In this document: positions 1-48,739 of the stretch, piece by piece
Layout: each line of letters begins with the position of its first letter
How positions within the stretch are numbered: the first letter of the stretch is position 1
NCBI GenBank assembly: GCA_031393555.1
Contig: JANMVW010000317.1
Span: forward strand, 1 to 48,739
Direction: 5' to 3'
Source: Acidobacteriota bacterium
Lineage (GTDB): Bacteria; Acidobacteriota; Polarisedimenticolia; Polarisedimenticolales; DASRJG01
Length of the DNA stretch: 48,739 nucleotides
The notes under the pieces: generated by a model
Told to the model about the DNA's origin: nothing
The model's input: only the letters and a program-made list of their open reading frames with translations
The model's database searches: none
Program-made: the position numbers and the translations under genes

Positions 1-2604
<2,604 letters not shown>

Positions 2605-2640
2605 TCGTTCTCCAGGTGGCTACCTAGTCGTCATTTTTCG

Positions 2641-2649
2641 TGGTAATAT
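2641..2649 (+). promoter_or_regulatory. Extended -10 element (TGgTAATAT), probable leaderless promoter
   Basis: TAATAT at 2644-2649 is preceded by TG and lies 6 nt before the ATG at 2656. No SD is present. Confidence 0.45.
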
Positions 2650-2655
2650 GACGCC

Positions 2656-3819
2656 ATGGTTAGCACGCCGGTCTACCCTCGCCTCCTGAAACCCCCACGC
2701 GAGAGCTTCTTCCTGTTCGGCGTGAGAGGAGTCGGCAAGAGCACCTGGGCCGAATCCAAGTTCCGCGAGGCACGGCGAGTCAATCTCCTCGACGAGGGCG
2801 TGCATCACAGCTTCCTCGCGGACCCCTCTCTATTCGCGGCCGAACTCCTGGACCTGCGGCGAGGGCAGTGGGTCGTCGTGGACGAGGTCCAGAGAATCCC
2901 GAGTCTCTTGAACGACGTTCACCGCCTCATCGAAGCGCGCGGCCTGCGCTTCGCCCTCCTCGGATCGAGCGCCCGCAAGCTCAAGACCGCCGGGACGAAC
3001 CTGCTCGCGGGGCGCGCCACGTGGAAAACGATGTTTCCCTTGGTTCCCGAGGAGCTTGGCGACGACTTCTCGTTGGACGAGGTCTTGGGCTACGGGAGTA
3101 TCCCGCTGGTGTGGAAGTCGGACGACAAGCGCAAAACGCTCGAAGCTTATGTCCAGCTCTACCTCAAGGAGGAGATCCGGGGCGAGGCGCTGGTGCGAAA
3201 CCTCCCCGGATTCGTCAGGTTCCTTCCGATTGCTGCCCTGTTCCACGGCCAAGTCATCAATGTCGCCGGGATCGCTCGCGACGCGGGAACCGCTCGCACA
3301 ACGGTCGCAGGCTACCTCGACATCCTCGAGGACACGCTGCTCGCCGCGCGCCTGCCCGCCTACGAAGCGCGCCTCAGGGTGCGCGAGAGGAAACACCCCA
3401 AGCTCTACTGGGTCGATCCCGGGATTGTGCGAGCGGTGAAGCGACAACTCGGCCCTGTCGCGGGCGAGGAGCGCGGAACGCTGTTCGAAGGCTGGGTGTT
3501 CACGCTGCTCCGAACGTACGCCGAAGAGCGGGAACTCTACGACGAGATCTTCTACTGGTCCCCTCCCGCGGGCTCCGCGACGGAGGTTGATTTCCTCCTG
3601 CGCCGCGGCCGGGAGTTTCTTGCGATCGAAGTGAAATCCAGCGCACGGTATTCATCCGCGCTCACGTCAGGGTTGCGCGCGATCTCCGACCTTGCACATC
3701 TCGTCCGACGAATCCTCGTCTTCACCGGACCTCGCCCGCTCTCAACACCGGAGGGTATCGAGGTCTGGCCAGTTCGCCGTTTCGTGGAAGCCGTCTCGTC
3801 GGGCGCGCTCTGGCCCTGA
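2656..3819 (+). CDS. AAA+ ATPase, COG1373 type (AAA_14 + DUF4143) with C-terminal PD-(D/E)XK-like motif
   Basis: Walker A GVRGVGKST, Walker B VVVDEVQ, LLGSS, PKLYWVDPG, EVDFLL...AIEVK; 387 aa. Confidence 0.9.
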   Translation: MVSTPVYPRLLKPPRESFFLFGVRGVGKSTWAESKFREARRVNLLDEGVHHSFLADPSLFAAELLDLRRGQWVVVDEVQRIPSLLNDVHRLIEARGLRFALLGSSARKLKTAGTNLLAGRATWKTMFPLVPEELGDDFSLDEVLGYGSIPLVWKSDDKRKTLEAYVQLYLKEEIRGEALVRNLPGFVRFLPIAALFHGQVINVAGIARDAGTARTTVAGYLDILEDTLLAARLPAYEARLRVRERKHPKLYWVDPGIVRAVKRQLGPVAGEERGTLFEGWVFTLLRTYAEERELYDEIFYWSPPAGSATEVDFLLRRGREFLAIEVKSSARYSSALTSGLRAISDLAHLVRRILVFTGPRPLSTPEGIEVWPVRRFVEAVSSGALWP

Positions 3820-3876
3820 TTCAACTCGACGCCCTTCTCGCCGCGATCGCGTATCGTTCGGCACCGGGAGAATTCA

Positions 3877-5580
3877 ATGACCAAGACTCGCTCGATACCA
3901 ACTTGGCGCCTGACTGCACTCCTGATCGCGTTCGGCGCGGCCTGGCCCATCGCCGCCGAAGAAAAGGTCGAGCTCGCGACGATCCACCGCATCAAGGACG
4001 AGGCTTTCAACGATTCGAAGGTCATGGATCACCTCTTCTATCTCACCGATGTGAACGGCCCGAGGTTGACCAACTCGCCCGGGCAGCGCGCGGCTGCCGA
4101 CTGGGCGGTGAAGCGCCTCAAGTCCTGGGGGATCGAGAGCGCCCGCCTCGAGAAGTGGGGGACGTTCGGCCGAGGGTGGTCGGTGTCGCGTTTCACGATG
4201 AGCCTCAGGCAGCCCACGTACGCCCCCCTTTCCGGCGTCCCCCTCGCCTGGTCGTCGGGAACGAAGGGGATGGTGAGCGGCGAGGCGATCTTCGCTCCGC
4301 TCTTCACGGCGCAGGAGCTCGAGCGGAGCGAGAATCGTGACCCGGCGAAGCTCGCCGCGCGGATAGAGAAGTACGTCGCCGAGAACAAAGGGAAGCTCAA
4401 GGGCAAGTTCGTTCTTCTCACGGAGGCGCGGGAGATGGCGCTCCCGACCGATGCGCCGGCGAGCCGTCTCGACGACAAGGGGCTTGCCGAGATCCATGAC
4501 GCTCCCGTGCCCTTCGTCGCGCCGACGGTGGAATGGCCGATCGTGAGTCTCCCCGACGATCCGAAAAAACGGGGGCGGATCCTCGACGCCGCGCCGTTCG
4601 AGGTCGTCTCCGACCTCTGGAAGCGCGTGCGGCACACGCGCGATCGCCTGAACGCCTTCTTCAAAGAGGAAGGGGTGCTTGCCGTCCTCTCCGGTGACGG
4701 CCGTGGGACGGGCGGCATCCTCTTCGCGGAGGCGGGAGGCTCGTGGGAGCCCGGGGCTCCAATTCCGCCGCCCAAGATCTCGATGGCTCCGGAGTCCTAC
4801 GACCGGCTGTGCCGCCTCGTCGAAAAGAAGATCCCGGTGAAGCTCGAGCTCGAGATGGAGGCGACCTTCGACGACACGTCACTCGACGGGATGAACGTCG
4901 TCGCCGAGCTCCCCGGCGGCGCCAAGAAAGACGAGGTCGTGATGCTCGGCGCCCACCTCGACTCGTGGCATTCGGGAACGGGCGCCACCGACAACGCCGC
5001 CGGTTCGGCGATCGTCCTCGAGGCGATGCGGATCCTCAAGGTGTTAGGGCTTCCGATGGACCGGACGGTGCGCGTCGCCCTGTGGACCGGCGAAGAGCAG
5101 GGGATCTTGGGCTCGCGCGGCTACGTGAAGAACCACTTCGCCGACCCCGTCACGATGAAGACCTTGCCCGAGCACGCGAAACTCTCGGGGTACTTCAACG
5201 TGGACAACGGCTCGGGGAAGATCCGCGGGGTCTACCTCCAGGGAAACGACATGATGCGCCCCGTCTTTTCGGCGTGGCTTGCCCCCTTCGAGGACATGGG
5301 AGCGAAGACCATCTCGATCCAGGACACGGGCGGGACCGACCATCTTCCGTTCGACGCCGCCGGGCTCCCGGGATTCCAGTTCATCCAGGATCCGCTCGAT
5401 TATTCGTCGCGCACGCACCACTCCAACATCGACGTCTACGATCACCTGCAAGAGGGTGACCTGATGCAGGCGGCGGCGATCCTGGCGTCGTGTGTCTACG
5501 AGGCCGCGACGCGGCCCGAGCTGCTCCCGCGTAAGCCGATGCCTAGCCCTCTGCCGCCGAAGGGGGCGGAGCCGAAGTAG
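3877..5580 (+). CDS. Secreted M28-family metallopeptidase (carboxypeptidase Q/aminopeptidase-like)
   Basis: Signal peptide; GPRLTNSP, GAHLDSW, GATDNAAG, GEEQG, TDH and THHS metal-ligand motifs. Confidence 0.9.
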   Translation: MTKTRSIPTWRLTALLIAFGAAWPIAAEEKVELATIHRIKDEAFNDSKVMDHLFYLTDVNGPRLTNSPGQRAAADWAVKRLKSWGIESARLEKWGTFGRGWSVSRFTMSLRQPTYAPLSGVPLAWSSGTKGMVSGEAIFAPLFTAQELERSENRDPAKLAARIEKYVAENKGKLKGKFVLLTEAREMALPTDAPASRLDDKGLAEIHDAPVPFVAPTVEWPIVSLPDDPKKRGRILDAAPFEVVSDLWKRVRHTRDRLNAFFKEEGVLAVLSGDGRGTGGILFAEAGGSWEPGAPIPPPKISMAPESYDRLCRLVEKKIPVKLELEMEATFDDTSLDGMNVVAELPGGAKKDEVVMLGAHLDSWHSGTGATDNAAGSAIVLEAMRILKVLGLPMDRTVRVALWTGEEQGILGSRGYVKNHFADPVTMKTLPEHAKLSGYFNVDNGSGKIRGVYLQGNDMMRPVFSAWLAPFEDMGAKTISIQDTGGTDHLPFDAAGLPGFQFIQDPLDYSSRTHHSNIDVYDHLQEGDLMQAAAILASCVYEAATRPELLPRKPMPSPLPPKGAEPK

Positions 5581-5595
5581 ACGCTCCCGGGTCGC

Positions 5596-6600
5596 GTGGC
5601 CCGGAACCATGAGACACTGCGCGCCGTGGCGCGACTTTCATTCGTCCGATCTATTTTGACCCTGGCTCTCGTGACCGTTTGCGCCACGCTTCCCACTCGG
5701 GCGGCTGCTGCCGACGAACTTCTCGCACGCGCTCAAACGGCGTTCACCGAACAACGTTGGGACGACGCCGCGAAGCTCTTCGGCGAGGTCGTAAAAGCCG
5801 ACCCGAAAAGCTCGGTCGGTCAGTTCCGTCTCGCCGTCTCGCTTTTGTACCTGAAGCAGCCTGAGGCCGCCCGCCCACATTTTGACGAGGCCGAGAAACT
5901 CGGTTGGCCGCCCGCCGGCATCGCGTATCGACGCGCGGCCATGTACGCCCAGCTCGGAGACATGGACAAGGCGTTCGCCCTGCTCGACGACGCCGCAGCC
6001 AAGGGCCTTCCGGCCAACTTGCCTCAGGGGCAAGACGCTCTCATGGAGTCCATGAAGGCCGATCCACGCTTCAAGGCTTTCCTCAAGACGCTCGATCGCA
6101 GCGTCCACCCCTGCCGTCACGACCCGCATTACCGCGACTTCGATTTTTGGATCGGCGAGTGGGATGTCCGCCCTCAGGCCGTGCCCGCGAGCGGGCCCGC
6201 CGCCGAGAACATCATCACGCAAGAGTACGAGGGCTGCGTCCTGCAAGAGCATTGGAAGCCGGGGGGTGCCGGCAGCACGGGCGGAGGCGGGTCGAGCTTC
6301 AATATCTACGATGTGACGCGGAAGATGTGGTTCCAGACGTGGGTCGATTCAACCGGCGGTCTGCACGAATACCACGGCAATCTCGACGCGCAGGGGAACA
6401 TGGCCTTCATCGGCGAAACGCCCGGATTGCCCGGCCAACCGGCGAGGGTGCCGACCAAGCTGACCTTCTTCCGCCTGGGTCCGGATCAGGTTCGTCAGCT
6501 GAGCGAAGTCTCGACGGACGGCGGAAAAACCTGGGCGACCAACTACGATCTCCTGTACACGAGGCGGAAACCCGCCGCTCCGGCGACGACCGCAAACTAG
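5596..6600 (+). CDS. Exported TPR protein with C-terminal beta-rich domain (FDFWIGEW type, DUF1579-like)
   Basis: Signal-like N-terminus and helical TPR-like repeats, then CxxxxxYRDFDFWIGEWDV...WFQTWVD...STDGGKTW. Start is uncertain. Confidence 0.65.
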   Translation: MARNHETLRAVARLSFVRSILTLALVTVCATLPTRAAAADELLARAQTAFTEQRWDDAAKLFGEVVKADPKSSVGQFRLAVSLLYLKQPEAARPHFDEAEKLGWPPAGIAYRRAAMYAQLGDMDKAFALLDDAAAKGLPANLPQGQDALMESMKADPRFKAFLKTLDRSVHPCRHDPHYRDFDFWIGEWDVRPQAVPASGPAAENIITQEYEGCVLQEHWKPGGAGSTGGGGSSFNIYDVTRKMWFQTWVDSTGGLHEYHGNLDAQGNMAFIGETPGLPGQPARVPTKLTFFRLGPDQVRQLSEVSTDGGKTWATNYDLLYTRRKPAAPATTAN

Positions 6601-6742
6601 CGGCGCCCCTTCGGGCCCACCCAGGAGAATCCCCCCACCCGGCGGTGAACGTGATTGCACGGGAGCCCGGACCGCCGTACGATCTGGACATGTGGGCGCA
6701 TGGGAAATCAGCCCTAATTAGCGAAAGATCGGAGGACGGGTC

Positions 6743-7570
6743 ATGAATCGATTAGTCGCGGTGCTGATGGCCGTGGCCTTGACCGTCTCGGCGGCGCGCG
6801 CGGCGAACACGATTCAACTCCAGATCGACGGAAGCACCGCCTCGGCGTCCATACAATTGCCTCCGGACATCTCGGTCGAGTTCTCGCTCGCCTTCGAGCA
6901 GGTTTCGGGCCTGTCAGCGCAGAATCTCGGACTCACCGCCGGCCTCGTCGATCCGACGGATGCCACGCTGCTCGCTCGGCTCCCGTCGGGGGCGAGCATC
7001 CCCGCGGCGTTTCCGGTCCTGATCGCGGTCGAGCCCCCCGCCACCGGCTCTCTTTCCTTCAATGGCGTGGTCGCCATCTCGATCCATACGTCGAATCTTC
7101 TCTGGACGCCGGGCACACCCTTGCGCCTGCTTGCCGCCCCGCTCGGCGGAGCCTTCGTCGACATCACGTCCGGCACCAGCGCGGGAAGCTATCGCGCGGG
7201 GGCGAACAAAGGCGGCTTCTCCGAGTTCCTCGTGGTCTCCGACCTGCGCGCGGTCGACACGGTCATCGCGGCGAAATTCGACGGCCTCCAGTCCGTGCTG
7301 ACCCGATACTCGCAGATCATTCCGGCTGGCGTGCGCACGACCCTCCAGGCTCAGCTCGACGCGGCCCGGTCGTCGTATGTCGCGAGCGACCCGCACGGCG
7401 CAGCGGACACGATGGGCACATTTGCGGCGACCGTGCGGGATCACAGCGGTACGGAGATCCCGGATCTCTGGCGCGCCAGCCGCGACGTCGCGGACGTTGC
7501 AGGCGAACTGCGGTCCGGGGCGGCCACCTTGCGCTATAGCCTCCTCCTCAAAGCCAACGCCGGACCCTGA
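6743..7570 (+). CDS. Secreted protein of unknown function (resembles DUF6689 family, from memory)
   Basis: SD GGAGG upstream; signal peptide MNRLVAVLMAVALTVSAARA; motifs IPAAFPVLIAVEPP, GGFSEFLVV, IPDLWRASRD, AGELRSGAATLRYSL. Confidence 0.7.
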   Translation: MNRLVAVLMAVALTVSAARAANTIQLQIDGSTASASIQLPPDISVEFSLAFEQVSGLSAQNLGLTAGLVDPTDATLLARLPSGASIPAAFPVLIAVEPPATGSLSFNGVVAISIHTSNLLWTPGTPLRLLAAPLGGAFVDITSGTSAGSYRAGANKGGFSEFLVVSDLRAVDTVIAAKFDGLQSVLTRYSQIIPAGVRTTLQAQLDAARSSYVASDPHGAADTMGTFAATVRDHSGTEIPDLWRASRDVADVAGELRSGAATLRYSLLLKANAGP

Positions 7571-7587
7571 GTACCACCGGAGGCGGG

Positions 7588-8481
7588 ATGCTCGCCCGGT
7601 TGACCGTGCATTTCCCTCTTCGTCCCGCACGTGCGGCGCTGTTGAGGGGCGAGCAGGACTGCATCGTCGGCCGCGATCCCGAGTGCGATGTCGTTCTCGA
7701 CGACGAACGCGTGTCGCGGAAGCACGCTCGGATTGCGTTCGCGCGCGGCTCGTGGAATCTCACCGACCTCGACAGCAGCAACGGCACCTCGCTCGACGGG
7801 CGCCCCGTCGTGGATGCGGTCATCGAGGGGTCCGCATGGATCGGCTTCGGGGGGCTGTTGGCTCGTTTCGAGCCGACGACCGAAGACAAGGAACGGGACG
7901 AGGCGGCTCACCGCGAGGGACGGTGGCGCAACTCGCTCTCCTTGCAGCGCGAATTGAATCCCGTCCTCGGCGTGCCGAGACTCGTCGAGAGGATCCTGGA
8001 TTCGGTGCTCAGACTCTCGGGAGCGGGGAGGGGATTCGTCCTCCTGGCGCAAGCCGACGGCACGATGGACGTCGTCGCCAGCCGTGGACAGTCCGAGGCC
8101 GAGTCGGGCTCGAAACGGTTTCGCGGAAGCGCCGGAGCGATTCAGCGTGCCATTGAGACCCTCCGGCCCGTGACCGCGTCGGACGCGCGGCTCGATGCCG
8201 CCCTTCAGAATCGTGATAGCGTCGCCGCGGGCGACATCCGCGCTCTTGTTTGCCTGCCGCTGCACGTGGGAGCGCGGGTGCTCGGAGTCGTTTATGCCGA
8301 CAGCCAAGTCGCCGGCACCGCTTTCTCGGAGTTGGACGTGGAGATCCTCGAAGGCCTAGCCTCACAGGCCGGACTCGCGATCGCGGTGGCGCTTCTCGAT
8401 CGCGAGCTCGCAAGCGTGGCGGGGAAGCTCCGCTCGGTCCCGCCCGCCGACCCTGAGCCGCTCGACGGTAACGACCCGTGA
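7588..8481 (+). CDS. FHA + GAF domain protein
   Basis: FHA phospho-Thr-binding residues GR, SRKH and SNGT. C-terminal GAF signature LVCLPL...VLGVVYADS...FSELDVEILEGLASQAGLAI. Confidence 0.88.
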   Translation: MLARLTVHFPLRPARAALLRGEQDCIVGRDPECDVVLDDERVSRKHARIAFARGSWNLTDLDSSNGTSLDGRPVVDAVIEGSAWIGFGGLLARFEPTTEDKERDEAAHREGRWRNSLSLQRELNPVLGVPRLVERILDSVLRLSGAGRGFVLLAQADGTMDVVASRGQSEAESGSKRFRGSAGAIQRAIETLRPVTASDARLDAALQNRDSVAAGDIRALVCLPLHVGARVLGVVYADSQVAGTAFSELDVEILEGLASQAGLAIAVALLDRELASVAGKLRSVPPADPEPLDGNDP

Positions 8482-11400
8482 GCCCCGAATCCGACGAGCC
8501 CGAAAATCAAGGCGGCGGCCGCCCCGGTCCCACACGTTCGAACGCCGATCCGTTACGCCGCCTGGCGCCCGGCTCCCTGCTGAGCGGACGGTACCGGATC
8601 GGCACGCTGCGTGGCGTGGGGGGGATGGGTGTCGTTTACGGCGCCACCGACGAGCAGCTTGGTGTCTCGGTGGCCGTGAAGTTCCTCCGGCCCGAGCTCG
8701 CGGTCGATTCCACGTTCATGGAGCGCTTTCGGCGCGAGCTGATCCTCGGCCGTCAAGTCAGCCACCCCAACGTTGTACGGATTCACGATATCGGCCGGGA
8801 CGGAGACGTCCATTTCCTCACCATGGATCTGGTCGCGGGCAGTTCGCTACGCGAGCTGATCGAACAGCGAGGGCCGCTGGATGAACCGACCGCGATCTTG
8901 ATCCTGCGCCAACTCGCCGAGGCGCTCGGCGCCGCCCACCGCGCGGGAATCGTCCACCGCGATCTCAAACCGTCCAACATCCTGATCGACGAGCAGGGGC
9001 AAGTCCACGTCACCGATTTCGGGGTCGCCGCTTCGTTGGGTTCCCACGGACCGACGCGCACGGGGGAGGTGATCGGGACGCTGGATTACATGTCGCCGGA
9101 GCAAGCACGCGGCGATACCGTCGACACACGAAGCGACATCTACGCTCTCGGCATCGTTTTGTTCGAGATGTTGTCCGGCCGGCTCCCGTTCGCCGGCGGC
9201 TCCGCGGCGGAGTCGCTCGCGCAGCGAATCGCGGGCAAGCGGCGCGACCTGCGAGACCTGGGCGTCAGGGTCTCTCCGCCGGTGCGCAACGTCTTGGCCC
9301 GATGTCTCGTGACCTCGCCGTCGCGGCGGTACCGCTCGACCGAAGAGCTCCTCGCCGAACTCGACAATCCCCGGCGGGCCCGGATCCGGCGTTTTTTGCG
9401 GAGAGCGGCCGTGGTCGCCGCTTTGGCGCTCCTCGGCCTGGGCGCGGTTTGGGGGGTGCTGGCGATAGTGCACCGTCCCGCGGGAAACGCGGCGCGTCAG
9501 GGGGTCGCCGCCGCGGCCCCGCAGAGGACGTCGATCGCAGTCCTGCCGCTGCGCGACGAGACCGGAGATCCGGCCCTCGCTTGGATGTCCTCGGGAATCG
9601 CGGAAATGCTGGCCGATACGCTCGCGCAGAGTCCGAGGCTCCAGGTCGTCGACGGCGCGCGGGTCATTCGAACGGTCGAAGATCTCAAGCTGTCCGGCGA
9701 ATCATGGCCCGACACCGCGTTGGTCAGATTCGGTGAAATTTTCAACTCCGATCGGCTCGTCGTCGGATCCGCAAGGAGCCGGGGCGGCGTGCTGCGCGTC
9801 GATGCGCGGCTGGTCGCGCTTGGTCCCGGCGGCGTGGGCCGTACGATGGCGATTTCCTCCGAGGCCGAAAAACCCGGAGCGCTCGTCGAGGAATTGGGTC
9901 GGGCCATCAGGGCAAGCCTGGACGTTCCGGTTCCGGCGGACGCGGGATCGATCTCCAACTCACCCGCCGCCCTGTCGGCCTACGAGCGCGGAAGCCGGCT
10001 GCTCCTTCGCGGGGACGCGGTGCTCGCCGTTCCCGAGCTGAGGGGCGCCGTCGCCGCCGATCCGGGCTTCGGGTTGGCGTGGCTCCGCCTCGCGGAGGCG
10101 TGCGAAGGGACGGGGCAGACGGAGTGCGCCCAGGAGGCGGTCGACCACGCCGTGAGTTCGATCGGCGGCAGCGAGTCGCGGCTCGGGTATCTCGCGAGAG
10201 CGCGACAGGCGATGCTGCGCGGACGGCCGGAGGCCGCCGAGGGCACTCTGCGCGAGCTCGTGAAGCGATTCCCGGGCGATCTCGAGGCGGCGGTCGCCCA
10301 CGCGGAAGCGCTTGCGCGGGGAGGCCAACTCGTCGAAGCGATGCAAGAGCTCCAGCAAGTGACCCAACATTCGCCGAACCACCCGAAGGCCTGGTTCCTG
10401 CTCGGCAAGTTCGCCATTCTCTCCGGCGACAGCCGCAAGGCCGTCGACGAGTACTTGGTCCGGGCGATGGTCGCTCAGAACATGGTGAAGAGCGATCAAG
10501 GCCGGGCCGACGTTCTCAATGCGCTGGGAGTCGCCTGGCGCGAGCTCGGCGATCTCCAGCAGGCGGAGGACAACTACAGTCGGGCCTCCGAGCTGCGCCA
10601 GCGGATAGGCGATCGGCGAGGCTATGCGACCACGCTGCGCAATCTTGCGCAGATCCGCCTGTCCCGCGGACAACAGGTCCAGGCGGAAAAGACGCTTAGA
10701 GCGGCGATGGAGTTGTTCAAGTCGCTCGACGACCGCGCGGGGCTCGCGGACACCCTGAACGACTTCGGCGTTCTCGAGGAGGGACGCGGCCGTAACACCG
10801 AGGCGCTCGCGCGATACAGGGAGGCGCTGCAGATCCGCCGTGGGGTCGGCGACCGGCGGGGCGAGGCGGAGAGTCTCAACAATGTCGGTTACGCCTACCA
10901 TCTTCTGGGCGAATCCGACAATGCGTCGGCCTACTGGAACCAGGCGCTCGCGGTCCACCGCGAGACCGGCAACCGCGAGGGCGTGATCCTCGTGACGCAA
11001 AGCCTAGGGCAGCTCCAAATTTCACAGGGCCAATGGGACCTCGCGGTGAAGTCGTTCCTCTCGGCGCTGGAAGACAGCCGCGCGATGGAATTGCGATCGG
11101 CCGAGGCGGCGTCGTTGGGGTATCTCGGCAGGCTCGCGCAGTATCAAGGTCGCTACGCGGCGGCCCTATCCTTCTATGCCGAAGCGCTCGGAGCGCTCGA
11201 GGCCCTCAAAGACGCGCACGGTCTTGCGGAGTTCTCGCTGGCACGGGCGGAGAACCTGCTCGAGATGGGGCGCCTCGACGAAGCCGACGCCGACCTCGGC
11301 CGAGCCGGCAGTTACCTCGAGGCGACGCCGAACCTGGAACAGCATGTCGAGTGGCAACGGCTTCGATCGGCGGTCCGCGTCGAGCGCGGGGATTTCGAGG

Positions 11401-11873
11401 GAGCAGCCTCGGGCCTCTCCCAGGCGCGCCGCGAGCTCCGGGGCAACGCGAGCCCGGTCTCGATTCTGGGTCTCGACATCGACGACGGGACGCTGCTGCT
11501 TCGGAAGCGGCGTGTGAGGGAGGCGGCTCGGGCGCTTGAAACGGTCGAGCCGCGCGCCGAGCGGCTCGGCGACATGCCTTTGAAGCTCAAGGCCGCGGAG
11601 GCCGCGGCGCGCGCGGCGCTGCTTGCGGGGGAGAGCCAGAAGTCCGAAAAGCTCGTGGCTCAGGCGCTGCGATGGGTCAACGACTGCGGCACGTGGTCCG
11701 GGACGCACCGCCTGTATCGAATCCAAGGCGCGATCGAGAAGGGACGCGGCAAGACGCAAGCCTCCGAGGCGAGCTTCGCGCGGGCCGCGCTGGAGCTCGA
11801 ACGCATGCAGCAAGGTCTCGACGCGGCGCACACAAGCGCCCTGCGGGACGTCCAGGCCAAGGAGGCATTCTGA
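8478..11873 (+). CDS. Membrane Ser/Thr kinase with TolB-N-like and TPR extracytoplasmic region
   Basis: GVGGMGVVY, VAVK, HRDLKPSNI, DFG, YMSPEQ; TM helix AAVVAALALLGLGAVWGVLAIV; IAVLPL domain; many TPRs (LNALG, LNDFG, LNNVG). GTGA overlap with the upstream gene. Confidence 0.92.
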   Translation: MSPESDEPENQGGGRPGPTRSNADPLRRLAPGSLLSGRYRIGTLRGVGGMGVVYGATDEQLGVSVAVKFLRPELAVDSTFMERFRRELILGRQVSHPNVVRIHDIGRDGDVHFLTMDLVAGSSLRELIEQRGPLDEPTAILILRQLAEALGAAHRAGIVHRDLKPSNILIDEQGQVHVTDFGVAASLGSHGPTRTGEVIGTLDYMSPEQARGDTVDTRSDIYALGIVLFEMLSGRLPFAGGSAAESLAQRIAGKRRDLRDLGVRVSPPVRNVLARCLVTSPSRRYRSTEELLAELDNPRRARIRRFLRRAAVVAALALLGLGAVWGVLAIVHRPAGNAARQGVAAAAPQRTSIAVLPLRDETGDPALAWMSSGIAEMLADTLAQSPRLQVVDGARVIRTVEDLKLSGESWPDTALVRFGEIFNSDRLVVGSARSRGGVLRVDARLVALGPGGVGRTMAISSEAEKPGALVEELGRAIRASLDVPVPADAGSISNSPAALSAYERGSRLLLRGDAVLAVPELRGAVAADPGFGLAWLRLAEACEGTGQTECAQEAVDHAVSSIGGSESRLGYLARARQAMLRGRPEAAEGTLRELVKRFPGDLEAAVAHAEALARGGQLVEAMQELQQVTQHSPNHPKAWFLLGKFAILSGDSRKAVDEYLVRAMVAQNMVKSDQGRADVLNALGVAWRELGDLQQAEDNYSRASELRQRIGDRRGYATTLRNLAQIRLSRGQQVQAEKTLRAAMELFKSLDDRAGLADTLNDFGVLEEGRGRNTEALARYREALQIRRGVGDRRGEAESLNNVGYAYHLLGESDNASAYWNQALAVHRETGNREGVILVTQSLGQLQISQGQWDLAVKSFLSALEDSRAMELRSAEAASLGYLGRLAQYQGRYAAALSFYAEALGALEALKDAHGLAEFSLARAENLLEMGRLDEADADLGRAGSYLEATPNLEQHVEWQRLRSAVRVERGDFEGAASGLSQARRELRGNASPVSILGLDIDDGTLLLRKRRVREAARALETVEPRAERLGDMPLKLKAAEAAARAALLAGESQKSEKLVAQALRWVNDCGTWSGTHRLYRIQGAIEKGRGKTQASEASFARAALELERMQQGLDAAHTSALRDVQAKEAF

Positions 11874-12667
11874 GCGGACGCGAGAAAGATGAATTCCCGT
11901 CGGATCCCGCGCGATCGATCGCCGATCGTCTGCGCGAGATCGCGCGTGAAAACGAAAGGTTGTTCCAGGAGTTGAGCGCGGGCGAGAAGCGCTTCCGGCA
12001 GCTCGCGCGCTCGGTCTGGAGCGTGCAGGAGAATGAAAGGCGTCGACTTGCCCTGGAGCTTCACGACGGGATCGGCCAGACGCTGACCGCGCTCAAGAAT
12101 CAGCTCGAGCGGCTCCGCGCGCCGGGGCGGTCCCGACCGGCGCCTTCGGAAGCGGCGATCGAAGAGCTGATCGCGACGGCGAGCCAGGCCCTCGAAGAGA
12201 TGCGAAGCCTGGCGCGTTTCCTTCGGCCCGCGGTACTCGACGATCTGGGGCTCGAGCCGGCCCTGCGCTGGCTGGCGCGAAATGCCGCGCAGCGATTCAA
12301 CGTCGAGGTGGACTTGCGCGTCTCGGGCCTCTCGGAACGGCTCGGTCCGGAAATCGAAACGTTGGTGTTCCGGGTCGTACAAGAAGCGCTGACCAACGTC
12401 GCCCGGCACTCGGGGGTCGCGCGTGCGGAGGTTGCGGCCACGCGCGAAGACCGCACGCTGCACGTGCTCGTCCGTGACGAAGGGGGGGGGTTCGAACCTC
12501 GGGTGTCGCTCGCCGGGGAGGCCGGCGAAGCCGGTGTCGGACTGCGTGGGATTCGGGATCGGGTCGAGCTGTTCAGCGGAACGCTGCGGATCGACTCGGC
12601 TCCGGGAAAAGGCACCACGATCGCGATCACGGTGCCCCTGGTGGAATCCGGCGGGGACGCATCATGA
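11870..12667 (+). CDS. Sensor-less histidine kinase (HisKA_3/NarX type)
   Basis: H-box ERRRLALELHDGIGQ, N-box QEALTNVARH, DEGGGF, GLRGIRDR. Only a short coiled-coil precedes the H-box. Start proposed at in-frame CTG 11870 after AAGGAGG (11859-11865); TTG alternatives at 11960 and 11972. Confidence 0.85.
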   Translation: MSGREKDEFPSDPARSIADRLREIARENERLFQELSAGEKRFRQLARSVWSVQENERRRLALELHDGIGQTLTALKNQLERLRAPGRSRPAPSEAAIEELIATASQALEEMRSLARFLRPAVLDDLGLEPALRWLARNAAQRFNVEVDLRVSGLSERLGPEIETLVFRVVQEALTNVARHSGVARAEVAATREDRTLHVLVRDEGGGFEPRVSLAGEAGEAGVGLRGIRDRVELFSGTLRIDSAPGKGTTIAITVPLVESGGDAS

Positions 12668-13308
12668 GTCTCATCCGCGTCCTCGTGGCCGACGATCACA
12701 CCCTCGTCCGCACCGGCCTCGTCAAGATTCTGACCGAGGACGGGGTTTGCGAGGTCGTCGCCGAGGCCTCCGACGGCCTCGAGGCCGTCAAGAAAGCCAT
12801 CGAGACCCGTCCCGACGTCGTGGTGCTCGACATCACGATGCCGCGCCTGAGCGGCATCGAGGCGGTCCGGCGGATCCGGCAGGAGCTTCCCGCGGTGCGC
12901 ATCCTCGCGCTGACGGTGCACGATGAAGAGGAGTACGTGCTTCACATGGTCAAGGCGGGTGCTTCGGGGTATCTCGTGAAGGACAGCGCCGCGCGCGAGC
13001 TGCTGGATGCCGTCGTCGCGCTCCATCGAGGGCAGGGGTACTTCGGCCCGCAGGCGGCACGGGTTCTGGCGGATCGGTACGCACGGCCGGGACCCGAATC
13101 CACCGATCCCTACGGCGCGTTGACTTCCAGGGAGCGCGAGGTGTTCCATCTCGTCGCGGAGGGACGATCCACGAAGGAGATCGCAGGCGCCCTCGGCATC
13201 GGCGTCAAGACCGCCGAGAACCACCGGACGCGCGTGATGCACAAGCTCGGCGTGCACAACGCGGCTGAGCTGGTCCGCTACGCCGCGCGCAAGGGCTTGA
13301 TCGACTGA
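12664..13308 (+). CDS. NarL/FixJ-family response regulator (REC + LuxR HTH)
   Basis: ADDH, LDITMP, GYLVK; LTSREREVFHLVAEGRSTKEIA...VKTAENHR. ATGA overlap with the kinase gene. Confidence 0.95.
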   Translation: MSLIRVLVADDHTLVRTGLVKILTEDGVCEVVAEASDGLEAVKKAIETRPDVVVLDITMPRLSGIEAVRRIRQELPAVRILALTVHDEEEYVLHMVKAGASGYLVKDSAARELLDAVVALHRGQGYFGPQAARVLADRYARPGPESTDPYGALTSREREVFHLVAEGRSTKEIAGALGIGVKTAENHRTRVMHKLGVHNAAELVRYAARKGLID

Positions 13309-13310
13309 CG

Positions 13311-15428
13311 ATGATTTCGCACCGCGCCGCCTTTCTTTTGTGTGTCCTCGCAGCCGGAGCTCCGGCATGCTCGGGCCGGCCCGCCGGCCAACTTTTTGAG
13401 GCCCGACCCTCGATCCTGCTCGTGACCATCGACACGTTGCGAGCGGACCACGTGGGTTGTTACGGCAGCGCGGAGGCCGAGACGCCGAACCTCGACCGGC
13501 TGGCTGCCCGTGGCGTTTTGTTCGACGATGCGCGGAGCCACGTCCCGCTGACGGCACCCTCTCACGCGACGATCCTGACAGGCGTGCTCCCGCCACGGCA
13601 CGGTGTGCGGGGTAACGGAACTTCCCATCTGGCGGCGGATGCGCCGGCAGTGGCCGTGGCCCTCCATGACGGCGGCTACCACACCGCTGCCGTGGTCGCG
13701 TCGGTCGTCCTCGACCGGGCCACCGGATTGAACCGCGGGTTCGATTCGTACGACGACAACCAGCGGGTGGGGCCAAGATCCGCGTTCCAGTATTTGGAGC
13801 GAGGGGCCAGTCAGGTCGAGAGCGCCGCGCTGGGCGCCGTAGACCGCCTCGAGCGGCCGTTTTTTGTCGGGGTTCATTTTTATTACCCGCACCAGCCGTG
13901 GGTCGCTCCGTCGCCGTTCGCCGAGCGCCACGTGGGACGGGGCTACGATGCGGAGATCGCCTTTTCCGACGCAGCGTTCGGGGGCGTCCTGCGGGCGGCG
14001 ACGCTTCGTGCGGGCGACAACCTCGTCGTGGTCGTCGCGTCGGATCACGGCGAGAGCCTGGGTGAGCACGGAGAAAACCAGCACGGCTACACGCTCCACC
14101 GCGGAGTTCTGCGCGTTCCCCTCATTGTGGCGGGCCCCGGGATTCCGCACGGCCGTGTGGTTTCCACGACGGTGGGCCTCGTCGACCTCGCCCCGACGCT
14201 CGCCGACCTGGCTCACGTCGAGCTGCGAGGCGCGTCGGGTCTGAGCCTGAGCCGCTTCTGGAGGGACGGCGCCACGTCCGTCGCCGACGCGGACGCGGCG
14301 TTGTGGGAGGAGACTCTCCACCCGCTTTTCGATTCGGGATGGGCGCCGCTGCGCGGGATCCTCGTCCGCGGGTGGCACTTCGTGGATGCGCCTCGACCGG
14401 AACTGTACGATCGCGTGGCCGACCCCAACGATCGCGTGGACGTCGCGACCCAGAACGAGGCGAAGGTCGAGGAGCTGCGGTCGCGCCTTCGGGCGCTCGG
14501 CGATTCGATCGGGGATGTCCCGGAACCCGGCGTCGAGTCGGCCGCGACGCCGGAGGAGAAGGAGCGCCGGGAGAGGCTCGCCTCACTCGGCTACGTATCC
14601 GCGCCGGTCCCTCCAAAGCCCGTCGGCGGCCGGCTCGACCCGAAGGATGGACTCCCTGGGTTTCTGGCCGTCGAAGCGGCGGAGCGGCTGATCGCGCGGG
14701 GCGACGCGGCCCAGGCGCGCGAGCTCGTCGAACCTCACCTGCGGCGTGACCCCGCCAATCCCCGCCTCTGGCACACACTGGGTAAGGCACGGATGCGTCT
14801 TTCAGAGCTCGCCGGCGCGGAGGACGCGGTCCGGCGGTCAGTCGCTCTTGCCCCCGGGCTCGAATTCGTCCGTTACACGCTCGCGGAGATCCTCATGCGC
14901 AGGGGGAATGAAACCGGCGCTCGAGCGGAGCTCGCGGGGATCGTGCGCGACAACCCGCGAAGCGTCGATGCGAGCCTGCAGCTCGCGGCGATGGCGGCCA
15001 AGAGGAACGACCACGAAGCTTCGGAGGTGATTCTCCTCGCAGCCTTCAAGGCCGGCGCCCGCGATCCGGATCTAGTCGACCGGCTCGGTCAGTCCATGGT
15101 CCTGAAGGGCCGCGAGGTCGAAGCCCAAGCTTACTTCGCCGAGTCCCTCGCCCTCTGGCCGGACGATCCCAACGCGCTGTACGAGCTGGGGCAGGCCGCG
15201 CTCCGCGCCGGCGAACCGGCTCGGGCGATCGAGTGGCTCCGGCGCTGTGCGGAAGGTCCCAAGGCCTTCGACTGCAGGATCGAGCTGGCGCGCGCCTACG
15301 TCGTGGGGCCGCGGGATCTCGCGGCCGCACGGCGCGAGCTTCTGGCGGCTCGCGAGCACGTCGCCGAACCCCGGCTTCTGGCGGAAGTGGATCGCCGGCT
15401 CCGCGCGCTCAACGACATGGCCGACTGA
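13311..15428 (+). CDS. Sulfatase-like (alkaline phosphatase superfamily) exported protein with C-terminal TPRs
   Basis: TIDTLRADH, TPNLDRLA, PLTAPSHATILTG, SDHGE, LASLGYV, then TPRs. Starts 2 nt after the regulator's stop. Confidence 0.85.
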   Translation: MISHRAAFLLCVLAAGAPACSGRPAGQLFEARPSILLVTIDTLRADHVGCYGSAEAETPNLDRLAARGVLFDDARSHVPLTAPSHATILTGVLPPRHGVRGNGTSHLAADAPAVAVALHDGGYHTAAVVASVVLDRATGLNRGFDSYDDNQRVGPRSAFQYLERGASQVESAALGAVDRLERPFFVGVHFYYPHQPWVAPSPFAERHVGRGYDAEIAFSDAAFGGVLRAATLRAGDNLVVVVASDHGESLGEHGENQHGYTLHRGVLRVPLIVAGPGIPHGRVVSTTVGLVDLAPTLADLAHVELRGASGLSLSRFWRDGATSVADADAALWEETLHPLFDSGWAPLRGILVRGWHFVDAPRPELYDRVADPNDRVDVATQNEAKVEELRSRLRALGDSIGDVPEPGVESAATPEEKERRERLASLGYVSAPVPPKPVGGRLDPKDGLPGFLAVEAAERLIARGDAAQARELVEPHLRRDPANPRLWHTLGKARMRLSELAGAEDAVRRSVALAPGLEFVRYTLAEILMRRGNETGARAELAGIVRDNPRSVDASLQLAAMAAKRNDHEASEVILLAAFKAGARDPDLVDRLGQSMVLKGREVEAQAYFAESLALWPDDPNALYELGQAALRAGEPARAIEWLRRCAEGPKAFDCRIELARAYVVGPRDLAAARRELLAAREHVAEPRLLAEVDRRLRALNDMAD

Positions 15429-15531
15429 GCGAAGTTCCCCCTCGAACTGAGGAATTCTCCTCCTGGGTGCCCGCGACGACCCGCAGTACCGTCAAGGGCG
15501 TCACGCGGCACAACTTTACGAGGGGTTTCCA

Positions 15532-18500
15532 ATGAACACCTTTTCTGTTTCGCGCATCCTGGGCGCCCGATCCGCTTTCGTCATGGCGCTGATCGTCGCT
15601 GTCGGCGTCGCCGTCACGACGACGCCGGTCTTTGCTATTCGCACGCCCGCCGTCGAGTCGCTGAACACGCGGGTCCTGGCACCAGCGGGGTTCGTCGCGA
15701 CCGTAGCTCCCGCGGAGCTCTCCACGGTGATCGAGGAGGTTTCCGCCGAGACGCTGGCTGCGGTCTCGGCGTTCGAAGCGGAGGCCGGGCCGGATTGGCG
15801 GTTCTACGTCGACAGACGCTCGGGGGGCATGGCCCTGGTGGAGGGCCGCGGGATCGCATGGACGCCGGACAACGGCAGCCAGGTCAGCCTCGCCGCTTTC
15901 GAGGCGAGGTCCCGGCAGTTCATGCGGCGCTACCCGAGCTTTTTCCGGGTTCCCGACGCGCAGCTCGTGCTCGACGCCAAAGCCTCCGTGAACGTCGGGG
16001 AGCTGGGAACGCACTGGAACGTGGTCTACCGGCAAGTCGTCGGCGGAGTGCCCGTCGAGGGAGCGCGTGTCGTCTTCCGCATCGCGCACGGGAACCTCGT
16101 GCAGTTCGGCGTCGATCGCACGGTTCCGATCGAGACGGCCTCGAACAGGGTGTCGGGGCTCTTGACCGCGACGCAGGCGCGCAGCGCGCTGGCCCAGTAC
16201 GTGGGAGGCCTGCTCGCGACCGACCGATTCACGGAAGAAGGGACGTTGTCTTGGATTCCACGTGGGGTCGATGAGAACGGTCCCTATACGGGGCCGATTG
16301 GCGCCGGCTGGAAATCCGAAATCGTGTACGGGTTCACGTTCCTGCGCACCGGATCCAACGCGTCCTGGCACGCGCTCGTGGACGCGAAAACCGGTGAAGT
16401 CCTCCGCTTCGTCGATGCGACCGACTACGCGGCGCTGGCCAAGGCCTCGGTCTTCACGTCGACGAACTGCGCGGATCCGCTGAACTGCGTTCCGGGCAGC
16501 GCCACCGAAGTCGGCATCACGATGCCCTTCGCGAACCTCTCGTTCGCCGGTGGCACCTGCACCGGCGACGCCTGTTACACGAACGCCGCGGGCGCGTTCA
16601 ACTACCCGTCCGGCGCGGTCTCCGCAACGACGGCGCTCGACGGAAAGTACTTCCGGCTCATCGACGGATGCGGCGCCCTCGCCTCGTCGGCCGTGGCCCC
16701 CGGCAGCCTCGACCTGGGGACCTCCGATCCCAACCCCCCGCTCAACACCAATTACGACTGCGCCCCGGCCACCCGGCAGTCTCCGCCCAACAGCGGGCCG
16801 GTCACGGGGGGATCCGGCGACACGCACGCCGCTCGCAACGCTTTCTACCACCTCAATTTGATCAACGAGAAGGCGAGGGTCTACCTTCCCGGCAACGACT
16901 GGGTGAAGGGAATCGACGGTGGGTCGGGCGCGGCTCTGCTCAACGTCAATCTTCCGCCGGCGTGCAACGCGTTCTGGCTCGGCGCGAGCGGGTCCCTCAA
17001 TTTCACCAAGGCGACACCCGGCCTCGGCTGCAACAACACAGGGGAGATCGCCGACGTCTTCCTGCATGAGTGGGGCCATGGTCTCGACCAGAACGACGCC
17101 ACGGGCACCGCGCCGGAATCCGGCACGGGAGAGGCCATGGGGGATACGTTTGCGATCCTTCAGGGACAGCACTCCTGCATCGGCCCGGGATTTTCTCTCG
17201 ACGTATCGGGAGCCTGGGGAAATCAGGCCGGCTACGGCACGGGATCGGCTCTGTGCACCGGAGTGCGCGACTCCGACTACACCCGGTTTTGCTATCACGG
17301 CACGACCATGAGCTGCTCGGCATCGCCGGATCCAGGCGATGCTCCCAACGGCTCGCGGTCGGGCTTCTCGCCACTGCCGAACCCGCCCGATTCCGGGACC
17401 CCGGCCCGTTGGAACACCATGATCTCCGGAGCCTCCAACGCGACGAATGGCCAGTCCAATTTCTACAACTGCGCCGGGCCGGAGACCAACGGCTGTGCGG
17501 GGGCGCTCAATCACGGCTGCCATTGCGAGTCGATCATCGGTTCGCAAGCCAACTGGGACCTCGCCAAGAAGTTGATCGCGTTCGAGTTTGGCGGCGACAT
17601 CTACAGGGCGCCCCAAGCAGCCACCGAGGTCTCGGGTTGGCAGTACATGGACCGCCTTTGGTACCTGACGCGGGACCTGTCCGTATCTTCGTACTCCGCG
17701 ACGGGACCGGCCCCCGGGGGCACAACCAATGGATGCGGCATCAACAATTGGTTTTCCACCTACCGATTCATCGACGACGATGACGGCAATCTGGCCGACG
17801 GAACCCCGCACGCCGGCATCATCTTCCAGGCCATGGACCTCCACGCGATCGCGTGCGGGAGCGCGTCGGATCCGAGCAACCAGCCCTCGGGGTGCCCGTC
17901 GCCCGTCGCCGCCCCTGTTTTGTCCGCATGCGACAACAAGGCCCCCGTTCAGCTCAATTGGACGGCTTCGGCGGGCGCCACGCAGTACCGCGTGCTCCGT
18001 AACACATTGGGATGCGGTTTCGGCTTCACGCCCATCGGAACGGTCACCGGGGGAAGGACCTACTACGAAGACGCCGAGGTGGCGTCCGGCATTCCGTATT
18101 ACTACAGCGTCCAGCCCGTGGGCGTGACCCAGTCCTGTTACGGGCAGGCCTCGAACTGCATCGTCGTCACGCCGACCACCTGCGCGGCGACGCCGGTCGG
18201 TCCCCCGACGGGGGTGACTCTGGGCACGCCGGCCAACAACCAGGTCAGCATCTCCTGGAACGCGGTCGTTGGCGCCGGCTCGTACAAGATCTTCCGCAAG
18301 GCCGGAGACTGCTCATCCAGCGCTCCCTTCGTCGCCGTTTCGGTCGTCAATGCGCCGACGACCTCCTTCCTCGACAGCGACGGACTGGGAGGCCAGCAAA
18401 CGTACGCTTACCAGATCGCAACCTCGGACGCGACCTGCGCGGCTTGCGCGTCCGCTCCATCGGCGTGCCAGTCCACCGTCGTTACGGGCGCCTGCCTGGT

Positions 18501-19878
18501 CCGCCCGGATTTCGGCGGATTGCGCACCCTCTCGGCCGCGGCGGAGGGCCAGTGCCGGCTCGACCTCAATTGGTCCGCCGGTGCCGCGCACTGCGAGGGC
18601 ACGCTCAGCTACAGCATCTACCGGTCGACGAACTCTACGTTCACACCCGCCGTTTCGAATCGCATCGCGAGCGGACTCACGTCCACGTCCTACAGCGATT
18701 CGGCCGTCTTCGGGGGCACGCGGTACTACTACATCGTGCGGGCTGTCGACGGCGCGGGAAACTCCGACACGAACGTCGTGAGACTCTCCGAACGGCCGGC
18801 CGGGACCCTGACGCCGGGGACGTACTCCGACAACGCCGGCGACACCGGCACCGCGAACTTCGGTCTCGGCACGATCGACGTCTACGCGAACACGTGGACC
18901 GTGCGTCCGAACGACAACCCGAACAACGCCACGAAGATCTACGCGACGACGAGCAGCGGCAACTACCTCGACAGCAGTTGCATGGCCCTCGAAAGCGAGA
19001 CGATCTTCCTCGGCGCGAATCCCACGCTGAGCTTCAGCTCGCGCTACGACACCGAGCAAGGGTGGGACGGCGGCTACGTCGACGTGGCCACCGAGGCGGG
19101 CGGATTCAACAACTGGACCAAGCTCGACACCATCAACTACCCCGGAGTCATGACCGGACCTCTCGGAGACCCGGCGTGCGGCACGCCCGGATTCGCCGAC
19201 GGCCAACGGGTCTTCACGGGAACGTCGCCGGTTGCCTACGACCCGTTCAGCGGGTCGTTGTCCGCCTACGCCAACCAGAGGGTGCGGATCCGGTTCCTCT
19301 TCAGTTCGGACTCGTCGACCAATCAGACCGGCTGGTTCATCGACGACATCTCCATTACCGATGCAAAGCTCCCCGGGCCCTGTACGACGGACCTGTGCTT
19401 CGGAGTGTCCTGCAACGACGGGAACGCGTGCACGGACGACGCCTGCAATCCAAGTAACGGGCAGTGCGTCTTCACGAACGACAACACGAACACCTGTAGC
19501 GACGGAAATGCCTGCACGACCGGCGACGCCTGCGGCGGCGGTGCGTGCAGCGGCACGCCCGTCGGGAATCCGGTGGAGGTCGGGAACAGCCTCCGGCTTT
19601 CGCAAAGCGGTGTCACCTCCACCGTCTCGTGGAGCGACGACGGCAACCCCGGGACGTTCCATATCTACAGGGGAATGCGAACCACCGTGGCGCCGTGGAG
19701 CTACAACCAACAGTGCCGGGGAGGTTCGATCGCGGGAACCAGCACGACCGACGGCGATACGCCGTCGTCCTCGTCCACGTACTTCTACTTCGTGACGCGC
19801 ACGACGGCGTGCGGCGAGTCGGTCGCCGGACGGGACAGCACGGGAGCCGCCGTTCCAAACGGCAGCCCATGCCCCTAG
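15532..19878 (+). CDS. Large secreted gluzincin (M4/M36-like) metalloprotease with propeptide, FN3 domains, jelly-roll domain, Cys-rich repeats and conserved C-terminal domain
   Basis: SD GAGGGG; signal peptide; FTP/PepSY-like YRQVVGGVPVEGA and LVDAKTGEVL; HEWGH...GEAMGD; FN3-like LNW...Y.VLR...YYYSV; WDGGYV...GWFIDDI; CNDGNACTDDAC repeats. Confidence 0.82.
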   Translation: MNTFSVSRILGARSAFVMALIVAVGVAVTTTPVFAIRTPAVESLNTRVLAPAGFVATVAPAELSTVIEEVSAETLAAVSAFEAEAGPDWRFYVDRRSGGMALVEGRGIAWTPDNGSQVSLAAFEARSRQFMRRYPSFFRVPDAQLVLDAKASVNVGELGTHWNVVYRQVVGGVPVEGARVVFRIAHGNLVQFGVDRTVPIETASNRVSGLLTATQARSALAQYVGGLLATDRFTEEGTLSWIPRGVDENGPYTGPIGAGWKSEIVYGFTFLRTGSNASWHALVDAKTGEVLRFVDATDYAALAKASVFTSTNCADPLNCVPGSATEVGITMPFANLSFAGGTCTGDACYTNAAGAFNYPSGAVSATTALDGKYFRLIDGCGALASSAVAPGSLDLGTSDPNPPLNTNYDCAPATRQSPPNSGPVTGGSGDTHAARNAFYHLNLINEKARVYLPGNDWVKGIDGGSGAALLNVNLPPACNAFWLGASGSLNFTKATPGLGCNNTGEIADVFLHEWGHGLDQNDATGTAPESGTGEAMGDTFAILQGQHSCIGPGFSLDVSGAWGNQAGYGTGSALCTGVRDSDYTRFCYHGTTMSCSASPDPGDAPNGSRSGFSPLPNPPDSGTPARWNTMISGASNATNGQSNFYNCAGPETNGCAGALNHGCHCESIIGSQANWDLAKKLIAFEFGGDIYRAPQAATEVSGWQYMDRLWYLTRDLSVSSYSATGPAPGGTTNGCGINNWFSTYRFIDDDDGNLADGTPHAGIIFQAMDLHAIACGSASDPSNQPSGCPSPVAAPVLSACDNKAPVQLNWTASAGATQYRVLRNTLGCGFGFTPIGTVTGGRTYYEDAEVASGIPYYYSVQPVGVTQSCYGQASNCIVVTPTTCAATPVGPPTGVTLGTPANNQVSISWNAVVGAGSYKIFRKAGDCSSSAPFVAVSVVNAPTTSFLDSDGLGGQQTYAYQIATSDATCAACASAPSACQSTVVTGACLVRPDFGGLRTLSAAAEGQCRLDLNWSAGAAHCEGTLSYSIYRSTNSTFTPAVSNRIASGLTSTSYSDSAVFGGTRYYYIVRAVDGAGNSDTNVVRLSERPAGTLTPGTYSDNAGDTGTANFGLGTIDVYANTWTVRPNDNPNNATKIYATTSSGNYLDSSCMALESETIFLGANPTLSFSSRYDTEQGWDGGYVDVATEAGGFNNWTKLDTINYPGVMTGPLGDPACGTPGFADGQRVFTGTSPVAYDPFSGSLSAYANQRVRIRFLFSSDSSTNQTGWFIDDISITDAKLPGPCTTDLCFGVSCNDGNACTDDACNPSNGQCVFTNDNTNTCSDGNACTTGDACGGGACSGTPVGNPVEVGNSLRLSQSGVTSTVSWSDDGNPGTFHIYRGMRTTVAPWSYNQQCRGGSIAGTSTTDGDTPSSSSTYFYFVTRTTACGESVAGRDSTGAAVPNGSPCP

Positions 19879-19941
19879 TCGTGAACGACCGTCAGTGAAT
19901 CGCGGAAGGGGATGGAGTCGACCAGGCGCCCCCGCCCAAGG

Positions 19942-21642
19942 TCACTCCATCCCCAACTGCTTGGACAGCAAGTGGGCCTCGGGGTCTTGCGGATAGCGGC
20001 CCCGCCACGCGGCGACGACGTGACGCGCCACCGTCGTATCCCCCTGCTGAAGGGCCAGCTTCACGCGCCCGGAATAGAACGAGAGGTGATCGGGCCATAA
20101 GGCGAGTCCCCGGTCGAGCATCGCCACGGCGCCTTCCGTGTCCCCGATCTCGAAGGCCAGCGAAGCCAAGGCGTAGGCCCTCGGCGGCTCCAATCGCTCG
20201 AACCGATCTCCGATGCCGTGAAGCCCCTCCGCCCGCGCGGCCAGGTACAGCAAGTCGGGGTCGTCCTGGTCGACCGCGAGCCCTCTCTGGGCGAACCGAG
20301 CGGCGGTCTGATTCCTGCCCTGCCTGAGTTCGATCACCGCCAGGTAGCGGAAACCCTCCGTGTAGTCGTGCTTGATCTCGACCGCGCTGGCGAACCGCCG
20401 GCTCGCGTCCTCGAGACTGTCGGTGCGGTAGTCGATCTGGCCGAGAAGCGCCGGGGGAACGTGCGAGCCCGGGTACTCTCCACACAGCGCCGCGAGCTCA
20501 CGCTTGGCAACATCGAGGTCGCCGCGATCGCGGGCGGCCAAGGCCACGTCGAGTCGCCGAATCAAGTCGTCCTGCTTGCGCGCTCCGGCGGAGTGGACCT
20601 GGACGGCGACGAGTCCGAGGACCGCAAGCGTCGTGAGGGGCACCCACCGTCGCTGCCGGCCTCCCCACCCCAGCAGACCGGACGCTGCCGCCGGAACCGC
20701 CGCGACCAAAAACGGCGCGAGCCAGGCTCCCAGGACGAGCCCGACCGCGCCGGCGGCGTATCCGGCCGCCGGGCTCAACGTCTGAATCGTCATCGTAAGC
20801 GCCGGAAGGATCGACAGGAGCAGGCGCGGCTCGCGCGCCATCAGCAACTCGACCGCGGCGGCGTCGATCAGCATGATCGCCAAACCCGTGAGGGGCATCC
20901 AAGCGTGACCCCGTTTACTCCCGTCGCCCGCAAACGGCGTATCGACGGTCGCGAAGCGCATCGCGATCCAAACGAGCGTTGCAAGCACGATCCAGTGCGC
21001 GAGATGGTGGACAGGAATCGGGATGCCGCCCGCACTCCTGTCCGAGAAACAGTGTGCGGCGAAGTGGACCGGAAACGCCAGCAGGGTGACAAACCGCGCA
21101 GGCCGCCCGCGGAGTTCCGGCGCCGTGAGCACGGCGAAGGGAAGCAGAAAATCGGTCCCGACGAAGAACCAGTCGACGATCGCGATGAACGGGACGTTCA
21201 TGAAGAGCGGCTGCGTCACCGGCACGGTCCAGTGCCACCACCCCGCCGCTATCGCCGCCGATTCGACGGCCCAGCTGATCGCCCCGAGGAAGACGCAGGC
21301 CCACGCAATCTGGGGGAACAGCTTCGGAGAGAAACGGGATCCCAGCCACCATCCGATGTAGACGACGATCGCCCATCCGGCAATTTCCTGAGCGGGGACG
21401 TGGAAGACGGTGAACAGCGGGTTCCGGATCGCGTAGGGAAACGAGGCCCCCAGTCCGTGGTCGATCACCCACCTGAGGGCGACCCCTCGAAGGATGCCGT
21501 AAGCCAGAACGCTGAACCAGAAGGCGACGGCCCTCGACCGAGGGAGCGTCCGGAGCGAATGGAAGACGAGCAGGCCCAGAATGACCAGCGATGGGACGCT
21601 CAAGATCAAGACACGGTTATCCACCGGATCGTAGTAAACCAC
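19942..21642 (-). CDS. Polytopic membrane protein with CruF/DUF422-like N-terminal domain and C-terminal TPRs
   Basis: Many TM helices; FHVPAQEIAGW, AIAAGWWHW and FMNVPFIAIVDWF resemble the carotenoid-hydratase (CruF) family; soluble TPR tail. Confidence 0.55.
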   Translation of the reverse strand: MVYYDPVDNRVLILSVPSLVILGLLVFHSLRTLPRSRAVAFWFSVLAYGILRGVALRWVIDHGLGASFPYAIRNPLFTVFHVPAQEIAGWAIVVYIGWWLGSRFSPKLFPQIAWACVFLGAISWAVESAAIAAGWWHWTVPVTQPLFMNVPFIAIVDWFFVGTDFLLPFAVLTAPELRGRPARFVTLLAFPVHFAAHCFSDRSAGGIPIPVHHLAHWIVLATLVWIAMRFATVDTPFAGDGSKRGHAWMPLTGLAIMLIDAAAVELLMAREPRLLLSILPALTMTIQTLSPAAGYAAGAVGLVLGAWLAPFLVAAVPAAASGLLGWGGRQRRWVPLTTLAVLGLVAVQVHSAGARKQDDLIRRLDVALAARDRGDLDVAKRELAALCGEYPGSHVPPALLGQIDYRTDSLEDASRRFASAVEIKHDYTEGFRYLAVIELRQGRNQTAARFAQRGLAVDQDDPDLLYLAARAEGLHGIGDRFERLEPPRAYALASLAFEIGDTEGAVAMLDRGLALWPDHLSFYSGRVKLALQQGDTTVARHVVAAWRGRYPQDPEAHLLSKQLGME

Positions 21643-21676
21643 ACCGGGAGCTTGGCCCGGCTCTCAGATCGCGTGC

Positions 21677-21778
21677 TTGCTCGCCTCAGGCGCCGCCATT
21701 CACTCGAGCACGCCCGGCCAGTTCTTGTCGGCCTTCGCCACGTACCCCGGAATGTCGAGCTGCCATTTTTTCTGCACG
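21677..21778. repeat. Direct repeat copy 1 (102 bp), orphan 3' end of the YHS gene
   Basis: Matches 23029-23130 at 101/102 nt; the one difference is ccccggAatg vs ccccggGatg. The minus strand encodes VQKKWQLDIPGYVAKADKNWPGVLE*. Confidence 0.95.
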
Positions 21779-21805
21779 GACGCTCATGACGCAAACACCG
21801 TAGCC

Positions 21806-21833
21806 TTGAAATCTGAGCGATAACCACTAAGAT
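21806..21833 (+). promoter_or_regulatory. Putative sigma70 promoter for the second AAA+ gene
   Basis: TTGAAA (21806-21811), 16-nt spacer, TAAGAT (21828-21833), in an AT-rich patch before ATG 21848. Confidence 0.4.
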
Positions 21834-21847
21834 TTCATAGTAGAGTC

Positions 21848-23014
21848 ATGAGCGTGATCCAGCGAGCCGAGCATCTGCGACGCCTGTCGAGCCTGACGCG
21901 GCAGTTCCCGGTCGTCGGGATCTTGGGCGCGCGCCAGGTCGGAAAGACGACTCTCGCCCGGCAGCTGGCCAAGGCGCATCGCGGACCGGTGACCTACTTC
22001 GATCTTGAGAGCGCCGAAGACCTGGCCCGGCTCTCGGATCCCTTGCTCGTGCTTCGGCCGCTGACGGGGCTCATCGTTCTCGACGAGGTTCAGAGGCGTC
22101 CAGACCTCTTCACGCAGCTGCGCGTGCTCGTGGACGAGCCGAAGACCCGCCGCAAGTTCCTCGTGCTCGGGAGCGCATCGCCCGAGCTGCTGCGACAGAC
22201 CTCGGAGACCCTGGCCGGACGCATCGCGTACCACGAGTTGGCGGGCTTGTCTCTCGAGGAAGTGGGTCGACAACACTGGTCGAAGCTGTGGCACCGGGGC
22301 GGGTTCCCGCGATCTTTTCTGGCGCGGTCCGAATCCGACAGTCTTCAGTGGCGCAAGGCCATGATCCGGACGTTCCTCGAGCGGGACATCCCGGCTCTTG
22401 GCTTGCGGATGCCTGCGGCCACGCTCCGGCGGTTCTGGATGATGCTGGCTCATTACCACGGACACGTGTGGAACGCTTCCGAGTTCGCTCGATCCTTCGG
22501 TGTCGCCCACACGACGGTGCAACGCTATCTCGATCTGCTCAGCGCAACTTTCATGGTTCGGCAGCTCCCCGCGTGGCACGAGAACATCGGCAAGCGGCAA
22601 GTCAAGGCTCCGAAGGTCTATCTGAGGGATAGCGGCCTGCTTCACGCGCTGCTCGGTCTCGACGCGGGTGGCGCCATCGAGTCGCATCCGAAAGTCGGCG
22701 CCTCGTGGGAGGGGTTCGCTCTCGATGCCGTCGTGACGCAACTCGGAGCGCTTCCGGAAGAGTGTCACTTCTGGGCGGCTCACTCCGGCGCGGAGCTCGA
22801 TCTTCTGATCGTCCGGGGCAACGTACGGCGTGGATTCGAGTTCAAGAGAACGACGTCTCCGGCGAAGACGCGCTCGATGCACGTCGCGCTCGAAGATCTC
22901 CGGCTGTCGTCGGTCGACGTTATCCACGCGGGATCGAATTCTTTCTCTTTGCACGCGAAGATCCGAGCGATCGCGCTGAGCCGTCTGCTCGAGGATCTCA
23001 AGCCGCTGAAGTAA
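21848..23014 (+). CDS. AAA+ ATPase, COG1373 type (AAA_14 + DUF4143)
   Basis: GARQVGKTT, IVLDEVQ, LGSAS, SETLAGRI, KAPKVYLRDSGLLH, ELDLL...FEFK; 388 aa. Confidence 0.92.
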   Translation: MSVIQRAEHLRRLSSLTRQFPVVGILGARQVGKTTLARQLAKAHRGPVTYFDLESAEDLARLSDPLLVLRPLTGLIVLDEVQRRPDLFTQLRVLVDEPKTRRKFLVLGSASPELLRQTSETLAGRIAYHELAGLSLEEVGRQHWSKLWHRGGFPRSFLARSESDSLQWRKAMIRTFLERDIPALGLRMPAATLRRFWMMLAHYHGHVWNASEFARSFGVAHTTVQRYLDLLSATFMVRQLPAWHENIGKRQVKAPKVYLRDSGLLHALLGLDAGGAIESHPKVGASWEGFALDAVVTQLGALPEECHFWAAHSGAELDLLIVRGNVRRGFEFKRTTSPAKTRSMHVALEDLRLSSVDVIHAGSNSFSLHAKIRAIALSRLLEDLKPLK

Positions 23015-23028
23015 CGACGCGTCAGCGG

Positions 23029-23130
23029 TTGCTCGCCTCAGGCGCCGCCATTCACTCGAGCACGCCCGGCCAGTTCTTGTCGGCCTTCGCCACGTACCCC
23101 GGGATGTCGAGCTGCCATTTTTTCTGCACG
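23029..23130. repeat. Direct repeat copy 2 (102 bp), 3' end of the intact YHS gene
   Basis: 101/102 identical to 21677-21778. Confidence 0.95.
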
Positions 23131-23516
23131 TCCAGGTCGTAGTTCAGGTAGAGCTTCCCCTCGACGATCGACCAAGCGTTCGGGTCGATATCGACGAGGC
23201 GCCCTTGCGAGACGGCGTAGGCGCAGTAGCCCCCGTATTGCGGGGCGTATTTCTCAGGCGTCTTCTTGAAGACATCGCGATGCTCGGCCGTGGCAAAGCG
23301 CCACTTGGCCCCCTTCCACTCGAACTCGAACTCCGCTTTTCCCGGCAGAGGCTTTCCGTCGACGAAGTAGGCGACCGGGTCGTAACCGTGGATCGCCTTG
23401 TTGCCGAAAAGCGTGGTGTTCACGGGGTCCTTGGACCAAGCGGCCGTGGGCACGACGAGGAACGACACAACCAACGCGACCAGGCCCGCGATGCGGGCTG
23501 CGGTGAAGGGCTTCAT
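23052..23516 (-). CDS. Exported YHS-domain protein
   Basis: SD AAGGAG; signal peptide; AIHGYDPVAYF, WRFAT, PEKYAPQYGGYCAYAV, IVEGKLYLNY. Confidence 0.9.
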   Translation of the reverse strand: MKPFTAARIAGLVALVVSFLVVPTAAWSKDPVNTTLFGNKAIHGYDPVAYFVDGKPLPGKAEFEFEWKGAKWRFATAEHRDVFKKTPEKYAPQYGGYCAYAVSQGRLVDIDPNAWSIVEGKLYLNYDLDVQKKWQLDIPGYVAKADKNWPGVLE

Positions 23517-23724
23517 GGGTTCTCCTTTGGATCCAGAAGGCTATCAGCCCTGTCGACGATCCTGCTGCACCATTCCGGCTCCATCCGTGCGCGGAAGCAA
23601 GAACAACCCTGGCCGAGGTTGCGGCGACGCAACCCAGTCGGACGTCGTTGCGTGGTTGGCATCTTCGTCGTTGCGGTACCCTCAGGTCGTCGGTCCCGAT
23701 CCACCGCTCCTCCTTGGTCGTTCC

Positions 23725-23753
23725 TTGACGCCACAGTTCCAGGGCCGTAGGCT
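23725..23753 (+). promoter_or_regulatory. Sigma70-type promoter of NYN unit 1
   Basis: TTGACG (23725-23730), 17-nt spacer, TAGGCT (23748-23753). Confidence 0.65.
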
Positions 23754-23759
23754 TCCGGC

Positions 23760-23834
23760 GGAACGAAAATTCCAATCCCCCCTATCCCTTCGCGGATAGG
23801 GTGCGAGGCTGCCGAAAGGCAGCCTCTGCTTTTT
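23760..23834 (+). ncRNA. Structured leader RNA: two hairpins plus U-tract (attenuator or small-RNA candidate)
   Basis: CCCTATCC-cttcgc-GGATAGGG (23780-23801); GAGGCTGCC-GAAA-GGCAGCCTC (23805-23826); TTTTT directly before GTG 23835. Confidence 0.55.
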
Positions 23835-24227
23835 GTGGCTCGCGCCAACGTCTACGTCGATGGGTTCAACCTCTACTACGGCTGTGTCAAAGACACGCCG
23901 TACAAGTGGCTCGACCCCGCAAGGCTTGCAGCTCTGCTGTTGCCTCGAGGCTGTCACGTCCATCGGGTCCGTTATTACACGGCTCGCGTGAGCGGACGCC
24001 CCGGAAATCTCAACGCGCCGAGGCGTCAGGAAACCTAGCGCATTGCACGTCGAGAATTCGGAATTCAAGTCGGTATCGGTTGCCCTCACGAACGTCCGAG
24101 TCAGGTCCTCCGGCGTCAGGCGGATTTCGTTCGACCGATACGCGTGGGCGTCCTGCGCGTCAGTCAACTCCCGACGACCCTGAGTGATGGCCACGGCACG
24201 TTTACGAAGCCCTCGTCATGGCGATGA
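23835..24227 (+). pseudogene. NYN/LabA-DUF88 (PIN-like) ribonuclease with internal deletion and in-frame stop
   Basis: N-terminus VYVDGFNLYYG...YKWLD...VRYYTA...RRQET, then TAG (24036-24038). The same frame continues with a NYN-like C-terminus RIARREFGIQVG...ADFVRPIRVGVLRVSQLPTTLSDGHGTFTKPSSWR*. The central EKxxDV and SxDxD motifs are absent. Confidence 0.8.
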
Positions 24228-25295
24228 CCGACTCAGGTCGAACACACTTCGCCACTCCCCGCCCAGCGACTTGTAAGTCGTCTCGGGCGCCCACACCTGA
24301 CCGCCGGTGTGCTCGACCTGGGCGTAGGCCCATCGCGTCACCTGCCGCGAAACGTCGAAGTCGAAGGGCAGGTGACGGGCGATGAAGCTCGCCGTAAGCT
24401 CGTCCTTCGCGTCCTCGTTGCGCCGGAGCCACCGTTCGAGGAAAGGCACGTCGGCCAGCAGGTCGCTCTTGCGCGAATTGCAGCCGTCATCCGCCAGGAC
24501 GAAGTTGTGGGCAAGATCGACCGGATACCGACGCCACGGCACAAAGTGGTCGACGGCCCCGCGCCCGCGCAGCCGGGCGTCGCAGTAGAAGCACTGATCC
24601 TTTTGCAGTGGGCCGAGAATCGTGCGGTAGTCCGAGAGGTCCGCGCGGGGTGTCCCGAAGAGAAACTCCTCGAGGTCGACGGCCTGCCCGAGTACGTCGT
24701 GGTTGGCGCCCAGCTGCCGGACGAACTGCGCCCATGCCGAACGGGCGAGGCCCGTGACGAGCGGATGGAATTGGCGCAGGTTGAACGCGACACCCGGTTT
24801 CAGGACGATGGCGGTACCGCGCTCCCGGTTCTCGTAAAGGAACTCCAGCTTGCGGCCCTTCAACGTCTGGAGCTTCCACAACGGCATGACGGCCACGACG
24901 TGCTTCACTTTGGCGATCAGCGACCTCCACTCGCGCGAATTTCGGCGGACCTCGACTTCGTAGGCCGACACCCGCTCGCGGACTTCGAAGACGCGGGTCA
25001 GAACCTCAGCCTGCTTCCCGGCGTTTTGCCGCAGGACCACCGCATCTTTGGCGCGTCCCGCGGGAGACCAGGGCGCAGCCTGGCGCCAGTAGTAGGCGAC
25101 GAACTTCTCGGCGATCTTCTCGATTGGGATTTCAAGCTCTCGTCCGTCGTCGACTTCGGACTCGATCGCGAGATCGGCGAGGGCTATCAGCAGCGCAAAC
25201 TTGTAGCTCGCCACGAACTGGCCTTCGTCGAGCAGCAGCTGGATGTTCGCGAGGAACGCGATCTGCTCGTCCGAGGTTGGCGGGCGAGACGTCAC
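24216..25295 (-). CDS. HNH endonuclease domain protein
   Basis: N-terminal ASYKFALL motif; C-terminal CFYC...VDHFVPW...HNFVLADDGCNSRKSD. GTGA-coupled to the HIT gene. Confidence 0.85.
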   Translation of the reverse strand: MTSRPPTSDEQIAFLANIQLLLDEGQFVASYKFALLIALADLAIESEVDDGRELEIPIEKIAEKFVAYYWRQAAPWSPAGRAKDAVVLRQNAGKQAEVLTRVFEVRERVSAYEVEVRRNSREWRSLIAKVKHVVAVMPLWKLQTLKGRKLEFLYENRERGTAIVLKPGVAFNLRQFHPLVTGLARSAWAQFVRQLGANHDVLGQAVDLEEFLFGTPRADLSDYRTILGPLQKDQCFYCDARLRGRGAVDHFVPWRRYPVDLAHNFVLADDGCNSRKSDLLADVPFLERWLRRNEDAKDELTASFIARHLPFDFDVSRQVTRWAYAQVEHTGGQVWAPETTYKSLGGEWRSVFDLSRSSP

Positions 25296-25678
25296 GGCTT
25301 CGTCCAGTAGTCGGCTTTCTCCGGAAGCACCCAGCGCACGCCCCCGCGCGGGTCCGGGCGGTCGCCGTCGTACCGCGGGATGAGATGCACGTGCAGATGG
25401 GAAACCGTCTGCCCGGCGGCAGCGCCGTCGTTGATGCCGATCGTCCAGCCGTCGGGCCGATGTGCCTGGACTACGGATTCTTTGGCGAGCTCCAGCGATT
25501 CAAGAATCGCGCGGCGTTCCTCGGGTGTCGTTTCGAAGAACGAGCCAACGTGACGGTGCGGAATGACGAGGACGTGACCCGGCGAAACGGGGAAGCCATC
25601 GCGTAGCACAAACACCAAGCTGTCGTCATGCAGGACGCGATCGCGATCCGGCCGACAGAACGGGCAGGCAACGCTCAA
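25292..25678 (-). CDS. HIT-family nucleotide hydrolase
   Basis: TTG start at 25678 after GGAGG; CPFC, DGFPVSPGHVLVIP, GINDGAAAGQTVSHLHVHLIPR; 128 aa. Confidence 0.92.
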   Translation of the reverse strand: MSVACPFCRPDRDRVLHDDSLVFVLRDGFPVSPGHVLVIPHRHVGSFFETTPEERRAILESLELAKESVVQAHRPDGWTIGINDGAAAGQTVSHLHVHLIPRYDGDRPDPRGGVRWVLPEKADYWTKP

Positions 25679-25852
25679 ACGGAGTCCTCCGTCGCAGGCA
25701 AGAGGCACGGATAAGGGATTGTAGGCGAGGTTGCGGAGAAGCAACCCATTTTGGATTTGATCCGGGCGGAAGAGTTCCACGACCGCGGTAAGCTTGGAAG
25801 GTCGGTCCTGGCGGCCCCCTCGTCGCCCGCTCTGCGCGGCGTCGGAACATCC

Positions 25853-25881
25853 TTGACGGTCGTTGGATCGGTCGGTAGATT
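25853..25881 (+). promoter_or_regulatory. Sigma70-type promoter of NYN unit 2
   Basis: TTGACG (25853-25858), 17-nt spacer, TAGATT (25876-25881). Confidence 0.65.
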
Positions 25882-25887
25882 CTTCGA

Positions 25888-25971
25888 CGTGCTTCCTCAC
25901 GGGGGAGCTTCAAACCGCCCCAGGGCCTGCGCGGCGCCATTCGGTTTCGAGCCGCCCTGGGTATTTTCTTC
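25888..25971 (+). ncRNA. Structured leader RNA: two stems plus U-rich tract
   Basis: GCTTCCT-cacg-GGGGAGC (25891-25908); CCCAGGGC (25919-25926) pairs with GCCCTGGG (25954-25961); then TATTTTCTTC and the TTG start. Confidence 0.5.
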
Positions 25972-26349
25972 TTGAGCGTCTGGGCGACACGCTCCATCGT
26001 GTTCATCGATGGCGCCAATCTGTATTCGTCCTTGAAGGCGAGCGGGATCTGGGCCAATCGCATCGACCCCTACAAGGTCGCGAAGAAGCTCGTCGAGCAG
26101 CGAGCCCTGATTGAAGTTCGTTATTACATCGCCGAGATCCAGCGGGCAGCGCCTGGCCGCGTCTATCGGGCTTTCCGCGAGTTGATAGCGCTGCTCGGTC
26201 GGCATGACGACGTACGAATCTGCACAGGGCATATTCAGGAAATCCAAGAGGCCAACCCTGCGTCACCCCATGTCGCAGGGCGACTGATCGACGTTTGCGA
26301 TGTGGCGATTCGGCTCGATCCGGACTGGTTTGAGGACTGTGGCCGATGA
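25972..26349 (+). pseudogene. NYN/LabA-DUF88 ribonuclease, probably internally deleted in frame
   Basis: IVFIDGANLY...EVRYY... is joined directly to a NYN-like C-terminus (ASPHVAGRLIDVCDVAIRLDPDWF). Only 125 aa, lacking the EKxxDV and SxDxD catalytic motifs. Confidence 0.65.
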
Positions 26350-26421
26350 CGCCGACGCCCCAATCGACCATCCAGGGAATCCATGTTAAGTTCCCCGCCT
26401 CGTCGCGAATTCGGGGAGGCT

Positions 26422-27069
26422 ATGGACACTGAGATGAATTTTCGGAGCTGGACTGTGAGAGCCGCAACGATGCTGCTCGTGATGGCCGTTTGGCACCTCC
26501 CGTCCTTATCTAAGGAAGGGGACGGGAACCTGGTGAGCCTCCGTTGGGCGGTGGGGGCTCTGGACGCCGCGGGCAACAAACCGACCGCGATCCGTCAGGA
26601 CACGAAGCTGGAGACGGGGACCAAGCTCAAGCTCCTCGTCGAGCCGCAGTCCAAGGGCTCGGTGTATCTCCTCCTCCTCGATTCGTCGGGCGAGTTGCAG
26701 GTGCTCTACCGAAAGTCGTCGTCCGTGACCAAGGCCGCCGACGGGAAGCCGACCTACATCCCGCCCGGGAGCCAGTGGTTCGAGCTCGAGAAGGGCGCGG
26801 GGATGGAGACGTTCTTCCTGCTCGCGTCGGTCGAACCTCTCAAGGAATTGGAAAAGCTGCTCGACAGCCATGCGCCCGCGCCTGCGGTCGTCGAGGAAGT
26901 CCGGCGGGTCAACAAGGCCAACCGCAATTTCGCGCGGCCGGTCGAGCGACCGGTGATGATCGGGGGACAAACCCGCGGCACGCAAGACACGGCCGGAGCG
27001 ATCGACCAGCTCGCCGTCGAGGTCGAGGCCGAGAAATTCTACGGAAAGACGATCACGATTGATCATTGA
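26422..27069 (+). CDS. Exported DUF4384-like protein
   Basis: SD GGGAGG before ATG 26422; signal-like helix; GTKLKL...VYLLLLDSSGELQVLY...YIPPGSQWFEL...GMETFFLLASVEPL. Confidence 0.7.
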   Translation: MDTEMNFRSWTVRAATMLLVMAVWHLPSLSKEGDGNLVSLRWAVGALDAAGNKPTAIRQDTKLETGTKLKLLVEPQSKGSVYLLLLDSSGELQVLYRKSSSVTKAADGKPTYIPPGSQWFELEKGAGMETFFLLASVEPLKELEKLLDSHAPAPAVVEEVRRVNKANRNFARPVERPVMIGGQTRGTQDTAGAIDQLAVEVEAEKFYGKTITIDH

Positions 27070-29020
27070 TTCGAGGAATCGCCCCCTCGTCACCGGGGCG
27101 CTGCTCGCGGCGGTGGCTCTCCTCGGATTCCTCGCCCTGCGCTCGCTTCCCGCCCTCTTCGAGCCGCTGAGCTTTCAAACGACCGATCGTCTGTTCGAGC
27201 TGCGCGCGCGCATCCCGTCGCTTTCGCCCAATCGGGACGATGCGGTCGTCCTGATCGATGTCGACGACAAGAGCCTAAAACAGATCGGCACCTTTTACCT
27301 CGGCCGTGAAGAAGAAGCCCGGCTCGTCCGCAACCTCGGGCTGGCGGGCGTGGCGGCGCAGGCGCACGACGTGATCTACGCGGCCCCGCTTCCGGGCGAC
27401 GAGGCGCTCCTCGCGGCGACGACCGGCGCCGGCAACGTCTACTTCGGGATGGCGGCCGGCTTGTCCGACGCGGCAGCGGCCTCCGTCTCGACGGGAGCGA
27501 TCCCCGAGCGCGATCGCTGGCGGCCCAAGATCGTCGGCGAGGCCTCGACGGTCTTTGCGGCAACGAGACCGTTGGTGACGTTCCCCCTGATCGCCACGGC
27601 CGCGAGGGGCCTCGGTTTTCTCGACATCCGCGTGGATCGCGACGGCGTCTATCGCCTCGCCCCGCTCCTCGGACGAGACGGCGACGCCTTCGTGCCGTCG
27701 CTGTCCCTGCGCGTCGTCTGCGACTACCTCGGCGTGACGCCCGATCGCATCGAAGTGGCGCCGGGGCGCGCCGTCACCCTGCGCGGCGCGCGACGGCCCG
27801 GGGGCGACGCGCCGCGCGATATCGTGATACCGATCGACGACCGCGGACGGATGGTCGTCAACTACCTCGGCGCATGGGAGTCCCTCAAGCACTATCCGGC
27901 CGGCGCGATCTGGGAGGCGTCCGACGATCGCTTCGCGATGATGGACCTCAAGGATGAGCTCCAGGGAAAACTGGCCTTTCTCACCTGGGTGACGAGCGGG
28001 AGCGGCGACGTCGGGCCGGTGCCCGGAGACCCGCAGTATCCGCTGGGTGGAATTCACGCGAACGTGATGAACACGATTCTTACCGGAAACTTCCTCCACC
28101 GGCTCACGCCCATGAAGACCTTCGCGGTGGTGACGCTCCCCCTGCTGTTGATCCTCTATGCCGCCTCGTTGCGATTGCGGACGCTGCCGTTTCTCGCCGC
28201 GGCGATCGGACTCGTCTTGCTGCACGCCGCGGGGGCGATGGCGGCCTTCCTCTGGGCCCATCTGATCGTGGACATCCCGGGGCCGATCCTGGTCCTCGTC
28301 GGCGGGACCATCGTCACGGCCGCGTACCACTACCACCTCGAATCCGAGGCGAGAGCGGTGCTGCGCAGCACGTTCGACGCGTATTTCCCTCCGCGGGTGG
28401 TCGATCGCATCCTCCATGCGTCGAGCGAGTTCGCGCTGGGCGCCCGCAAGCGGGAGATCTCGATACTCTTCAGCGACATCAAGGGGTTCACGCCCCTCAC
28501 GGCGGCGATGGATGCCGGCCACGTGAGAACCCTGCTCAACGAGTACTTCGGCCGCATGATCGAGATCGTCTTCCGCCACGAGGGCACCCTCGACAAGTTC
28601 CTGGGCGACGGGCTGATGGTCTTCTTCGGCGATCCCGAGGTCCAGCCCGATCACGCGGCGCGCTGCGTGGCGGCCGCGATCGAGATGCAGCAGGCCGCGC
28701 GGCAACTCGACCGGGAATGGCGGGCGCGCGGCGACATGCCGCTGGCGATCCGCGTCGGCATCAACACCGGAGAGGCGATCGTGGGGAACATGGGCTCGAC
28801 GCGGCGCCTGACCTACACGGCGCTCGGCAGGGCGGTCAACGTCGCCCAGCGCCTCGAGGCCAACGCGCCGGTGGGCGGTATCTTGATCTCGGAGCGGACC
28901 AACGTGCAGCTCGCCGGCGCCTGCAAGACCTTGCTCCGGGAGCCGATCCAGGTCAAAGGGATCGACGAGGACCTCGTGGTTTACGAAGTGATCCAGGACG
29001 CGGTGGGGGACGAGACGTGA
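27059..29020 (+). CDS. CHASE2-domain class III adenylate cyclase
   Basis: N-terminal TM; CHASE2 motifs VVLIDVDDKSL, DRDGVYR, GGIHAN; three TMs; cyclase motifs FSDIKGFT, DKFLGDG, GINTG, YT...VNVAQRLE. Confidence 0.92.
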   Translation: MIIDSRNRPLVTGALLAAVALLGFLALRSLPALFEPLSFQTTDRLFELRARIPSLSPNRDDAVVLIDVDDKSLKQIGTFYLGREEEARLVRNLGLAGVAAQAHDVIYAAPLPGDEALLAATTGAGNVYFGMAAGLSDAAAASVSTGAIPERDRWRPKIVGEASTVFAATRPLVTFPLIATAARGLGFLDIRVDRDGVYRLAPLLGRDGDAFVPSLSLRVVCDYLGVTPDRIEVAPGRAVTLRGARRPGGDAPRDIVIPIDDRGRMVVNYLGAWESLKHYPAGAIWEASDDRFAMMDLKDELQGKLAFLTWVTSGSGDVGPVPGDPQYPLGGIHANVMNTILTGNFLHRLTPMKTFAVVTLPLLLILYAASLRLRTLPFLAAAIGLVLLHAAGAMAAFLWAHLIVDIPGPILVLVGGTIVTAAYHYHLESEARAVLRSTFDAYFPPRVVDRILHASSEFALGARKREISILFSDIKGFTPLTAAMDAGHVRTLLNEYFGRMIEIVFRHEGTLDKFLGDGLMVFFGDPEVQPDHAARCVAAAIEMQQAARQLDREWRARGDMPLAIRVGINTGEAIVGNMGSTRRLTYTALGRAVNVAQRLEANAPVGGILISERTNVQLAGACKTLLREPIQVKGIDEDLVVYEVIQDAVGDET

Positions 29021-32000
29021 GACAGCTTGTGTTGAAAATGGTCGGAGTGGCGTTCCTCCTGACGACGTTCGCGCTTGCCGCGGCGCCGCCCACTCTCGAA
29101 GACCTTCGCGCGCTGGTTGCCGACGGCGAGTACGAACAGGCCGGTACCGGCGCGAGGGCTCGATTGGCGGACATCGATGCCGCGGGCCGTGGAGAGTCGA
29201 TGGACGCCGCGGAGACCATCGACGTTCTGGTCGAGTCGCGGTGGAGAAACGGCGAAGCCGCGGAAGGCGACACCCGCGCGCTCGCCGCGCGCTCGCTTGC
29301 CATCAAGGAGCGGATCTCCGGACCGGATTCCGTCGGCGTGGCGGCCACCCTGCACCAGCTTGCCGTCGTCGATTTCTTCAGCGGCGACTACGAGCACGCG
29401 CGCGCCGAATGGGAGCGCGCGCTTGCGATTCGCGAAAAGGTGTTGGGCCCCGATCATCTCGACGTCGGTGAGACGGCGAACGCCCTGGCCAACCTGCTGC
29501 AAACTACCGGGGAGTTCGAAGCCGCCCGGCCCATGTATGAGCGCGCGGTCGCCATCCGGGAAAAAGGACTGGGCAAGGACAATCCCAAGGTCGGGCAGAG
29601 CCTGAACAACTTGGCGTCGCTGCTCACCGTGCTCGGCGATTACGCCGCGGCCCTTCCGGTCGCGGAGCGCTCGCTCCAGATCAAGGAGAAGGCGTTGGGG
29701 CCCGACCATCCCCAAGTCGCGTCCAGCTTGACCAATCTGGCCGACATCTACGATCAAACCGGCGACCGCGAGCGGGCGCGCAAGTTGTTCGAGCGCGCGG
29801 CGGCGATCTATGAAAAGAAGCTCGGCCCGGACAACCCGCTTGTCGGCACGGCGCTCAATAATCTGGCCGAGCAGCTCAGGCGAGACGGAAAGCTCGAGGA
29901 GGCGAGACCCCTCTACAAGCGCGTGATCGCGAATTGGGAGAAGGCCTACGGGCCGGAGCACGAACGGGTCGCGCTCGCGTTGAGCAACGACGCGCTGTTG
30001 CTGGCCGCGGCGGGCGAGCTGACGGCGGCCCAGGCCGAAAACGAACGAGCGGCGATCATCCGCGAAAAGGCCCTGGGCCCGAAGCACCCGGACCTCGCGG
30101 GAACCCTCGGCCAGCTGTCCGACGTCCTCGCCGCAATGGGGAACTATGAGGCGGCGCTTCCTCTTTATGAGCGCGCAGCCACGATCCTGAGACAGTCGCT
30201 GGGCCCGGCCCACCCGTCCCTGGCCCAGGCGGAACTGGGCCTGTCGCGTGTCGAGGCGCAGCGCGGCTCCCTCGATCGCGCCTTCGACCTGTCCCTCGAA
30301 TCGGAGCACATCAGCCGCGACCACCTGCGCCTCACCGGACGGAGCTTCTCCGAAGAGCAATCCCTGCGCTACGCGGCCGAGCGCCCCTTCGGCCTCGACC
30401 TGGCGCTGAGCCTGGCCGTGGAACGGCCGGGCAAGGTCTCCACGCCCACGCTCTTCGACGCGCTGGTTCGCTCGCGCGCCGTCGTGCTCGACGAGATGGC
30501 GGCCCGCAATCGCTCGGTCGTCGTCTCGACGAGTCCCGAGGTGGCGCGATTGGCTGAAACGCTCGCCGGCGTGCGCTCGCGCCTCGCGAACATGACGGTC
30601 CGCGGGCTCGGAAGTCTGGATCCCGAGGCTTACCGCGCGCTCCTCGACCGGACGCGTGACGAGAAAGAGCAGGCCGAGCGCGCTCTCGGCGCGGCCAGCG
30701 CGGAATTCGCCGAGGAGCAACAGCGCGCTCGCGTCGGCCTCGACGAGGTCTTGGCGGCGCGTCCGCCGAAAAGCGCGGTCGTCGCGTACGTCGTCTACCG
30801 TCATCAGCTGCTCCCTCCGGCGGCCCCCGATCCCAAGGCCAAGCCTGAGCCTCTCCCGAAACCCGTGCTCTCTCTGGCCGCCGTCGTGATGGCTCCGGGC
30901 AAGGCCGTGCCGGAGGTCGTGCGCCTGGGAAGCGTCGAGACCATCGATGCGCTCGTGCGCGGATGGAAACAGGAGGCCGCGCGCGGCGCTTCGAACGGCC
31001 GCCGGACGCCCAAGGAGTCCGACGCCGCCTACCGCGCGGCCGGCGGCGCGCTCAAGGCGGCGATCTGGGATCCGATCGCGGGGCGCCTCGGCGGGGCCGA
31101 TCGGGTGTTTCTCGTGCCGGACGGCTCGCTGAACCTCGTCACCTTCGCGTCGCTTCCGGTCGGAAAGAAAGGCTACCTGATCGAGACCGGCCCGGCGCTC
31201 CACTACCTGTCGGCCGAGCGGGATCTGGTGCCCCGCTCCGGCGAAGCGCGCCACGGTTCCGGAATGCTCGCGCTCGGCGGGCCGGACTACGACGCCGGCT
31301 CGACCGCACGGCCTTCCGCCGAAAAGACGTCGGGGACCCGTTCCGCGGGATGTGCGAGCTTCGAATCCCTGCGCTTTGACCCGCTTCCGGCCTCCGAGCG
31401 CGAGGCGGAGGACGTCGTCGCACTGTGGAAAGACGCCGCCGCGTCGAACGCCGGCCTCGTGACCGAGACGTTGTACTTTCACGGCGCCTCGGCCACGGAG
31501 GCCGCGTTCAAGCACGGCGCTTCCGGCCGTCGCATGCTCCACCTTGCGACCCACGGGTTCTTCCTGGGCGGCGAATGCGCCGTGGGAGGGGCATCGAGCC
31601 GCGGCTTCAAGGTCGTCGAGGAGCAAGCTCCCGCTCCGCGAGTCGCGGCCTACGTCAGCCCGTTGTTGCTGTCCGGCCTGGCGTTGGCGGGCGCCAACCG
31701 GCGCGCGTCGGCCCCTGCTTCCGACGAGGACGGCGTCTTGACCGCCGAAGAGCTGGCGTCGCTCGATCTGTCGGGTGTCGAGTGGGCGGTGCTGTCCGCG
31801 TGCGACACCGGGGTCGGAGAGATCCAGGCGGGGGAGGGGGTCTTCGGTCTACGGCGGGCGATACAGCTCGCCGGAGTCCACACGCTGGTGATGAGCCTCT
31901 GGCCGGTGGACGACGAGGCCACCCGGGCCTGGATGGCGGCGTTGTACCGCGGGCGCCTCATGAAACACCTCGATACCGTCGCCTCGGTCAGAGAGGCCGG

Positions 32001-32091
32001 TCTGCACGTGCTGAAAGCCCGGCGTGCCTCGGGCCAGAGCACCCATCCTTTCTACTGGGCGGCGTTCGTCGCGGCCGGCGACTGGCGGTGA
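29017..32091 (+). CDS. Exported TPR-CHAT (caspase-like) protease
   Basis: GTG 29017 overlaps the cyclase stop; signal-like N-terminus; kinesin-light-chain-like TPRs (LGPDHPQVASSLTNLA); CHAT dyad LHLATHG and LSACDTG; HPFYWAAF. Confidence 0.92.
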   Translation: MRQLVLKMVGVAFLLTTFALAAAPPTLEDLRALVADGEYEQAGTGARARLADIDAAGRGESMDAAETIDVLVESRWRNGEAAEGDTRALAARSLAIKERISGPDSVGVAATLHQLAVVDFFSGDYEHARAEWERALAIREKVLGPDHLDVGETANALANLLQTTGEFEAARPMYERAVAIREKGLGKDNPKVGQSLNNLASLLTVLGDYAAALPVAERSLQIKEKALGPDHPQVASSLTNLADIYDQTGDRERARKLFERAAAIYEKKLGPDNPLVGTALNNLAEQLRRDGKLEEARPLYKRVIANWEKAYGPEHERVALALSNDALLLAAAGELTAAQAENERAAIIREKALGPKHPDLAGTLGQLSDVLAAMGNYEAALPLYERAATILRQSLGPAHPSLAQAELGLSRVEAQRGSLDRAFDLSLESEHISRDHLRLTGRSFSEEQSLRYAAERPFGLDLALSLAVERPGKVSTPTLFDALVRSRAVVLDEMAARNRSVVVSTSPEVARLAETLAGVRSRLANMTVRGLGSLDPEAYRALLDRTRDEKEQAERALGAASAEFAEEQQRARVGLDEVLAARPPKSAVVAYVVYRHQLLPPAAPDPKAKPEPLPKPVLSLAAVVMAPGKAVPEVVRLGSVETIDALVRGWKQEAARGASNGRRTPKESDAAYRAAGGALKAAIWDPIAGRLGGADRVFLVPDGSLNLVTFASLPVGKKGYLIETGPALHYLSAERDLVPRSGEARHGSGMLALGGPDYDAGSTARPSAEKTSGTRSAGCASFESLRFDPLPASEREAEDVVALWKDAAASNAGLVTETLYFHGASATEAAFKHGASGRRMLHLATHGFFLGGECAVGGASSRGFKVVEEQAPAPRVAAYVSPLLLSGLALAGANRRASAPASDEDGVLTAEELASLDLSGVEWAVLSACDTGVGEIQAGEGVFGLRRAIQLAGVHTLVMSLWPVDDEATRAWMAALYRGRLMKHLDTVASVREAGLHVLKARRASGQSTHPFYWAAFVAAGDWR

Positions 32092-32187
32092 GAATCTTCC
32101 GGCAATCGTGACTTGTTCAACGTAAATTCCCGCGGGCGCTCGATTCAGCGTCCGTCTTGCGATCCTGAAGGATCGGGGGGTCCCATC

Positions 32188-35100
32188 GTGCGCCGTTCAA
32201 CGCGGACTGTCTTCCTGTCACTCAGCCTCGCCGCCTCACCCGTGTTGGCCCTCGCGGCGCAGATCCCCTTCGGCCCGCAGGAAATCGTTTCGACGAGCAA
32301 TGGCATCGGACTCGATGTCATCGCGGGGGACCTGGACGGGGACGGCGACTTAGACCTCGTCGGCTCCGGCGGGTCGAACGCTGGATCCGGAGTCTACTGG
32401 TACGAGAATCTCGATGGGACGGGGAAATTCTCGACGTCGCGTGCGATCGGCGCCGGACAGCTCGAGAATCGAGGCAGCATCGAATTGGTGGACATGGACC
32501 AGGACGGCGACCTGGATCTGCTCTCCGGATGGTTCTATCTGGCCGCGTGGTATCCGAACGACGGTCACGGCAACTTCGGCGCGCGCACCGTGATTCGCGA
32601 CGAGACGTTCAATGGGGCCGGGTACGACGAGTTCGCGGCGGCGGATCTGGACGGCGATGGGGATCCCGACGTCATCGGCCTTTCGGGGTCGGTGTTCGGC
32701 CCGACCGACAAGCTCGTTTGGTTCCGCAACAACGGCGGAGGAACGTTCAATCCCGCGACCGAGAACTTCATCGATGCCCTGGCGAACGAAAACGGGGTTG
32801 GCCACGTGGCCCCCGCCGACCTGGACGGCGATGGGGACATCGATCTGGTGGCGACCCAGACCGCGCCGTTCGGCGGCGACAATCGAGTGGTCTGGTACAA
32901 GAACATCGACGGCGCGGGCAGCTTCTCCGGAAAACTAACGATCTCCACGGCGACACAGCAGCTCAGTGACGTCGCCGTGACCGACGTCGACGGCGATGGA
33001 GATCTCGACGTGGTCTCGGCGGACTACGGCTTCAACGCGGTCCGCTGGCACGAGAACACGGCCGGAAACGGGAGCGCCTGGACCGACCACCTCATCGACG
33101 CGACGGCTTCCGTGAGTTATTTCGTCAACGTTGCGGACATGGATCTGGACGGCGACCCGGACGTGCTCGTGGCCACGCGCGTCACGAACGAAGCGCGCTG
33201 GATCGAGAACACGGCCGGAAATGGATCGGCCTGGACGAACCGATTGATCACCGGCGGTGTCGCCAATCCAGCCGCCACGATCGCCGCCGACCTTGACGGG
33301 GACGGCGATCTGGACGTGGCCACCGCGTCGGTCAACGACAACAAGATCGCCTGGAACGAGAACCGCACGATACATCGCAATGCGGTATTCGGCGCCAGTG
33401 TCAACATGGACGGAACCGTGGGGCAGATGACGCCGCCGCGGGTCGCCGACCTCGATCGCGACGGCGACCCGGATGTCGTCGTGACCATGCGCACCGATGG
33501 CCGCCTGGTCTGGCTCGACAACAACGGCACCTCCCCCGACCTCTGGCCGTTGCGCAACGTCGCGACCGGGATTCCGTCGTTCACCGAGTCGTCCACCGTC
33601 GCCGACCTTGATGGCGACGGAGATCTCGACGTGGCGATCAGTCCGGGCGGAGGTTTCCTCCACTGGTATCAGAGTAACGGCGCACCGCTGCCCGCCTTTA
33701 CCGACAGGTCCATCCCCAGCAGCCTGACCCCGGGACTCCGAGTCGCATCGGGAGACATCGACGGCGACGGCGACGTCGACCTCCTCGCCCTCTCCTACTC
33801 CGCTTTGGCGTGGTACGACAACGACGGCGCCGCGCTTCCGGGCTGGACCGAACGCTCGATCACCGGTTCGTTCACCAATCCGAGGGCCCTGCTGTTGGCC
33901 GATCTCGACCGGGACGGCGACCTCGATGTGGTGACGAGCAACGCCGACGCTCCGCGACTCGTCTGGTACGAGAACAACGGCGCCACCCCGCCGTCGTGGA
34001 CCGCGCGCACGATTCTGACTCCCCCCGAGGCGATCACCGTGGAGGCCGCGGACGTTGACGGCGATGGGGACCTCGACCTCGTGGCCGCGTCCGCAACCGG
34101 ATCCACCGTCTTGTGGTTCCAAAACGGCGGCGGGTCGCCGATTGCGTGGACCCAGAGGACCGTCGCGTCCGGGTTCGTCGCGTTGAACGCCGTCCCCATC
34201 GATCTCGACCGGGACGGGGACATCGACATCATGACCAGCAACTCCGGAGTCAACCAGATCTGGTACGAGAGCAACGGAGGCTCTCCGCCGTTGTGGACGC
34301 CTCGGAGTTTCGCCGCGTTCAACCAGCGCTACTGGGCCCCCATCGATTTGAACGGCGACGGGGACGTCGACTTGATCCAAGGCTCTTACCCTACCCCCGT
34401 GCTCTCCGCGTTCGAGAACCTAGGCGGGCAGTACGGCTTCACCGGCGCGGACGTCTCGACCGGCGCGGCGTACGACGGCGAGGTCGTCCCTGTGCTCGCC
34501 GTCTCCGTGCAAGTGAACGGGCGGCCGGGCGATTCGGTGGGTCGCGTTGCGACGCTCGACATCAAACTGGAATCGGGGTCGCACGTCGCCCTGAGCAGCG
34601 CGCAGGCCAACGCGTTGTTCGACGAGCTGCGCGTCTATAGGGACGACGGCGATGGAACCTTCAAGGAGAGTCAGGACATCCTCGTTGCGACCGTGGGCAC
34701 GTTGTCGCTGACGGGCGGCGTGCAGACCGTGACGCTTCCAGCCAATGACCCGAATGTCCGGGTGGCCGCGCCGGCGACCTTCTTCGTCGCGCCGCTGATG
34801 GCGCCGAACGCTTCGGTTCAGGCGGTCAGTTCGTTCTTCGCCATCCATCGCGCCGCGGCCGGGAGCATCGTCGTGGATGCCAACGCGGGCCTCACTCTCG
34901 TCGGCGCCGCCACGACCGACGTGACGACCGCGAGTGCCGTCCAGGCTCGTCCGCGATTCGTCGTGAACGCGACGAGCGATGCGGTGGATGCGAGCCCCGG
35001 CGACGGGGTCTGCGCCACCGCCGGCAGCGTCTGCACGCTGCGGGCCGCGATACAGGAGGCCAACGCGCACGCGGGTGTGGACCGGATTGTGCTTCCCGTC

Positions 35101-38100
35101 GGGACGTTCACAATCACCGTTGCCGGGACCAATGAGGACGCCGCGGCCACCGGCGATTTGGACATCACCGACGCCTCCGGCCGACTGACGCTCGTGGGCC
35201 AGGGCGCGGACAAGACCGTCATCGTCGGCGACGGCATCGATCGCGTCTTGCACCTGCCCGGCTCCGCCGCGCTGACCCTCGAGGACGTCACCATCACGGG
35301 TGGCCACGGTAACGTCCCCGTCCCGATGGGCGGTGGTCTTTTGCTCACTGGAACCAGTTCCGCGACGATCCGACGCTGTTCGTTCCGGGGGAACGACGCC
35401 ACCGCGAGGGGTGGCGCGCTCGCCATCAACGGCGGCAGCGTCCTCACCGTCGAGGACAGCGTGTTCCACGGAAATACGGGTTTCGAAGTCTCGACCATCC
35501 AAGCCAACAGCAGCGGTTCCACCAGCCTGTCGAACTGCACGATTTCCGGGAACACCGCGGCTTCGGCCACGGGTGTGGCGGTTGAGGGCGCGAGCCCCAT
35601 GACGCTTTCCGGTTGCACGGTGAGCGGGAACACGGGCGGGCTTCGCTCCACCGGCGTGTCCATCACGCTCGCGAATTCCATCGTGGCCGGGAACCCGAGC
35701 GCCGGTCTGACCGGCGACGACATCAACACCGGATCATTCGTCAGCTCCGGTTACAACCTGATCGGGGAATCGGCCTCGGGGGCGTTCGTCAACGGCGTGA
35801 ACGGCGACAAGGTGGGGAGCATCGGTGCTCCGCTCGATCCCAAGCTGAAGCCGCTCGGTGAGTACGGCGGTCCCACATTGACGCAGCCGCCCTTCACCGC
35901 GAGCCCCGCCGTCGACGCCGGGCGTTGCGGAACCCTGGTCAAGGACCAGCGCGGTGTGAAGCGGCCGATCGATTTGACCGGGGTGGCCAACGCCAACGAC
36001 GGCTGCGATATGGGCGCCTACGAGGTCGAGAACGGTACGGCGCTGTCGCGCCTCGAGGTTCCGATTCGCTGGTGCGGCCTGCACGGGTCGCCTTCCATCG
36101 AGAACCCGAGCCTCATGGGAGCGGGCAACGTCAACGACCTGCTGCGCCTGCGCCACGAGGTGGCGTCGGACAACATCTATGCGCCCCAAACGGGGATCGC
36201 CTTCCGCTCGGCGGCGAACTTCTCCATCGCCAACTACCCGGTTCTCGAAGATCCCGATTGCGTGCAAGTGACGCCGGGGAACTACTCCTGCACGAAGGGC
36301 GTCCGGGGCGACGTGTACATCGACCCCAACGCAGCCATCTTCGACGAGTACGAAGAGCTGATCGCGGCGTGCCGTGCGGCCTGGCAGGCGACGGACCCGA
36401 AGATCGAAGGGATCACCGCGGTCCAGATCAACCACTTCGTCGACAAGAATGGGACGCCTCTCTCGATCCTGGGGATCGGCGGCCGCGCCAAGGAAGGCGA
36501 TGTCAGGGAGCAGGCGGACGCCGGTCGCGCCGCGGTCGTGGATCACTTCTATAGGCAAAGCGCAAATCCCTCGGACACGATCGACCGGCTCTTGGGGCAC
36601 GAGCTGGGCCACGCCCTGTCGCTGCGCCACGGGGATGGGCTCGACAACGATGTCAACGGCGTGATCGACGACAACGACGAGGCCGTCGTGGGGCTTCCGC
36701 GGTTCGACGGCAACAACGTCATGCAATACCGGTCCGGCACCACGCTCACCACGGGTCAAGCGACCCAAGCGCGGAGCCACCTCTTGGCGACGGTGCCGGA
36801 TGTGGCCGTCCAGCCGTTCTCGGACGCGGTCCCCAACGCCGTTCCGACCGATCCGGCCAACGCGAGGGTCCTCGAATTCGGATTCGGCGGCGTGCTCAAC
36901 CTCGCGAACGCGCGCGTGCTCGAGTTCAAAAACGCCAACGTCCTCGAGTTCGAGAACGACAAGATCCTGGATTTGGCGAATGCGCGCGTGCTCGAGTTCA
37001 AAAACGCCAACGTCCTCGAGTTCGAAAACGCCCGCGTGCTCGAGTTCGGGATGAGCTACGACGGCGAGGCCGGAACCGCGAGCACGAGGCTGCACGCGAC
37101 GACCGGGGCGATCCCTTGGCCGCCGTCGCTGCGTCCGGCGACCCGCTACTTCTTCTATCTCGACGTCGATCGCGACGATGGGACGGGCGCCTATCCGGCG
37201 GACAAGGTCAATCCGTCAGACGCGCCCAACCACTTTCCGGGCTCGAACAACTTCCTGCGGAGCCCCAATGTGGCCGTGGAAGCCGGAGTGGACCTGATCG
37301 CGCAGGTCGAAGTCCAATCGTCGTGCGCCGGAACGCAGTGCTCGACGACGTCGCTGGTGCGCATCTTCGACTACAACGACGCCACCGGTTTGTACACGCA
37401 GGTCTCCTCCAGCCCGTCGCCGACGATCACGGCGGTCGACGCGGCCTTGTACATCGACAACGGCGGTGCGCCGGTCGACCTCGACACGGCGTCTTCCGGG
37501 ATCACGGTCCAGCCCGCCATCCCGAACTCGCTGCTCTTCGCGGCAGGCTGGGGCTTCACCACGCCACCGGGAGGAGGCGCCCCGGTCCCCAATCCGGTGC
37601 GGATGGAAGTGCTGACGACGATCGGCTGCGTCGGCAACGTCCTCAACGACGGATCGGCCGCGTCGTCTCGCAATTGCCAGTGCGTAAGCTGCGCGTCCTG
37701 CCCGAACTACCCCGGATGCGTGGGGAGCGTGGGCGTTCCGCAAACCCTGACGGGGACGACGATCCTCGCGGATCATCGGGCGGCCGAGCTCACCTTCCAG
37801 CCTCCCGTTCTCCCGGCATGCAACGTCATCCCCGTGCAGGCCTCGCAGGGGCAGGCGGTGGCCGTCTACGTGACGAACCTGCCGACCAATCTCGCGGGCA
37901 CGGTCGAGGTCACTCGCAACGGGTCGGTCATCGGAACCGCGCCGGTGGCGTCCATCAGCCCGGCCGGATTTGTCAGCGTCGCGGCGACGCTTCCACCGAC
38001 AGCCTTGGGCCAGGTGACCTTGTCGACGGGGATCACCGGCTACGCGCCCAGAGCGCAATGCGTGGTCACCGTCTCTTCGAGTCTCGCCTGTCCCGACGCC

Positions 38101-38862
38101 GACGGCGACGGGACTTGCGACAACGTCGATAGCGACGACGACAACGACGGCGTGACCGACGCCGGCGACGCGTCGCCGCTGAACCCGCGGGTCTGTCGCG
38201 ACGTCGATCTCGACCAGTGCGACGACTGCGCAAGCGGCGTGAGCGCTCCCTTGCTCGACGGCCCGGACTACGACCACGACGGTCTGTGCGATTTCGGCGA
38301 TCCCGATGACGACAACGACGGCGTGCTCGACGCGGCGGACGGTCAACCGAAAAACAGCAACGCGTGCGGCGACACCGATGGCGACCAGTGCGACGACTGC
38401 GTCATCGCCGCCTCGCCGAGCCCGGGGAACGACGGACCCGACGTCGACGCCGACGGTCTGTGCGATTTCGGCGATCCGGACGACGACAACGACGGCGCCT
38501 CCGACTGGGCCGACTGCGCACCGCTCAACGGAACGTTGAAAGCCTCTCCCGTCGAGGTCGCCGGTGTCGGGCTCGGATCGGGCGGCAACAAGAACCGCTT
38601 GAGCTGGACCGCGCCGCAAGCGCAGGGAGGATCGGCGACGTTCAGCGACGTGGTCCGCGGCACGGGCAGCGGGCTTCCGGTCGGAAGCGGCCCCGAGAGT
38701 TGCGTCGCAATACAAACCTCGGCGGCGCAGGTCGACGATGCGACCTCACCGACGCCGGGCCAGCTGCTCTGGTACTTGGTCCGCGCGCGAAACGCCTGCG
38801 GCCTGGGGGGCTACGGAACGAGGACCGGGGGCGTGGAGCGAACGACGAGCGCGTGTCCGTGA
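32188..38862 (+). CDS. Giant secreted multidomain protein: FG-GAP repeats, CSLREA/beta-helix/choice-of-anchor-Q-like region, metzincin-like domain, octapeptide repeats, TSP3-like Ca-binding repeats, conserved C-terminal domain
   Basis: Probable GTG start at 32188 with a signal peptide (frame open from 32113); many DxDGDGDxD repeats; CTLRAAIQEAN; DQRG...CDMGAYE; HELGHALSLRH...NVM; DDDNDG repeats. Confidence 0.88.
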   Translation: MRRSTRTVFLSLSLAASPVLALAAQIPFGPQEIVSTSNGIGLDVIAGDLDGDGDLDLVGSGGSNAGSGVYWYENLDGTGKFSTSRAIGAGQLENRGSIELVDMDQDGDLDLLSGWFYLAAWYPNDGHGNFGARTVIRDETFNGAGYDEFAAADLDGDGDPDVIGLSGSVFGPTDKLVWFRNNGGGTFNPATENFIDALANENGVGHVAPADLDGDGDIDLVATQTAPFGGDNRVVWYKNIDGAGSFSGKLTISTATQQLSDVAVTDVDGDGDLDVVSADYGFNAVRWHENTAGNGSAWTDHLIDATASVSYFVNVADMDLDGDPDVLVATRVTNEARWIENTAGNGSAWTNRLITGGVANPAATIAADLDGDGDLDVATASVNDNKIAWNENRTIHRNAVFGASVNMDGTVGQMTPPRVADLDRDGDPDVVVTMRTDGRLVWLDNNGTSPDLWPLRNVATGIPSFTESSTVADLDGDGDLDVAISPGGGFLHWYQSNGAPLPAFTDRSIPSSLTPGLRVASGDIDGDGDVDLLALSYSALAWYDNDGAALPGWTERSITGSFTNPRALLLADLDRDGDLDVVTSNADAPRLVWYENNGATPPSWTARTILTPPEAITVEAADVDGDGDLDLVAASATGSTVLWFQNGGGSPIAWTQRTVASGFVALNAVPIDLDRDGDIDIMTSNSGVNQIWYESNGGSPPLWTPRSFAAFNQRYWAPIDLNGDGDVDLIQGSYPTPVLSAFENLGGQYGFTGADVSTGAAYDGEVVPVLAVSVQVNGRPGDSVGRVATLDIKLESGSHVALSSAQANALFDELRVYRDDGDGTFKESQDILVATVGTLSLTGGVQTVTLPANDPNVRVAAPATFFVAPLMAPNASVQAVSSFFAIHRAAAGSIVVDANAGLTLVGAATTDVTTASAVQARPRFVVNATSDAVDASPGDGVCATAGSVCTLRAAIQEANAHAGVDRIVLPVGTFTITVAGTNEDAAATGDLDITDASGRLTLVGQGADKTVIVGDGIDRVLHLPGSAALTLEDVTITGGHGNVPVPMGGGLLLTGTSSATIRRCSFRGNDATARGGALAINGGSVLTVEDSVFHGNTGFEVSTIQANSSGSTSLSNCTISGNTAASATGVAVEGASPMTLSGCTVSGNTGGLRSTGVSITLANSIVAGNPSAGLTGDDINTGSFVSSGYNLIGESASGAFVNGVNGDKVGSIGAPLDPKLKPLGEYGGPTLTQPPFTASPAVDAGRCGTLVKDQRGVKRPIDLTGVANANDGCDMGAYEVENGTALSRLEVPIRWCGLHGSPSIENPSLMGAGNVNDLLRLRHEVASDNIYAPQTGIAFRSAANFSIANYPVLEDPDCVQVTPGNYSCTKGVRGDVYIDPNAAIFDEYEELIAACRAAWQATDPKIEGITAVQINHFVDKNGTPLSILGIGGRAKEGDVREQADAGRAAVVDHFYRQSANPSDTIDRLLGHELGHALSLRHGDGLDNDVNGVIDDNDEAVVGLPRFDGNNVMQYRSGTTLTTGQATQARSHLLATVPDVAVQPFSDAVPNAVPTDPANARVLEFGFGGVLNLANARVLEFKNANVLEFENDKILDLANARVLEFKNANVLEFENARVLEFGMSYDGEAGTASTRLHATTGAIPWPPSLRPATRYFFYLDVDRDDGTGAYPADKVNPSDAPNHFPGSNNFLRSPNVAVEAGVDLIAQVEVQSSCAGTQCSTTSLVRIFDYNDATGLYTQVSSSPSPTITAVDAALYIDNGGAPVDLDTASSGITVQPAIPNSLLFAAGWGFTTPPGGGAPVPNPVRMEVLTTIGCVGNVLNDGSAASSRNCQCVSCASCPNYPGCVGSVGVPQTLTGTTILADHRAAELTFQPPVLPACNVIPVQASQGQAVAVYVTNLPTNLAGTVEVTRNGSVIGTAPVASISPAGFVSVAATLPPTALGQVTLSTGITGYAPRAQCVVTVSSSLACPDADGDGTCDNVDSDDDNDGVTDAGDASPLNPRVCRDVDLDQCDDCASGVSAPLLDGPDYDHDGLCDFGDPDDDNDGVLDAADGQPKNSNACGDTDGDQCDDCVIAASPSPGNDGPDVDADGLCDFGDPDDDNDGASDWADCAPLNGTLKASPVEVAGVGLGSGGNKNRLSWTAPQAQGGSATFSDVVRGTGSGLPVGSGPESCVAIQTSAAQVDDATSPTPGQLLWYLVRARNACGLGGYGTRTGGVERTTSACP
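36859..37050 (+). repeat. In-frame tandem repeat, 8 x 24 nt (consensus N-A-x-V-L-E-F-x)
   Basis: NARVLEFG/FGGVLNLA/NARVLEFK/NANVLEFE/NDKILDLA/NARVLEFK/NANVLEFE/NARVLEFG; 36904-36957 and 36976-37029 match at 52/54 nt. Confidence 0.9.
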
Positions 38863-38883
38863 CGTGATCCGCCGGCCGGCGAA

Positions 38884-40131
38884 TTACTGACGCTTTCCGA
38901 CCTGCCGCCCTCCGAGGTCGAAAACGAGAAACTCCGCGCGGAGTCCGGCGGCTGACGTCGGCTTGATCAGGTAGGGCCGCAGGTTGAAGGCCCGTTCGAA
39001 GCCCTCGTTGGCGACGATCACCGCGGCGCGCCAGCCGTCGAAGCGTCGAAGCGTTCTGCCGAGATCGCGATAGAGCCGGATCACGTCGCCTTCTTCTCCC
39101 TGCATCCGGTGCCCGTAGGGCGGGTTGAAGGCGAAAACCCCGCGGCCGCGCGGCGCACCGGGCAGGATCTCGGCGAAGCGCTCCGGGGTGAGATCGGTGG
39201 CGTCCATCGAACGCACCACGATCGATTGCTCGACATCCCGTCCGGTGAGACCGGAGGCCCGCAGGTTCCCGATCATCCAGGCAATGCACTCTTCGTTGAT
39301 GTCCGAGGCGAGGATGAACGGCCGCGTGTCCGGGTAGAGCGGAGGGGCCTGAGCAGGAAAGCCTTCGAACACCGGCAATCGGAGGGCCGGGAGATCCTCC
39401 GGCCTGCGGACGGCAAAGCCACGGGCCAAAAGCGCGGCCTCGACGGGAATGGTGCCGCTGCCGGCGGTCGGGTCGACCAGGGGCTCTTCGTGGGGCATCC
39501 ACTTCGAAAGCAGTACGAGCTGGGCGGCGAGCGTTTCGCGCATGGGCGCCGGCCCCTGGGCGACGCGCTGTCCGCGCAGGTGCCGAGGGCCCCCGCCGAG
39601 GTCGAGGATGACGAGCGTGCGGCGGTCGTTTTCAACCCCGACGCGGCGCACGAGCATGTGCCACTCCGCGGCCTCGGTCTGAACCACCGCCTCGCCGCCT
39701 CGTCGCTGCATCGCCTGTTCGAACGCGCTCTTCACGGCACCGCGCACTTGCAGGGGTCCGGCTTCGAAGTCCTCGACGCCTTTCACCTCGACCGTGAACG
39801 TGACCTGGCGTCCGCGCGGCAGGCGATCGTCCGCGGCCAAGAGCGGAACCAGATCGTCAACCAACGGCTCGAGGCGGACGGCGGGCGACGAGGCGAGCTC
39901 CCAACCGACACGCGAGGAGCTGCGATGGTAACAAGCGGCGACCCAAGCAACGGCCGGATCGAACGGGTAGCGCAGCGCTGTTGAGCCCTGACGCGCCGGC
40001 TTCGGCACGCGCACTTGAAACGGCGAGCGCATCACGAGGCGGAGCAGCTCGGACTCCATGACCTTGTTGGCGCCGACCGTGCCTGAGACCCGGAGCGCCG
40101 ACTCCGTTTGCGCGCTCGACGGACTCTCCAT
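38884..40131 (-). CDS. RlmL/UPF0020-like class I SAM-dependent RNA methyltransferase
   Basis: ATG 40131 after GGGAAGG; APMRETLAA, DPTAGSGTIPVEAA, NPPYG; 415 aa. Confidence 0.85.
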   Translation of the reverse strand: MESPSSAQTESALRVSGTVGANKVMESELLRLVMRSPFQVRVPKPARQGSTALRYPFDPAVAWVAACYHRSSSRVGWELASSPAVRLEPLVDDLVPLLAADDRLPRGRQVTFTVEVKGVEDFEAGPLQVRGAVKSAFEQAMQRRGGEAVVQTEAAEWHMLVRRVGVENDRRTLVILDLGGGPRHLRGQRVAQGPAPMRETLAAQLVLLSKWMPHEEPLVDPTAGSGTIPVEAALLARGFAVRRPEDLPALRLPVFEGFPAQAPPLYPDTRPFILASDINEECIAWMIGNLRASGLTGRDVEQSIVVRSMDATDLTPERFAEILPGAPRGRGVFAFNPPYGHRMQGEEGDVIRLYRDLGRTLRRFDGWRAAVIVANEGFERAFNLRPYLIKPTSAAGLRAEFLVFDLGGRQVGKRQ

Positions 40132-40169
40132 CGTTCTTCCCCTTCCCGCCCAGCCCTCGGATGCCGGTC

Positions 40170-40937
40170 TCAGCAGCGCGTGCGCATCGATTCGCGCGCG
40201 CGCTCCTGCGCCGCGGGAGTCTCGAAACCCTTGGACGCCGCATGGGCCCAGGTCTTGTCCAGCGTCGGCGCCGCTTCGACCGTCTTGCAGGCCGTGTCGC
40301 CGTGATCGATCTCGATTCTCCCGATCCGCTTCGAGGCTGCGGTCACGGACTTGCGGAGGGCGGCGCTGCGGCAGCCGATCGCGACGAGAGCGTGAAGCAT
40401 CGCCTGGCGCCGGGCGTTCGGCGAGGCCAGGATCGATTTTTCGATCTCCGCGAGGCGCTTGACGAACCAGGAGTCGGGCGTCTCCTCGTCGCGCATCGCC
40501 ATCGCGCCGACGAGCGACCACCCGGCGCAACGCCTCGTCTCGTCCTTTGCGGCGAGCCACGCTTCGGACAGGTGTTTTGCATGAGGTCCCTCGGCAACGA
40601 GGTGTGCCAGGTAACCCCCACACATGCGTGCGACCGGCACCTTCGCCCAACGGTCGAGATCGGACCGCGAGATCCGCGCGGGGTCGGCGACTTTCACGGC
40701 CAGGAGGCGCGCGTCGAAGTTGCCGGTGTCCCACAGCGCGAGCGCGAGCTCCTGATCGACGCCGATGCGCTTCACCAGCGTCGTCAGGGCGGCGAAGCTC
40801 ACGCCGAACATCGGCTCCGCCGCTCCGTGGCGCGCGTACGTCTTGCGCGTCTGCGCGGAGCCGGCCTTCTCGAGAGCCGACATGGCCTCGGCAAGGGTCA
40901 TACGTGGTTTCGGCGGCTTCGCGGCTTTGGCGGGCAT
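40170..40937 (-). CDS. DNA alkylation repair protein (AlkD-like HEAT repeat family)
   Basis: MFGVSFA, LALALWDTGNFDARLLA, IGRIEIDHGDTACK. Confidence 0.8.
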   Translation of the reverse strand: MPAKAAKPPKPRMTLAEAMSALEKAGSAQTRKTYARHGAAEPMFGVSFAALTTLVKRIGVDQELALALWDTGNFDARLLAVKVADPARISRSDLDRWAKVPVARMCGGYLAHLVAEGPHAKHLSEAWLAAKDETRRCAGWSLVGAMAMRDEETPDSWFVKRLAEIEKSILASPNARRQAMLHALVAIGCRSAALRKSVTAASKRIGRIEIDHGDTACKTVEAAPTLDKTWAHAASKGFETPAAQERARESMRTRC

Positions 40938-40961
40938 GGCGATCTCCGTTGACGGCGATTT

Positions 40962-41900
40962 TCAGACGACGATGGACCGAACGAATTCCCAGGTTTGCGC
41001 GACGCCTACTTCGAAACGAGTTTGGGGTGTCCAGCCCAGCTCTTCCCGAGCCCGCGTGATGTCGAGATAGACGCGGCGGACGTCGAAAGGGCGGCCCGGC
41101 AGAAACGTGACTTCCGGCTTGCGCTTCAGCACGTCCTCGATGTGGGCGAGCACATCCAAGACCGAGAGCCCGGTTCCGGCACCGATGTTGAATACCCGCG
41201 AACGGGACGACTTCAACGAGGCGGTGTAGACGGCCTCGGCCAGATCGTTGACGACGAGAAAGTCCCGTTCGACGAGGCCGTCGCCCCAGATTTCGATGGG
41301 ACGTCCTTGAGCGATGCGCGTGAGCATCGCGGTCACGACTCCCAGTCCCGAGAACGGGTTTTGTCGCGGCCCGAACGGATTGGCCGCGCGGAGGATGGTG
41401 TAATCCAGGCCGTGCAGGAGTTGAAACAACGCCAGGTACTTTTCGATGGCCAGCTTGACGATGCCGTAGGAACAGGTTGGTTCGGTGGGTGCGTCTTCCG
41501 GGACGGGACAGACGGAAGGGTTGCCGTACACCGTCCCCCCGCTCGAAAGGAAGACGACCTTGCGCACGCGCGCGGCGACGCACTGCTGCAGGATCGACAG
41601 GGTTCCGGCGAGATTGGATTGGACATCGAAGATGGGGTCGTCGTTGGACGTTTTGGGGACGGTCGAGGACGCGAGATGGATGACGATGGCCCGGTCCGCG
41701 CACGCGGACGCCAGCGCCTCGGGATGAGCCAAGGACTCGTACCGATAGTCCACGCCCGGCACGGGAGAGCGATAGGCCTCCGCCCGGAGGTCGAGCACGC
41801 GAACGTCGTGTCCGTCGGCCACGAATCGGTCCACGACGTGGGAGCCGATGAAGCCGCAGCCGCCCAGCACCAGAACGGACGGTTTCAAGTGAGTCGTCAT
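40962..41900 (-). CDS. NAD-dependent epimerase/dehydratase (UDP-glucose 4-epimerase-like)
   Basis: GGCGFIG, SSGGTVYG, YGIVK, NPFGPRQ, WGDG...RDF. Start placed at ATG 41900. Confidence 0.92.
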   Translation of the reverse strand: MTTHLKPSVLVLGGCGFIGSHVVDRFVADGHDVRVLDLRAEAYRSPVPGVDYRYESLAHPEALASACADRAIVIHLASSTVPKTSNDDPIFDVQSNLAGTLSILQQCVAARVRKVVFLSSGGTVYGNPSVCPVPEDAPTEPTCSYGIVKLAIEKYLALFQLLHGLDYTILRAANPFGPRQNPFSGLGVVTAMLTRIAQGRPIEIWGDGLVERDFLVVNDLAEAVYTASLKSSRSRVFNIGAGTGLSVLDVLAHIEDVLKRKPEVTFLPGRPFDVRRVYLDITRAREELGWTPQTRFEVGVAQTWEFVRSIVV

Positions 41901-41913
41901 GCGAGACACATTA

Positions 41914-43122
41914 TCAACGGGACACGATGAAGTCCGGTGGGTTTCCACCCGCGTGAAGCCAGGCGTACAGGTAAAGCGTTCTGCGGGCGGCTTCCTGCCA
42001 CGTGTAATGTTCGGCCACGAGGTTCCTGGCCCGTTGGCCCATGGCCTGCCTGCGCTCCGGCGTCAATGACGCCACGTCTTCCAAGGCCGAAGCCACTCCG
42101 TCGACGGAGATGTCGCACCACCAGCCGCAATCATGACGCTTCAGCTCTTCCCACGGCGACGAGCGGGTGGTCAGCACGGGGACTCCGGCCGCCAGCGCTT
42201 CGAGCACGATCATGGGGGCGCCTTCGCTGAACGACGGCAGAACGAAAACCTCCGTGGCCTCGAACGCGTCGCGCTTGGCCTGGCCGAAGAGCGGCCCGAC
42301 GAAGCGAACCCGTTCGTTCCATCCCAGCTCCGTCACGCGGGCCTTCACCTCGGCTTCGTGCCCTTCTTCGTCCACTCCGGCGACGACCAGAGTCCAATCG
42401 GTCCGAAGAGACGGCACGCGCTGCATGGCGTCGAGGAGCATGAGCAGCCCCTTCTTCCGGGCGATGCGCGAGATGAACAGGAGAATCCGGCGATCCGGGC
42501 CGAGGCCCTGAGAGAGGCGAAACGCCTCGGCGTTCCCCTTGCTTGCGAGCCATTCCCGGGAGACGCCGTTGTTGATGAGAGCAATGGGATTGCGCAGTCC
42601 GAAGTCCCGGAAGTTCGAAATCTCCCGTTCGGACGTGGCGTGAAGGCAGTCCGCCGAATCCAAGTTCCGGCCCTCGTAAAACCGCCGGGCGAGCTTTTTT
42701 TTCCATCGGGATTTGCGGAGCGCCCAGTCATCCAGCGTACCGTGAGGAGCGATCACCACCCGCACGTTGCCGGCGCCGCGCAGCATCGCCGGGACGCGGG
42801 AGATCAGCAGCCAGACCAGGTGCTGGTGCACGACGATGTTCCCGTCCCAGCGCGCCGCGCGGGCGGCCGCTTCCATGTCGCGACTGCGCCCCAGAAATGC
42901 CGGCCAGGACAGGGGAAACCCTCGCATCTGCTCGGACGGAAGAGGGGAATGTTGGGCGGCCCAGGTCAGGTCCTCGGGCTGGTCCAAGGTCCAGACGTGA
43001 GCACCGGCTCCCAGCTCGCGCTGCGCGGCCGCCAGTTGGGTGGCGACCTGCCCGACACCATAGGAGTGCCGGCCGACCGTCTGTGTCAGGTGAATGACGC
43101 GTGAGGGTTCTTTCATGAGCAT
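41914..43122 (-). CDS. Glycosyltransferase family 4
   Basis: PHGTL, ISRIARKKG, FVLPSFSEGAPMIVLEALAAGVPV. Confidence 0.92.
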   Translation of the reverse strand: MLMKEPSRVIHLTQTVGRHSYGVGQVATQLAAAQRELGAGAHVWTLDQPEDLTWAAQHSPLPSEQMRGFPLSWPAFLGRSRDMEAAARAARWDGNIVVHQHLVWLLISRVPAMLRGAGNVRVVIAPHGTLDDWALRKSRWKKKLARRFYEGRNLDSADCLHATSEREISNFRDFGLRNPIALINNGVSREWLASKGNAEAFRLSQGLGPDRRILLFISRIARKKGLLMLLDAMQRVPSLRTDWTLVVAGVDEEGHEAEVKARVTELGWNERVRFVGPLFGQAKRDAFEATEVFVLPSFSEGAPMIVLEALAAGVPVLTTRSSPWEELKRHDCGWWCDISVDGVASALEDVASLTPERRQAMGQRARNLVAEHYTWQEAARRTLYLYAWLHAGGNPPDFIVSR

Positions 43123-43191
43123 CCGCCGGAAATGATCTCATGGATAGGTTATTTCATCGGCCGCGCCTGTTCATGTAGGATCGGCGCCCTG

Positions 43192-44061
43192 ATGAAGCCG
43201 GCGCCGACGAAACACACCGCGATCTTGTTGATCGACTGTCCCGATCAGAAGGGAATCGTCGCGGCGTTGGCCGATCTCCTCTACGCGAACGGCGCCAACA
43301 TCCTGCATGCCGACCAGCATCAGGAACCGGAGCAGGGACTGTTCCTGACGCGGGTCGAGTGGGACCTGGCCGGGTTCCAGCTCGAGCCGGCGGCGTTCGG
43401 CGAGCGGTTCCGCCCGATCGCGGAGCGGTTCCAAATGCGCTGGCGGTTGGAGCAATCGGCCTTGCGGCCGCGGGTGGCTCTGTTCGTGTCGCACTACGAC
43501 CACTGCCTTGCGGATCTCTTGCATCGTCACGACAGCGGCGAGTTGGCCTGCGAGATCCCTCTGATCATCGCCAACCACCACGACGCGAAGCGGCTGGCGG
43601 ATTTCCACGGCATCCCGTTCGTGTACGTCGAGGTGAGAAAAGAAGACAAGGCGGCCGCCGAGCGCGTGCAACTGGAGTTGTTGGGCGAGCATCGGATCGA
43701 CCTGGTCGTGCTTGCGCGGTACATGCAGGTCTTGTCGGGGGAATTCGTCGCGAGGTATCCGCAGCGGATCATCAACGTGCATCACTCGTTTCTCCCCGCG
43801 TTCGGCGGCGCGCGGCCGTATCACAGGGCCTACGAGCGCGGCGTGAAGCTCATCGGGGCGACGAGCCATTACGTCACCGAGACGCTCGATGACGGGCCGA
43901 TCATCGAGCAGGACGTCGTCCGCATCTCCCACCGCGATCAGATCGACGACTTGCTGCAAAAAGGGCGCGATCTGGAGAAGGTCGTCCTCTCCCGCGCGGT
44001 GCGCTGGCACGTCGACCATCGCATTCTCGTGTACGGCAACAAGACGGTCGTGTTCGACTGA
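43192..44061 (+). CDS. purU: Formyltetrahydrofolate deformylase
   Basis: ACT-like CPDQKGIVA, VLARYMQVLS, INVHHSFLPAF, GVKLIGATSHYVT, GRDLEK, NKTVVF. Confidence 0.95.
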   Translation: MKPAPTKHTAILLIDCPDQKGIVAALADLLYANGANILHADQHQEPEQGLFLTRVEWDLAGFQLEPAAFGERFRPIAERFQMRWRLEQSALRPRVALFVSHYDHCLADLLHRHDSGELACEIPLIIANHHDAKRLADFHGIPFVYVEVRKEDKAAAERVQLELLGEHRIDLVVLARYMQVLSGEFVARYPQRIINVHHSFLPAFGGARPYHRAYERGVKLIGATSHYVTETLDDGPIIEQDVVRISHRDQIDDLLQKGRDLEKVVLSRAVRWHVDHRILVYGNKTVVFD

Positions 44062-44085
44062 TCGCGTGGTCGCCGGCACCCGGTC

Positions 44086-45642
44086 CTAGAACCCGAAACG
44101 CGTGAGTACCTTCGCGACCCGCGCCCTCGTCGTTTCGGACTTCATGGGGAAGGCGCGGAAGAAGTCGTCACGGGTGAGCGAGGCATTGCGCGCGCGCACG
44201 TCGGCCGCCCACGAAACGGCACGGGTGTCATCCCCTGCCAAGGCATGGGCCACGGCCGCGACCATCGCGATCAGCACGTGGGCGCCCGGCGAGCGCGCGG
44301 CCCGTTCGGCCCACCCCGCCGCCTCGGCATCCTCGCCCTGGACCATGTGGGAGAACGCCCGAGTTCCCAGCATCCCGTAGTAGAGCGGGTCGAGGGGGCT
44401 CAGGCGCATTGCGAGATCGACGTGTGCGCGCCCCTCGAGCCCCCGTCCCGCCAGGGTTTCGGTCCAGGCGCGAGCATAGATCCCCTGCGCGTAGTTCGGG
44501 CTGATCGACGTCGCGCGCTCGAGCCAGCCCAGGCTGCCCTCCAGGTCGCCCGTGAGCCAGAACGTGCGCCCCATCGTCGAATTGACGAACGGGTCCAGCG
44601 GGTCGAGCTCGAGTCCGCGCTCGGCGAAGCGCCGGGCCAAAACGACCTCGCCGGCACGATCGTCCGTGTGCCGCATGAAGGCCGTCTGAAAATGAACGAA
44701 AGAGAGTCCCGCATGGGCGCGTGCGAAGCCGGGGTCTTTGGCGACGGCCTGCCGGAACAAGGCGGTGGCCGCGGCGTTGTCCTCGCGATTGAATCGGTAC
44801 ATGTGCTGAAGGCCGAGGTGATAGGCCGACCAGGCGTCGAGGTTTTCGGTCACGCGCAGGCGCGCGAGCGCGGCCTCGTGCAACGGGATTTCGATCTCGA
44901 GTGCCGCAAGGATTCGGGAGCGAATCTCCGCGCGGACCTGGTGCACGTCGTCGATCGCGCCCGCAAAACGATCGGCCCAGACGACGCCCCCGTCCCGCGT
45001 GTCCGCGAGCTCGATCGTGACGGTGAGACTCGCACCCGCGATCTCCACCGTGCCGGACAGGCAGTAGCGCACTCCGAGCACGCGGCCGACCTCACCCAGG
45101 TCGCCTTGCGAGTCGCGGAGCCGAAACGACGACGCGCGAGCGGTGACGAAAAGCCATCGCAATCGCGACAACTCGGCGATCAGCTCGTGGGGCAGGGCGT
45201 CCGCAATGGCCGCATACGAATTCGCGACGCCGAGGAGCCGAAACGGCAACACCGCGATCGACGGTCGCGAGGTCTGTTCGGCGGGCGGCATCGCGGGCAA
45301 GTCGGTGGACTGCAGGCCCCGCGCTGATTGCACCTCCGCGACGAACCGAAAGCCTTTGCGTTGAATCGTCCTGATGAAGCGCTGGGCCTTTCCGTCGTCG
45401 CCCAAGGCCTTGCGCGCGGACTTGACCCGGCTGGCCACCGCCGCCTCGGAGACGACGCGGCCGTCCCAGACCTTCTCGATGATCTCGGTCTTGGCGACGA
45501 CGCGCTCGCAGTTTTCGATCAGCAAGGCGAGGAGCGCGAAGACCTGCGGTTCGACGGGGCGAACTTCGTGGCCCGCGCGCAATTCGACTTGGGCCGTGTC
45601 CAGTTCGAAGTGGCCAAACCGGTAAATCATGGGCGTCAGCAT
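44086..45642 (-). CDS. OmpR/CadC-type winged-helix regulator with TolB-like and TPR domains
   Basis: YRFGHFELD, EPQVFALL, VWDGRVVS, ARKALGDDG...IRTIQRKGFRF; PSIAVLPF; TPRs (LSPLDP). Confidence 0.9.
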   Translation of the reverse strand: MLTPMIYRFGHFELDTAQVELRAGHEVRPVEPQVFALLALLIENCERVVAKTEIIEKVWDGRVVSEAAVASRVKSARKALGDDGKAQRFIRTIQRKGFRFVAEVQSARGLQSTDLPAMPPAEQTSRPSIAVLPFRLLGVANSYAAIADALPHELIAELSRLRWLFVTARASSFRLRDSQGDLGEVGRVLGVRYCLSGTVEIAGASLTVTIELADTRDGGVVWADRFAGAIDDVHQVRAEIRSRILAALEIEIPLHEAALARLRVTENLDAWSAYHLGLQHMYRFNREDNAAATALFRQAVAKDPGFARAHAGLSFVHFQTAFMRHTDDRAGEVVLARRFAERGLELDPLDPFVNSTMGRTFWLTGDLEGSLGWLERATSISPNYAQGIYARAWTETLAGRGLEGRAHVDLAMRLSPLDPLYYGMLGTRAFSHMVQGEDAEAAGWAERAARSPGAHVLIAMVAAVAHALAGDDTRAVSWAADVRARNASLTRDDFFRAFPMKSETTRARVAKVLTRFGF

Positions 45643-45657
45643 AGGGCAGACCCGCGA

Positions 45658-45700
45658 GTCCTCCTAAAAACCTCCAGCGTTTCTCCATGAAACCTCCAAG
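45658..45700. promoter_or_regulatory. Four 11-bp-phased direct repeats (CTCC core), probable wHTH operator
   Basis: CTCC at 45661, 45672, 45683 and 45694; AAACCTCCA occurs twice. Lies between the divergent regulator and tautomerase genes. Confidence 0.7.
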
Positions 45701-45784
45701 CGGCGGACGCTCAGAGGTGTCACTGTCTCGTCACCGGCGGCGGAATGGTTCCGGCGGCGGCAGTGAAGCGATCAGGAGGTGCCC

Positions 45785-46009
45785 ATGCCACTCGTGACCA
45801 TCGACGTCATCAAGGATGTCTTCTCCCCCGCACAGAAGCGCGCTCTCATCGACAAAGTCACGCAGGCGATGATCGAGGTCGAAGGCGAGAACATGCGCCC
45901 CGTGACCTGGGTCCGCATCAAGGAGTTCGAAGGTGGGGACTGGGCCATCGGAGGAAAGGCGCTGAAAGCGTCCGATGTCCACGCCCTCGCCGCGGGAAGA
46001 GCGGACTGA
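45785..46009 (+). CDS. 4-oxalocrotonate tautomerase family protein
   Basis: SD AGGAGG; catalytic Pro after Met (MPLVTI); WAIGG; 74 aa. Confidence 0.92.
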
Positions 46010-46016
46010 GCCCGCG

Positions 46017-46403
46017 ATGCGAATCGCCAAGAAGGACATTCCCGTCAGAATCAACGCCCCGGGTGCCGTCGCTCGACAACAGCTGAACTTCGGCGACGCC
46101 ACCGGGTACGGCCGGATCAGCGGCGAGTATTTTTCTCTCGGCGCCGGCGCAGACATCGCGCCTCTGCTCGTGGGGCTCGAGGGCGACCTCTGCCAGTCGC
46201 CGCACTGGGGCTACCTCTTGCAGGGTGAGCTCACCGTGACCTACGCCGACGACACGCAGGAAGTGATCCGGAGCGGCGATCTCTTCTACTGGCCGCCCGG
46301 ACACACGGTGAAAGTCGGCGCCGATGCCGAGGTCGTCTTGTTCAGTCCGCAAGACGAGCACAGCGCGGTCATCGATCACATGCTGCGCAAGATGGCTGGC
46401 TGA
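46017..46403 (+). CDS. Cupin-domain protein
   Basis: CQSPHWGYLLQGEL...GDLFYWPPGHT. Confidence 0.85.
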   Translation: MRIAKKDIPVRINAPGAVARQQLNFGDATGYGRISGEYFSLGAGADIAPLLVGLEGDLCQSPHWGYLLQGELTVTYADDTQEVIRSGDLFYWPPGHTVKVGADAEVVLFSPQDEHSAVIDHMLRKMAG

Positions 46404-46440
46404 CGACGAGAGCACGCCGCGGTCGACGGGGCCGGCGACG

Positions 46441-46701
46441 TCAGTGCATGAAGTCGTCGTGCGTCCCGGCCGGCTTGTCCGCGGTATGGAGCAGGCTGTG
46501 GGCGTGCCCGGTCTGCTCGGCGAGGAAGGTCGCGATGGCGCAGAATTCGCCGGCTTTTCTGTCGGCGTTGAAATGCACGGCCTTGTGGATGAGGGCGCGG
46601 ACCAGCGCCCAGTCGCTGTCCCGGCTCTTGCCGCCGATGGAGCGAAGCACCTCGTTCAGTTTCGCTTCGTGTTGTTTTTGCAGCTCGTCGATCGTCGCCA
46701 T
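46441..46701 (-). CDS. Small His-rich helical hypothetical protein (86 aa)
   Basis: GAGG upstream of ATG 46701; MATIDELQKQHEAKL...GHAHSLLH...HDDFMH; protein-like composition. Confidence 0.6.
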   Translation of the reverse strand: MATIDELQKQHEAKLNEVLRSIGGKSRDSDWALVRALIHKAVHFNADRKAGEFCAIATFLAEQTGHAHSLLHTADKPAGTHDDFMH

Positions 46702-46718
46702 CGCGTGACCTCGGTTTT

Positions 46719-48041
46719 CTAGGAAGGTGCCGCGGGAGATTTCGCCCCGGCCGTCAGGTGGACGTTCCCCTCGGCCTCGATTTCGATCTGCGGCTGCTGG
46801 CCCTGCCCGAGCGCGCCGTGAATTTCGGTGGCATCCGCCGGAACCTTGATCGTCGGGAGGTCGCTCGTGATGTGGCCGGAGGTCGACCGGGCGGTGACGC
46901 GGCACGACGCGTTCGCGGGGAAGCGAACGGTGAGGTCACCGTTGTTGCTCTTCAGGAGGCTGTCCTTGTCGCCCGCGATCGCGGCCCACCCAACGTCGGC
47001 GTTTCCCCCTCCGATATCGAGGTGCACGGCGCCTTGGAGCTCGAGCAGTTGCGCGTCGCCGCCGAAGACGACGGCGGTCACGGGGCCGGTGTTCTTCTGG
47101 ACGACGACCCCGGCGCCCGTCGTGTCCAGATCGACCTCCCCCGTGATCCCCTCGAGCTTGATCTCGGCGCGCCGCGCCCGAACTCTGACCGTTCCTTGAT
47201 TCCCCTTGCCGCGCAGCGAACCGCCGTCCAGCTCGAAGCGCATCGACGACGTCATGTTCGTAAACTCAACCGCGGCGTCGGAGGTGACCGTCAGGTCGCC
47301 TTTTCCGCCGGTCAGGCGCAGCGGGGATTCCGACAAGCGCAGCTCGCCTCCGGTCGCCAGCCCCGTCACTTCCCCGGAGCCGCCGCGGGCGTCGAGGCGG
47401 AGCGCGCCGGTGAGCCCCTGTACCTTGAACGTGGCGTCCCGGCTGGTGAGGTCGAGGCCGGCGCGTAGATTCGTCGCGGAAAAAGTGGAGGCGGCGCCAA
47501 TCCGCGCGGTTACTCCACCGGCGAGATTCGAAAGACCCAGCGAGCCGCCGTCGACCGCGGCGTCGAGCGGCCCCGTGAGCGCCTGCACGCGCACGACGGT
47601 TCCGCTCCCCACGATCCCGACCGCGCCGGCGAACCCATCCACCAAGACCGTGCCGCCCTGCGCCTCGACGCGCACGGAAAACGACGCCGGCGCCTCCACG
47701 CGAAGGACGCCGTCGGGAAGCGTCCCGCCGGGAGGGGAGGAGATCGTCACCGCGGTTTCGCCGAACGCGACCGCGATAGGGCGCTCGCTGCCGGATTTGT
47801 CTTTGGCCTTACTGGTGAAGCGGAGCTCCCGCGTGGGCTTCGTCGTGACGACGATCTGGCCGGGAACGCCACGGATCACGAGCGACGATTGAGCGGCGAG
47901 GGGAAACAGGCCGGTTGCCTTGGCGGAATCGGGTTTCACCGCGGGTGCTTGCGCCGCGATGCCGGAAGCGTAAAGCGCCGCGATGGCGAGGCTTCCCAGG
48001 GTGCGTGCGGTACCGGTTCGATCCGATCGTGTCGCGACCAC
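46719..48041 (-). CDS. Exported DUF4097-like beta-strand repeat protein
   Basis: GTG 48041 after GGGAGG; signal peptide; repeated G-x-V/L-x-V strands; SNNGDLTVRFP...STSGHITSD. Confidence 0.7.
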   Translation of the reverse strand: MVATRSDRTGTARTLGSLAIAALYASGIAAQAPAVKPDSAKATGLFPLAAQSSLVIRGVPGQIVVTTKPTRELRFTSKAKDKSGSERPIAVAFGETAVTISSPPGGTLPDGVLRVEAPASFSVRVEAQGGTVLVDGFAGAVGIVGSGTVVRVQALTGPLDAAVDGGSLGLSNLAGGVTARIGAASTFSATNLRAGLDLTSRDATFKVQGLTGALRLDARGGSGEVTGLATGGELRLSESPLRLTGGKGDLTVTSDAAVEFTNMTSSMRFELDGGSLRGKGNQGTVRVRARRAEIKLEGITGEVDLDTTGAGVVVQKNTGPVTAVVFGGDAQLLELQGAVHLDIGGGNADVGWAAIAGDKDSLLKSNNGDLTVRFPANASCRVTARSTSGHITSDLPTIKVPADATEIHGALGQGQQPQIEIEAEGNVHLTAGAKSPAAPS

Positions 48042-48209
48042 TAGCGTCTTCCTCCCTGTCCACGGTCCCGATAGGGTATCGCGAATCACCACCCTCGCCT
48101 CACCCCAACGGCTTTTCGGTAGGGTTTCACCCCATCGATGGGGTCGCCTCGACCGGATACGGTTATCTCGGCATCGAACGTCAGTCCAACAAAAAAACAG
48201 GAGATACCC

Positions 48210-48739
48210 ATGAAAGTACAAAACGTCTTTCCGCTCGCAGTCCTCGTGGCCGGGCTTTGCTTCGTCACATCCTGCGCATTGACCGACACCGGAATTACCA
48301 CGAATGTGAAAGCGAAATTCCTCGCTGATGATCTGGTCAAGTCGTCGCAACTCGAAGTGACGACGAAAGACGGAGTCGTCACGTTGACCGGAAACGTGGA
48401 CAGCGAGGCCGCGAAGAGCAAGGCGCTCGAGCTTGCGAAAGCGACGACGGGCGTCAAGAACGTGGTCGACATGATCTCGGCGAAAGAGGCTTCAGGCGGC
48501 GGCAATGCTCCCGAGCCGGCTCGTTCGCTCGGCGAGACCATCACCGATGCCGGCATCACGATGAGCGTGAAGAGCCAGTTCCTCGACGATCCGCTGGTCA
48601 AGGGCCTCAAGATCGACGTCGACACCCGCGATGGCGTCGTCTTTCTGACCGGCTCGATCGGTTCGGACGCTGAAATGCAGAAGGCGATCCAGCTCGCCAA
48701 GGACACGAAGGGCGTGCGGGACGTCAAGCCGAATCTGAC
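48210..48739 (+). CDS. BON-domain (OsmY-like) lipoprotein, 3'-partial
   Basis: Not in the ORF track because it runs off the end. SD AGGAG; MKVQNVFPLAVLVAGLCFVTSC lipobox-like; two BON domains (DTGITTNVK...DGVVTLTG...GVKNV and DAGITMSVK...DGVVFLTG...GVRDV). Confidence 0.9.
   Translation, partial: MKVQNVFPLAVLVAGLCFVTSCALTDTGITTNVKAKFLADDLVKSSQLEVTTKDGVVTLTGNVDSEAAKSKALELAKATTGVKNVVDMISAKEASGGGNAPEPARSLGETITDAGITMSVKSQFLDDPLVKGLKIDVDTRDGVVFLTGSIGSDAEMQKAIQLAKDTKGVRDVKPNL

Follow-up and report, generated by a model that had tools for sequence, protein, structure and literature searches.

We report here a tightly packed cassette of five genes in the genome of an uncultured sediment acidobacterium, in which a small cytoplasmic FHA-GAF protein might link a receptor-type Ser/Thr kinase to a histidine kinase and its response regulator, a reading to which we give a probability of about 50%. 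In the 48,739-nucleotide stretch of DNA analyzed (the window), open reading frames and Pfam matches identify, all on the plus strand, genes for a DUF6689 protein, the FHA-GAF protein, a Hanks-type kinase, a HisKA_3 histidine kinase (HK) and a NarL-type regulator (Table 1). Bacteria use two main phosphorylation languages, the His-Asp two-component systems and the eukaryote-like Ser/Thr kinases, and to our knowledge cross-talk between both is known mostly from scattered cases of cross-phosphorylation. The cassette, by comparison, is hard-wired, compact and evolutionarily stable, has all candidate parts in one operon, and exists in natural variants where the output is swapped or the adaptor lost; it is therefore a clean test bed for whether an HK can be gated by an FHA adaptor. 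DUF6689 and the standalone FHA-GAF proteins, which are widespread, are also placed in a functional context for the first time.

Table 1. Features of the five-gene cassette and its upstream region (window coordinates).
Feature	Position	Strand	Basis or remark
Upstream intergenic region	6601..6742	+	Candidate promoter location
Exported DUF6689 protein, 275 aa	6743..7570	+	PF20396; signal-peptide-like N-terminus; AF2 model
Cytoplasmic FHA-GAF protein, 297 aa	7588..8481	+	Pfam FHA 26-76, GAF 130-266; model
Receptor-type Hanks Ser/Thr kinase, 1131 aa	8478..11873	+	Pfam Pkinase and many TPR families; TM segment
Soluble HisKA_3/HATPase_c HK, 265 aa if the start is CTG 11870	11870..12667	+	Pfam; start analysis
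NarL/FixJ-type response regulator, 214 aa	12664..13308	+	Pfam Response_reg and GerE (REC and GerE HTH)

A first-pass annotation, made from the sequence alone, had described five co-oriented genes with a 17-nt gap followed by three stop/start overlaps. The ORFs, the Pfam matches and the reading of the junctions agree with the gene set and with the gap (7571-7587, between the DUF6689 and FHA-GAF genes). The overlaps are as described at 8478/8481, where the kinase start GTG 8478 overlaps the FHA-GAF stop codon 8479-8481, and at 12664/12667, where the regulator start ATG 12664 overlaps the HK stop codon 12665-12667. At the third junction, however, the codon 11870-11872 is CTG and not ATG, GTG or TTG. 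This missing canonical start would suit an explanation by chance adjacency or annotation artefact, such as a wrong HK frame or a misassembled junction. Since the corresponding codon is GTG or TTG in relatives of the same genus, and the kinase and HK genes overlap by 4 nt in three loci, it is very likely that the HK gene begins at 11870 or close to it, with a rare start codon. The CTG is preceded, at a distance of four nt, by AAGGAGG (11859-11865); upstream, the only canonical in-frame starts are ATG 11672 and GTG 11693, within the kinase gene by about 180-200 nt, and downstream the first are TTG 11960 and TTG 11972. Contigs from four independent metagenome runs span the block, this junction included, without gaps, and 11859-11873 is free of differences among the 40 of 65 contig differences listed. 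Because of these spanning contigs, the orthologous HKs in 24 other loci and the invariant catalytic residues of the HK, chance or artefact is effectively refuted.

The promoter of the cassette is presumably located in the intergenic region upstream of the DUF6689 gene, where a pattern scan returned TGGACATGTGGGCGC, a weak sigma-54-like match whose end is 43 nt from the ATG. No sigma-70-like site was found upstream of the cassette in the promoter scan, and the sites of the promoter and terminator scans were no commoner than in shuffled sequences. The stretch is present in nine runs, with no RNA run listed among them. The cassette contains no gene for a cognate phosphatase.

The survey of gene neighborhoods proposed in the first-pass annotation as a check on the co-conservation of the five genes led us to 41 distinct related loci, mostly from Acidobacteriota, 30 of them with enough flanking sequence to be judged. 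In 25 of these 30 loci all five genes are present and their order is unchanged (L014-16, L019 and L020, 20 of the 35 loci of the genome-collection scan, L073, L074 and the window; duplicates counted once, L026 being L015, L029 L014, L054 L020 and L055 L018), and since the order recurs in so many distinct loci the arrangement is far beyond chance. Identity to the proteins of the window falls to 28-36% among relatives, the best conserved of the five being the response regulator (50-78% identity across relatives), and none of the flanking gene families is common to more than three of 21 loci. The 4-nt overlap between the FHA-GAF and kinase genes is found in most loci, likewise that between the HK and regulator genes, and the DUF6689 gene adjoins the kinase gene in every locus whose contig reaches that far. 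The constant core is DUF6689 plus the kinase (plus FHA-GAF), and the output varies: most loci have the HK-regulator pair, two have a sigma-54 activator and three have no adjacent output.

Output genes that are swapped or missing in five of the 30 judgeable loci might point to two separate pathways in one operon, DUF6689, kinase and FHA-GAF acting on other targets and the HK-regulator pair only regulating the operon or following an unrelated cytoplasmic cue, for instance via the N-terminal helix of the HK. Hanks kinases usually have many substrates, according to passages of reviews, which would fit such a separation. We nevertheless consider it improbable, as the five genes keep their order between classes, at 28-50% identity and next to flanks that are completely replaced, and the HK has no domain to receive a cue of its own.

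The HK shows HisKA_3 and HATPase_c matches of 57.8 and 49.8 bits (Pfam), and 23 orthologues share H65, N176, D203, G205, G207 and G224 without exception. Neither a sensor or input domain before HisKA_3 (Pfam) nor a TM or hydrophobic segment was found, in agreement with the earlier description of this protein. A conserved N-terminal helix of about 55 residues (N28, L31, L35 and E39 at least 90% conserved, R41 invariant in the 23 orthologues) is followed by the DHp and CA domains. In 19 of the 20 five-gene loci of the genome-collection scan the HK is likewise short, with 244-276 aa for the starts chosen. The condition named in the first-pass annotation as refuting, an upstream sensor domain in homologues, applies in part to the L019/L020 family, whose HKs of 350-380 aa possess an extra, unassigned N-terminal region of about 90-135 residues, a feature that counts against a relay through FHA-GAF. 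A GAF remnant in this extension was considered and rejected, as the comparison with FHA-GAF by hhalign gave a probability of 0.2% and Pfam at E <= 10 returned nothing.

The absence of TM and sensor in an HK with invariant catalytic residues, together with the conserved N-terminal helix and the GAF families carried by 58 of the 120 nearest longer HK relatives listed, implies that the HK needs an input, which speaks for the relay. The same 58 relatives bear out the earlier remark that GAF often precedes HisKA_3, and in the protein P0264 the HK alignment starts exactly at the end of the second GAF. No fusion of FHA or FHA-GAF to HisKA_3 was seen among these 120 relatives. Profile comparison reveals no relationship of the HK N-terminus to the GAF, which argues against the relay: when the HK alignment was compared with that of FHA-GAF by hhalign, the probability was 3% and the matched region the wrong one, and a GAF likeness of the HK N-terminus was discarded. 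An ENERLF/ENARLY likeness appears in one BLAST segment (E 1.3) and is only an idea. The regulator matches Response_reg with 103.9 bits and GerE with 66.4 bits, and its translation has the acidic pocket and phospho-acceptor residues (DD at 10-11, D55, T83 and K105). HK and regulator have the features of a HisKA_3-NarL/FixJ pair, except that the HK carries no domain for sensing or input.

The receptor kinase is of the Hanks type, with a Pkinase match of 176 bits (Pfam; kinase domain at residues 46-288) and the motifs VAVK, HRDLKPSN, DFG and SPE in its translation. Its one TM segment (residues 306-333) is followed by about 800 residues predicted to be periplasmic, in which TPR repeats begin at about residue 500. 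All 31 kinase sequences compared have T193 and T201 in the activation loop. Moreover, the N-terminal tail contains a conserved Thr19 (window numbering) within the motif P-T-R-T/S, and the first Thr of this motif is kept in all 34 kinases that are encoded beside an FHA-GAF gene (29 and 5). In the two loci without FHA-GAF, L044 and L058, which are paralogous DUF6689-kinase pairs, the motif is deleted and changed to PTIA, respectively, the Thr thus being lost in one of the two. The conserved N-terminal Thr could be a candidate docking site for the FHA domain.

FHA domains contact phosphate through loops with Gly-Arg, Ser-x-x-His and Asn-Gly. The corresponding residues of the FHA-GAF protein, G28, R29, S43, H46, N65 and G66, are invariant across 23 orthologues (alignment A3), and Gln replaces His46 in L017 in the smaller A1 alignment; with all the motif residues for phosphothreonine binding kept, the domain is a predicted phosphothreonine reader. 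The GAF_2 match reaches 63 bits against a cut-off of 28.6, and the fold is also seen in the model (pLDDT 88.6), which comprises FHA (1-97), a helix (99-121), GAF, a terminal helix (248-283) and a disordered tail. Pfam detects no output domain, so that the earlier picture of a protein without output that ends in a helix is retained, the tail following that helix. A standalone FHA-GAF protein of genome G357 (36% identity), with neither kinase nor HK beside it, was set aside as a paralogue.

Elsewhere FHA-GAF serves in cis as an input module, which favors the relay. It is fused to HisKA and HATPase_c in two Acidobacteriota genomes (L065:1399-3096, 565 aa; L066:826-2550, 574 aa) and to sigma-54 activator modules in P0009 (623 aa; Pfam scan) and P0360 (645 aa; precomputed Pfam architecture), and Atlas clusters join it to SpoIIE, cyclase, GGDEF and HATPase_c outputs. 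On the other hand, the dimerisation domain of both fused kinases is HisKA (PF00512) and not HisKA_3, and no kinase or other Pfam family was seen in their 1.5-kb flanks. Word-based searches found no FHA-GAF-HisKA_3 fusion among 16 and 109 longer FHA-GAF relatives; like the absence among the longer HK relatives, these are weak negatives, and the second set began at 633 aa, above the fusion size of about 560 aa. A profile search of 1.84 billion representatives gave matches dominated by multi-GAF giants.

Against the relay it must also be considered that FHA-GAF follows the kinase and not the HK. Three genomes (G278, G403, and G404) carry the DUF6689-FHA-GAF-kinase trio without an orthologue of the bare HK anywhere in the genome (best matches 214-233 bits in frames of 735-1182 aa, compared with 391 bits for the control), and in two of them a sigma-54 activator stands in the place of the HK. 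In P0125 (1478 aa), one representative protein, FHA-GAF is fused to the kinase-TPR chain. FHA-GAF has the look of an adaptor that serves the kinase in general, and less that of a strict missing half of the HK. Its tight coupling to the kinase, by the overlap in most loci and by the fusion, and its retention where the HK is absent are also what would be expected under direct cross-phosphorylation, where the kinase modifies the HK or the NarL regulator on Ser/Thr and FHA-GAF is a GarA-like regulator or substrate which tunes the kinase by a cytoplasmic ligand and leaves the HK untouched. Precedents are the phosphorylation of DegS on Ser76 by Hanks kinases (PMC3033389) and PknG, which recruits GarA through its autophosphorylated N-terminus (PMC12189002). 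We regard this explanation as possible but rather doubtful. It leaves unexplained that both loci without FHA-GAF also have no adjacent HK-regulator pair (n=2; their genomes carry the full operon elsewhere). An unsystematic reading of the HK alignment singled out no Ser/Thr, T73 and S115 of the DHp region being nearly invariant, and in the FHA-GAF protein, whose FHA fold begins at residue 2, an N-terminal acceptor tail like that of GarA is absent.

In the relay through FHA-GAF that we prefer, the sensing end would consist of the DUF6689 protein, in the periplasm, and of the large TPR region that the one-pass Hanks kinase exposes there. A stimulus would lead to autophosphorylation of the kinase, including the conserved tail Thr19, and the co-translated FHA-GAF protein would dock with its FHA domain on the tail phosphothreonine. 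FHA-GAF would act on the transcriptional output of the neighboring genes, as its adaptor or allosteric module; in the cassette this output is the sensor-less HK that would phosphorylate the NarL-type regulator, and the GAF domain may contribute a cytoplasmic small-molecule input. What the sequences show is the order of the genes, their domains and conservation, the conserved Thr and the intact residues for catalysis and phosphothreonine binding; all protein contacts, and the direction in which the signal flows, we infer.

The first-pass annotation had gone further and proposed a split histidine kinase. This proposal is still plausible: the genes are co-conserved, the HK is short, the FHA residues are intact, the kinase Thr is conserved and FHA-GAF-HK fusions exist, but FHA-GAF is tied closer to the kinase and no HisKA_3 fusion was found. 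A true split kinase, in which the terminal helix of the GAF docks directly on the N-terminal helix of the HK, seems to us a tentative option with the odds against it. The complex prediction for one FHA-GAF and two HK chains (alignments A3 and A4 of our own; controls not folded) gave 0.31 against a mark of 0.32, the runs reaching 0.15, 0.32 and 0.31, and weighs neither way on binding. Equally speculative is that the HK might be assembled on demand. The bare HisKA_3 kinase would then be incomplete, and the FHA-GAF input would be delivered only when the receptor kinase displays its phosphothreonine, in an obligate linear pThr-pHis-pAsp relay with an FHA-GAF that sigma-54 activators could also acquire in evolution; IARENERLFQEL, the N-terminal helix of the HK, may be left over from a GAF terminal helix that was lost, and may now pair with the long one at the end of FHA-GAF.

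Cross-talk from Ser/Thr kinases to two-component systems is known, and the cassette would be a form of it for which we found no published description. In a literature collection that mostly leaves out subscription journals, no paper was found on 'FHA-GAF', on DUF6689 or describing the five-gene operon, and the wiring of the cassette seems to be unstudied at the bench. EspA unites FHA with PAS, HisKA, HATPase and receiver domains in one protein, a hybrid kinase, and the output of its system is protein turnover. According to passages on the Esp system of Myxococcus xanthus, EspA, the membrane Ser/Thr kinases PktA5/PktB8 and EspB belong to one pathway (PMC4320627), which makes it probably the nearest precedent for a link from phosphothreonine to histidine. 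The cassette, in contrast, has its FHA domain on the separate FHA-GAF protein and uses a HisKA_3 kinase with a NarL DNA-binding regulator; the FHA-GAF of the window is not of the EspA type, scoring 38.4 bits against a cut-off of 1400, in the FHA part only, with the NCBIfam model NF052573 ('serine histidine kinase EspA').

DegU is a NarL-family regulator, and the Hanks kinases acting on DegS are encoded apart from it. In Bacillus subtilis DegS, a soluble HK without membrane sensor, the Hanks-kinase input described in excerpts is phosphorylation of Ser76 (PMC3033389). This input is direct and involves no FHA adaptor, and DegS has an N-terminal input domain where the HK of the cassette has only its helix of about 55 residues. 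GarA carries an N-terminal acceptor tail. An autophosphorylated kinase tail or loop recruits this small FHA protein (OdhI) in the actinobacterial PknG/PknB-GarA systems, as far as passages and titles tell (PMC12189002; titles in PMC6213207), and the conserved N-terminal Thr of the cassette kinase would fit such a recruitment. GarA, however, controls metabolic enzymes instead of a two-component pair and has no GAF; with 36 bits against a cut-off of 200 for the GarA/OdhI model NF041660, and with a GAF after its FHA, the FHA-GAF protein is not GarA-type. FHA-domain sigma-54 enhancer-binding proteins of Myxococcus were reportedly treated by Jelsbak, Givskov and Kaiser in 2005. In the FHA-GAF-sigma54 proteins the same FHA-GAF input drives transcription, presumably under a Ser/Thr kinase, but input is fused to output and there is no HK step. 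The L065/L066 fusions combine the same three parts in one chain (565 and 574 aa, compared with 297 plus 265 aa), with HisKA in place of HisKA_3, and are at most candidate ancestors of the split pair.

The DUF6689 protein matches PF20396 over its full length, at 274.3 bits where the cut-off is 27, and covers positions 8-272 of the 275 in the profile. Its N-terminal hydrophobic segment (residues 3-22) is followed in the AF2 model (pLDDT 92.4) by a beta-sandwich (23-167) and a four-helix bundle (171-272). Foldseek gave no PDB match to this fold at E <= 0.001, and a wide VIA structure search with the whole model matched only the C-terminal bundle, to 7nsn_B (Z 14.5), a pectin methylesterase inhibitor (Z 12.2) and the sensor bundles of McpS and TorS (Z 11.1 and 9.9); these matches are within the range common for helical bundles and are generic.

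The best-supported reading of the cassette is that the FHA-GAF protein links the receptor Ser/Thr kinase to an output (probability about 0.5). The kinase, aided by a periplasmic DUF6689 protein, would autophosphorylate its own N-terminal tail, the FHA domain of the FHA-GAF protein would dock on the phosphorylated tail, and the docked protein would couple the kinase to the neighbouring output, here the sensor-less histidine kinase (HK) and the NarL-type regulator.

The five cassette genes were found by ORF listing and Pfam searches in the window (G+C content 65-70%), one contig of a source genome of 3.79 Mb in 478 contigs with a completeness of 98.6%. The sequence agrees with the first-pass annotation on the gap of 17 nt and on the overlaps of 4 nt at 8478/8481 and 12664/12667. 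For the overlap claimed at 11870/11873 the position is likely correct, but the start is not canonical, codon 11870 being CTG. We consider this rare codon the likely HK start on sequence grounds, because AAGGAGG lies 4 nt upstream, the sole canonical in-frame starts further upstream are some 180-200 nt within the kinase gene, the nearest downstream ones are TTG 11960 and TTG 11972, the equivalent start is GTG or TTG in same-genus relatives, and a 4-nt stop/start overlap between kinase and HK occurs in three loci. In four independent runs of sediment metagenomes, contigs span the cassette block with no gap; of the differences in these contigs, the 40 that are listed all lie away from the HK start (a further 25 are outside the list), and an artefact is extremely improbable. 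Minor contigs of two sediment runs lack 3 nt at 10174-10177, which shortens the TPR region of the kinase in frame, and a depth peak at 8870-9096 stems from kinase domains of other organisms.

Signalling genes and neighbouring features of the window
Feature	Position	Strand	Remarks
Second Ser/Thr kinase with PD40 repeats	139-2604		Frame lacks a start within contig bases 1-138; Pkinase match from profile position 51
AAA_14/DUF4143 ATPase	2656-3819		
DUF6689 (PF20396)	6743-7570	+	Pfam, 274 bits vs cut-off 27
FHA + GAF	7588-8481	+	Pfam
Pkinase + many TPR families	8478-11873	+	Pfam
HisKA_3 + HATPase_c	frame end 12667	+	Pfam
Response_reg + GerE	12664-13308	+	Pfam
Sulfatase + TPR	13311-15428	+	705 aa
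Protein with weak InhA-like MAM and Dicty_CTDC matches	15532-19878	+	1448 aa; N-terminal hydrophobic segment
AAA_14/DUF4143 ATPase	21848-23014		
CHASE2 adenylate/guanylate cyclase, then TPR-CHAT protein	within 27059-32091		
FG-GAP/beta-helix protein	32113-38862		2249 aa

Few genomes of the phylum sample carry PF20396 (13 of 401, 12 above the cut-off), and eight of those 13 have full-length matches. Comparison of 12 regions around these matches by tblastn with the window proteins revealed the five genes in order in L014, L015, L016, L019 and L020, three cassette genes followed by the contig end in L018, and three followed by a different gene in L017. A second survey, with a DUF6689 alignment against one genome per species, gave 35 loci labelled as Thermoanaerobaculia/Thermoanaerobaculaceae (20), Acidobacteriota/Acidobacteria (6), Vicinamibacteria (4) and Holophagales (1), together with three MAGs labelled Gammaproteobacteria and one 'uncultured bacterium'. 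The ordered set was complete in 20 of the 35, four genes reached the contig end in one, ten were cut earlier, with consistent gene order over the available length in all ten, and four were variants. With duplicates counted once (L026=L015, L029=L014, L054=L020, L055=L018), the surveys comprise 41 distinct loci, including L073, L074 and the window, 30 of which have enough flank to be judged. The five genes proved to be co-conserved, as the proposed relay would have it: the complete cassette is kept in order in 25 of these 30 loci, with as little as 28-36% identity to the window proteins in the most divergent complete operons, and no flanking gene family was common to more than 3 of 21 loci. Independent pathways sharing one operon are an improbable explanation. 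In L074 (G402:C13), otherwise canonical, the alignments of DUF6689 and of the HK are each split between two frames, which suggests frameshifts; either sequencing errors or decay could account for them.

The variant loci point to an exchangeable output. In L017 (G278) the trio of DUF6689, FHA-GAF and kinase is followed by a GAF-sigma54-HTH_8 activator, in L049 by a REC-sigma54-HTH_8 activator 22 nt past the kinase stop, and in L045 by no regulatory gene. No orthologue of the bare HK was found elsewhere in these three genomes, where the best matches reach 214-233 bits in frames of 735-1182 aa, against a score of 391 bits that the true orthologue reaches in a control genome. L044 and L058 have the kinase directly after DUF6689 (two DUF6689 copies in L058), without FHA-GAF and without HK and regulator; since both genomes also carry the canonical operon elsewhere (L073, L074), these are paralogous pairs. 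Class-level relatives retain only the C-terminal half of DUF6689, its four-helix part, which is joined to NHL-repeat proteins in L021 and L022 and belongs to shorter proteins of 276-295 aa in L024 and L025; in each of these four loci a related TPR Ser/Thr kinase is convergent to it, and FHA-GAF, HK and regulator are absent. From these comparisons, the constant core is DUF6689 and the kinase, nearly always with FHA-GAF, and the transcription output is exchangeable. The DUF6689 match in L023 contains an internal TAG.

The kinase retains intact catalytic motifs and has one membrane segment by Kyte-Doolittle analysis (306-333, with RRARIRRFLRR just before it), so that the approximately 800 residues that follow are predicted to be periplasmic. 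T193 and T201 are present in 31/31 kinase sequences, and a threonine in the N-terminal tail (Thr19 of the window, P-T-R-T/S) in 30/31. The sole exception, in which the motif is deleted, is L044, which has no FHA-GAF, and in L058, the other kinase without FHA-GAF, the motif is altered to PTIA. The tail threonine is also kept in five additional kinases with an FHA-GAF neighbour, which brings the count for kinases with such a neighbour to 34/34. This is the pattern expected of a candidate FHA docking site, by analogy with the N-terminus of PknG, which serves as docking site for the FHA domain of GarA according to PMC12189002. P0125 (1478 aa), from a library of representative proteins, has cassette genes two and three as a single chain, FHA-GAF-Pkinase-TPR; either a genuine fusion or a 1-nt error or frameshift at the 4-nt overlap could explain it.

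The main rival holds that the kinase phosphorylates the HK or the regulator directly on Ser/Thr, while FHA-GAF tunes the kinase. The tighter coupling of FHA-GAF to the kinase speaks for it, as does the precedent of DegS (PMC3033389); on balance we regard it as rather unlikely. In the FHA-GAF protein itself, G28, R29, S43, H46, N65 and G66 are invariant among 23 orthologues. Its model (pLDDT 88.6) comprises the FHA domain (1-97), a long helix (99-121), the GAF core and a 36-residue terminal helix (248-283) before a disordered tail, which bears out the helical end noted in the first-pass annotation. It is the only FHA+GAF protein of the source genome. A profile search at 1e-40 matched 68 of the 401 genomes of the phylum sample (a tally that includes G152, an unpublished genome), and the standalone high scorers were those of the eight DUF6689 genomes and one unlinked paralogue in G357. 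Elsewhere FHA-GAF is an input module in cis: in FHA-GAF-HisKA-HATPase_c proteins of two Acidobacteriota genomes (L065, 565 aa; L066, 574 aa), in FHA-GAF-SpoIIE proteins (L069, L070) and in FHA-GAF-sigma54 activators (P0009, and P0360 by precomputed Pfam assignment only). Atlas clusters, taken as leads only, combine FHA-GAF with SpoIIE, cyclase, GGDEF, sigma54 or HATPase_c, and several are standalone at about 300 aa.

Kyte-Doolittle scans gave no membrane segment in the HK, as had been claimed, nor in FHA-GAF or the regulator, and a hydrophobic N-terminal segment in DUF6689. The DUF6689 model (pLDDT 92.4) is a beta-sandwich with a four-helix bundle, for which structure comparison found no specific relative. 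In the HK, the residues H65, N176, D203, G205 and G207 do not vary, and conservation extends to the N-terminal helix; lengths are 244-276 aa in 20 loci by our choice of start. An upstream sensor in homologous kinases, which would speak against a split kinase, has a partial counterpart: the HKs of L019 and L020 (350-380 aa) carry an extra N-terminal region that matches no Pfam family. For L054 (=L020), an exception among the 20 loci, a gap of 270 nt past the kinase stop, with an ATG right behind this stop, points to the 350-aa form. GAF does commonly precede HisKA_3, being present in 58 of the 120 nearest longer HK relatives (the others have PAS, HAMP or dCache); FHA occurs in none of the 120, and no FHA-GAF-HisKA_3 fusion was found among the longer relatives of either FHA-GAF or the HK. 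Direct docking, helix to helix, by which FHA-GAF would complete the HK, is a narrower claim than the link itself, and we put it forward as a tentative, rather doubtful proposal. The alignment of the window HK with P0264 (GAF-GAF-HisKA_3) starts at residue 331 of P0264, exactly at the end of its second GAF. The HK N-terminal helix (window 11933-11968, residues 22-34) reads EIARENERLFQEL and is similar to VAIENARLYES, which lies right where the first GAF of P0264 ends (BLAST E 1.3, not significant), a likeness that hints at descent of the bare HK from a GAF-HisKA_3 kinase.

The cassette is a variant of a known Ser/Thr-kinase/two-component logic. FHA-bearing sigma-54 activators, reportedly described in an earlier study, and PknG/PknB-GarA are related in logic, yet neither has an operon that combines DUF6689 with a free-standing FHA-GAF protein and a bare HisKA_3 kinase. 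The same difference separates it from the Myxococcus Esp system, in which an FHA-bearing hybrid kinase acts with PktA5/PktB8 (PMC4320627), and from DegS-DegU, which receives input from Hanks kinases (PMC3033389). No description of such an operon, of DUF6689 or of FHA-GAF was found in the full-text literature, whose coverage leaves subscription journals largely outside.

Upstream of DUF6689, L046, L047, L050 and L059 (one clade) have close sigma-54 consensus matches (TGGC-N8-TTTGCA) 38-118 nt before its start, the window has a weak sigma-54-like match only, and other clades show, by eye, sigma-70-like TTGGCG...TATCAT or TATTAT boxes. Downstream, the sulfatase-TPR gene may be co-transcribed with the cassette, because it starts only 3 nt past the regulator stop; it was not found adjoining the cassette in any relative examined. 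In the same-genus genome of L015, a 1415-aa protein with InhA-like MAM and Dicty_CTDC matches (L015:10632-14879) directly follows the regulator.

Follow-up and report, generated by a model that had tools for sequence, protein, structure and literature searches.

In Bacteroidota, the T9SS C-terminal sorting domain (Por_Secre_tail, TIGR04183/PF18962) is a shared beta-sandwich of about 80-100 residues at the protein end. The tail domain described here resembles it in being attached to many unrelated Sec-exported enzymes and adhesins, in occurring dozens of times per genome and in being lineage-restricted. However, the tail is also found in N-terminal and internal positions, and its last two residues are a conserved Cys-Pro, the Cys probably engaged in a disulfide. 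The PEP-CTERM/exosortase, MYXO-CTERM/myxosortase, GlyGly-CTERM/rhombosortase and LPXTG/sortase systems use short tripartite signals that sit in the slot held here by the tail, and both are borne by the same types of proteins: choice-of-anchor, DNRLRE, CSLREA, M36-like and TSP3 proteins. MYXO-CTERM is further described as having an invariant Cys, as the tail does (10.1101/2023.06.07.544157). The tripartite signal (motif, TM helix and basic cluster) is absent from the tail, and the chain ends as a folded domain with CP-stop.

Dockerin and SLH-type end modules are likewise small, common to many enzymes, placed behind a linker and mostly C-terminal, with other positions tolerated, and they act by binding, not as a translocation signal. 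Unlike them, the tail has a predicted FN3 (fibronectin type III) fold, not the Ca-binding dockerin fold or that of SLH. The closest relatives by profile and fold are bacterial Fn3 modules (C. thermocellum Fn3-like 3mpc; the Fn3 of CtXyl5A, 5g56). What sets the tail family apart from these is its Gly-rich extension, its pair of Cys, its Cys-Pro end and its preference for the end of the chain. The PPC domain (PF04151) of secreted proteases is, like the tail, a C-terminal beta-sandwich on secreted peptidases. However, the tails give no match to PPC, and their carriers range far beyond peptidases.

The tail was noticed in a 48,739-nt stretch of DNA (the window) from an Acidobacteriota genome with a completeness of 98.6%. 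The first-pass annotation had claimed that two otherwise unrelated proteins with signal peptides end there in a common domain followed directly by a stop. The features concerned, all on the + strand, are as follows.

15532..19878, +: carrier 1 (P0001, 1448 aa), an exported metallopeptidase-like protein with HEWGH at residues 512-516; layout of internal FN3-like domains, MAM-like domain, Cys-rich stalk and CP tail
15532..15636, +: signal-peptide-like N-terminus of carrier 1, 35 residues, from sequence and heuristic
19381..19569, +: Cys-rich stalk of carrier 1, directly 5' of the tail; partial Pfam Dicty_CTDC match, E 6e-7
19570..19875, +: CP-type FN3-like tail of carrier 1 (residues 1347-1448, the last 102 of the ORF); stop codon 19876-19878
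19714, 19810 and 19870, +: starts of the three Cys codons of this tail (residues 1395, 1427 and 1447)
32113..38862, +: carrier 2 (P0002, 2249 aa from TTG; true start uncertain); layout of FG-GAP/VCBS repeats, CSLREA N-terminal motif, beta-helix, choice-of-anchor Q, HELGHALSLRH motif, acidic TSP3-like stalk and CP tail
32191..32262, +: signal-peptide-like stretch of carrier 2, residues 27-50 of the ORF as read, by heuristic
38089..38547, +: acidic, Cys-containing TSP3/MopE-like stalk of carrier 2, directly 5' of the tail
38548..38859, +: CP-type FN3-like tail of carrier 2 (residues 2146-2249, the last 104 of the ORF); stop codon 38860-38862
38701, 38797 and 38854, +: starts of the three Cys codons of this tail (residues 2197, 2229 and 2248)

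When the sequence was re-read, 19570-19878 and 38548-38862 gave the letters first reported, with a stop immediately after both tails. The tails share 22/86 identical residues (BLASTP, E 1e-4), a pairwise similarity that is, on this alignment, weak but real. Outside the tails the two proteins are unrelated in Pfam/NCBIfam domain content: P0001 has FTP/PepSY-like propeptide matches, the HEWGH motif, the MAM-like domain and a Cys-rich repeat, and P0002 has FG-GAP repeats, a beta-helix and choice-of-anchor Q. Both have signal-peptide-like N-termini according to the heuristic, in agreement with the original claim. The stalk of carrier 2 ends in 'DCAP', a motif that also precedes many other tail copies.

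An HMM built from the two window tails only matched dozens of other ORF ends in the same genome, which excludes chance as the source of their likeness and, with the re-reading and the BLASTP result, bears out the common C-terminal domain. Iterated on the genome's six-frame ORFs (read from stop to stop, not called as genes), it gave 64 domain matches, 53 of them strong (E<=1e-10), and the family is thus far from having few paralogues. Among the strong copies, 44/53 end within 2 aa of the stop (41 with CP, 2 with CQ and 1 with LP) and 3/53 lie 3-14 aa from it, making 47/53 at or near the end. Three more directly follow a signal peptide and three are internal, which does not fit the strictly C-terminal position of a T9SS-type domain. 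The copies after a signal peptide include those of an RHS-repeat protein and an FGE-sulfatase-like protein, in which the C-terminus is occupied and the domain sits at the other chain end. CP ranks fourth in frequency among last dipeptides, with 48 cases in 2365 likely coding ORFs of at least 200 aa. About six likely coding ORFs with a CP end, including a dockerin protein and two beta-helix proteins, have no tail domain, so Cys-Pro ends may be widespread among exported proteins of this genome rather than specific to the domain.

Among relatives, from the same genus to the same class, the domain is present in 41/41 genomes, with 11 to at least 120 matches each, the numbers at the upper end being lower bounds and the shared presence non-independent evidence. 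In a sample of the phylum Acidobacteriota it is present in 64/301 genomes, including 27/27 of the source genome's class. On these matches the family is limited to part of one phylum, in line with the lineage specificity proposed earlier. The best match lies within 11 aa of the stop at all 42 loci with a match (relatives and five other families of the phylum), these being top-scoring matches. In a 260-kb stretch of a closed relative, 15/17 carriers have the domain within 3 aa of the end, one has it at 14 aa and one is N-terminal. The scan of genome and phylum with the two-tail HMM, suggested with the original claim, came out favorably: the family is highly paralogous, overwhelmingly C-terminal and carried by signal-peptide proteins. 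In other proteins, multiple internal copies of the domain are found between TSP3 arrays, a placement that would also fit a plain spacer role.

The core of the tail, about 85 residues, has the pattern W...Y-D/N-V-x-R-G...C...D...P..G..[FWY]Y-L-V-R-A; behind it comes a Gly-rich extension (about 18 residues) reading N-x-C-G-x-G..G..S-x-G..R....C-P. Four positions do not vary among 22 tails: the W, one of the Pro, and the Cys and Pro that come last. The three Cys noted at first are present in both window tails, but across the family only the middle and terminal ones are near-invariant; the third ('CG') Cys is absent in about one-third of the copies, and in one relative's copy (L045) the final 125 residues contain the middle and last Cys only. 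Conservation and FN3 topology point to a disulfide: most likely, the invariant last Cys staples the chain end to the C' strand, with the Pro as a cap. CP would then be a fold feature rather than a cleavage motif. Moreover, 'CP' is retained in internal copies, which argues against a terminal recognition motif and speaks for a structural feature instead of a processing site.

AlphaFold2 on 22 tails (pLDDT 87, pTM 0.81) gave six strands and an irregular last segment. FN3 domains came top both in the VIA fold search (Z 10.4, rmsd 2.0-2.5, 83-88 residues aligned, model residues 1-91) and in Foldseek (best E 4e-3). The predicted fold is of the FN3 class, as had been proposed from the sequence. The sequence profile matches the Fn3-like protein 3mpc_A (E 1.4e-6, profile positions 7-84 only) and the Fn3 of CtXyl5A, 5g56 (E 9e-5), both matches being confined to the core. 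Pfam fn3 (PF00041) gave no match at E<=1 to 22 tails, no model of Pfam-A or NCBIfam matches the tails, and neither does any CBM family in the Pfam search. The profile also catches ordinary tandem FN3 arrays, which make up most of the best 150 of 16,076 matches, with low per-domain scores and the model end never reached; the tail family therefore grades into common FN3 domains. Carriers also hold additional FN3-like domains as weak profile matches. Scores per copy are 60-105 bits in the tail family and roughly 12 bits in tandem arrays (511 bits over 43 stretches). Judged by its sequence, the tail is a distinct, undescribed fibronectin-III subfamily.

Signal-peptide-like starts, called by a crude heuristic, were found in 28/32 N-complete carriers and in 912/4126 background ORFs. 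Carriers include M36-like, S8, M1 and M14 peptidases, a multicopper oxidase and purple acid phosphatases, along with a propeller-bearing haem peroxidase and proteins of the beta-helix, FG-GAP and ThuA types. Some NCBIfam families that carriers match bear the names of alternative anchors: choice-of-anchor Q and I, DNRLRE, CSLREA, rhombosortase- and myxosortase-dependent M36, and the TSP3 region of MtsC, a MYXO-CTERM protein. The stretch before the tail is Cys-rich and/or acidic TSP3/MopE-like in 30/42 tails. One carrier is scaffold-like, made up of two cohesins and a MopE motif ahead of the tail; anchoring scaffoldins bear a cell-surface module in the slot that the tail holds there. The tail probably marks the outside-cell placement of its carriers.

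Secretins and GspE/F-like genes are present in the source genome. Among genes adjoining the carriers in this genome no recurrent family was found, and the carrier-rich 260-kb stretch of the closed relative has an ordinary gene mix with no dedicated machinery (105/117 non-carrier ORFs scanned). No binding partner, ligand or dedicated gene was found for the tail in the carrier neighborhoods or in that stretch. The search for co-occurring transport genes, also suggested at first pass, was thus negative in both places, and because no such transport or attachment machinery was found, the undescribed secretion or attachment pathway is kept here as a hypothesis. A scan for C-terminal TM and basic ends revealed no recurring family in the genome. 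PEP-CTERM (PF07589) gave nothing in the genome, the control being silent; exosortase (PF09721) gave no match in the 98.6%-complete genome, and here the control did give one. Full-length exosortase (E<=1e-20) is present in 1/45 tail-rich genomes and in 58/256 others (count from tables).

The reading that we tentatively favor, at somewhat less than an even chance, is that the tail is a position-tolerant module that localizes or anchors proteins at the cell surface. It builds on the observed family, its copy numbers, end position, fold class, Cys pattern, carrier range and taxonomic range. The carrier would be exported by Sec and fold in the oxidizing periplasm, where, we infer, a disulfide joining two near-invariant Cys, the last one and the one that opens the C' strand, would pin the chain end to the sandwich, the final Pro serving as chain cap. 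The tail's place would be an end of the chain, in most cases after a stiff stalk that is either Cys-rich or acidic and calcium-type. After the outer membrane has been crossed, for which the genome-encoded type II-like machinery would be a likely route, we infer that the tail may hold unrelated cargo (enzymes, adhesins, the cohesin-bearing scaffold-like protein, the RHS-repeat protein) at the cell surface or matrix. The N-terminal and internal copies argue against a strict T9SS-type C-terminal export signal and in favor of a module working anywhere in the chain. It is possible, if unlikely, that the tail is the cargo tag of an undescribed, Acidobacteriota-specific surface-display pathway. In that case the cargo, folded and disulfide-bonded, would be recognized via its tail, perhaps together with the calcium-type stalk, at a type II-like secretin or another outer-membrane receptor and then retained on the cell.

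A plain structural role, in which the tail is an ordinary FN3 spacer or protease-resistant end cap that has no part in localization and is common simply because the lineage builds exported proteins from FN3, TSP3 and Cys-rich parts, is an unlikely explanation, although the FN3 fold, the profile relation to cellulosomal Fn3 spacers, the weakly matching extra FN3-like domains in carriers, the internal copies alternating with TSP3 arrays and the CP ends of some exported proteins without the domain all agree with it. It gives no reason for the last place in 47/53 copies and 42/42 best-match loci or for the domain's move to the opposite end in proteins whose C-terminus is taken up, and the sharp conservation of the subfamily, seen in the scores per copy, is also against it. 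Slightly less credible still is a true C-terminal secretion or sorting signal like that of T9SS, a folded tail read by an unknown dedicated outer-membrane translocon or sortase, with an enzyme that may cleave the tail and attach the cargo covalently. Size, beta-sandwich, extreme C-terminal position, diverse cargo by the dozens and lineage restriction match T9SS cargo, and other known sorting systems were not found in the source genome. However, 6/53 strong copies are N-terminal or internal, multi-copy internal units exist in other proteins, 'CP' is kept internally and no candidate machinery lies near the carriers. Neither window tail matches the T9SS tail models TIGR04183 and TIGR04131 (NCBIfam) at E<=1, and TIGR04183 found no match across the source genome, the control genomes being silent too. 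The SprA model TIGR04189 likewise found no candidate in the 98.6%-complete genome, an absence that is weak since no control genome gave a match either.

Binding to a shared extracellular polymer, either exopolysaccharide or LPS made by the cell itself or a substrate from the environment, would make the tail resemble a carbohydrate-binding module, concentrating enzymes on the material with no tie to a cell-surface protein. That many carriers are hydrolases or oxidases, and that FN3-like modules are similarly placed in bacterial glycoside hydrolases, is consistent with such binding, which we nevertheless consider improbable: no CBM family matches, and the carriers also include FG-GAP and beta-helix adhesin-like, RHS-repeat and cohesin scaffold-like proteins. 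If the polymer is the cell's own envelope, this possibility overlaps with surface anchoring. We give very little credence to the tail, alone or with its acidic TSP3/MopE stalk, being the partner of the genome's cohesins, so that cargo would be captured at, or retained by, the secretion pore. The genome has eight cohesin matches and only two dockerin matches, and one cohesin ends a type II-like secretin lipoprotein, after a Pro-rich linker of about 100 residues, with GspE/F-like genes adjoining. This secretin-type cohesin occurs in 27/27 class genomes and, by our count, in 37/45 tail-rich genomes; but it is also present in 102/256 genomes not rich in the tail and, with a single query, missing from 8/18 tail-rich genomes outside the class. 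True dockerins are, moreover, present in the genome. The tail itself gives no Dockerin_1 (PF00404) match, and the two dockerin matches sit in other proteins.

Acidobacteriota are abundant and mostly uncultured, and their means of placing enzymes outside the cell are poorly understood. With a single end domain recognizable on anywhere from 10 to over 100 exported proteins in each genome, the likely surface proteome of a whole class can be listed directly from sequence, and annotation gains a stretch that Pfam-A and NCBIfam leave blank. The domain's patchy spread in the phylum allows phylogenetic profiling for a partner or machinery. If the tail is an anchor or sorting tag, it would add a new fold to the few bacterial protein-sorting signals and show how proteins are displayed in a lineage apparently without exosortase or T9SS; a surface-display pathway that uses it as a cargo tag would be a functional counterpart of T9SS and exosortase sorting with a different fold and machinery. 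Even as a mere stable end cap, the tail would still be a new, sharply defined FN3 subfamily.

Two ORFs of the window end in a similar FN3-like domain of about 100 residues that closes with Cys-Pro, here called the CP tail; proteins with the domain are called carriers. When the window sequence was re-read, the tails proved to be as the first-pass annotation gave them, with a stop directly after both:

15532-19878 (+): carrier 1 (P0001), 1448-aa ORF with the tail at 19570-19878; weak sub-threshold FTP/PepSY propeptide matches, a HEWGH motif, a MAM-like domain and a Cys-rich repeat
32113-38862 (+): carrier 2 (P0002), 2249-aa ORF with the tail at 38548-38862; 14 FG-GAP-type repeats, a CSLREA N-terminal motif, a beta-helix and choice-of-anchor Q

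Identity between the two tails is low (22/86, E 1e-4 in pairwise comparison), and the remainders of the proteins are unrelated, as had been claimed, their domains differing in Pfam-A and NCBIfam scans. No Pfam-A or NCBIfam model matched either tail at E<=1, bar one chance-level match. Other features of the window are:

36598-36630: HELGHALSLRH metzincin-like motif of carrier 2, without a matching Pfam model, about 90 residues upstream of the tandem repeat that follows here
36907-37048 (+): 24-nt tandem repeat of carrier 2, 5.9 copies, encoding the eight-residue unit N-A-R-V-L-E-F-x
27059-32091 (+): directly 5' of carrier 2, a CHASE2-adenylate/guanylate cyclase gene, then a TPR-CHAT protein of about 1100 aa; the longest ORFs of the two share about 300 nt, so the true start of the CHAT gene is probably further downstream
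6743-7570 (+): 275-aa signal-peptide protein with a full-length DUF6689 match (E 1e-81), surrounded by Ser/Thr kinase, FHA-GAF and TPR genes
2656-3819 (+) and 21848-23014 (+): paralogous pair of AAA_14/DUF4143 ATPase genes, a third copy of which lies inside the carrier-rich stretch of the closed relative G020

The observation of a shared tail is real, and the family is considerably larger than the window alone shows. An HMM seeded with the two window tails only, and searched over all stop-to-stop frames of the genome (3.79 Mb in 478 contigs, G+C 66%, completeness 98.6%), matched dozens of additional ORF ends, as the check proposed in the first-pass annotation anticipated, and after three more rounds there were 64 domain hits. 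Most strong copies end their proteins.

Position of the domain hits in the window's genome (strong copies, E<=1e-10)
Strong copies, total: 53
At most 2 residues from the stop: 44 (41 CP, 2 CQ, 1 LP)
3-14 residues from the stop: 3
Directly after a signal peptide: 3
Internal: 3
Weaker hits: 11, generic FN3-like domains or fragments

A few diverged tails were missed by the HMM, for example those of two ORFs on contig C58 ending 'C-x9-CP'. Contig breaks fall within many carriers, as expected of a repeated element. Among the last dipeptides of 2365 likely coding ORFs of at least 200 aa in this genome, CP ranks fourth with 48 cases. About six likely coding ORFs that lack the domain end in CP too, including a dockerin and two beta-helix proteins, and closing with Cys-Pro may be more general among the exported proteins of this organism.

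CP-type domains were found in all 41 relatives, from the same genus up to the same class, at 11 to at least 120 matches per genome. In a phylum sample, 64/301 Acidobacteriota genomes were positive at E<=1e-5: every one of the 27 from the own class (the window's among them) and some members of about a dozen other families. The spread over sampled families is patchy, with 16/20 genomes positive in f35, 1/15 in f18 and 1/8 in f33. The tallies of the tail, exosortase and secretin-type cohesin include the unpublished genome G187, and that of exosortase also G063 and G088; omitting these three shifts the counts by one to three and leaves the conclusions the same. In all 42 loci with a hit (12 from relatives and close MAGs, 30 from five other families; top-scoring matches), the best hit lies at most 11 residues from the stop. 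In closed relative G020, 99 matches reach E<=1e-8. Along a 260-kb stretch of its genome where carriers are dense, the domain lies at most 3 residues from the end in 15 of the 17 carriers; in the other two it lies 14 residues from the end and near the N-terminus (residues 142-240 of a 2172-aa ORF). A search of 1.84 billion protein representatives gave 16,076 matches at E<=1e-3, of which 4,499 reach E<=1e-10. The best 150 of the 16,076 by summed score are mostly long FN3 tandem arrays, none of whose units extends to the end of the model; 24 of these 150 have two or three full units, the last of which ends the protein in CP in 18, while in the other 6 all units are internal. A single-tail search returned three loci, with two close contigs at 88% and 71% identity to that tail. 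A protein homologue search with one tail returned 15 close relatives, 'hypothetical' where named and with no Pfam domain on the tail, and full-text literature searching found no paper on the CP-tail domain.

Across an alignment of 22 tails, a Trp, a Pro, the final Cys and the final Pro do not vary. Of the three Cys noted as shared by the window tails, the middle one is near-invariant and the last invariant, but that of 'N-x-C-G' is missing in about one third of the copies. The AlphaFold2 model built from this alignment is a beta-sandwich predicted with confidence (pLDDT 87, and about 86 for the last 24 residues; pTM 0.81). The FN3-like nature suggested earlier holds: FN3 domains come first in the fold searches with VIA-align (Z 10.4, rmsd 2.0-2.5, 83-88 aligned residues) and with Foldseek (best E 4e-3), and comparison by sequence profile matches 3mpc_A, an Fn3-like protein (E 1.4e-6), as well as the 5g56 Fn3. 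Pfam fn3 matched 0/22 tails at E<=1. Since the fold matches are confined to model residues 1-91 and the profile matches to the core, in this family an FN3 core is followed by a Gly-rich extension of its own, about 18 residues long, that ends in Cys-Pro. Complex prediction with two tail copies (score 0.00, mark 0.42) was informative in neither direction.

In the FN3 fold the C-terminus comes to lie at that end of the sandwich where the C' strand starts. A disulfide between the last Cys and a C'-strand Cys would thus pin the C-terminus to this strand like a staple, and the Pro would cap the chain, as the sequences suggest. In L045, a locus of a relative, the middle and last Cys are the only ones within the last 125 residues. 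Chain ends in other families of the phylum vary ('...C-Q', '...C-S', or an extra 'C-x4-11-C' loop), and the chain still stops 0-3 residues past a Cys. The extra loop, placed after the usual last Cys, was seen in five loci of genome G179 (L038, L043, L053, L058, L062), two of G062 (L036, L057) and two of G130 (L037, L041); the G179 variants have an additional Cys near the B strand. Internal copies of the domain keep the CP, usually preceded by 'C-D-C-A-P', which argues that CP is a feature of the fold and not a terminal processing motif. A role of the last Cys in lipidation or cleavage was dropped, since CP is kept internally and the Cys co-occurs with the middle Cys.

The carriers look exported. 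A signal-peptide-like start was found, by a crude heuristic, in 28/32 N-complete carriers vs 912/4126 background ORFs; two of the remaining four look like signal peptides by eye, and no cytoplasmic-type protein was seen among the carriers examined. The 20 complete carriers scanned, together with exceptional ones, include peptidases (M36-like, S8, M1, M14), other enzymes (multicopper oxidase, purple acid phosphatases, a di-haem peroxidase with propeller) and beta-helix, FG-GAP and ThuA-like proteins. Several match NCBIfam families named for use with alternative C-terminal anchors, namely choice-of-anchor Q and I, DNRLRE, CSLREA, rhombosortase- and myxosortase-dependent M36 families, and the TSP3 part of the MYXO-CTERM protein MtsC. 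Ahead of 30/42 tails lies a Cys-rich and/or acidic TSP3/MopE-like stretch.

Known sorting systems were sought in the same genome. The T9SS tail and SprA gave no match there, a weak result as control genomes were silent as well; exosortase gave none with a positive control, PEP-CTERM none with a silent one, and a heuristic scan found no recurring TM-type C-terminal signal. Secretins, a GspE-like ATPase and a GspF-like protein are encoded. In the 301-genome sample, full-length exosortase (E<=1e-20) occurs, by hand count, in 59 genomes but in only 1 of the 45 tail-rich ones (5 or more tail matches). Tail-rich lineages largely manage without exosortase, a scarcity that is a clade effect and not independent evidence.

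A look for co-occurring transport genes had been proposed as a check; no dedicated machinery was found near carriers. Clustering of ORFs within 6 kb of carriers in the window's genome gave no recurring gene family, only common regulators, kinases and antisense artefacts. The 260-kb stretch of G020 holds an ordinary mix of efflux, TonB/ExbBD, kinase and peptidase genes, and Pfam showed no secretion or sorting system among 105 of its 117 non-carrier ORFs, a count that leaves out nine ORFs crossing locus borders. GT-C-type membrane proteins with TPR tails, protein O-mannosyltransferase-like, were also seen next to two carriers:

C451:13035-15140 and C13:1258-3000

About a dozen full-length paralogues of this GT-C/TPR protein are scattered elsewhere, however, and it was not treated as enriched. 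The genome also has a small cohesin-dockerin set of 8 cohesin and 2 dockerin matches, with members on contigs C412, C370, C168, C227 and C409. A C227 protein combines dockerin and cohesin, and the C168 dockerin protein ends ...SCP. The C412 carrier has two cohesins, a MopE motif and a CP tail, the arrangement of an anchoring scaffoldin, except that the CP tail stands where the cell-surface module would be. One cohesin belongs to a secretin:

C396:22534-25107 (locus coordinates L083:14535-17108, +): type II-like secretin lipoprotein with a lipobox-like LSAGC, Secretin_N and Secretin domains, a Pro/Ala/Glu-rich linker of about 100 residues and a C-terminal cohesin (PF00963, 30.6 bits, above cut-off), just downstream of GspF- and GspE-like genes

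Full-text searching found no paper joining 'secretin', 'cohesin domain' and 'type II secretion'. Secretin-type cohesin was matched in 139/301 Acidobacteriota genomes, for the most part within open frames of 750-1000 aa; it occurs in 102/256 genomes that are not tail-rich and, with a single query, is absent from 8/18 tail-rich genomes outside the own class. It is an unlikely partner of the tail, its spread being much wider than the tail's with no specific co-occurrence, and two true dockerins being present in the window's genome. With no recurring neighbour, an ordinary G020 stretch and an unspecific cohesin spread, no partner is established.

The first-pass annotation had taken the tail for a lineage-specific export or surface-anchoring domain, with T9SS cargo as the parallel. 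That it is a lineage-restricted end domain of exported proteins stands, but other positions are tolerated, which disfavours an export signal of the T9SS type. N-terminal copies in the window's genome belong to an FGE-sulfatase-like protein and to an RHS-repeat protein, whose near-identical N-terminal parts lie on two contigs:

C243:3-6212 (-) and C124:1758-3212 (+): RHS-repeat carrier, >2070 aa, with 7 RHS repeats, DUF6531 and a CP-type domain directly after the signal peptide

In RHS proteins the toxin tip takes up the C-terminus. Internal copies of the domain are flanked by TSP3 or MopE arrays, or stand ahead of another domain. Two paralogous ORFs run past an internal copy into further TSP3 repeats:

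C316:2-1150 and C13:2-448: both stop after '...CDI', unusual for the family; a frameshift, an assembly break or a genuinely short end could account for this

A T9SS-like export signal is the less favoured reading, since the domain also occurs N-terminally and internally and retains there the supposedly terminal Cys-Pro. The tail may instead be a plain structural cap. Because the domain tolerates other positions and keeps Cys-Pro when internal, a folded, disulfide-stapled localisation or anchoring module is favoured over an export signal. The CP tail is an FN3-like end domain of exported proteins, highly paralogous, restricted to its lineage and absent from curated libraries, and it fills the slot held elsewhere by sorting signals.

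Follow-up and report, generated by a model that had tools for sequence, protein, structure and literature searches.

Structured small RNAs encoded with NYN ribonuclease-family genes in an acidobacterial genome and beyond, candidate partners of the enzyme

Type III toxin-antitoxin systems (ToxIN, CptIN, TenpIN), which occur on plasmids and prophages, consist of a promoter, a non-coding RNA, a Rho-independent terminator and an endoribonuclease gene expressed via read-through. Other ribonucleases are controlled through their own transcripts: the RNase genes rne and rnc carry autoregulatory leaders, and RNase E and RNase III set their own levels via their own mRNAs. Small RNAs that act by base pairing typically combine a C-rich 5' end with a terminator hairpin plus U tail. 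[quoted passage not shown] HEC-09 is described, in the part of its report considered here, as having an NYN domain similar to MARF1, and a HEC-09 clone that included the putative native promoter region gave no protection against any phage tested (10.1101/2024.01.29.577857). Our literature search found no paper on a bacterial NYN-linked structured noncoding RNA motif and none joining NYN with type III toxin-antitoxin systems; the search combining NYN domain, antitoxin and small RNA returned none on an RNA-NYN module, judging by titles and abstract openings.

The window (the whole stretch of 48,739 nucleotides analysed here) contains two units that resemble type III loci in that each NYN gene is immediately preceded by an RNA gene with a Rho-independent terminator, as is also the case at 61 of 77 related loci; as in type III systems, RNA-NYN modules occur on plasmids and prophages. 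They differ from type III systems in that the protein fold is predicted to be NYN/PIN-like rather than that of the ToxN, CptN or TenpN families, that the RNA is single-copy in the window and at most loci, 33-nt RNA repeats being seen in E. coli ColE1-type plasmid relatives only, and that the RNA may lie divergent or convergent to the NYN gene. With the rne and rnc leaders they share a structured 5' region before a ribonuclease gene, but the RNA ends in a terminator of its own and may also be encoded away from the NYN gene. As in the part of the AbiF/RCd22 report considered here (10.1101/2025.04.15.648962), a conserved structured non-coding RNA adjoins an RNase-type toxin, a putative one in the NYN case, in a prophage; the protein is NYN, unlike AbiF (Abi_2/HEPN-like), and, unlike RCd22, the NYN-associated RNA has no Rfam match, abiF motif included. 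The protein family is identical to PADLOC HEC-09, as judged from the full-length profile match of an intact orthologue, but we report a candidate RNA partner, whereas 'non-coding' and 'ncRNA' have 0 occurrences in the main text of the HEC-09 paper (10.1101/2024.01.29.577857). The features of the window are as follows.

23725..23753, + strand: unit 1 promoter (-35 TTGACG 23725-23730, 17-nt spacer, -10 TAGGCT 23748-23753)
23760..23773, + strand: P0, an extra 5' hairpin (GGAA-CGAAAA-UUCC) seen in the fold and restricted to the window's acidobacterial clade
23773..23838, + strand: class 1 NYN-associated small RNA (C-rich 5' end, P2 23780-23801, P3 terminator hairpin 23803-23829, U5 23830-23834)
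23835..24038, + strand: NYN gene 1, N-terminal remnant of 67 codons ending at a TAG (91% identity to the intact 209-aa orthologue of genome G008)
24039..24227, + strand: NYN gene 1, C-terminal remnant, continuing in frame beyond the TAG (translation through the stop, DNA alignment)
24216..25688, - strand: two-gene operon between the units, outside the RNA-NYN modules (context only)
24216..25295, - strand: HNH-like protein, 359 aa (weak PADLOC match to PtuB, HNH)
25292..25688, - strand: HIT protein (Pfam HIT, E 3e-23; weak PADLOC match to ThsC, HIT), its TTG start being our choice, with GGAGGA upstream
25853..25881, + strand: unit 2 promoter (TTGACG 25853-25858, 17 nt, TAGATT 25876-25881; 9/12 matches)
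25886..25972, + strand: class 2 NYN-associated small RNA (P1 25891-25908, P2 25919-25961, U-rich tail 25962-25971)
25972..26349, + strand: NYN gene 2, open derivative of 125 codons carrying an in-frame internal deletion

Both promoters follow the pattern TTGACG-17 nt-TAGnnT that an earlier note on this DNA had described, at 23725-23753 and 25853-25881. Its further observation, that a U run after the last stem abuts a GTG or TTG start without a Shine-Dalgarno sequence, also held for both units, the NYN gene starting with GTG at 23835, directly 3' of U5, in unit 1 and with TTG at 25972, after the U-rich tail, in unit 2. Shine-Dalgarno sequences are present at the genes neighbouring the units.

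The unit 1 leader is a real structured RNA, new to Rfam 15. Folding of positions 23760-23834 gave three hairpins (P0, P2 and P3) with an energy of -38.5 kcal/mol (z -6.25), and none of 200 shuffles was as stable; thus, the two-stem architecture that had been proposed for both leaders stands for unit 2 and not for unit 1. The P0 stem showed paired changes on both sides (GAGC/GCUC in genome G025, GAAGC/GCUUC in G001), and P3 with its U tail was terminator-like in the terminator scan. The class 1 covariance model (R2) matched this RNA with 73.1 bits (E 5e-18) and, when the window's genome was searched, found that one copy. The unit 1 promoter matches the consensus at 8 of 12 positions and is hence unlisted in a promoter scan cut at 9/12; it is kept in the orthologues of G008, G025 and G001, with unchanged spacing to the RNA.

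Unit 2 has the sole promoter-like site listed in 22500-27500 (0.5 expected from shuffles), which is kept in four related loci (L098, L099, L100 and L103). Its leader fold was weak when taken alone (z -2.12, 6/200 shuffles as stable), and the single-sequence scans fell short of significance (8 terminator-like sites found, 5.2 expected). Support for the leaders comes from conservation in relatives: the unit 2 RNA is kept upstream of NYN homologues in L098, L099, L100-L103 and L127, with a compensatory change in 4 of 18 pairs (7 sequences), and its own model (R3) scored the unit 2 RNA at 99.9 bits; in all, this RNA is known from 8 loci, in each of which it precedes the NYN gene on the same strand. 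R2 had no match to the unit 2 leader in a search of the whole window, and R3 matched none of the class 1 loci searched; because the two models do not cross-match, we treat the unit 2 leader as a second RNA class, set apart from class 1 on that ground.

Across genomes, class 1 RNA is structured, conserved and near-obligately linked to NYN genes independently of orientation. R2 found it beside the NYN gene (207-209 aa family) at 77 of 80 genome loci, which are the best 80 of at least 596 tblastn matches (50-99% identity) and therefore a sample of one clade in a family of more than 7,600 members, and at 25 of 26 viral contig loci encoding the NYN family. Two of the R2-negative genome loci (L053, L069) and the viral one (L155) carry, by eye, a diverged two-hairpin terminated RNA in the same place, and the third genome locus (L027) is truncated by the contig end. 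The conservation and covariation check proposed for the hairpins thus came out strongly positive for the unit 1 RNA: compensatory changes were present in 18 of 19 base pairs and 96.4% of cells were paired, values that none of 500 shuffles attained and that compare with 31-52% of cells in slid controls. Among 78 RNA copies, 49 have a promoter of at least 9/12 matches 4-22 nt before the motif, mostly at 5-7 nt, and 70 have a 3' end with at least 4 U in 6. The RNA lies upstream on the same strand at 61 of the 77 loci, upstream and divergent at 6, and downstream and convergent at 10, and is therefore, from the latter 16, a separate RNA gene and not only a leader. At three divergent loci (L046, L067, L070) it reads into a convergent AAA_30 helicase gene, and thus heads no gene there; the convergent RNAs share no more than 5 nt with the 3' end of the NYN gene.

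The suggested Rfam comparison placed neither leader in any Rfam 15 family: the window had no match at the gathering score, both leaders had none at E up to 10, and nine related loci had none at E up to 1. A CRISPR-DR28 candidate at 24561-24584, inside the HNH-like gene, was dismissed as chance (22 bits, where the gathering score is 35; E 1.1).

The two NYN proteins of the window, which the earlier note took to be unrelated, are related: they share 32% identity when aligned and both match PADLOC HEC-09. The intact G008-type orthologue covers model positions 1-202 of 203 of HEC-09 (E 7e-41), and the NYN homologues carry the precomputed Pfam assignment PF01936. For an AlphaFold model of a family protein (pLDDT 92.2), the best fold matches were the NYN structures 2qip, 5yaa and 6fdl; this fold search pointed to a MARF1-like NYN domain, in agreement with the HEC-09 description, while a search of PDB sequences by family profile found no match. 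The family belongs with the large 'LabA/DUF88' NYN family, some records of which are mislabelled as the nicotine-pathway enzyme HspA.

Judging from alignments with their homologues, both NYN genes of the window are deletion derivatives that lack the catalytic core. In gene 1, DNA alignment places a 240-nt deletion at orthologue bases 204-443, the TAG being made by the junction itself, at which inspection of the alignment revealed no obvious microhomology; the segment EEKGSDV ... SNDSD is gone, and the 67-aa product has no Pfam match. Gene 2 can be aligned end to end with homologues of 203-215 aa but misses about 87 residues, EKGVDV and SGDADF among them; its N-terminus matches HEC-09 (E 1.6e-7), and of the 145 positions of the Pfam NYN model it matches 3-43 only, with 24.3 bits where the cut-off is 24.2. 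Thus, of the catalytic acidic residues, the first motif (DGFN or DGAN) is retained in both genes, and the EEKGSD and NDSD/SGDAD blocks, invariant in the homologue alignments, are deleted from both. The window therefore holds no working toxin and, with RNase genes broken and RNA genes intact, its units would be relics of RNA-NYN modules. Decayed NYN genes beside retained RNAs were found in G000 (two), G001, G018, G023 and G025, and RNAs without any NYN gene in G019 and G023.

Plasmids (447 records) and a prophage also carry the NYN family. In E. coli ColE1-type plasmids, the C-rich first hairpin forms a tandem array of 33-nt units (2.6-3.3 copies, TRF), the order being array, terminator and NYN gene, as in type III toxin-antitoxin loci; this stretch is present on 17 plasmid records, two of the matches being about 30 nt longer. 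The absence of tandem repeats asserted earlier is thus correct for the window, where the RNA is in single copy without tandem direct repeats, as at the 80 genome loci, and does not extend to these plasmids. In the 95 loci scanned with TRF, no repeat array lay beside NYN save in the E. coli plasmid L093. R2 gave no or only weak matches on the plasmid loci L092, L094, L095 and L096 (enterobacterial, Xanthomonas, M. intracellulare); more distant plasmid NYN homologues, to which R2 gives no match, have terminated leaders by eye.

The class 1 RNA accompanies the NYN family across many bacterial phyla, plasmids and prophages, and is therefore likely to be an RNA antidote or partner. We give an even chance to what is the most likely reading, that it is a type III-like antitoxin or partner of the NYN RNase, for which we infer binding, neutralisation and toxicity. 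The module would comprise two parts, a small structured RNA and an NYN ribonuclease gene. A strong promoter would drive a structured RNA of about 65-90 nt ending at an intrinsic terminator; since the NYN gene begins 0-30 nt past the terminator, it would be expressed solely via read-through, and the terminator would maintain a large excess of RNA over enzyme. The RNA would most likely bind and neutralise its cognate NYN RNase, the recognised unit probably being the C-rich 5' stretch with the first hairpin. The earlier proposal of a terminated small RNA acting with an NYN RNase is partly supported, in that promoter and terminator both belong to the RNA itself and its opposite-strand or downstream position at 16 of 77 loci favours a separate small RNA partner; the window itself, having no working toxin, does not support it. 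Against the partner reading, the RNA is single-copy at most loci, with no repeat array, the toxin fold is NYN rather than ToxN-like, HEC-09 gave no protection in its published phage tests (10.1101/2024.01.29.577857), the genome loci sample one clade, R2 misses the more distant plasmid homologues, class 2 has 8 sequences in a single arrangement, and its short length alone could let a small RNA outlast the gene under neutral decay.

The RNA could instead be mainly a cis element, an autoregulatory leader or attenuator whose terminator throttles transcription while NYN adjusts its own level by binding or cutting its leader. This would suit the 61 of 77 loci where the RNA immediately precedes the NYN gene on its strand and leaves no space for a second promoter, and the window's clade, where the NYN start codon abuts the U tract; we nevertheless consider it unlikely, since a leader role is impossible at the 16 loci with divergent or convergent RNA, no antiterminator pairing was seen by eye in the two RNA alignments, and the tandem repeats of the E. 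coli plasmids are unexpected under attenuation. That the RNA is a required cofactor, on which an NYN ribonucleoprotein would depend for activity rather than be inhibited by it, be it in a structural, an activating or a guiding role in which the C-rich 5' end could for example pair with G-rich targets, appears decidedly unlikely: the near-obligate linkage whatever the orientation, the single-stranded and conserved C-rich 5' end and the lack of any other conserved partner argue for it, but the C run lies partly within P2, the persistence of RNAs next to dead NYN genes is unexpected of a mere cofactor, and the order of terminator before gene, giving RNA excess, is typical for antidotes. We regard as very improbable the more specific proposal of an RNA-guided NYN ribonuclease with the RNA as specificity subunit and not as antidote, its C-rich 5' end pairing with G-rich target RNAs, for instance at ribosome-binding sites on the transcripts of invading phages or plasmids. 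The slimmest chance goes to a type I-like small RNA that would base-pair through its C-rich 5' end and so hide the ribosome-binding site on NYN or other mRNAs; the RNA does show the C-rich 5' end, terminator hairpin and U tail of such RNAs, and GGAGG is present past the terminator in some NYN leaders, but the window's clade has no Shine-Dalgarno sequence to mask, the NYN gene of L051 is apparently leaderless (-10 box 7 nt before GTG), and the convergent RNAs barely reach the NYN 3' end.

Whatever the function proves to be, two RNA motifs missing from Rfam are gained. If the RNA neutralises the enzyme, as in the antitoxin reading, these modules would add a fourth family to the type III-like toxin-antitoxin or abortive-infection systems, one whose spread (at least 10 phyla, plasmids and prophages) far exceeds that of the known three and whose nuclease fold differs; this would give a function to the large 'LabA/DUF88' family and bear on defence testing of HEC-09, with or without the RNA. 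The RNA-guided reading, if true, would imply an RNA-guided RNase system that works without CRISPR and is very widely distributed. The E. coli plasmid version lends itself to a direct test of the antitoxin reading. No conserved protein partner was found among 150 flanking ORFs. About 26 of these 150 ORFs are, in our classification, mobile-element or defence genes.

The window, an entire 48.7-kb contig from a 3.79-Mb metagenome-assembled genome, carries two units, each made of a promoter, a hairpin leader and an NYN gene. The following elements were read from the sequence:

23725-23730 and 23748-23753: unit 1 promoter, TTGACG and TAGGCT, with a 17-nt spacer
23760-23834: unit 1 leader (75 nt), three hairpins and a terminal U5 abutting the GTG start at 23835
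25853-25881: unit 2 promoter, TTGACG, 17 nt, TAGATT
Unit 2 leader: two stems, then a U-rich tail abutting the TTG start at 25972

Since this layout was found in both units, the anatomy proposed in the earlier note (promoter, hairpin leader, U run and weak start without Shine-Dalgarno sequence) was correct, with three hairpins in unit 1. On inspection, the Shine-Dalgarno sequence was absent at both NYN starts and present in neighbouring genes. The unit 1 leader folded at -38.5 kcal/mol (z -6.25, equalled by 0/200 shuffles), while the unit 2 fold was unremarkable by itself (z -2.12, equalled by 6/200); by single-sequence statistics, unit 1 alone stands out.

The unit 1 leader is a widespread structured RNA, hereafter class 1. 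Its promoter and all three hairpins were kept in the three unit 1 orthologues found among 60 relatives, with both-sided changes at the base of hairpin P3 and in P0, an extra 5' hairpin added in the clade containing the window. We scanned one genome per species and took the best 80 of at least 596 loci, assigned by record title to Acidobacteriota, Chloroflexota, Gemmatimonadota, Planctomycetota, Actinomycetota, Pseudomonadota, Saccharibacteria and others. Beside the NYN gene, nearly all 80 showed a common pattern: AUAUCCCCCC, a hairpin (often UUCG-closed), GYGC, a hairpin GAGGCC...GGCCUC, and UGCUUUU. R2, a covariance model trained on 21 copies, gave 82 matches at E <= 1e-4 in the 83 sources searched and reached 77 of the 80 loci, including a Saccharibacteria locus (L013); in the window it matched once (23773-23838, 73.1 bits), with no second copy in the genome. 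IMG/VR served as an independent collection, and 25 of 26 loci there matched at E <= 0.01. The loci without a match were L027, cut by a contig end, and L053, L069 and the viral L155, in which inspection by eye alone showed, at the expected place, a diverged promoter followed by two hairpins and a U tract.

The covariation test of the NYN leaders suggested in the earlier note gave a strong result for class 1, with 96.4% of alignment cells paired and compensatory changes in 18 of 19 pairs; 0 of 500 shuffles attained any observed measure. As the alignment was fitted to R2, which biases it toward pairing, slid controls were used to address this bias, and these had 31-52% of cells paired. Rfam 15 matched neither the window nor any of nine related loci, and no paper describing this RNA was found in a literature search of sources other than subscription journals.

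The RNA lay upstream of the NYN gene on the same strand in 61 of 77 loci (in one, L052, at a distance of ~530 nt), upstream on the opposite strand in six, and downstream and convergent in ten, with its U tail -5 to +19 nt from the NYN stop codon. In three divergent loci (L046, L067 and L070) it was directed at a convergent AAA_30 helicase gene, which all own-strand frames overlapped. A sigma-70-like promoter (at least 9/12 matches) was present at 49 of 78 RNA copies, ending 5-7 nt before the first base of the motif in 34 of those 49, and 70 of the 78 had at least four U in six at the 3' end. The varied orientation, together with the promoter and 3' U tract, thus predicts a primary transcript of ~65 nt from a separate gene that has a promoter and terminator of its own. 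In the commonest arrangement this U tract is followed 0-30 nt later by the NYN start codon, so that the NYN gene is predicted to depend on read-through. Two complete tandem RNA copies were observed upstream of the NYN gene in L061 (1358-1484) and L153 (1357-1488).

The unit 1 NYN gene runs for 67 codons to a TAG, and the family C-terminus resumes downstream in the same frame. A genome of the same genus (G008) carries an intact 209-aa orthologue, 91% identical over the 67 residues, and DNA alignment revealed a single 240-nt deletion (orthologue bases 204-443) whose junction formed the TAG. The unit 2 gene, an open 125-codon frame, aligned end to end with homologues of 203-215 aa and was without ~87 residues, among them the blocks EKGVDV and SGDADF. 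By these alignments, the NYN catalytic core is gone from both. The earlier note had called the two proteins unrelated, wrongly, since the intact unit 1 orthologue (full length, E 7e-41) and the unit 2 N-terminus (E 1.6e-7) both match the PADLOC defence candidate HEC-09 and the two proteins are 32% identical in alignment; they represent two branches of a single NYN family, with 7,652 hits among 8,000 candidates scored. The family's AlphaFold model (pLDDT 92.2) had NYN 2qip and MARF1 (5yaa, 6fdl) as its nearest structures. Some public records of the family (P0038 and plasmid hits H12, H16, H22 and H30) are labelled HspA ('6-hydroxy-3-succinoylpyridine 3-monooxygenase'), a name that fits the modelled nuclease fold poorly. 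Independent internal core deletions leaving both termini in one frame were seen three times, in L118 of G018 (1541-1696) and in window units 1 and 2, with products of 42, 131 and 125 codons; the 125-aa form is a separate cluster of five sequences at 97% identity.

R2 matched 9 of 61 genomes (the 60 relatives and the window's own), its weakest matches (G030, G054 and G023:C97) looking doubtful. The adjoining NYN genes were as follows:

G008: intact
G025, first copy: intact
G025, second copy: remnant only
G001: in-frame TAG
G018: N- and C-termini fused, 42 codons
G023: truncated
G019 and G023, further RNA copies: no NYN gene alongside

The RNase core has been lost repeatedly beside an RNA that was kept, a pattern consistent with a toxin-antidote pair, though neutral decay could produce it too.

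We consider the chances about even that this is a type III-like arrangement in which the RNA is the antidote of the NYN RNase: an abundant terminated RNA would bind and neutralise the RNase, and read-through past the terminator would set the ratio of RNA to RNase. The closest tested precedent for an RNase antidote of this kind, a structured RNA without repeats, is RCd22 with AbiF (10.1101/2025.04.15.648962). An autoregulatory leader is an unlikely explanation, an RNA serving the NYN protein as cofactor or guide is rather less probable still, and a base-pairing small RNA is improbable. As for a defence role, HEC-09 is described in its preprint, whose main text says nothing of a non-coding RNA, as protecting against none of the phages tested, which counts against such a role (10.1101/2024.01.29.577857).

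No protein family recurred among 150 flanking ORFs of the 80 loci; by our own classification ~26 were integrases, transposases, relaxase-type helicases, or HEPN, Abi_2, TIR, SMODS or restriction genes, and the others were mostly housekeeping or matchless, which marks the RNA-NYN module as self-contained and mobile. Defence-type neighbours of unit 1 in the window are the second NYN unit and the following:

21848-23014 (+): AAA_14/DUF4143 ATPase matching the PADLOC defence candidate PDC-S01 (E 4.9e-82)
24216-25688 (-): two-gene operon with a 4-nt overlap, between the NYN units

The PDC-S01 match gives the region the look of a small defence island. The operon's products are a 359-aa protein, unmatched in Pfam and with weak PADLOC PtuB-like HNH hits (residues 221-280), and a ThsC-like HIT-family protein (PADLOC, E 6.5e-13); the two may be a defence pair.

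The unit 2 leader is a second RNA class, for which the evidence is thinner. Homologues at 73-83% identity (L100-L103) kept the promoter, the P1 hairpin (changed on both sides of its stem), linker UUCAAACCG, stem CCCCAGGGC...GCCCUGGG and a U tail abutting the start codon, and two at 32-36% (L098, L099) retained the plan. Compensatory change was found in only 4 of 18 pairs (seven sequences). R3, the class 2 covariance model, matched one sequence outside its training set (L127, E 1.2e-5); within the order it matched only 3 of 39 genomes, those with the unit 2 NYN type, all three being training sequences. All class 2 copies lay upstream of the NYN gene.

The NYN family was found on 447 plasmid and three phage records. 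A Paenarthrobacter plasmid and a Mycobacterium prophage each gave an R2 match to the RNA, convergent to the NYN gene. On ~4.6-kb ColE1-type plasmids of E. coli, whose NYN protein is 42% identical, a promoter is followed by four C-rich hairpin units with a 33-nt period (2.6-3.3 copies by TRF), a strong terminator, and GGAG with a TTG start; this succession of repeats, terminator and NYN gene is the layout of type III toxin-antitoxin loci. The repeat unit, ACCCCCCUGUGGC-GU-GCCGCAGG, is similar to the C run and P2 hairpin of class 1, and the array makes the first hairpin unit the putative functional core. The stretch was present in 17 plasmid records (two matches being ~30 nt longer), and no comparable array beside the NYN gene was found elsewhere among 95 loci scanned.

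More distant NYN homologues (26-35% identity) on E. coli (L092), Xanthomonas (L095) and Klebsiella IncR (L096) plasmids have a different leader ~110 nt before the NYN start. This leader, which may be a third RNA class, was read by eye and from single-sequence folds as a hairpin with a common AUUAAGUU and a strong terminator ahead of the start codon. The Klebsiella plasmid also has, ~600 nt before the NYN gene, a 37-nt repeat array (L096 1-896, 24 copies) that probably belongs to a repeat region of the plasmid and is unconnected to that gene. In a Dehalococcoidia genome (L020), 92-nt and 70-nt C-rich repeat arrays flank the NYN locus (35-460 and 3352-3485).
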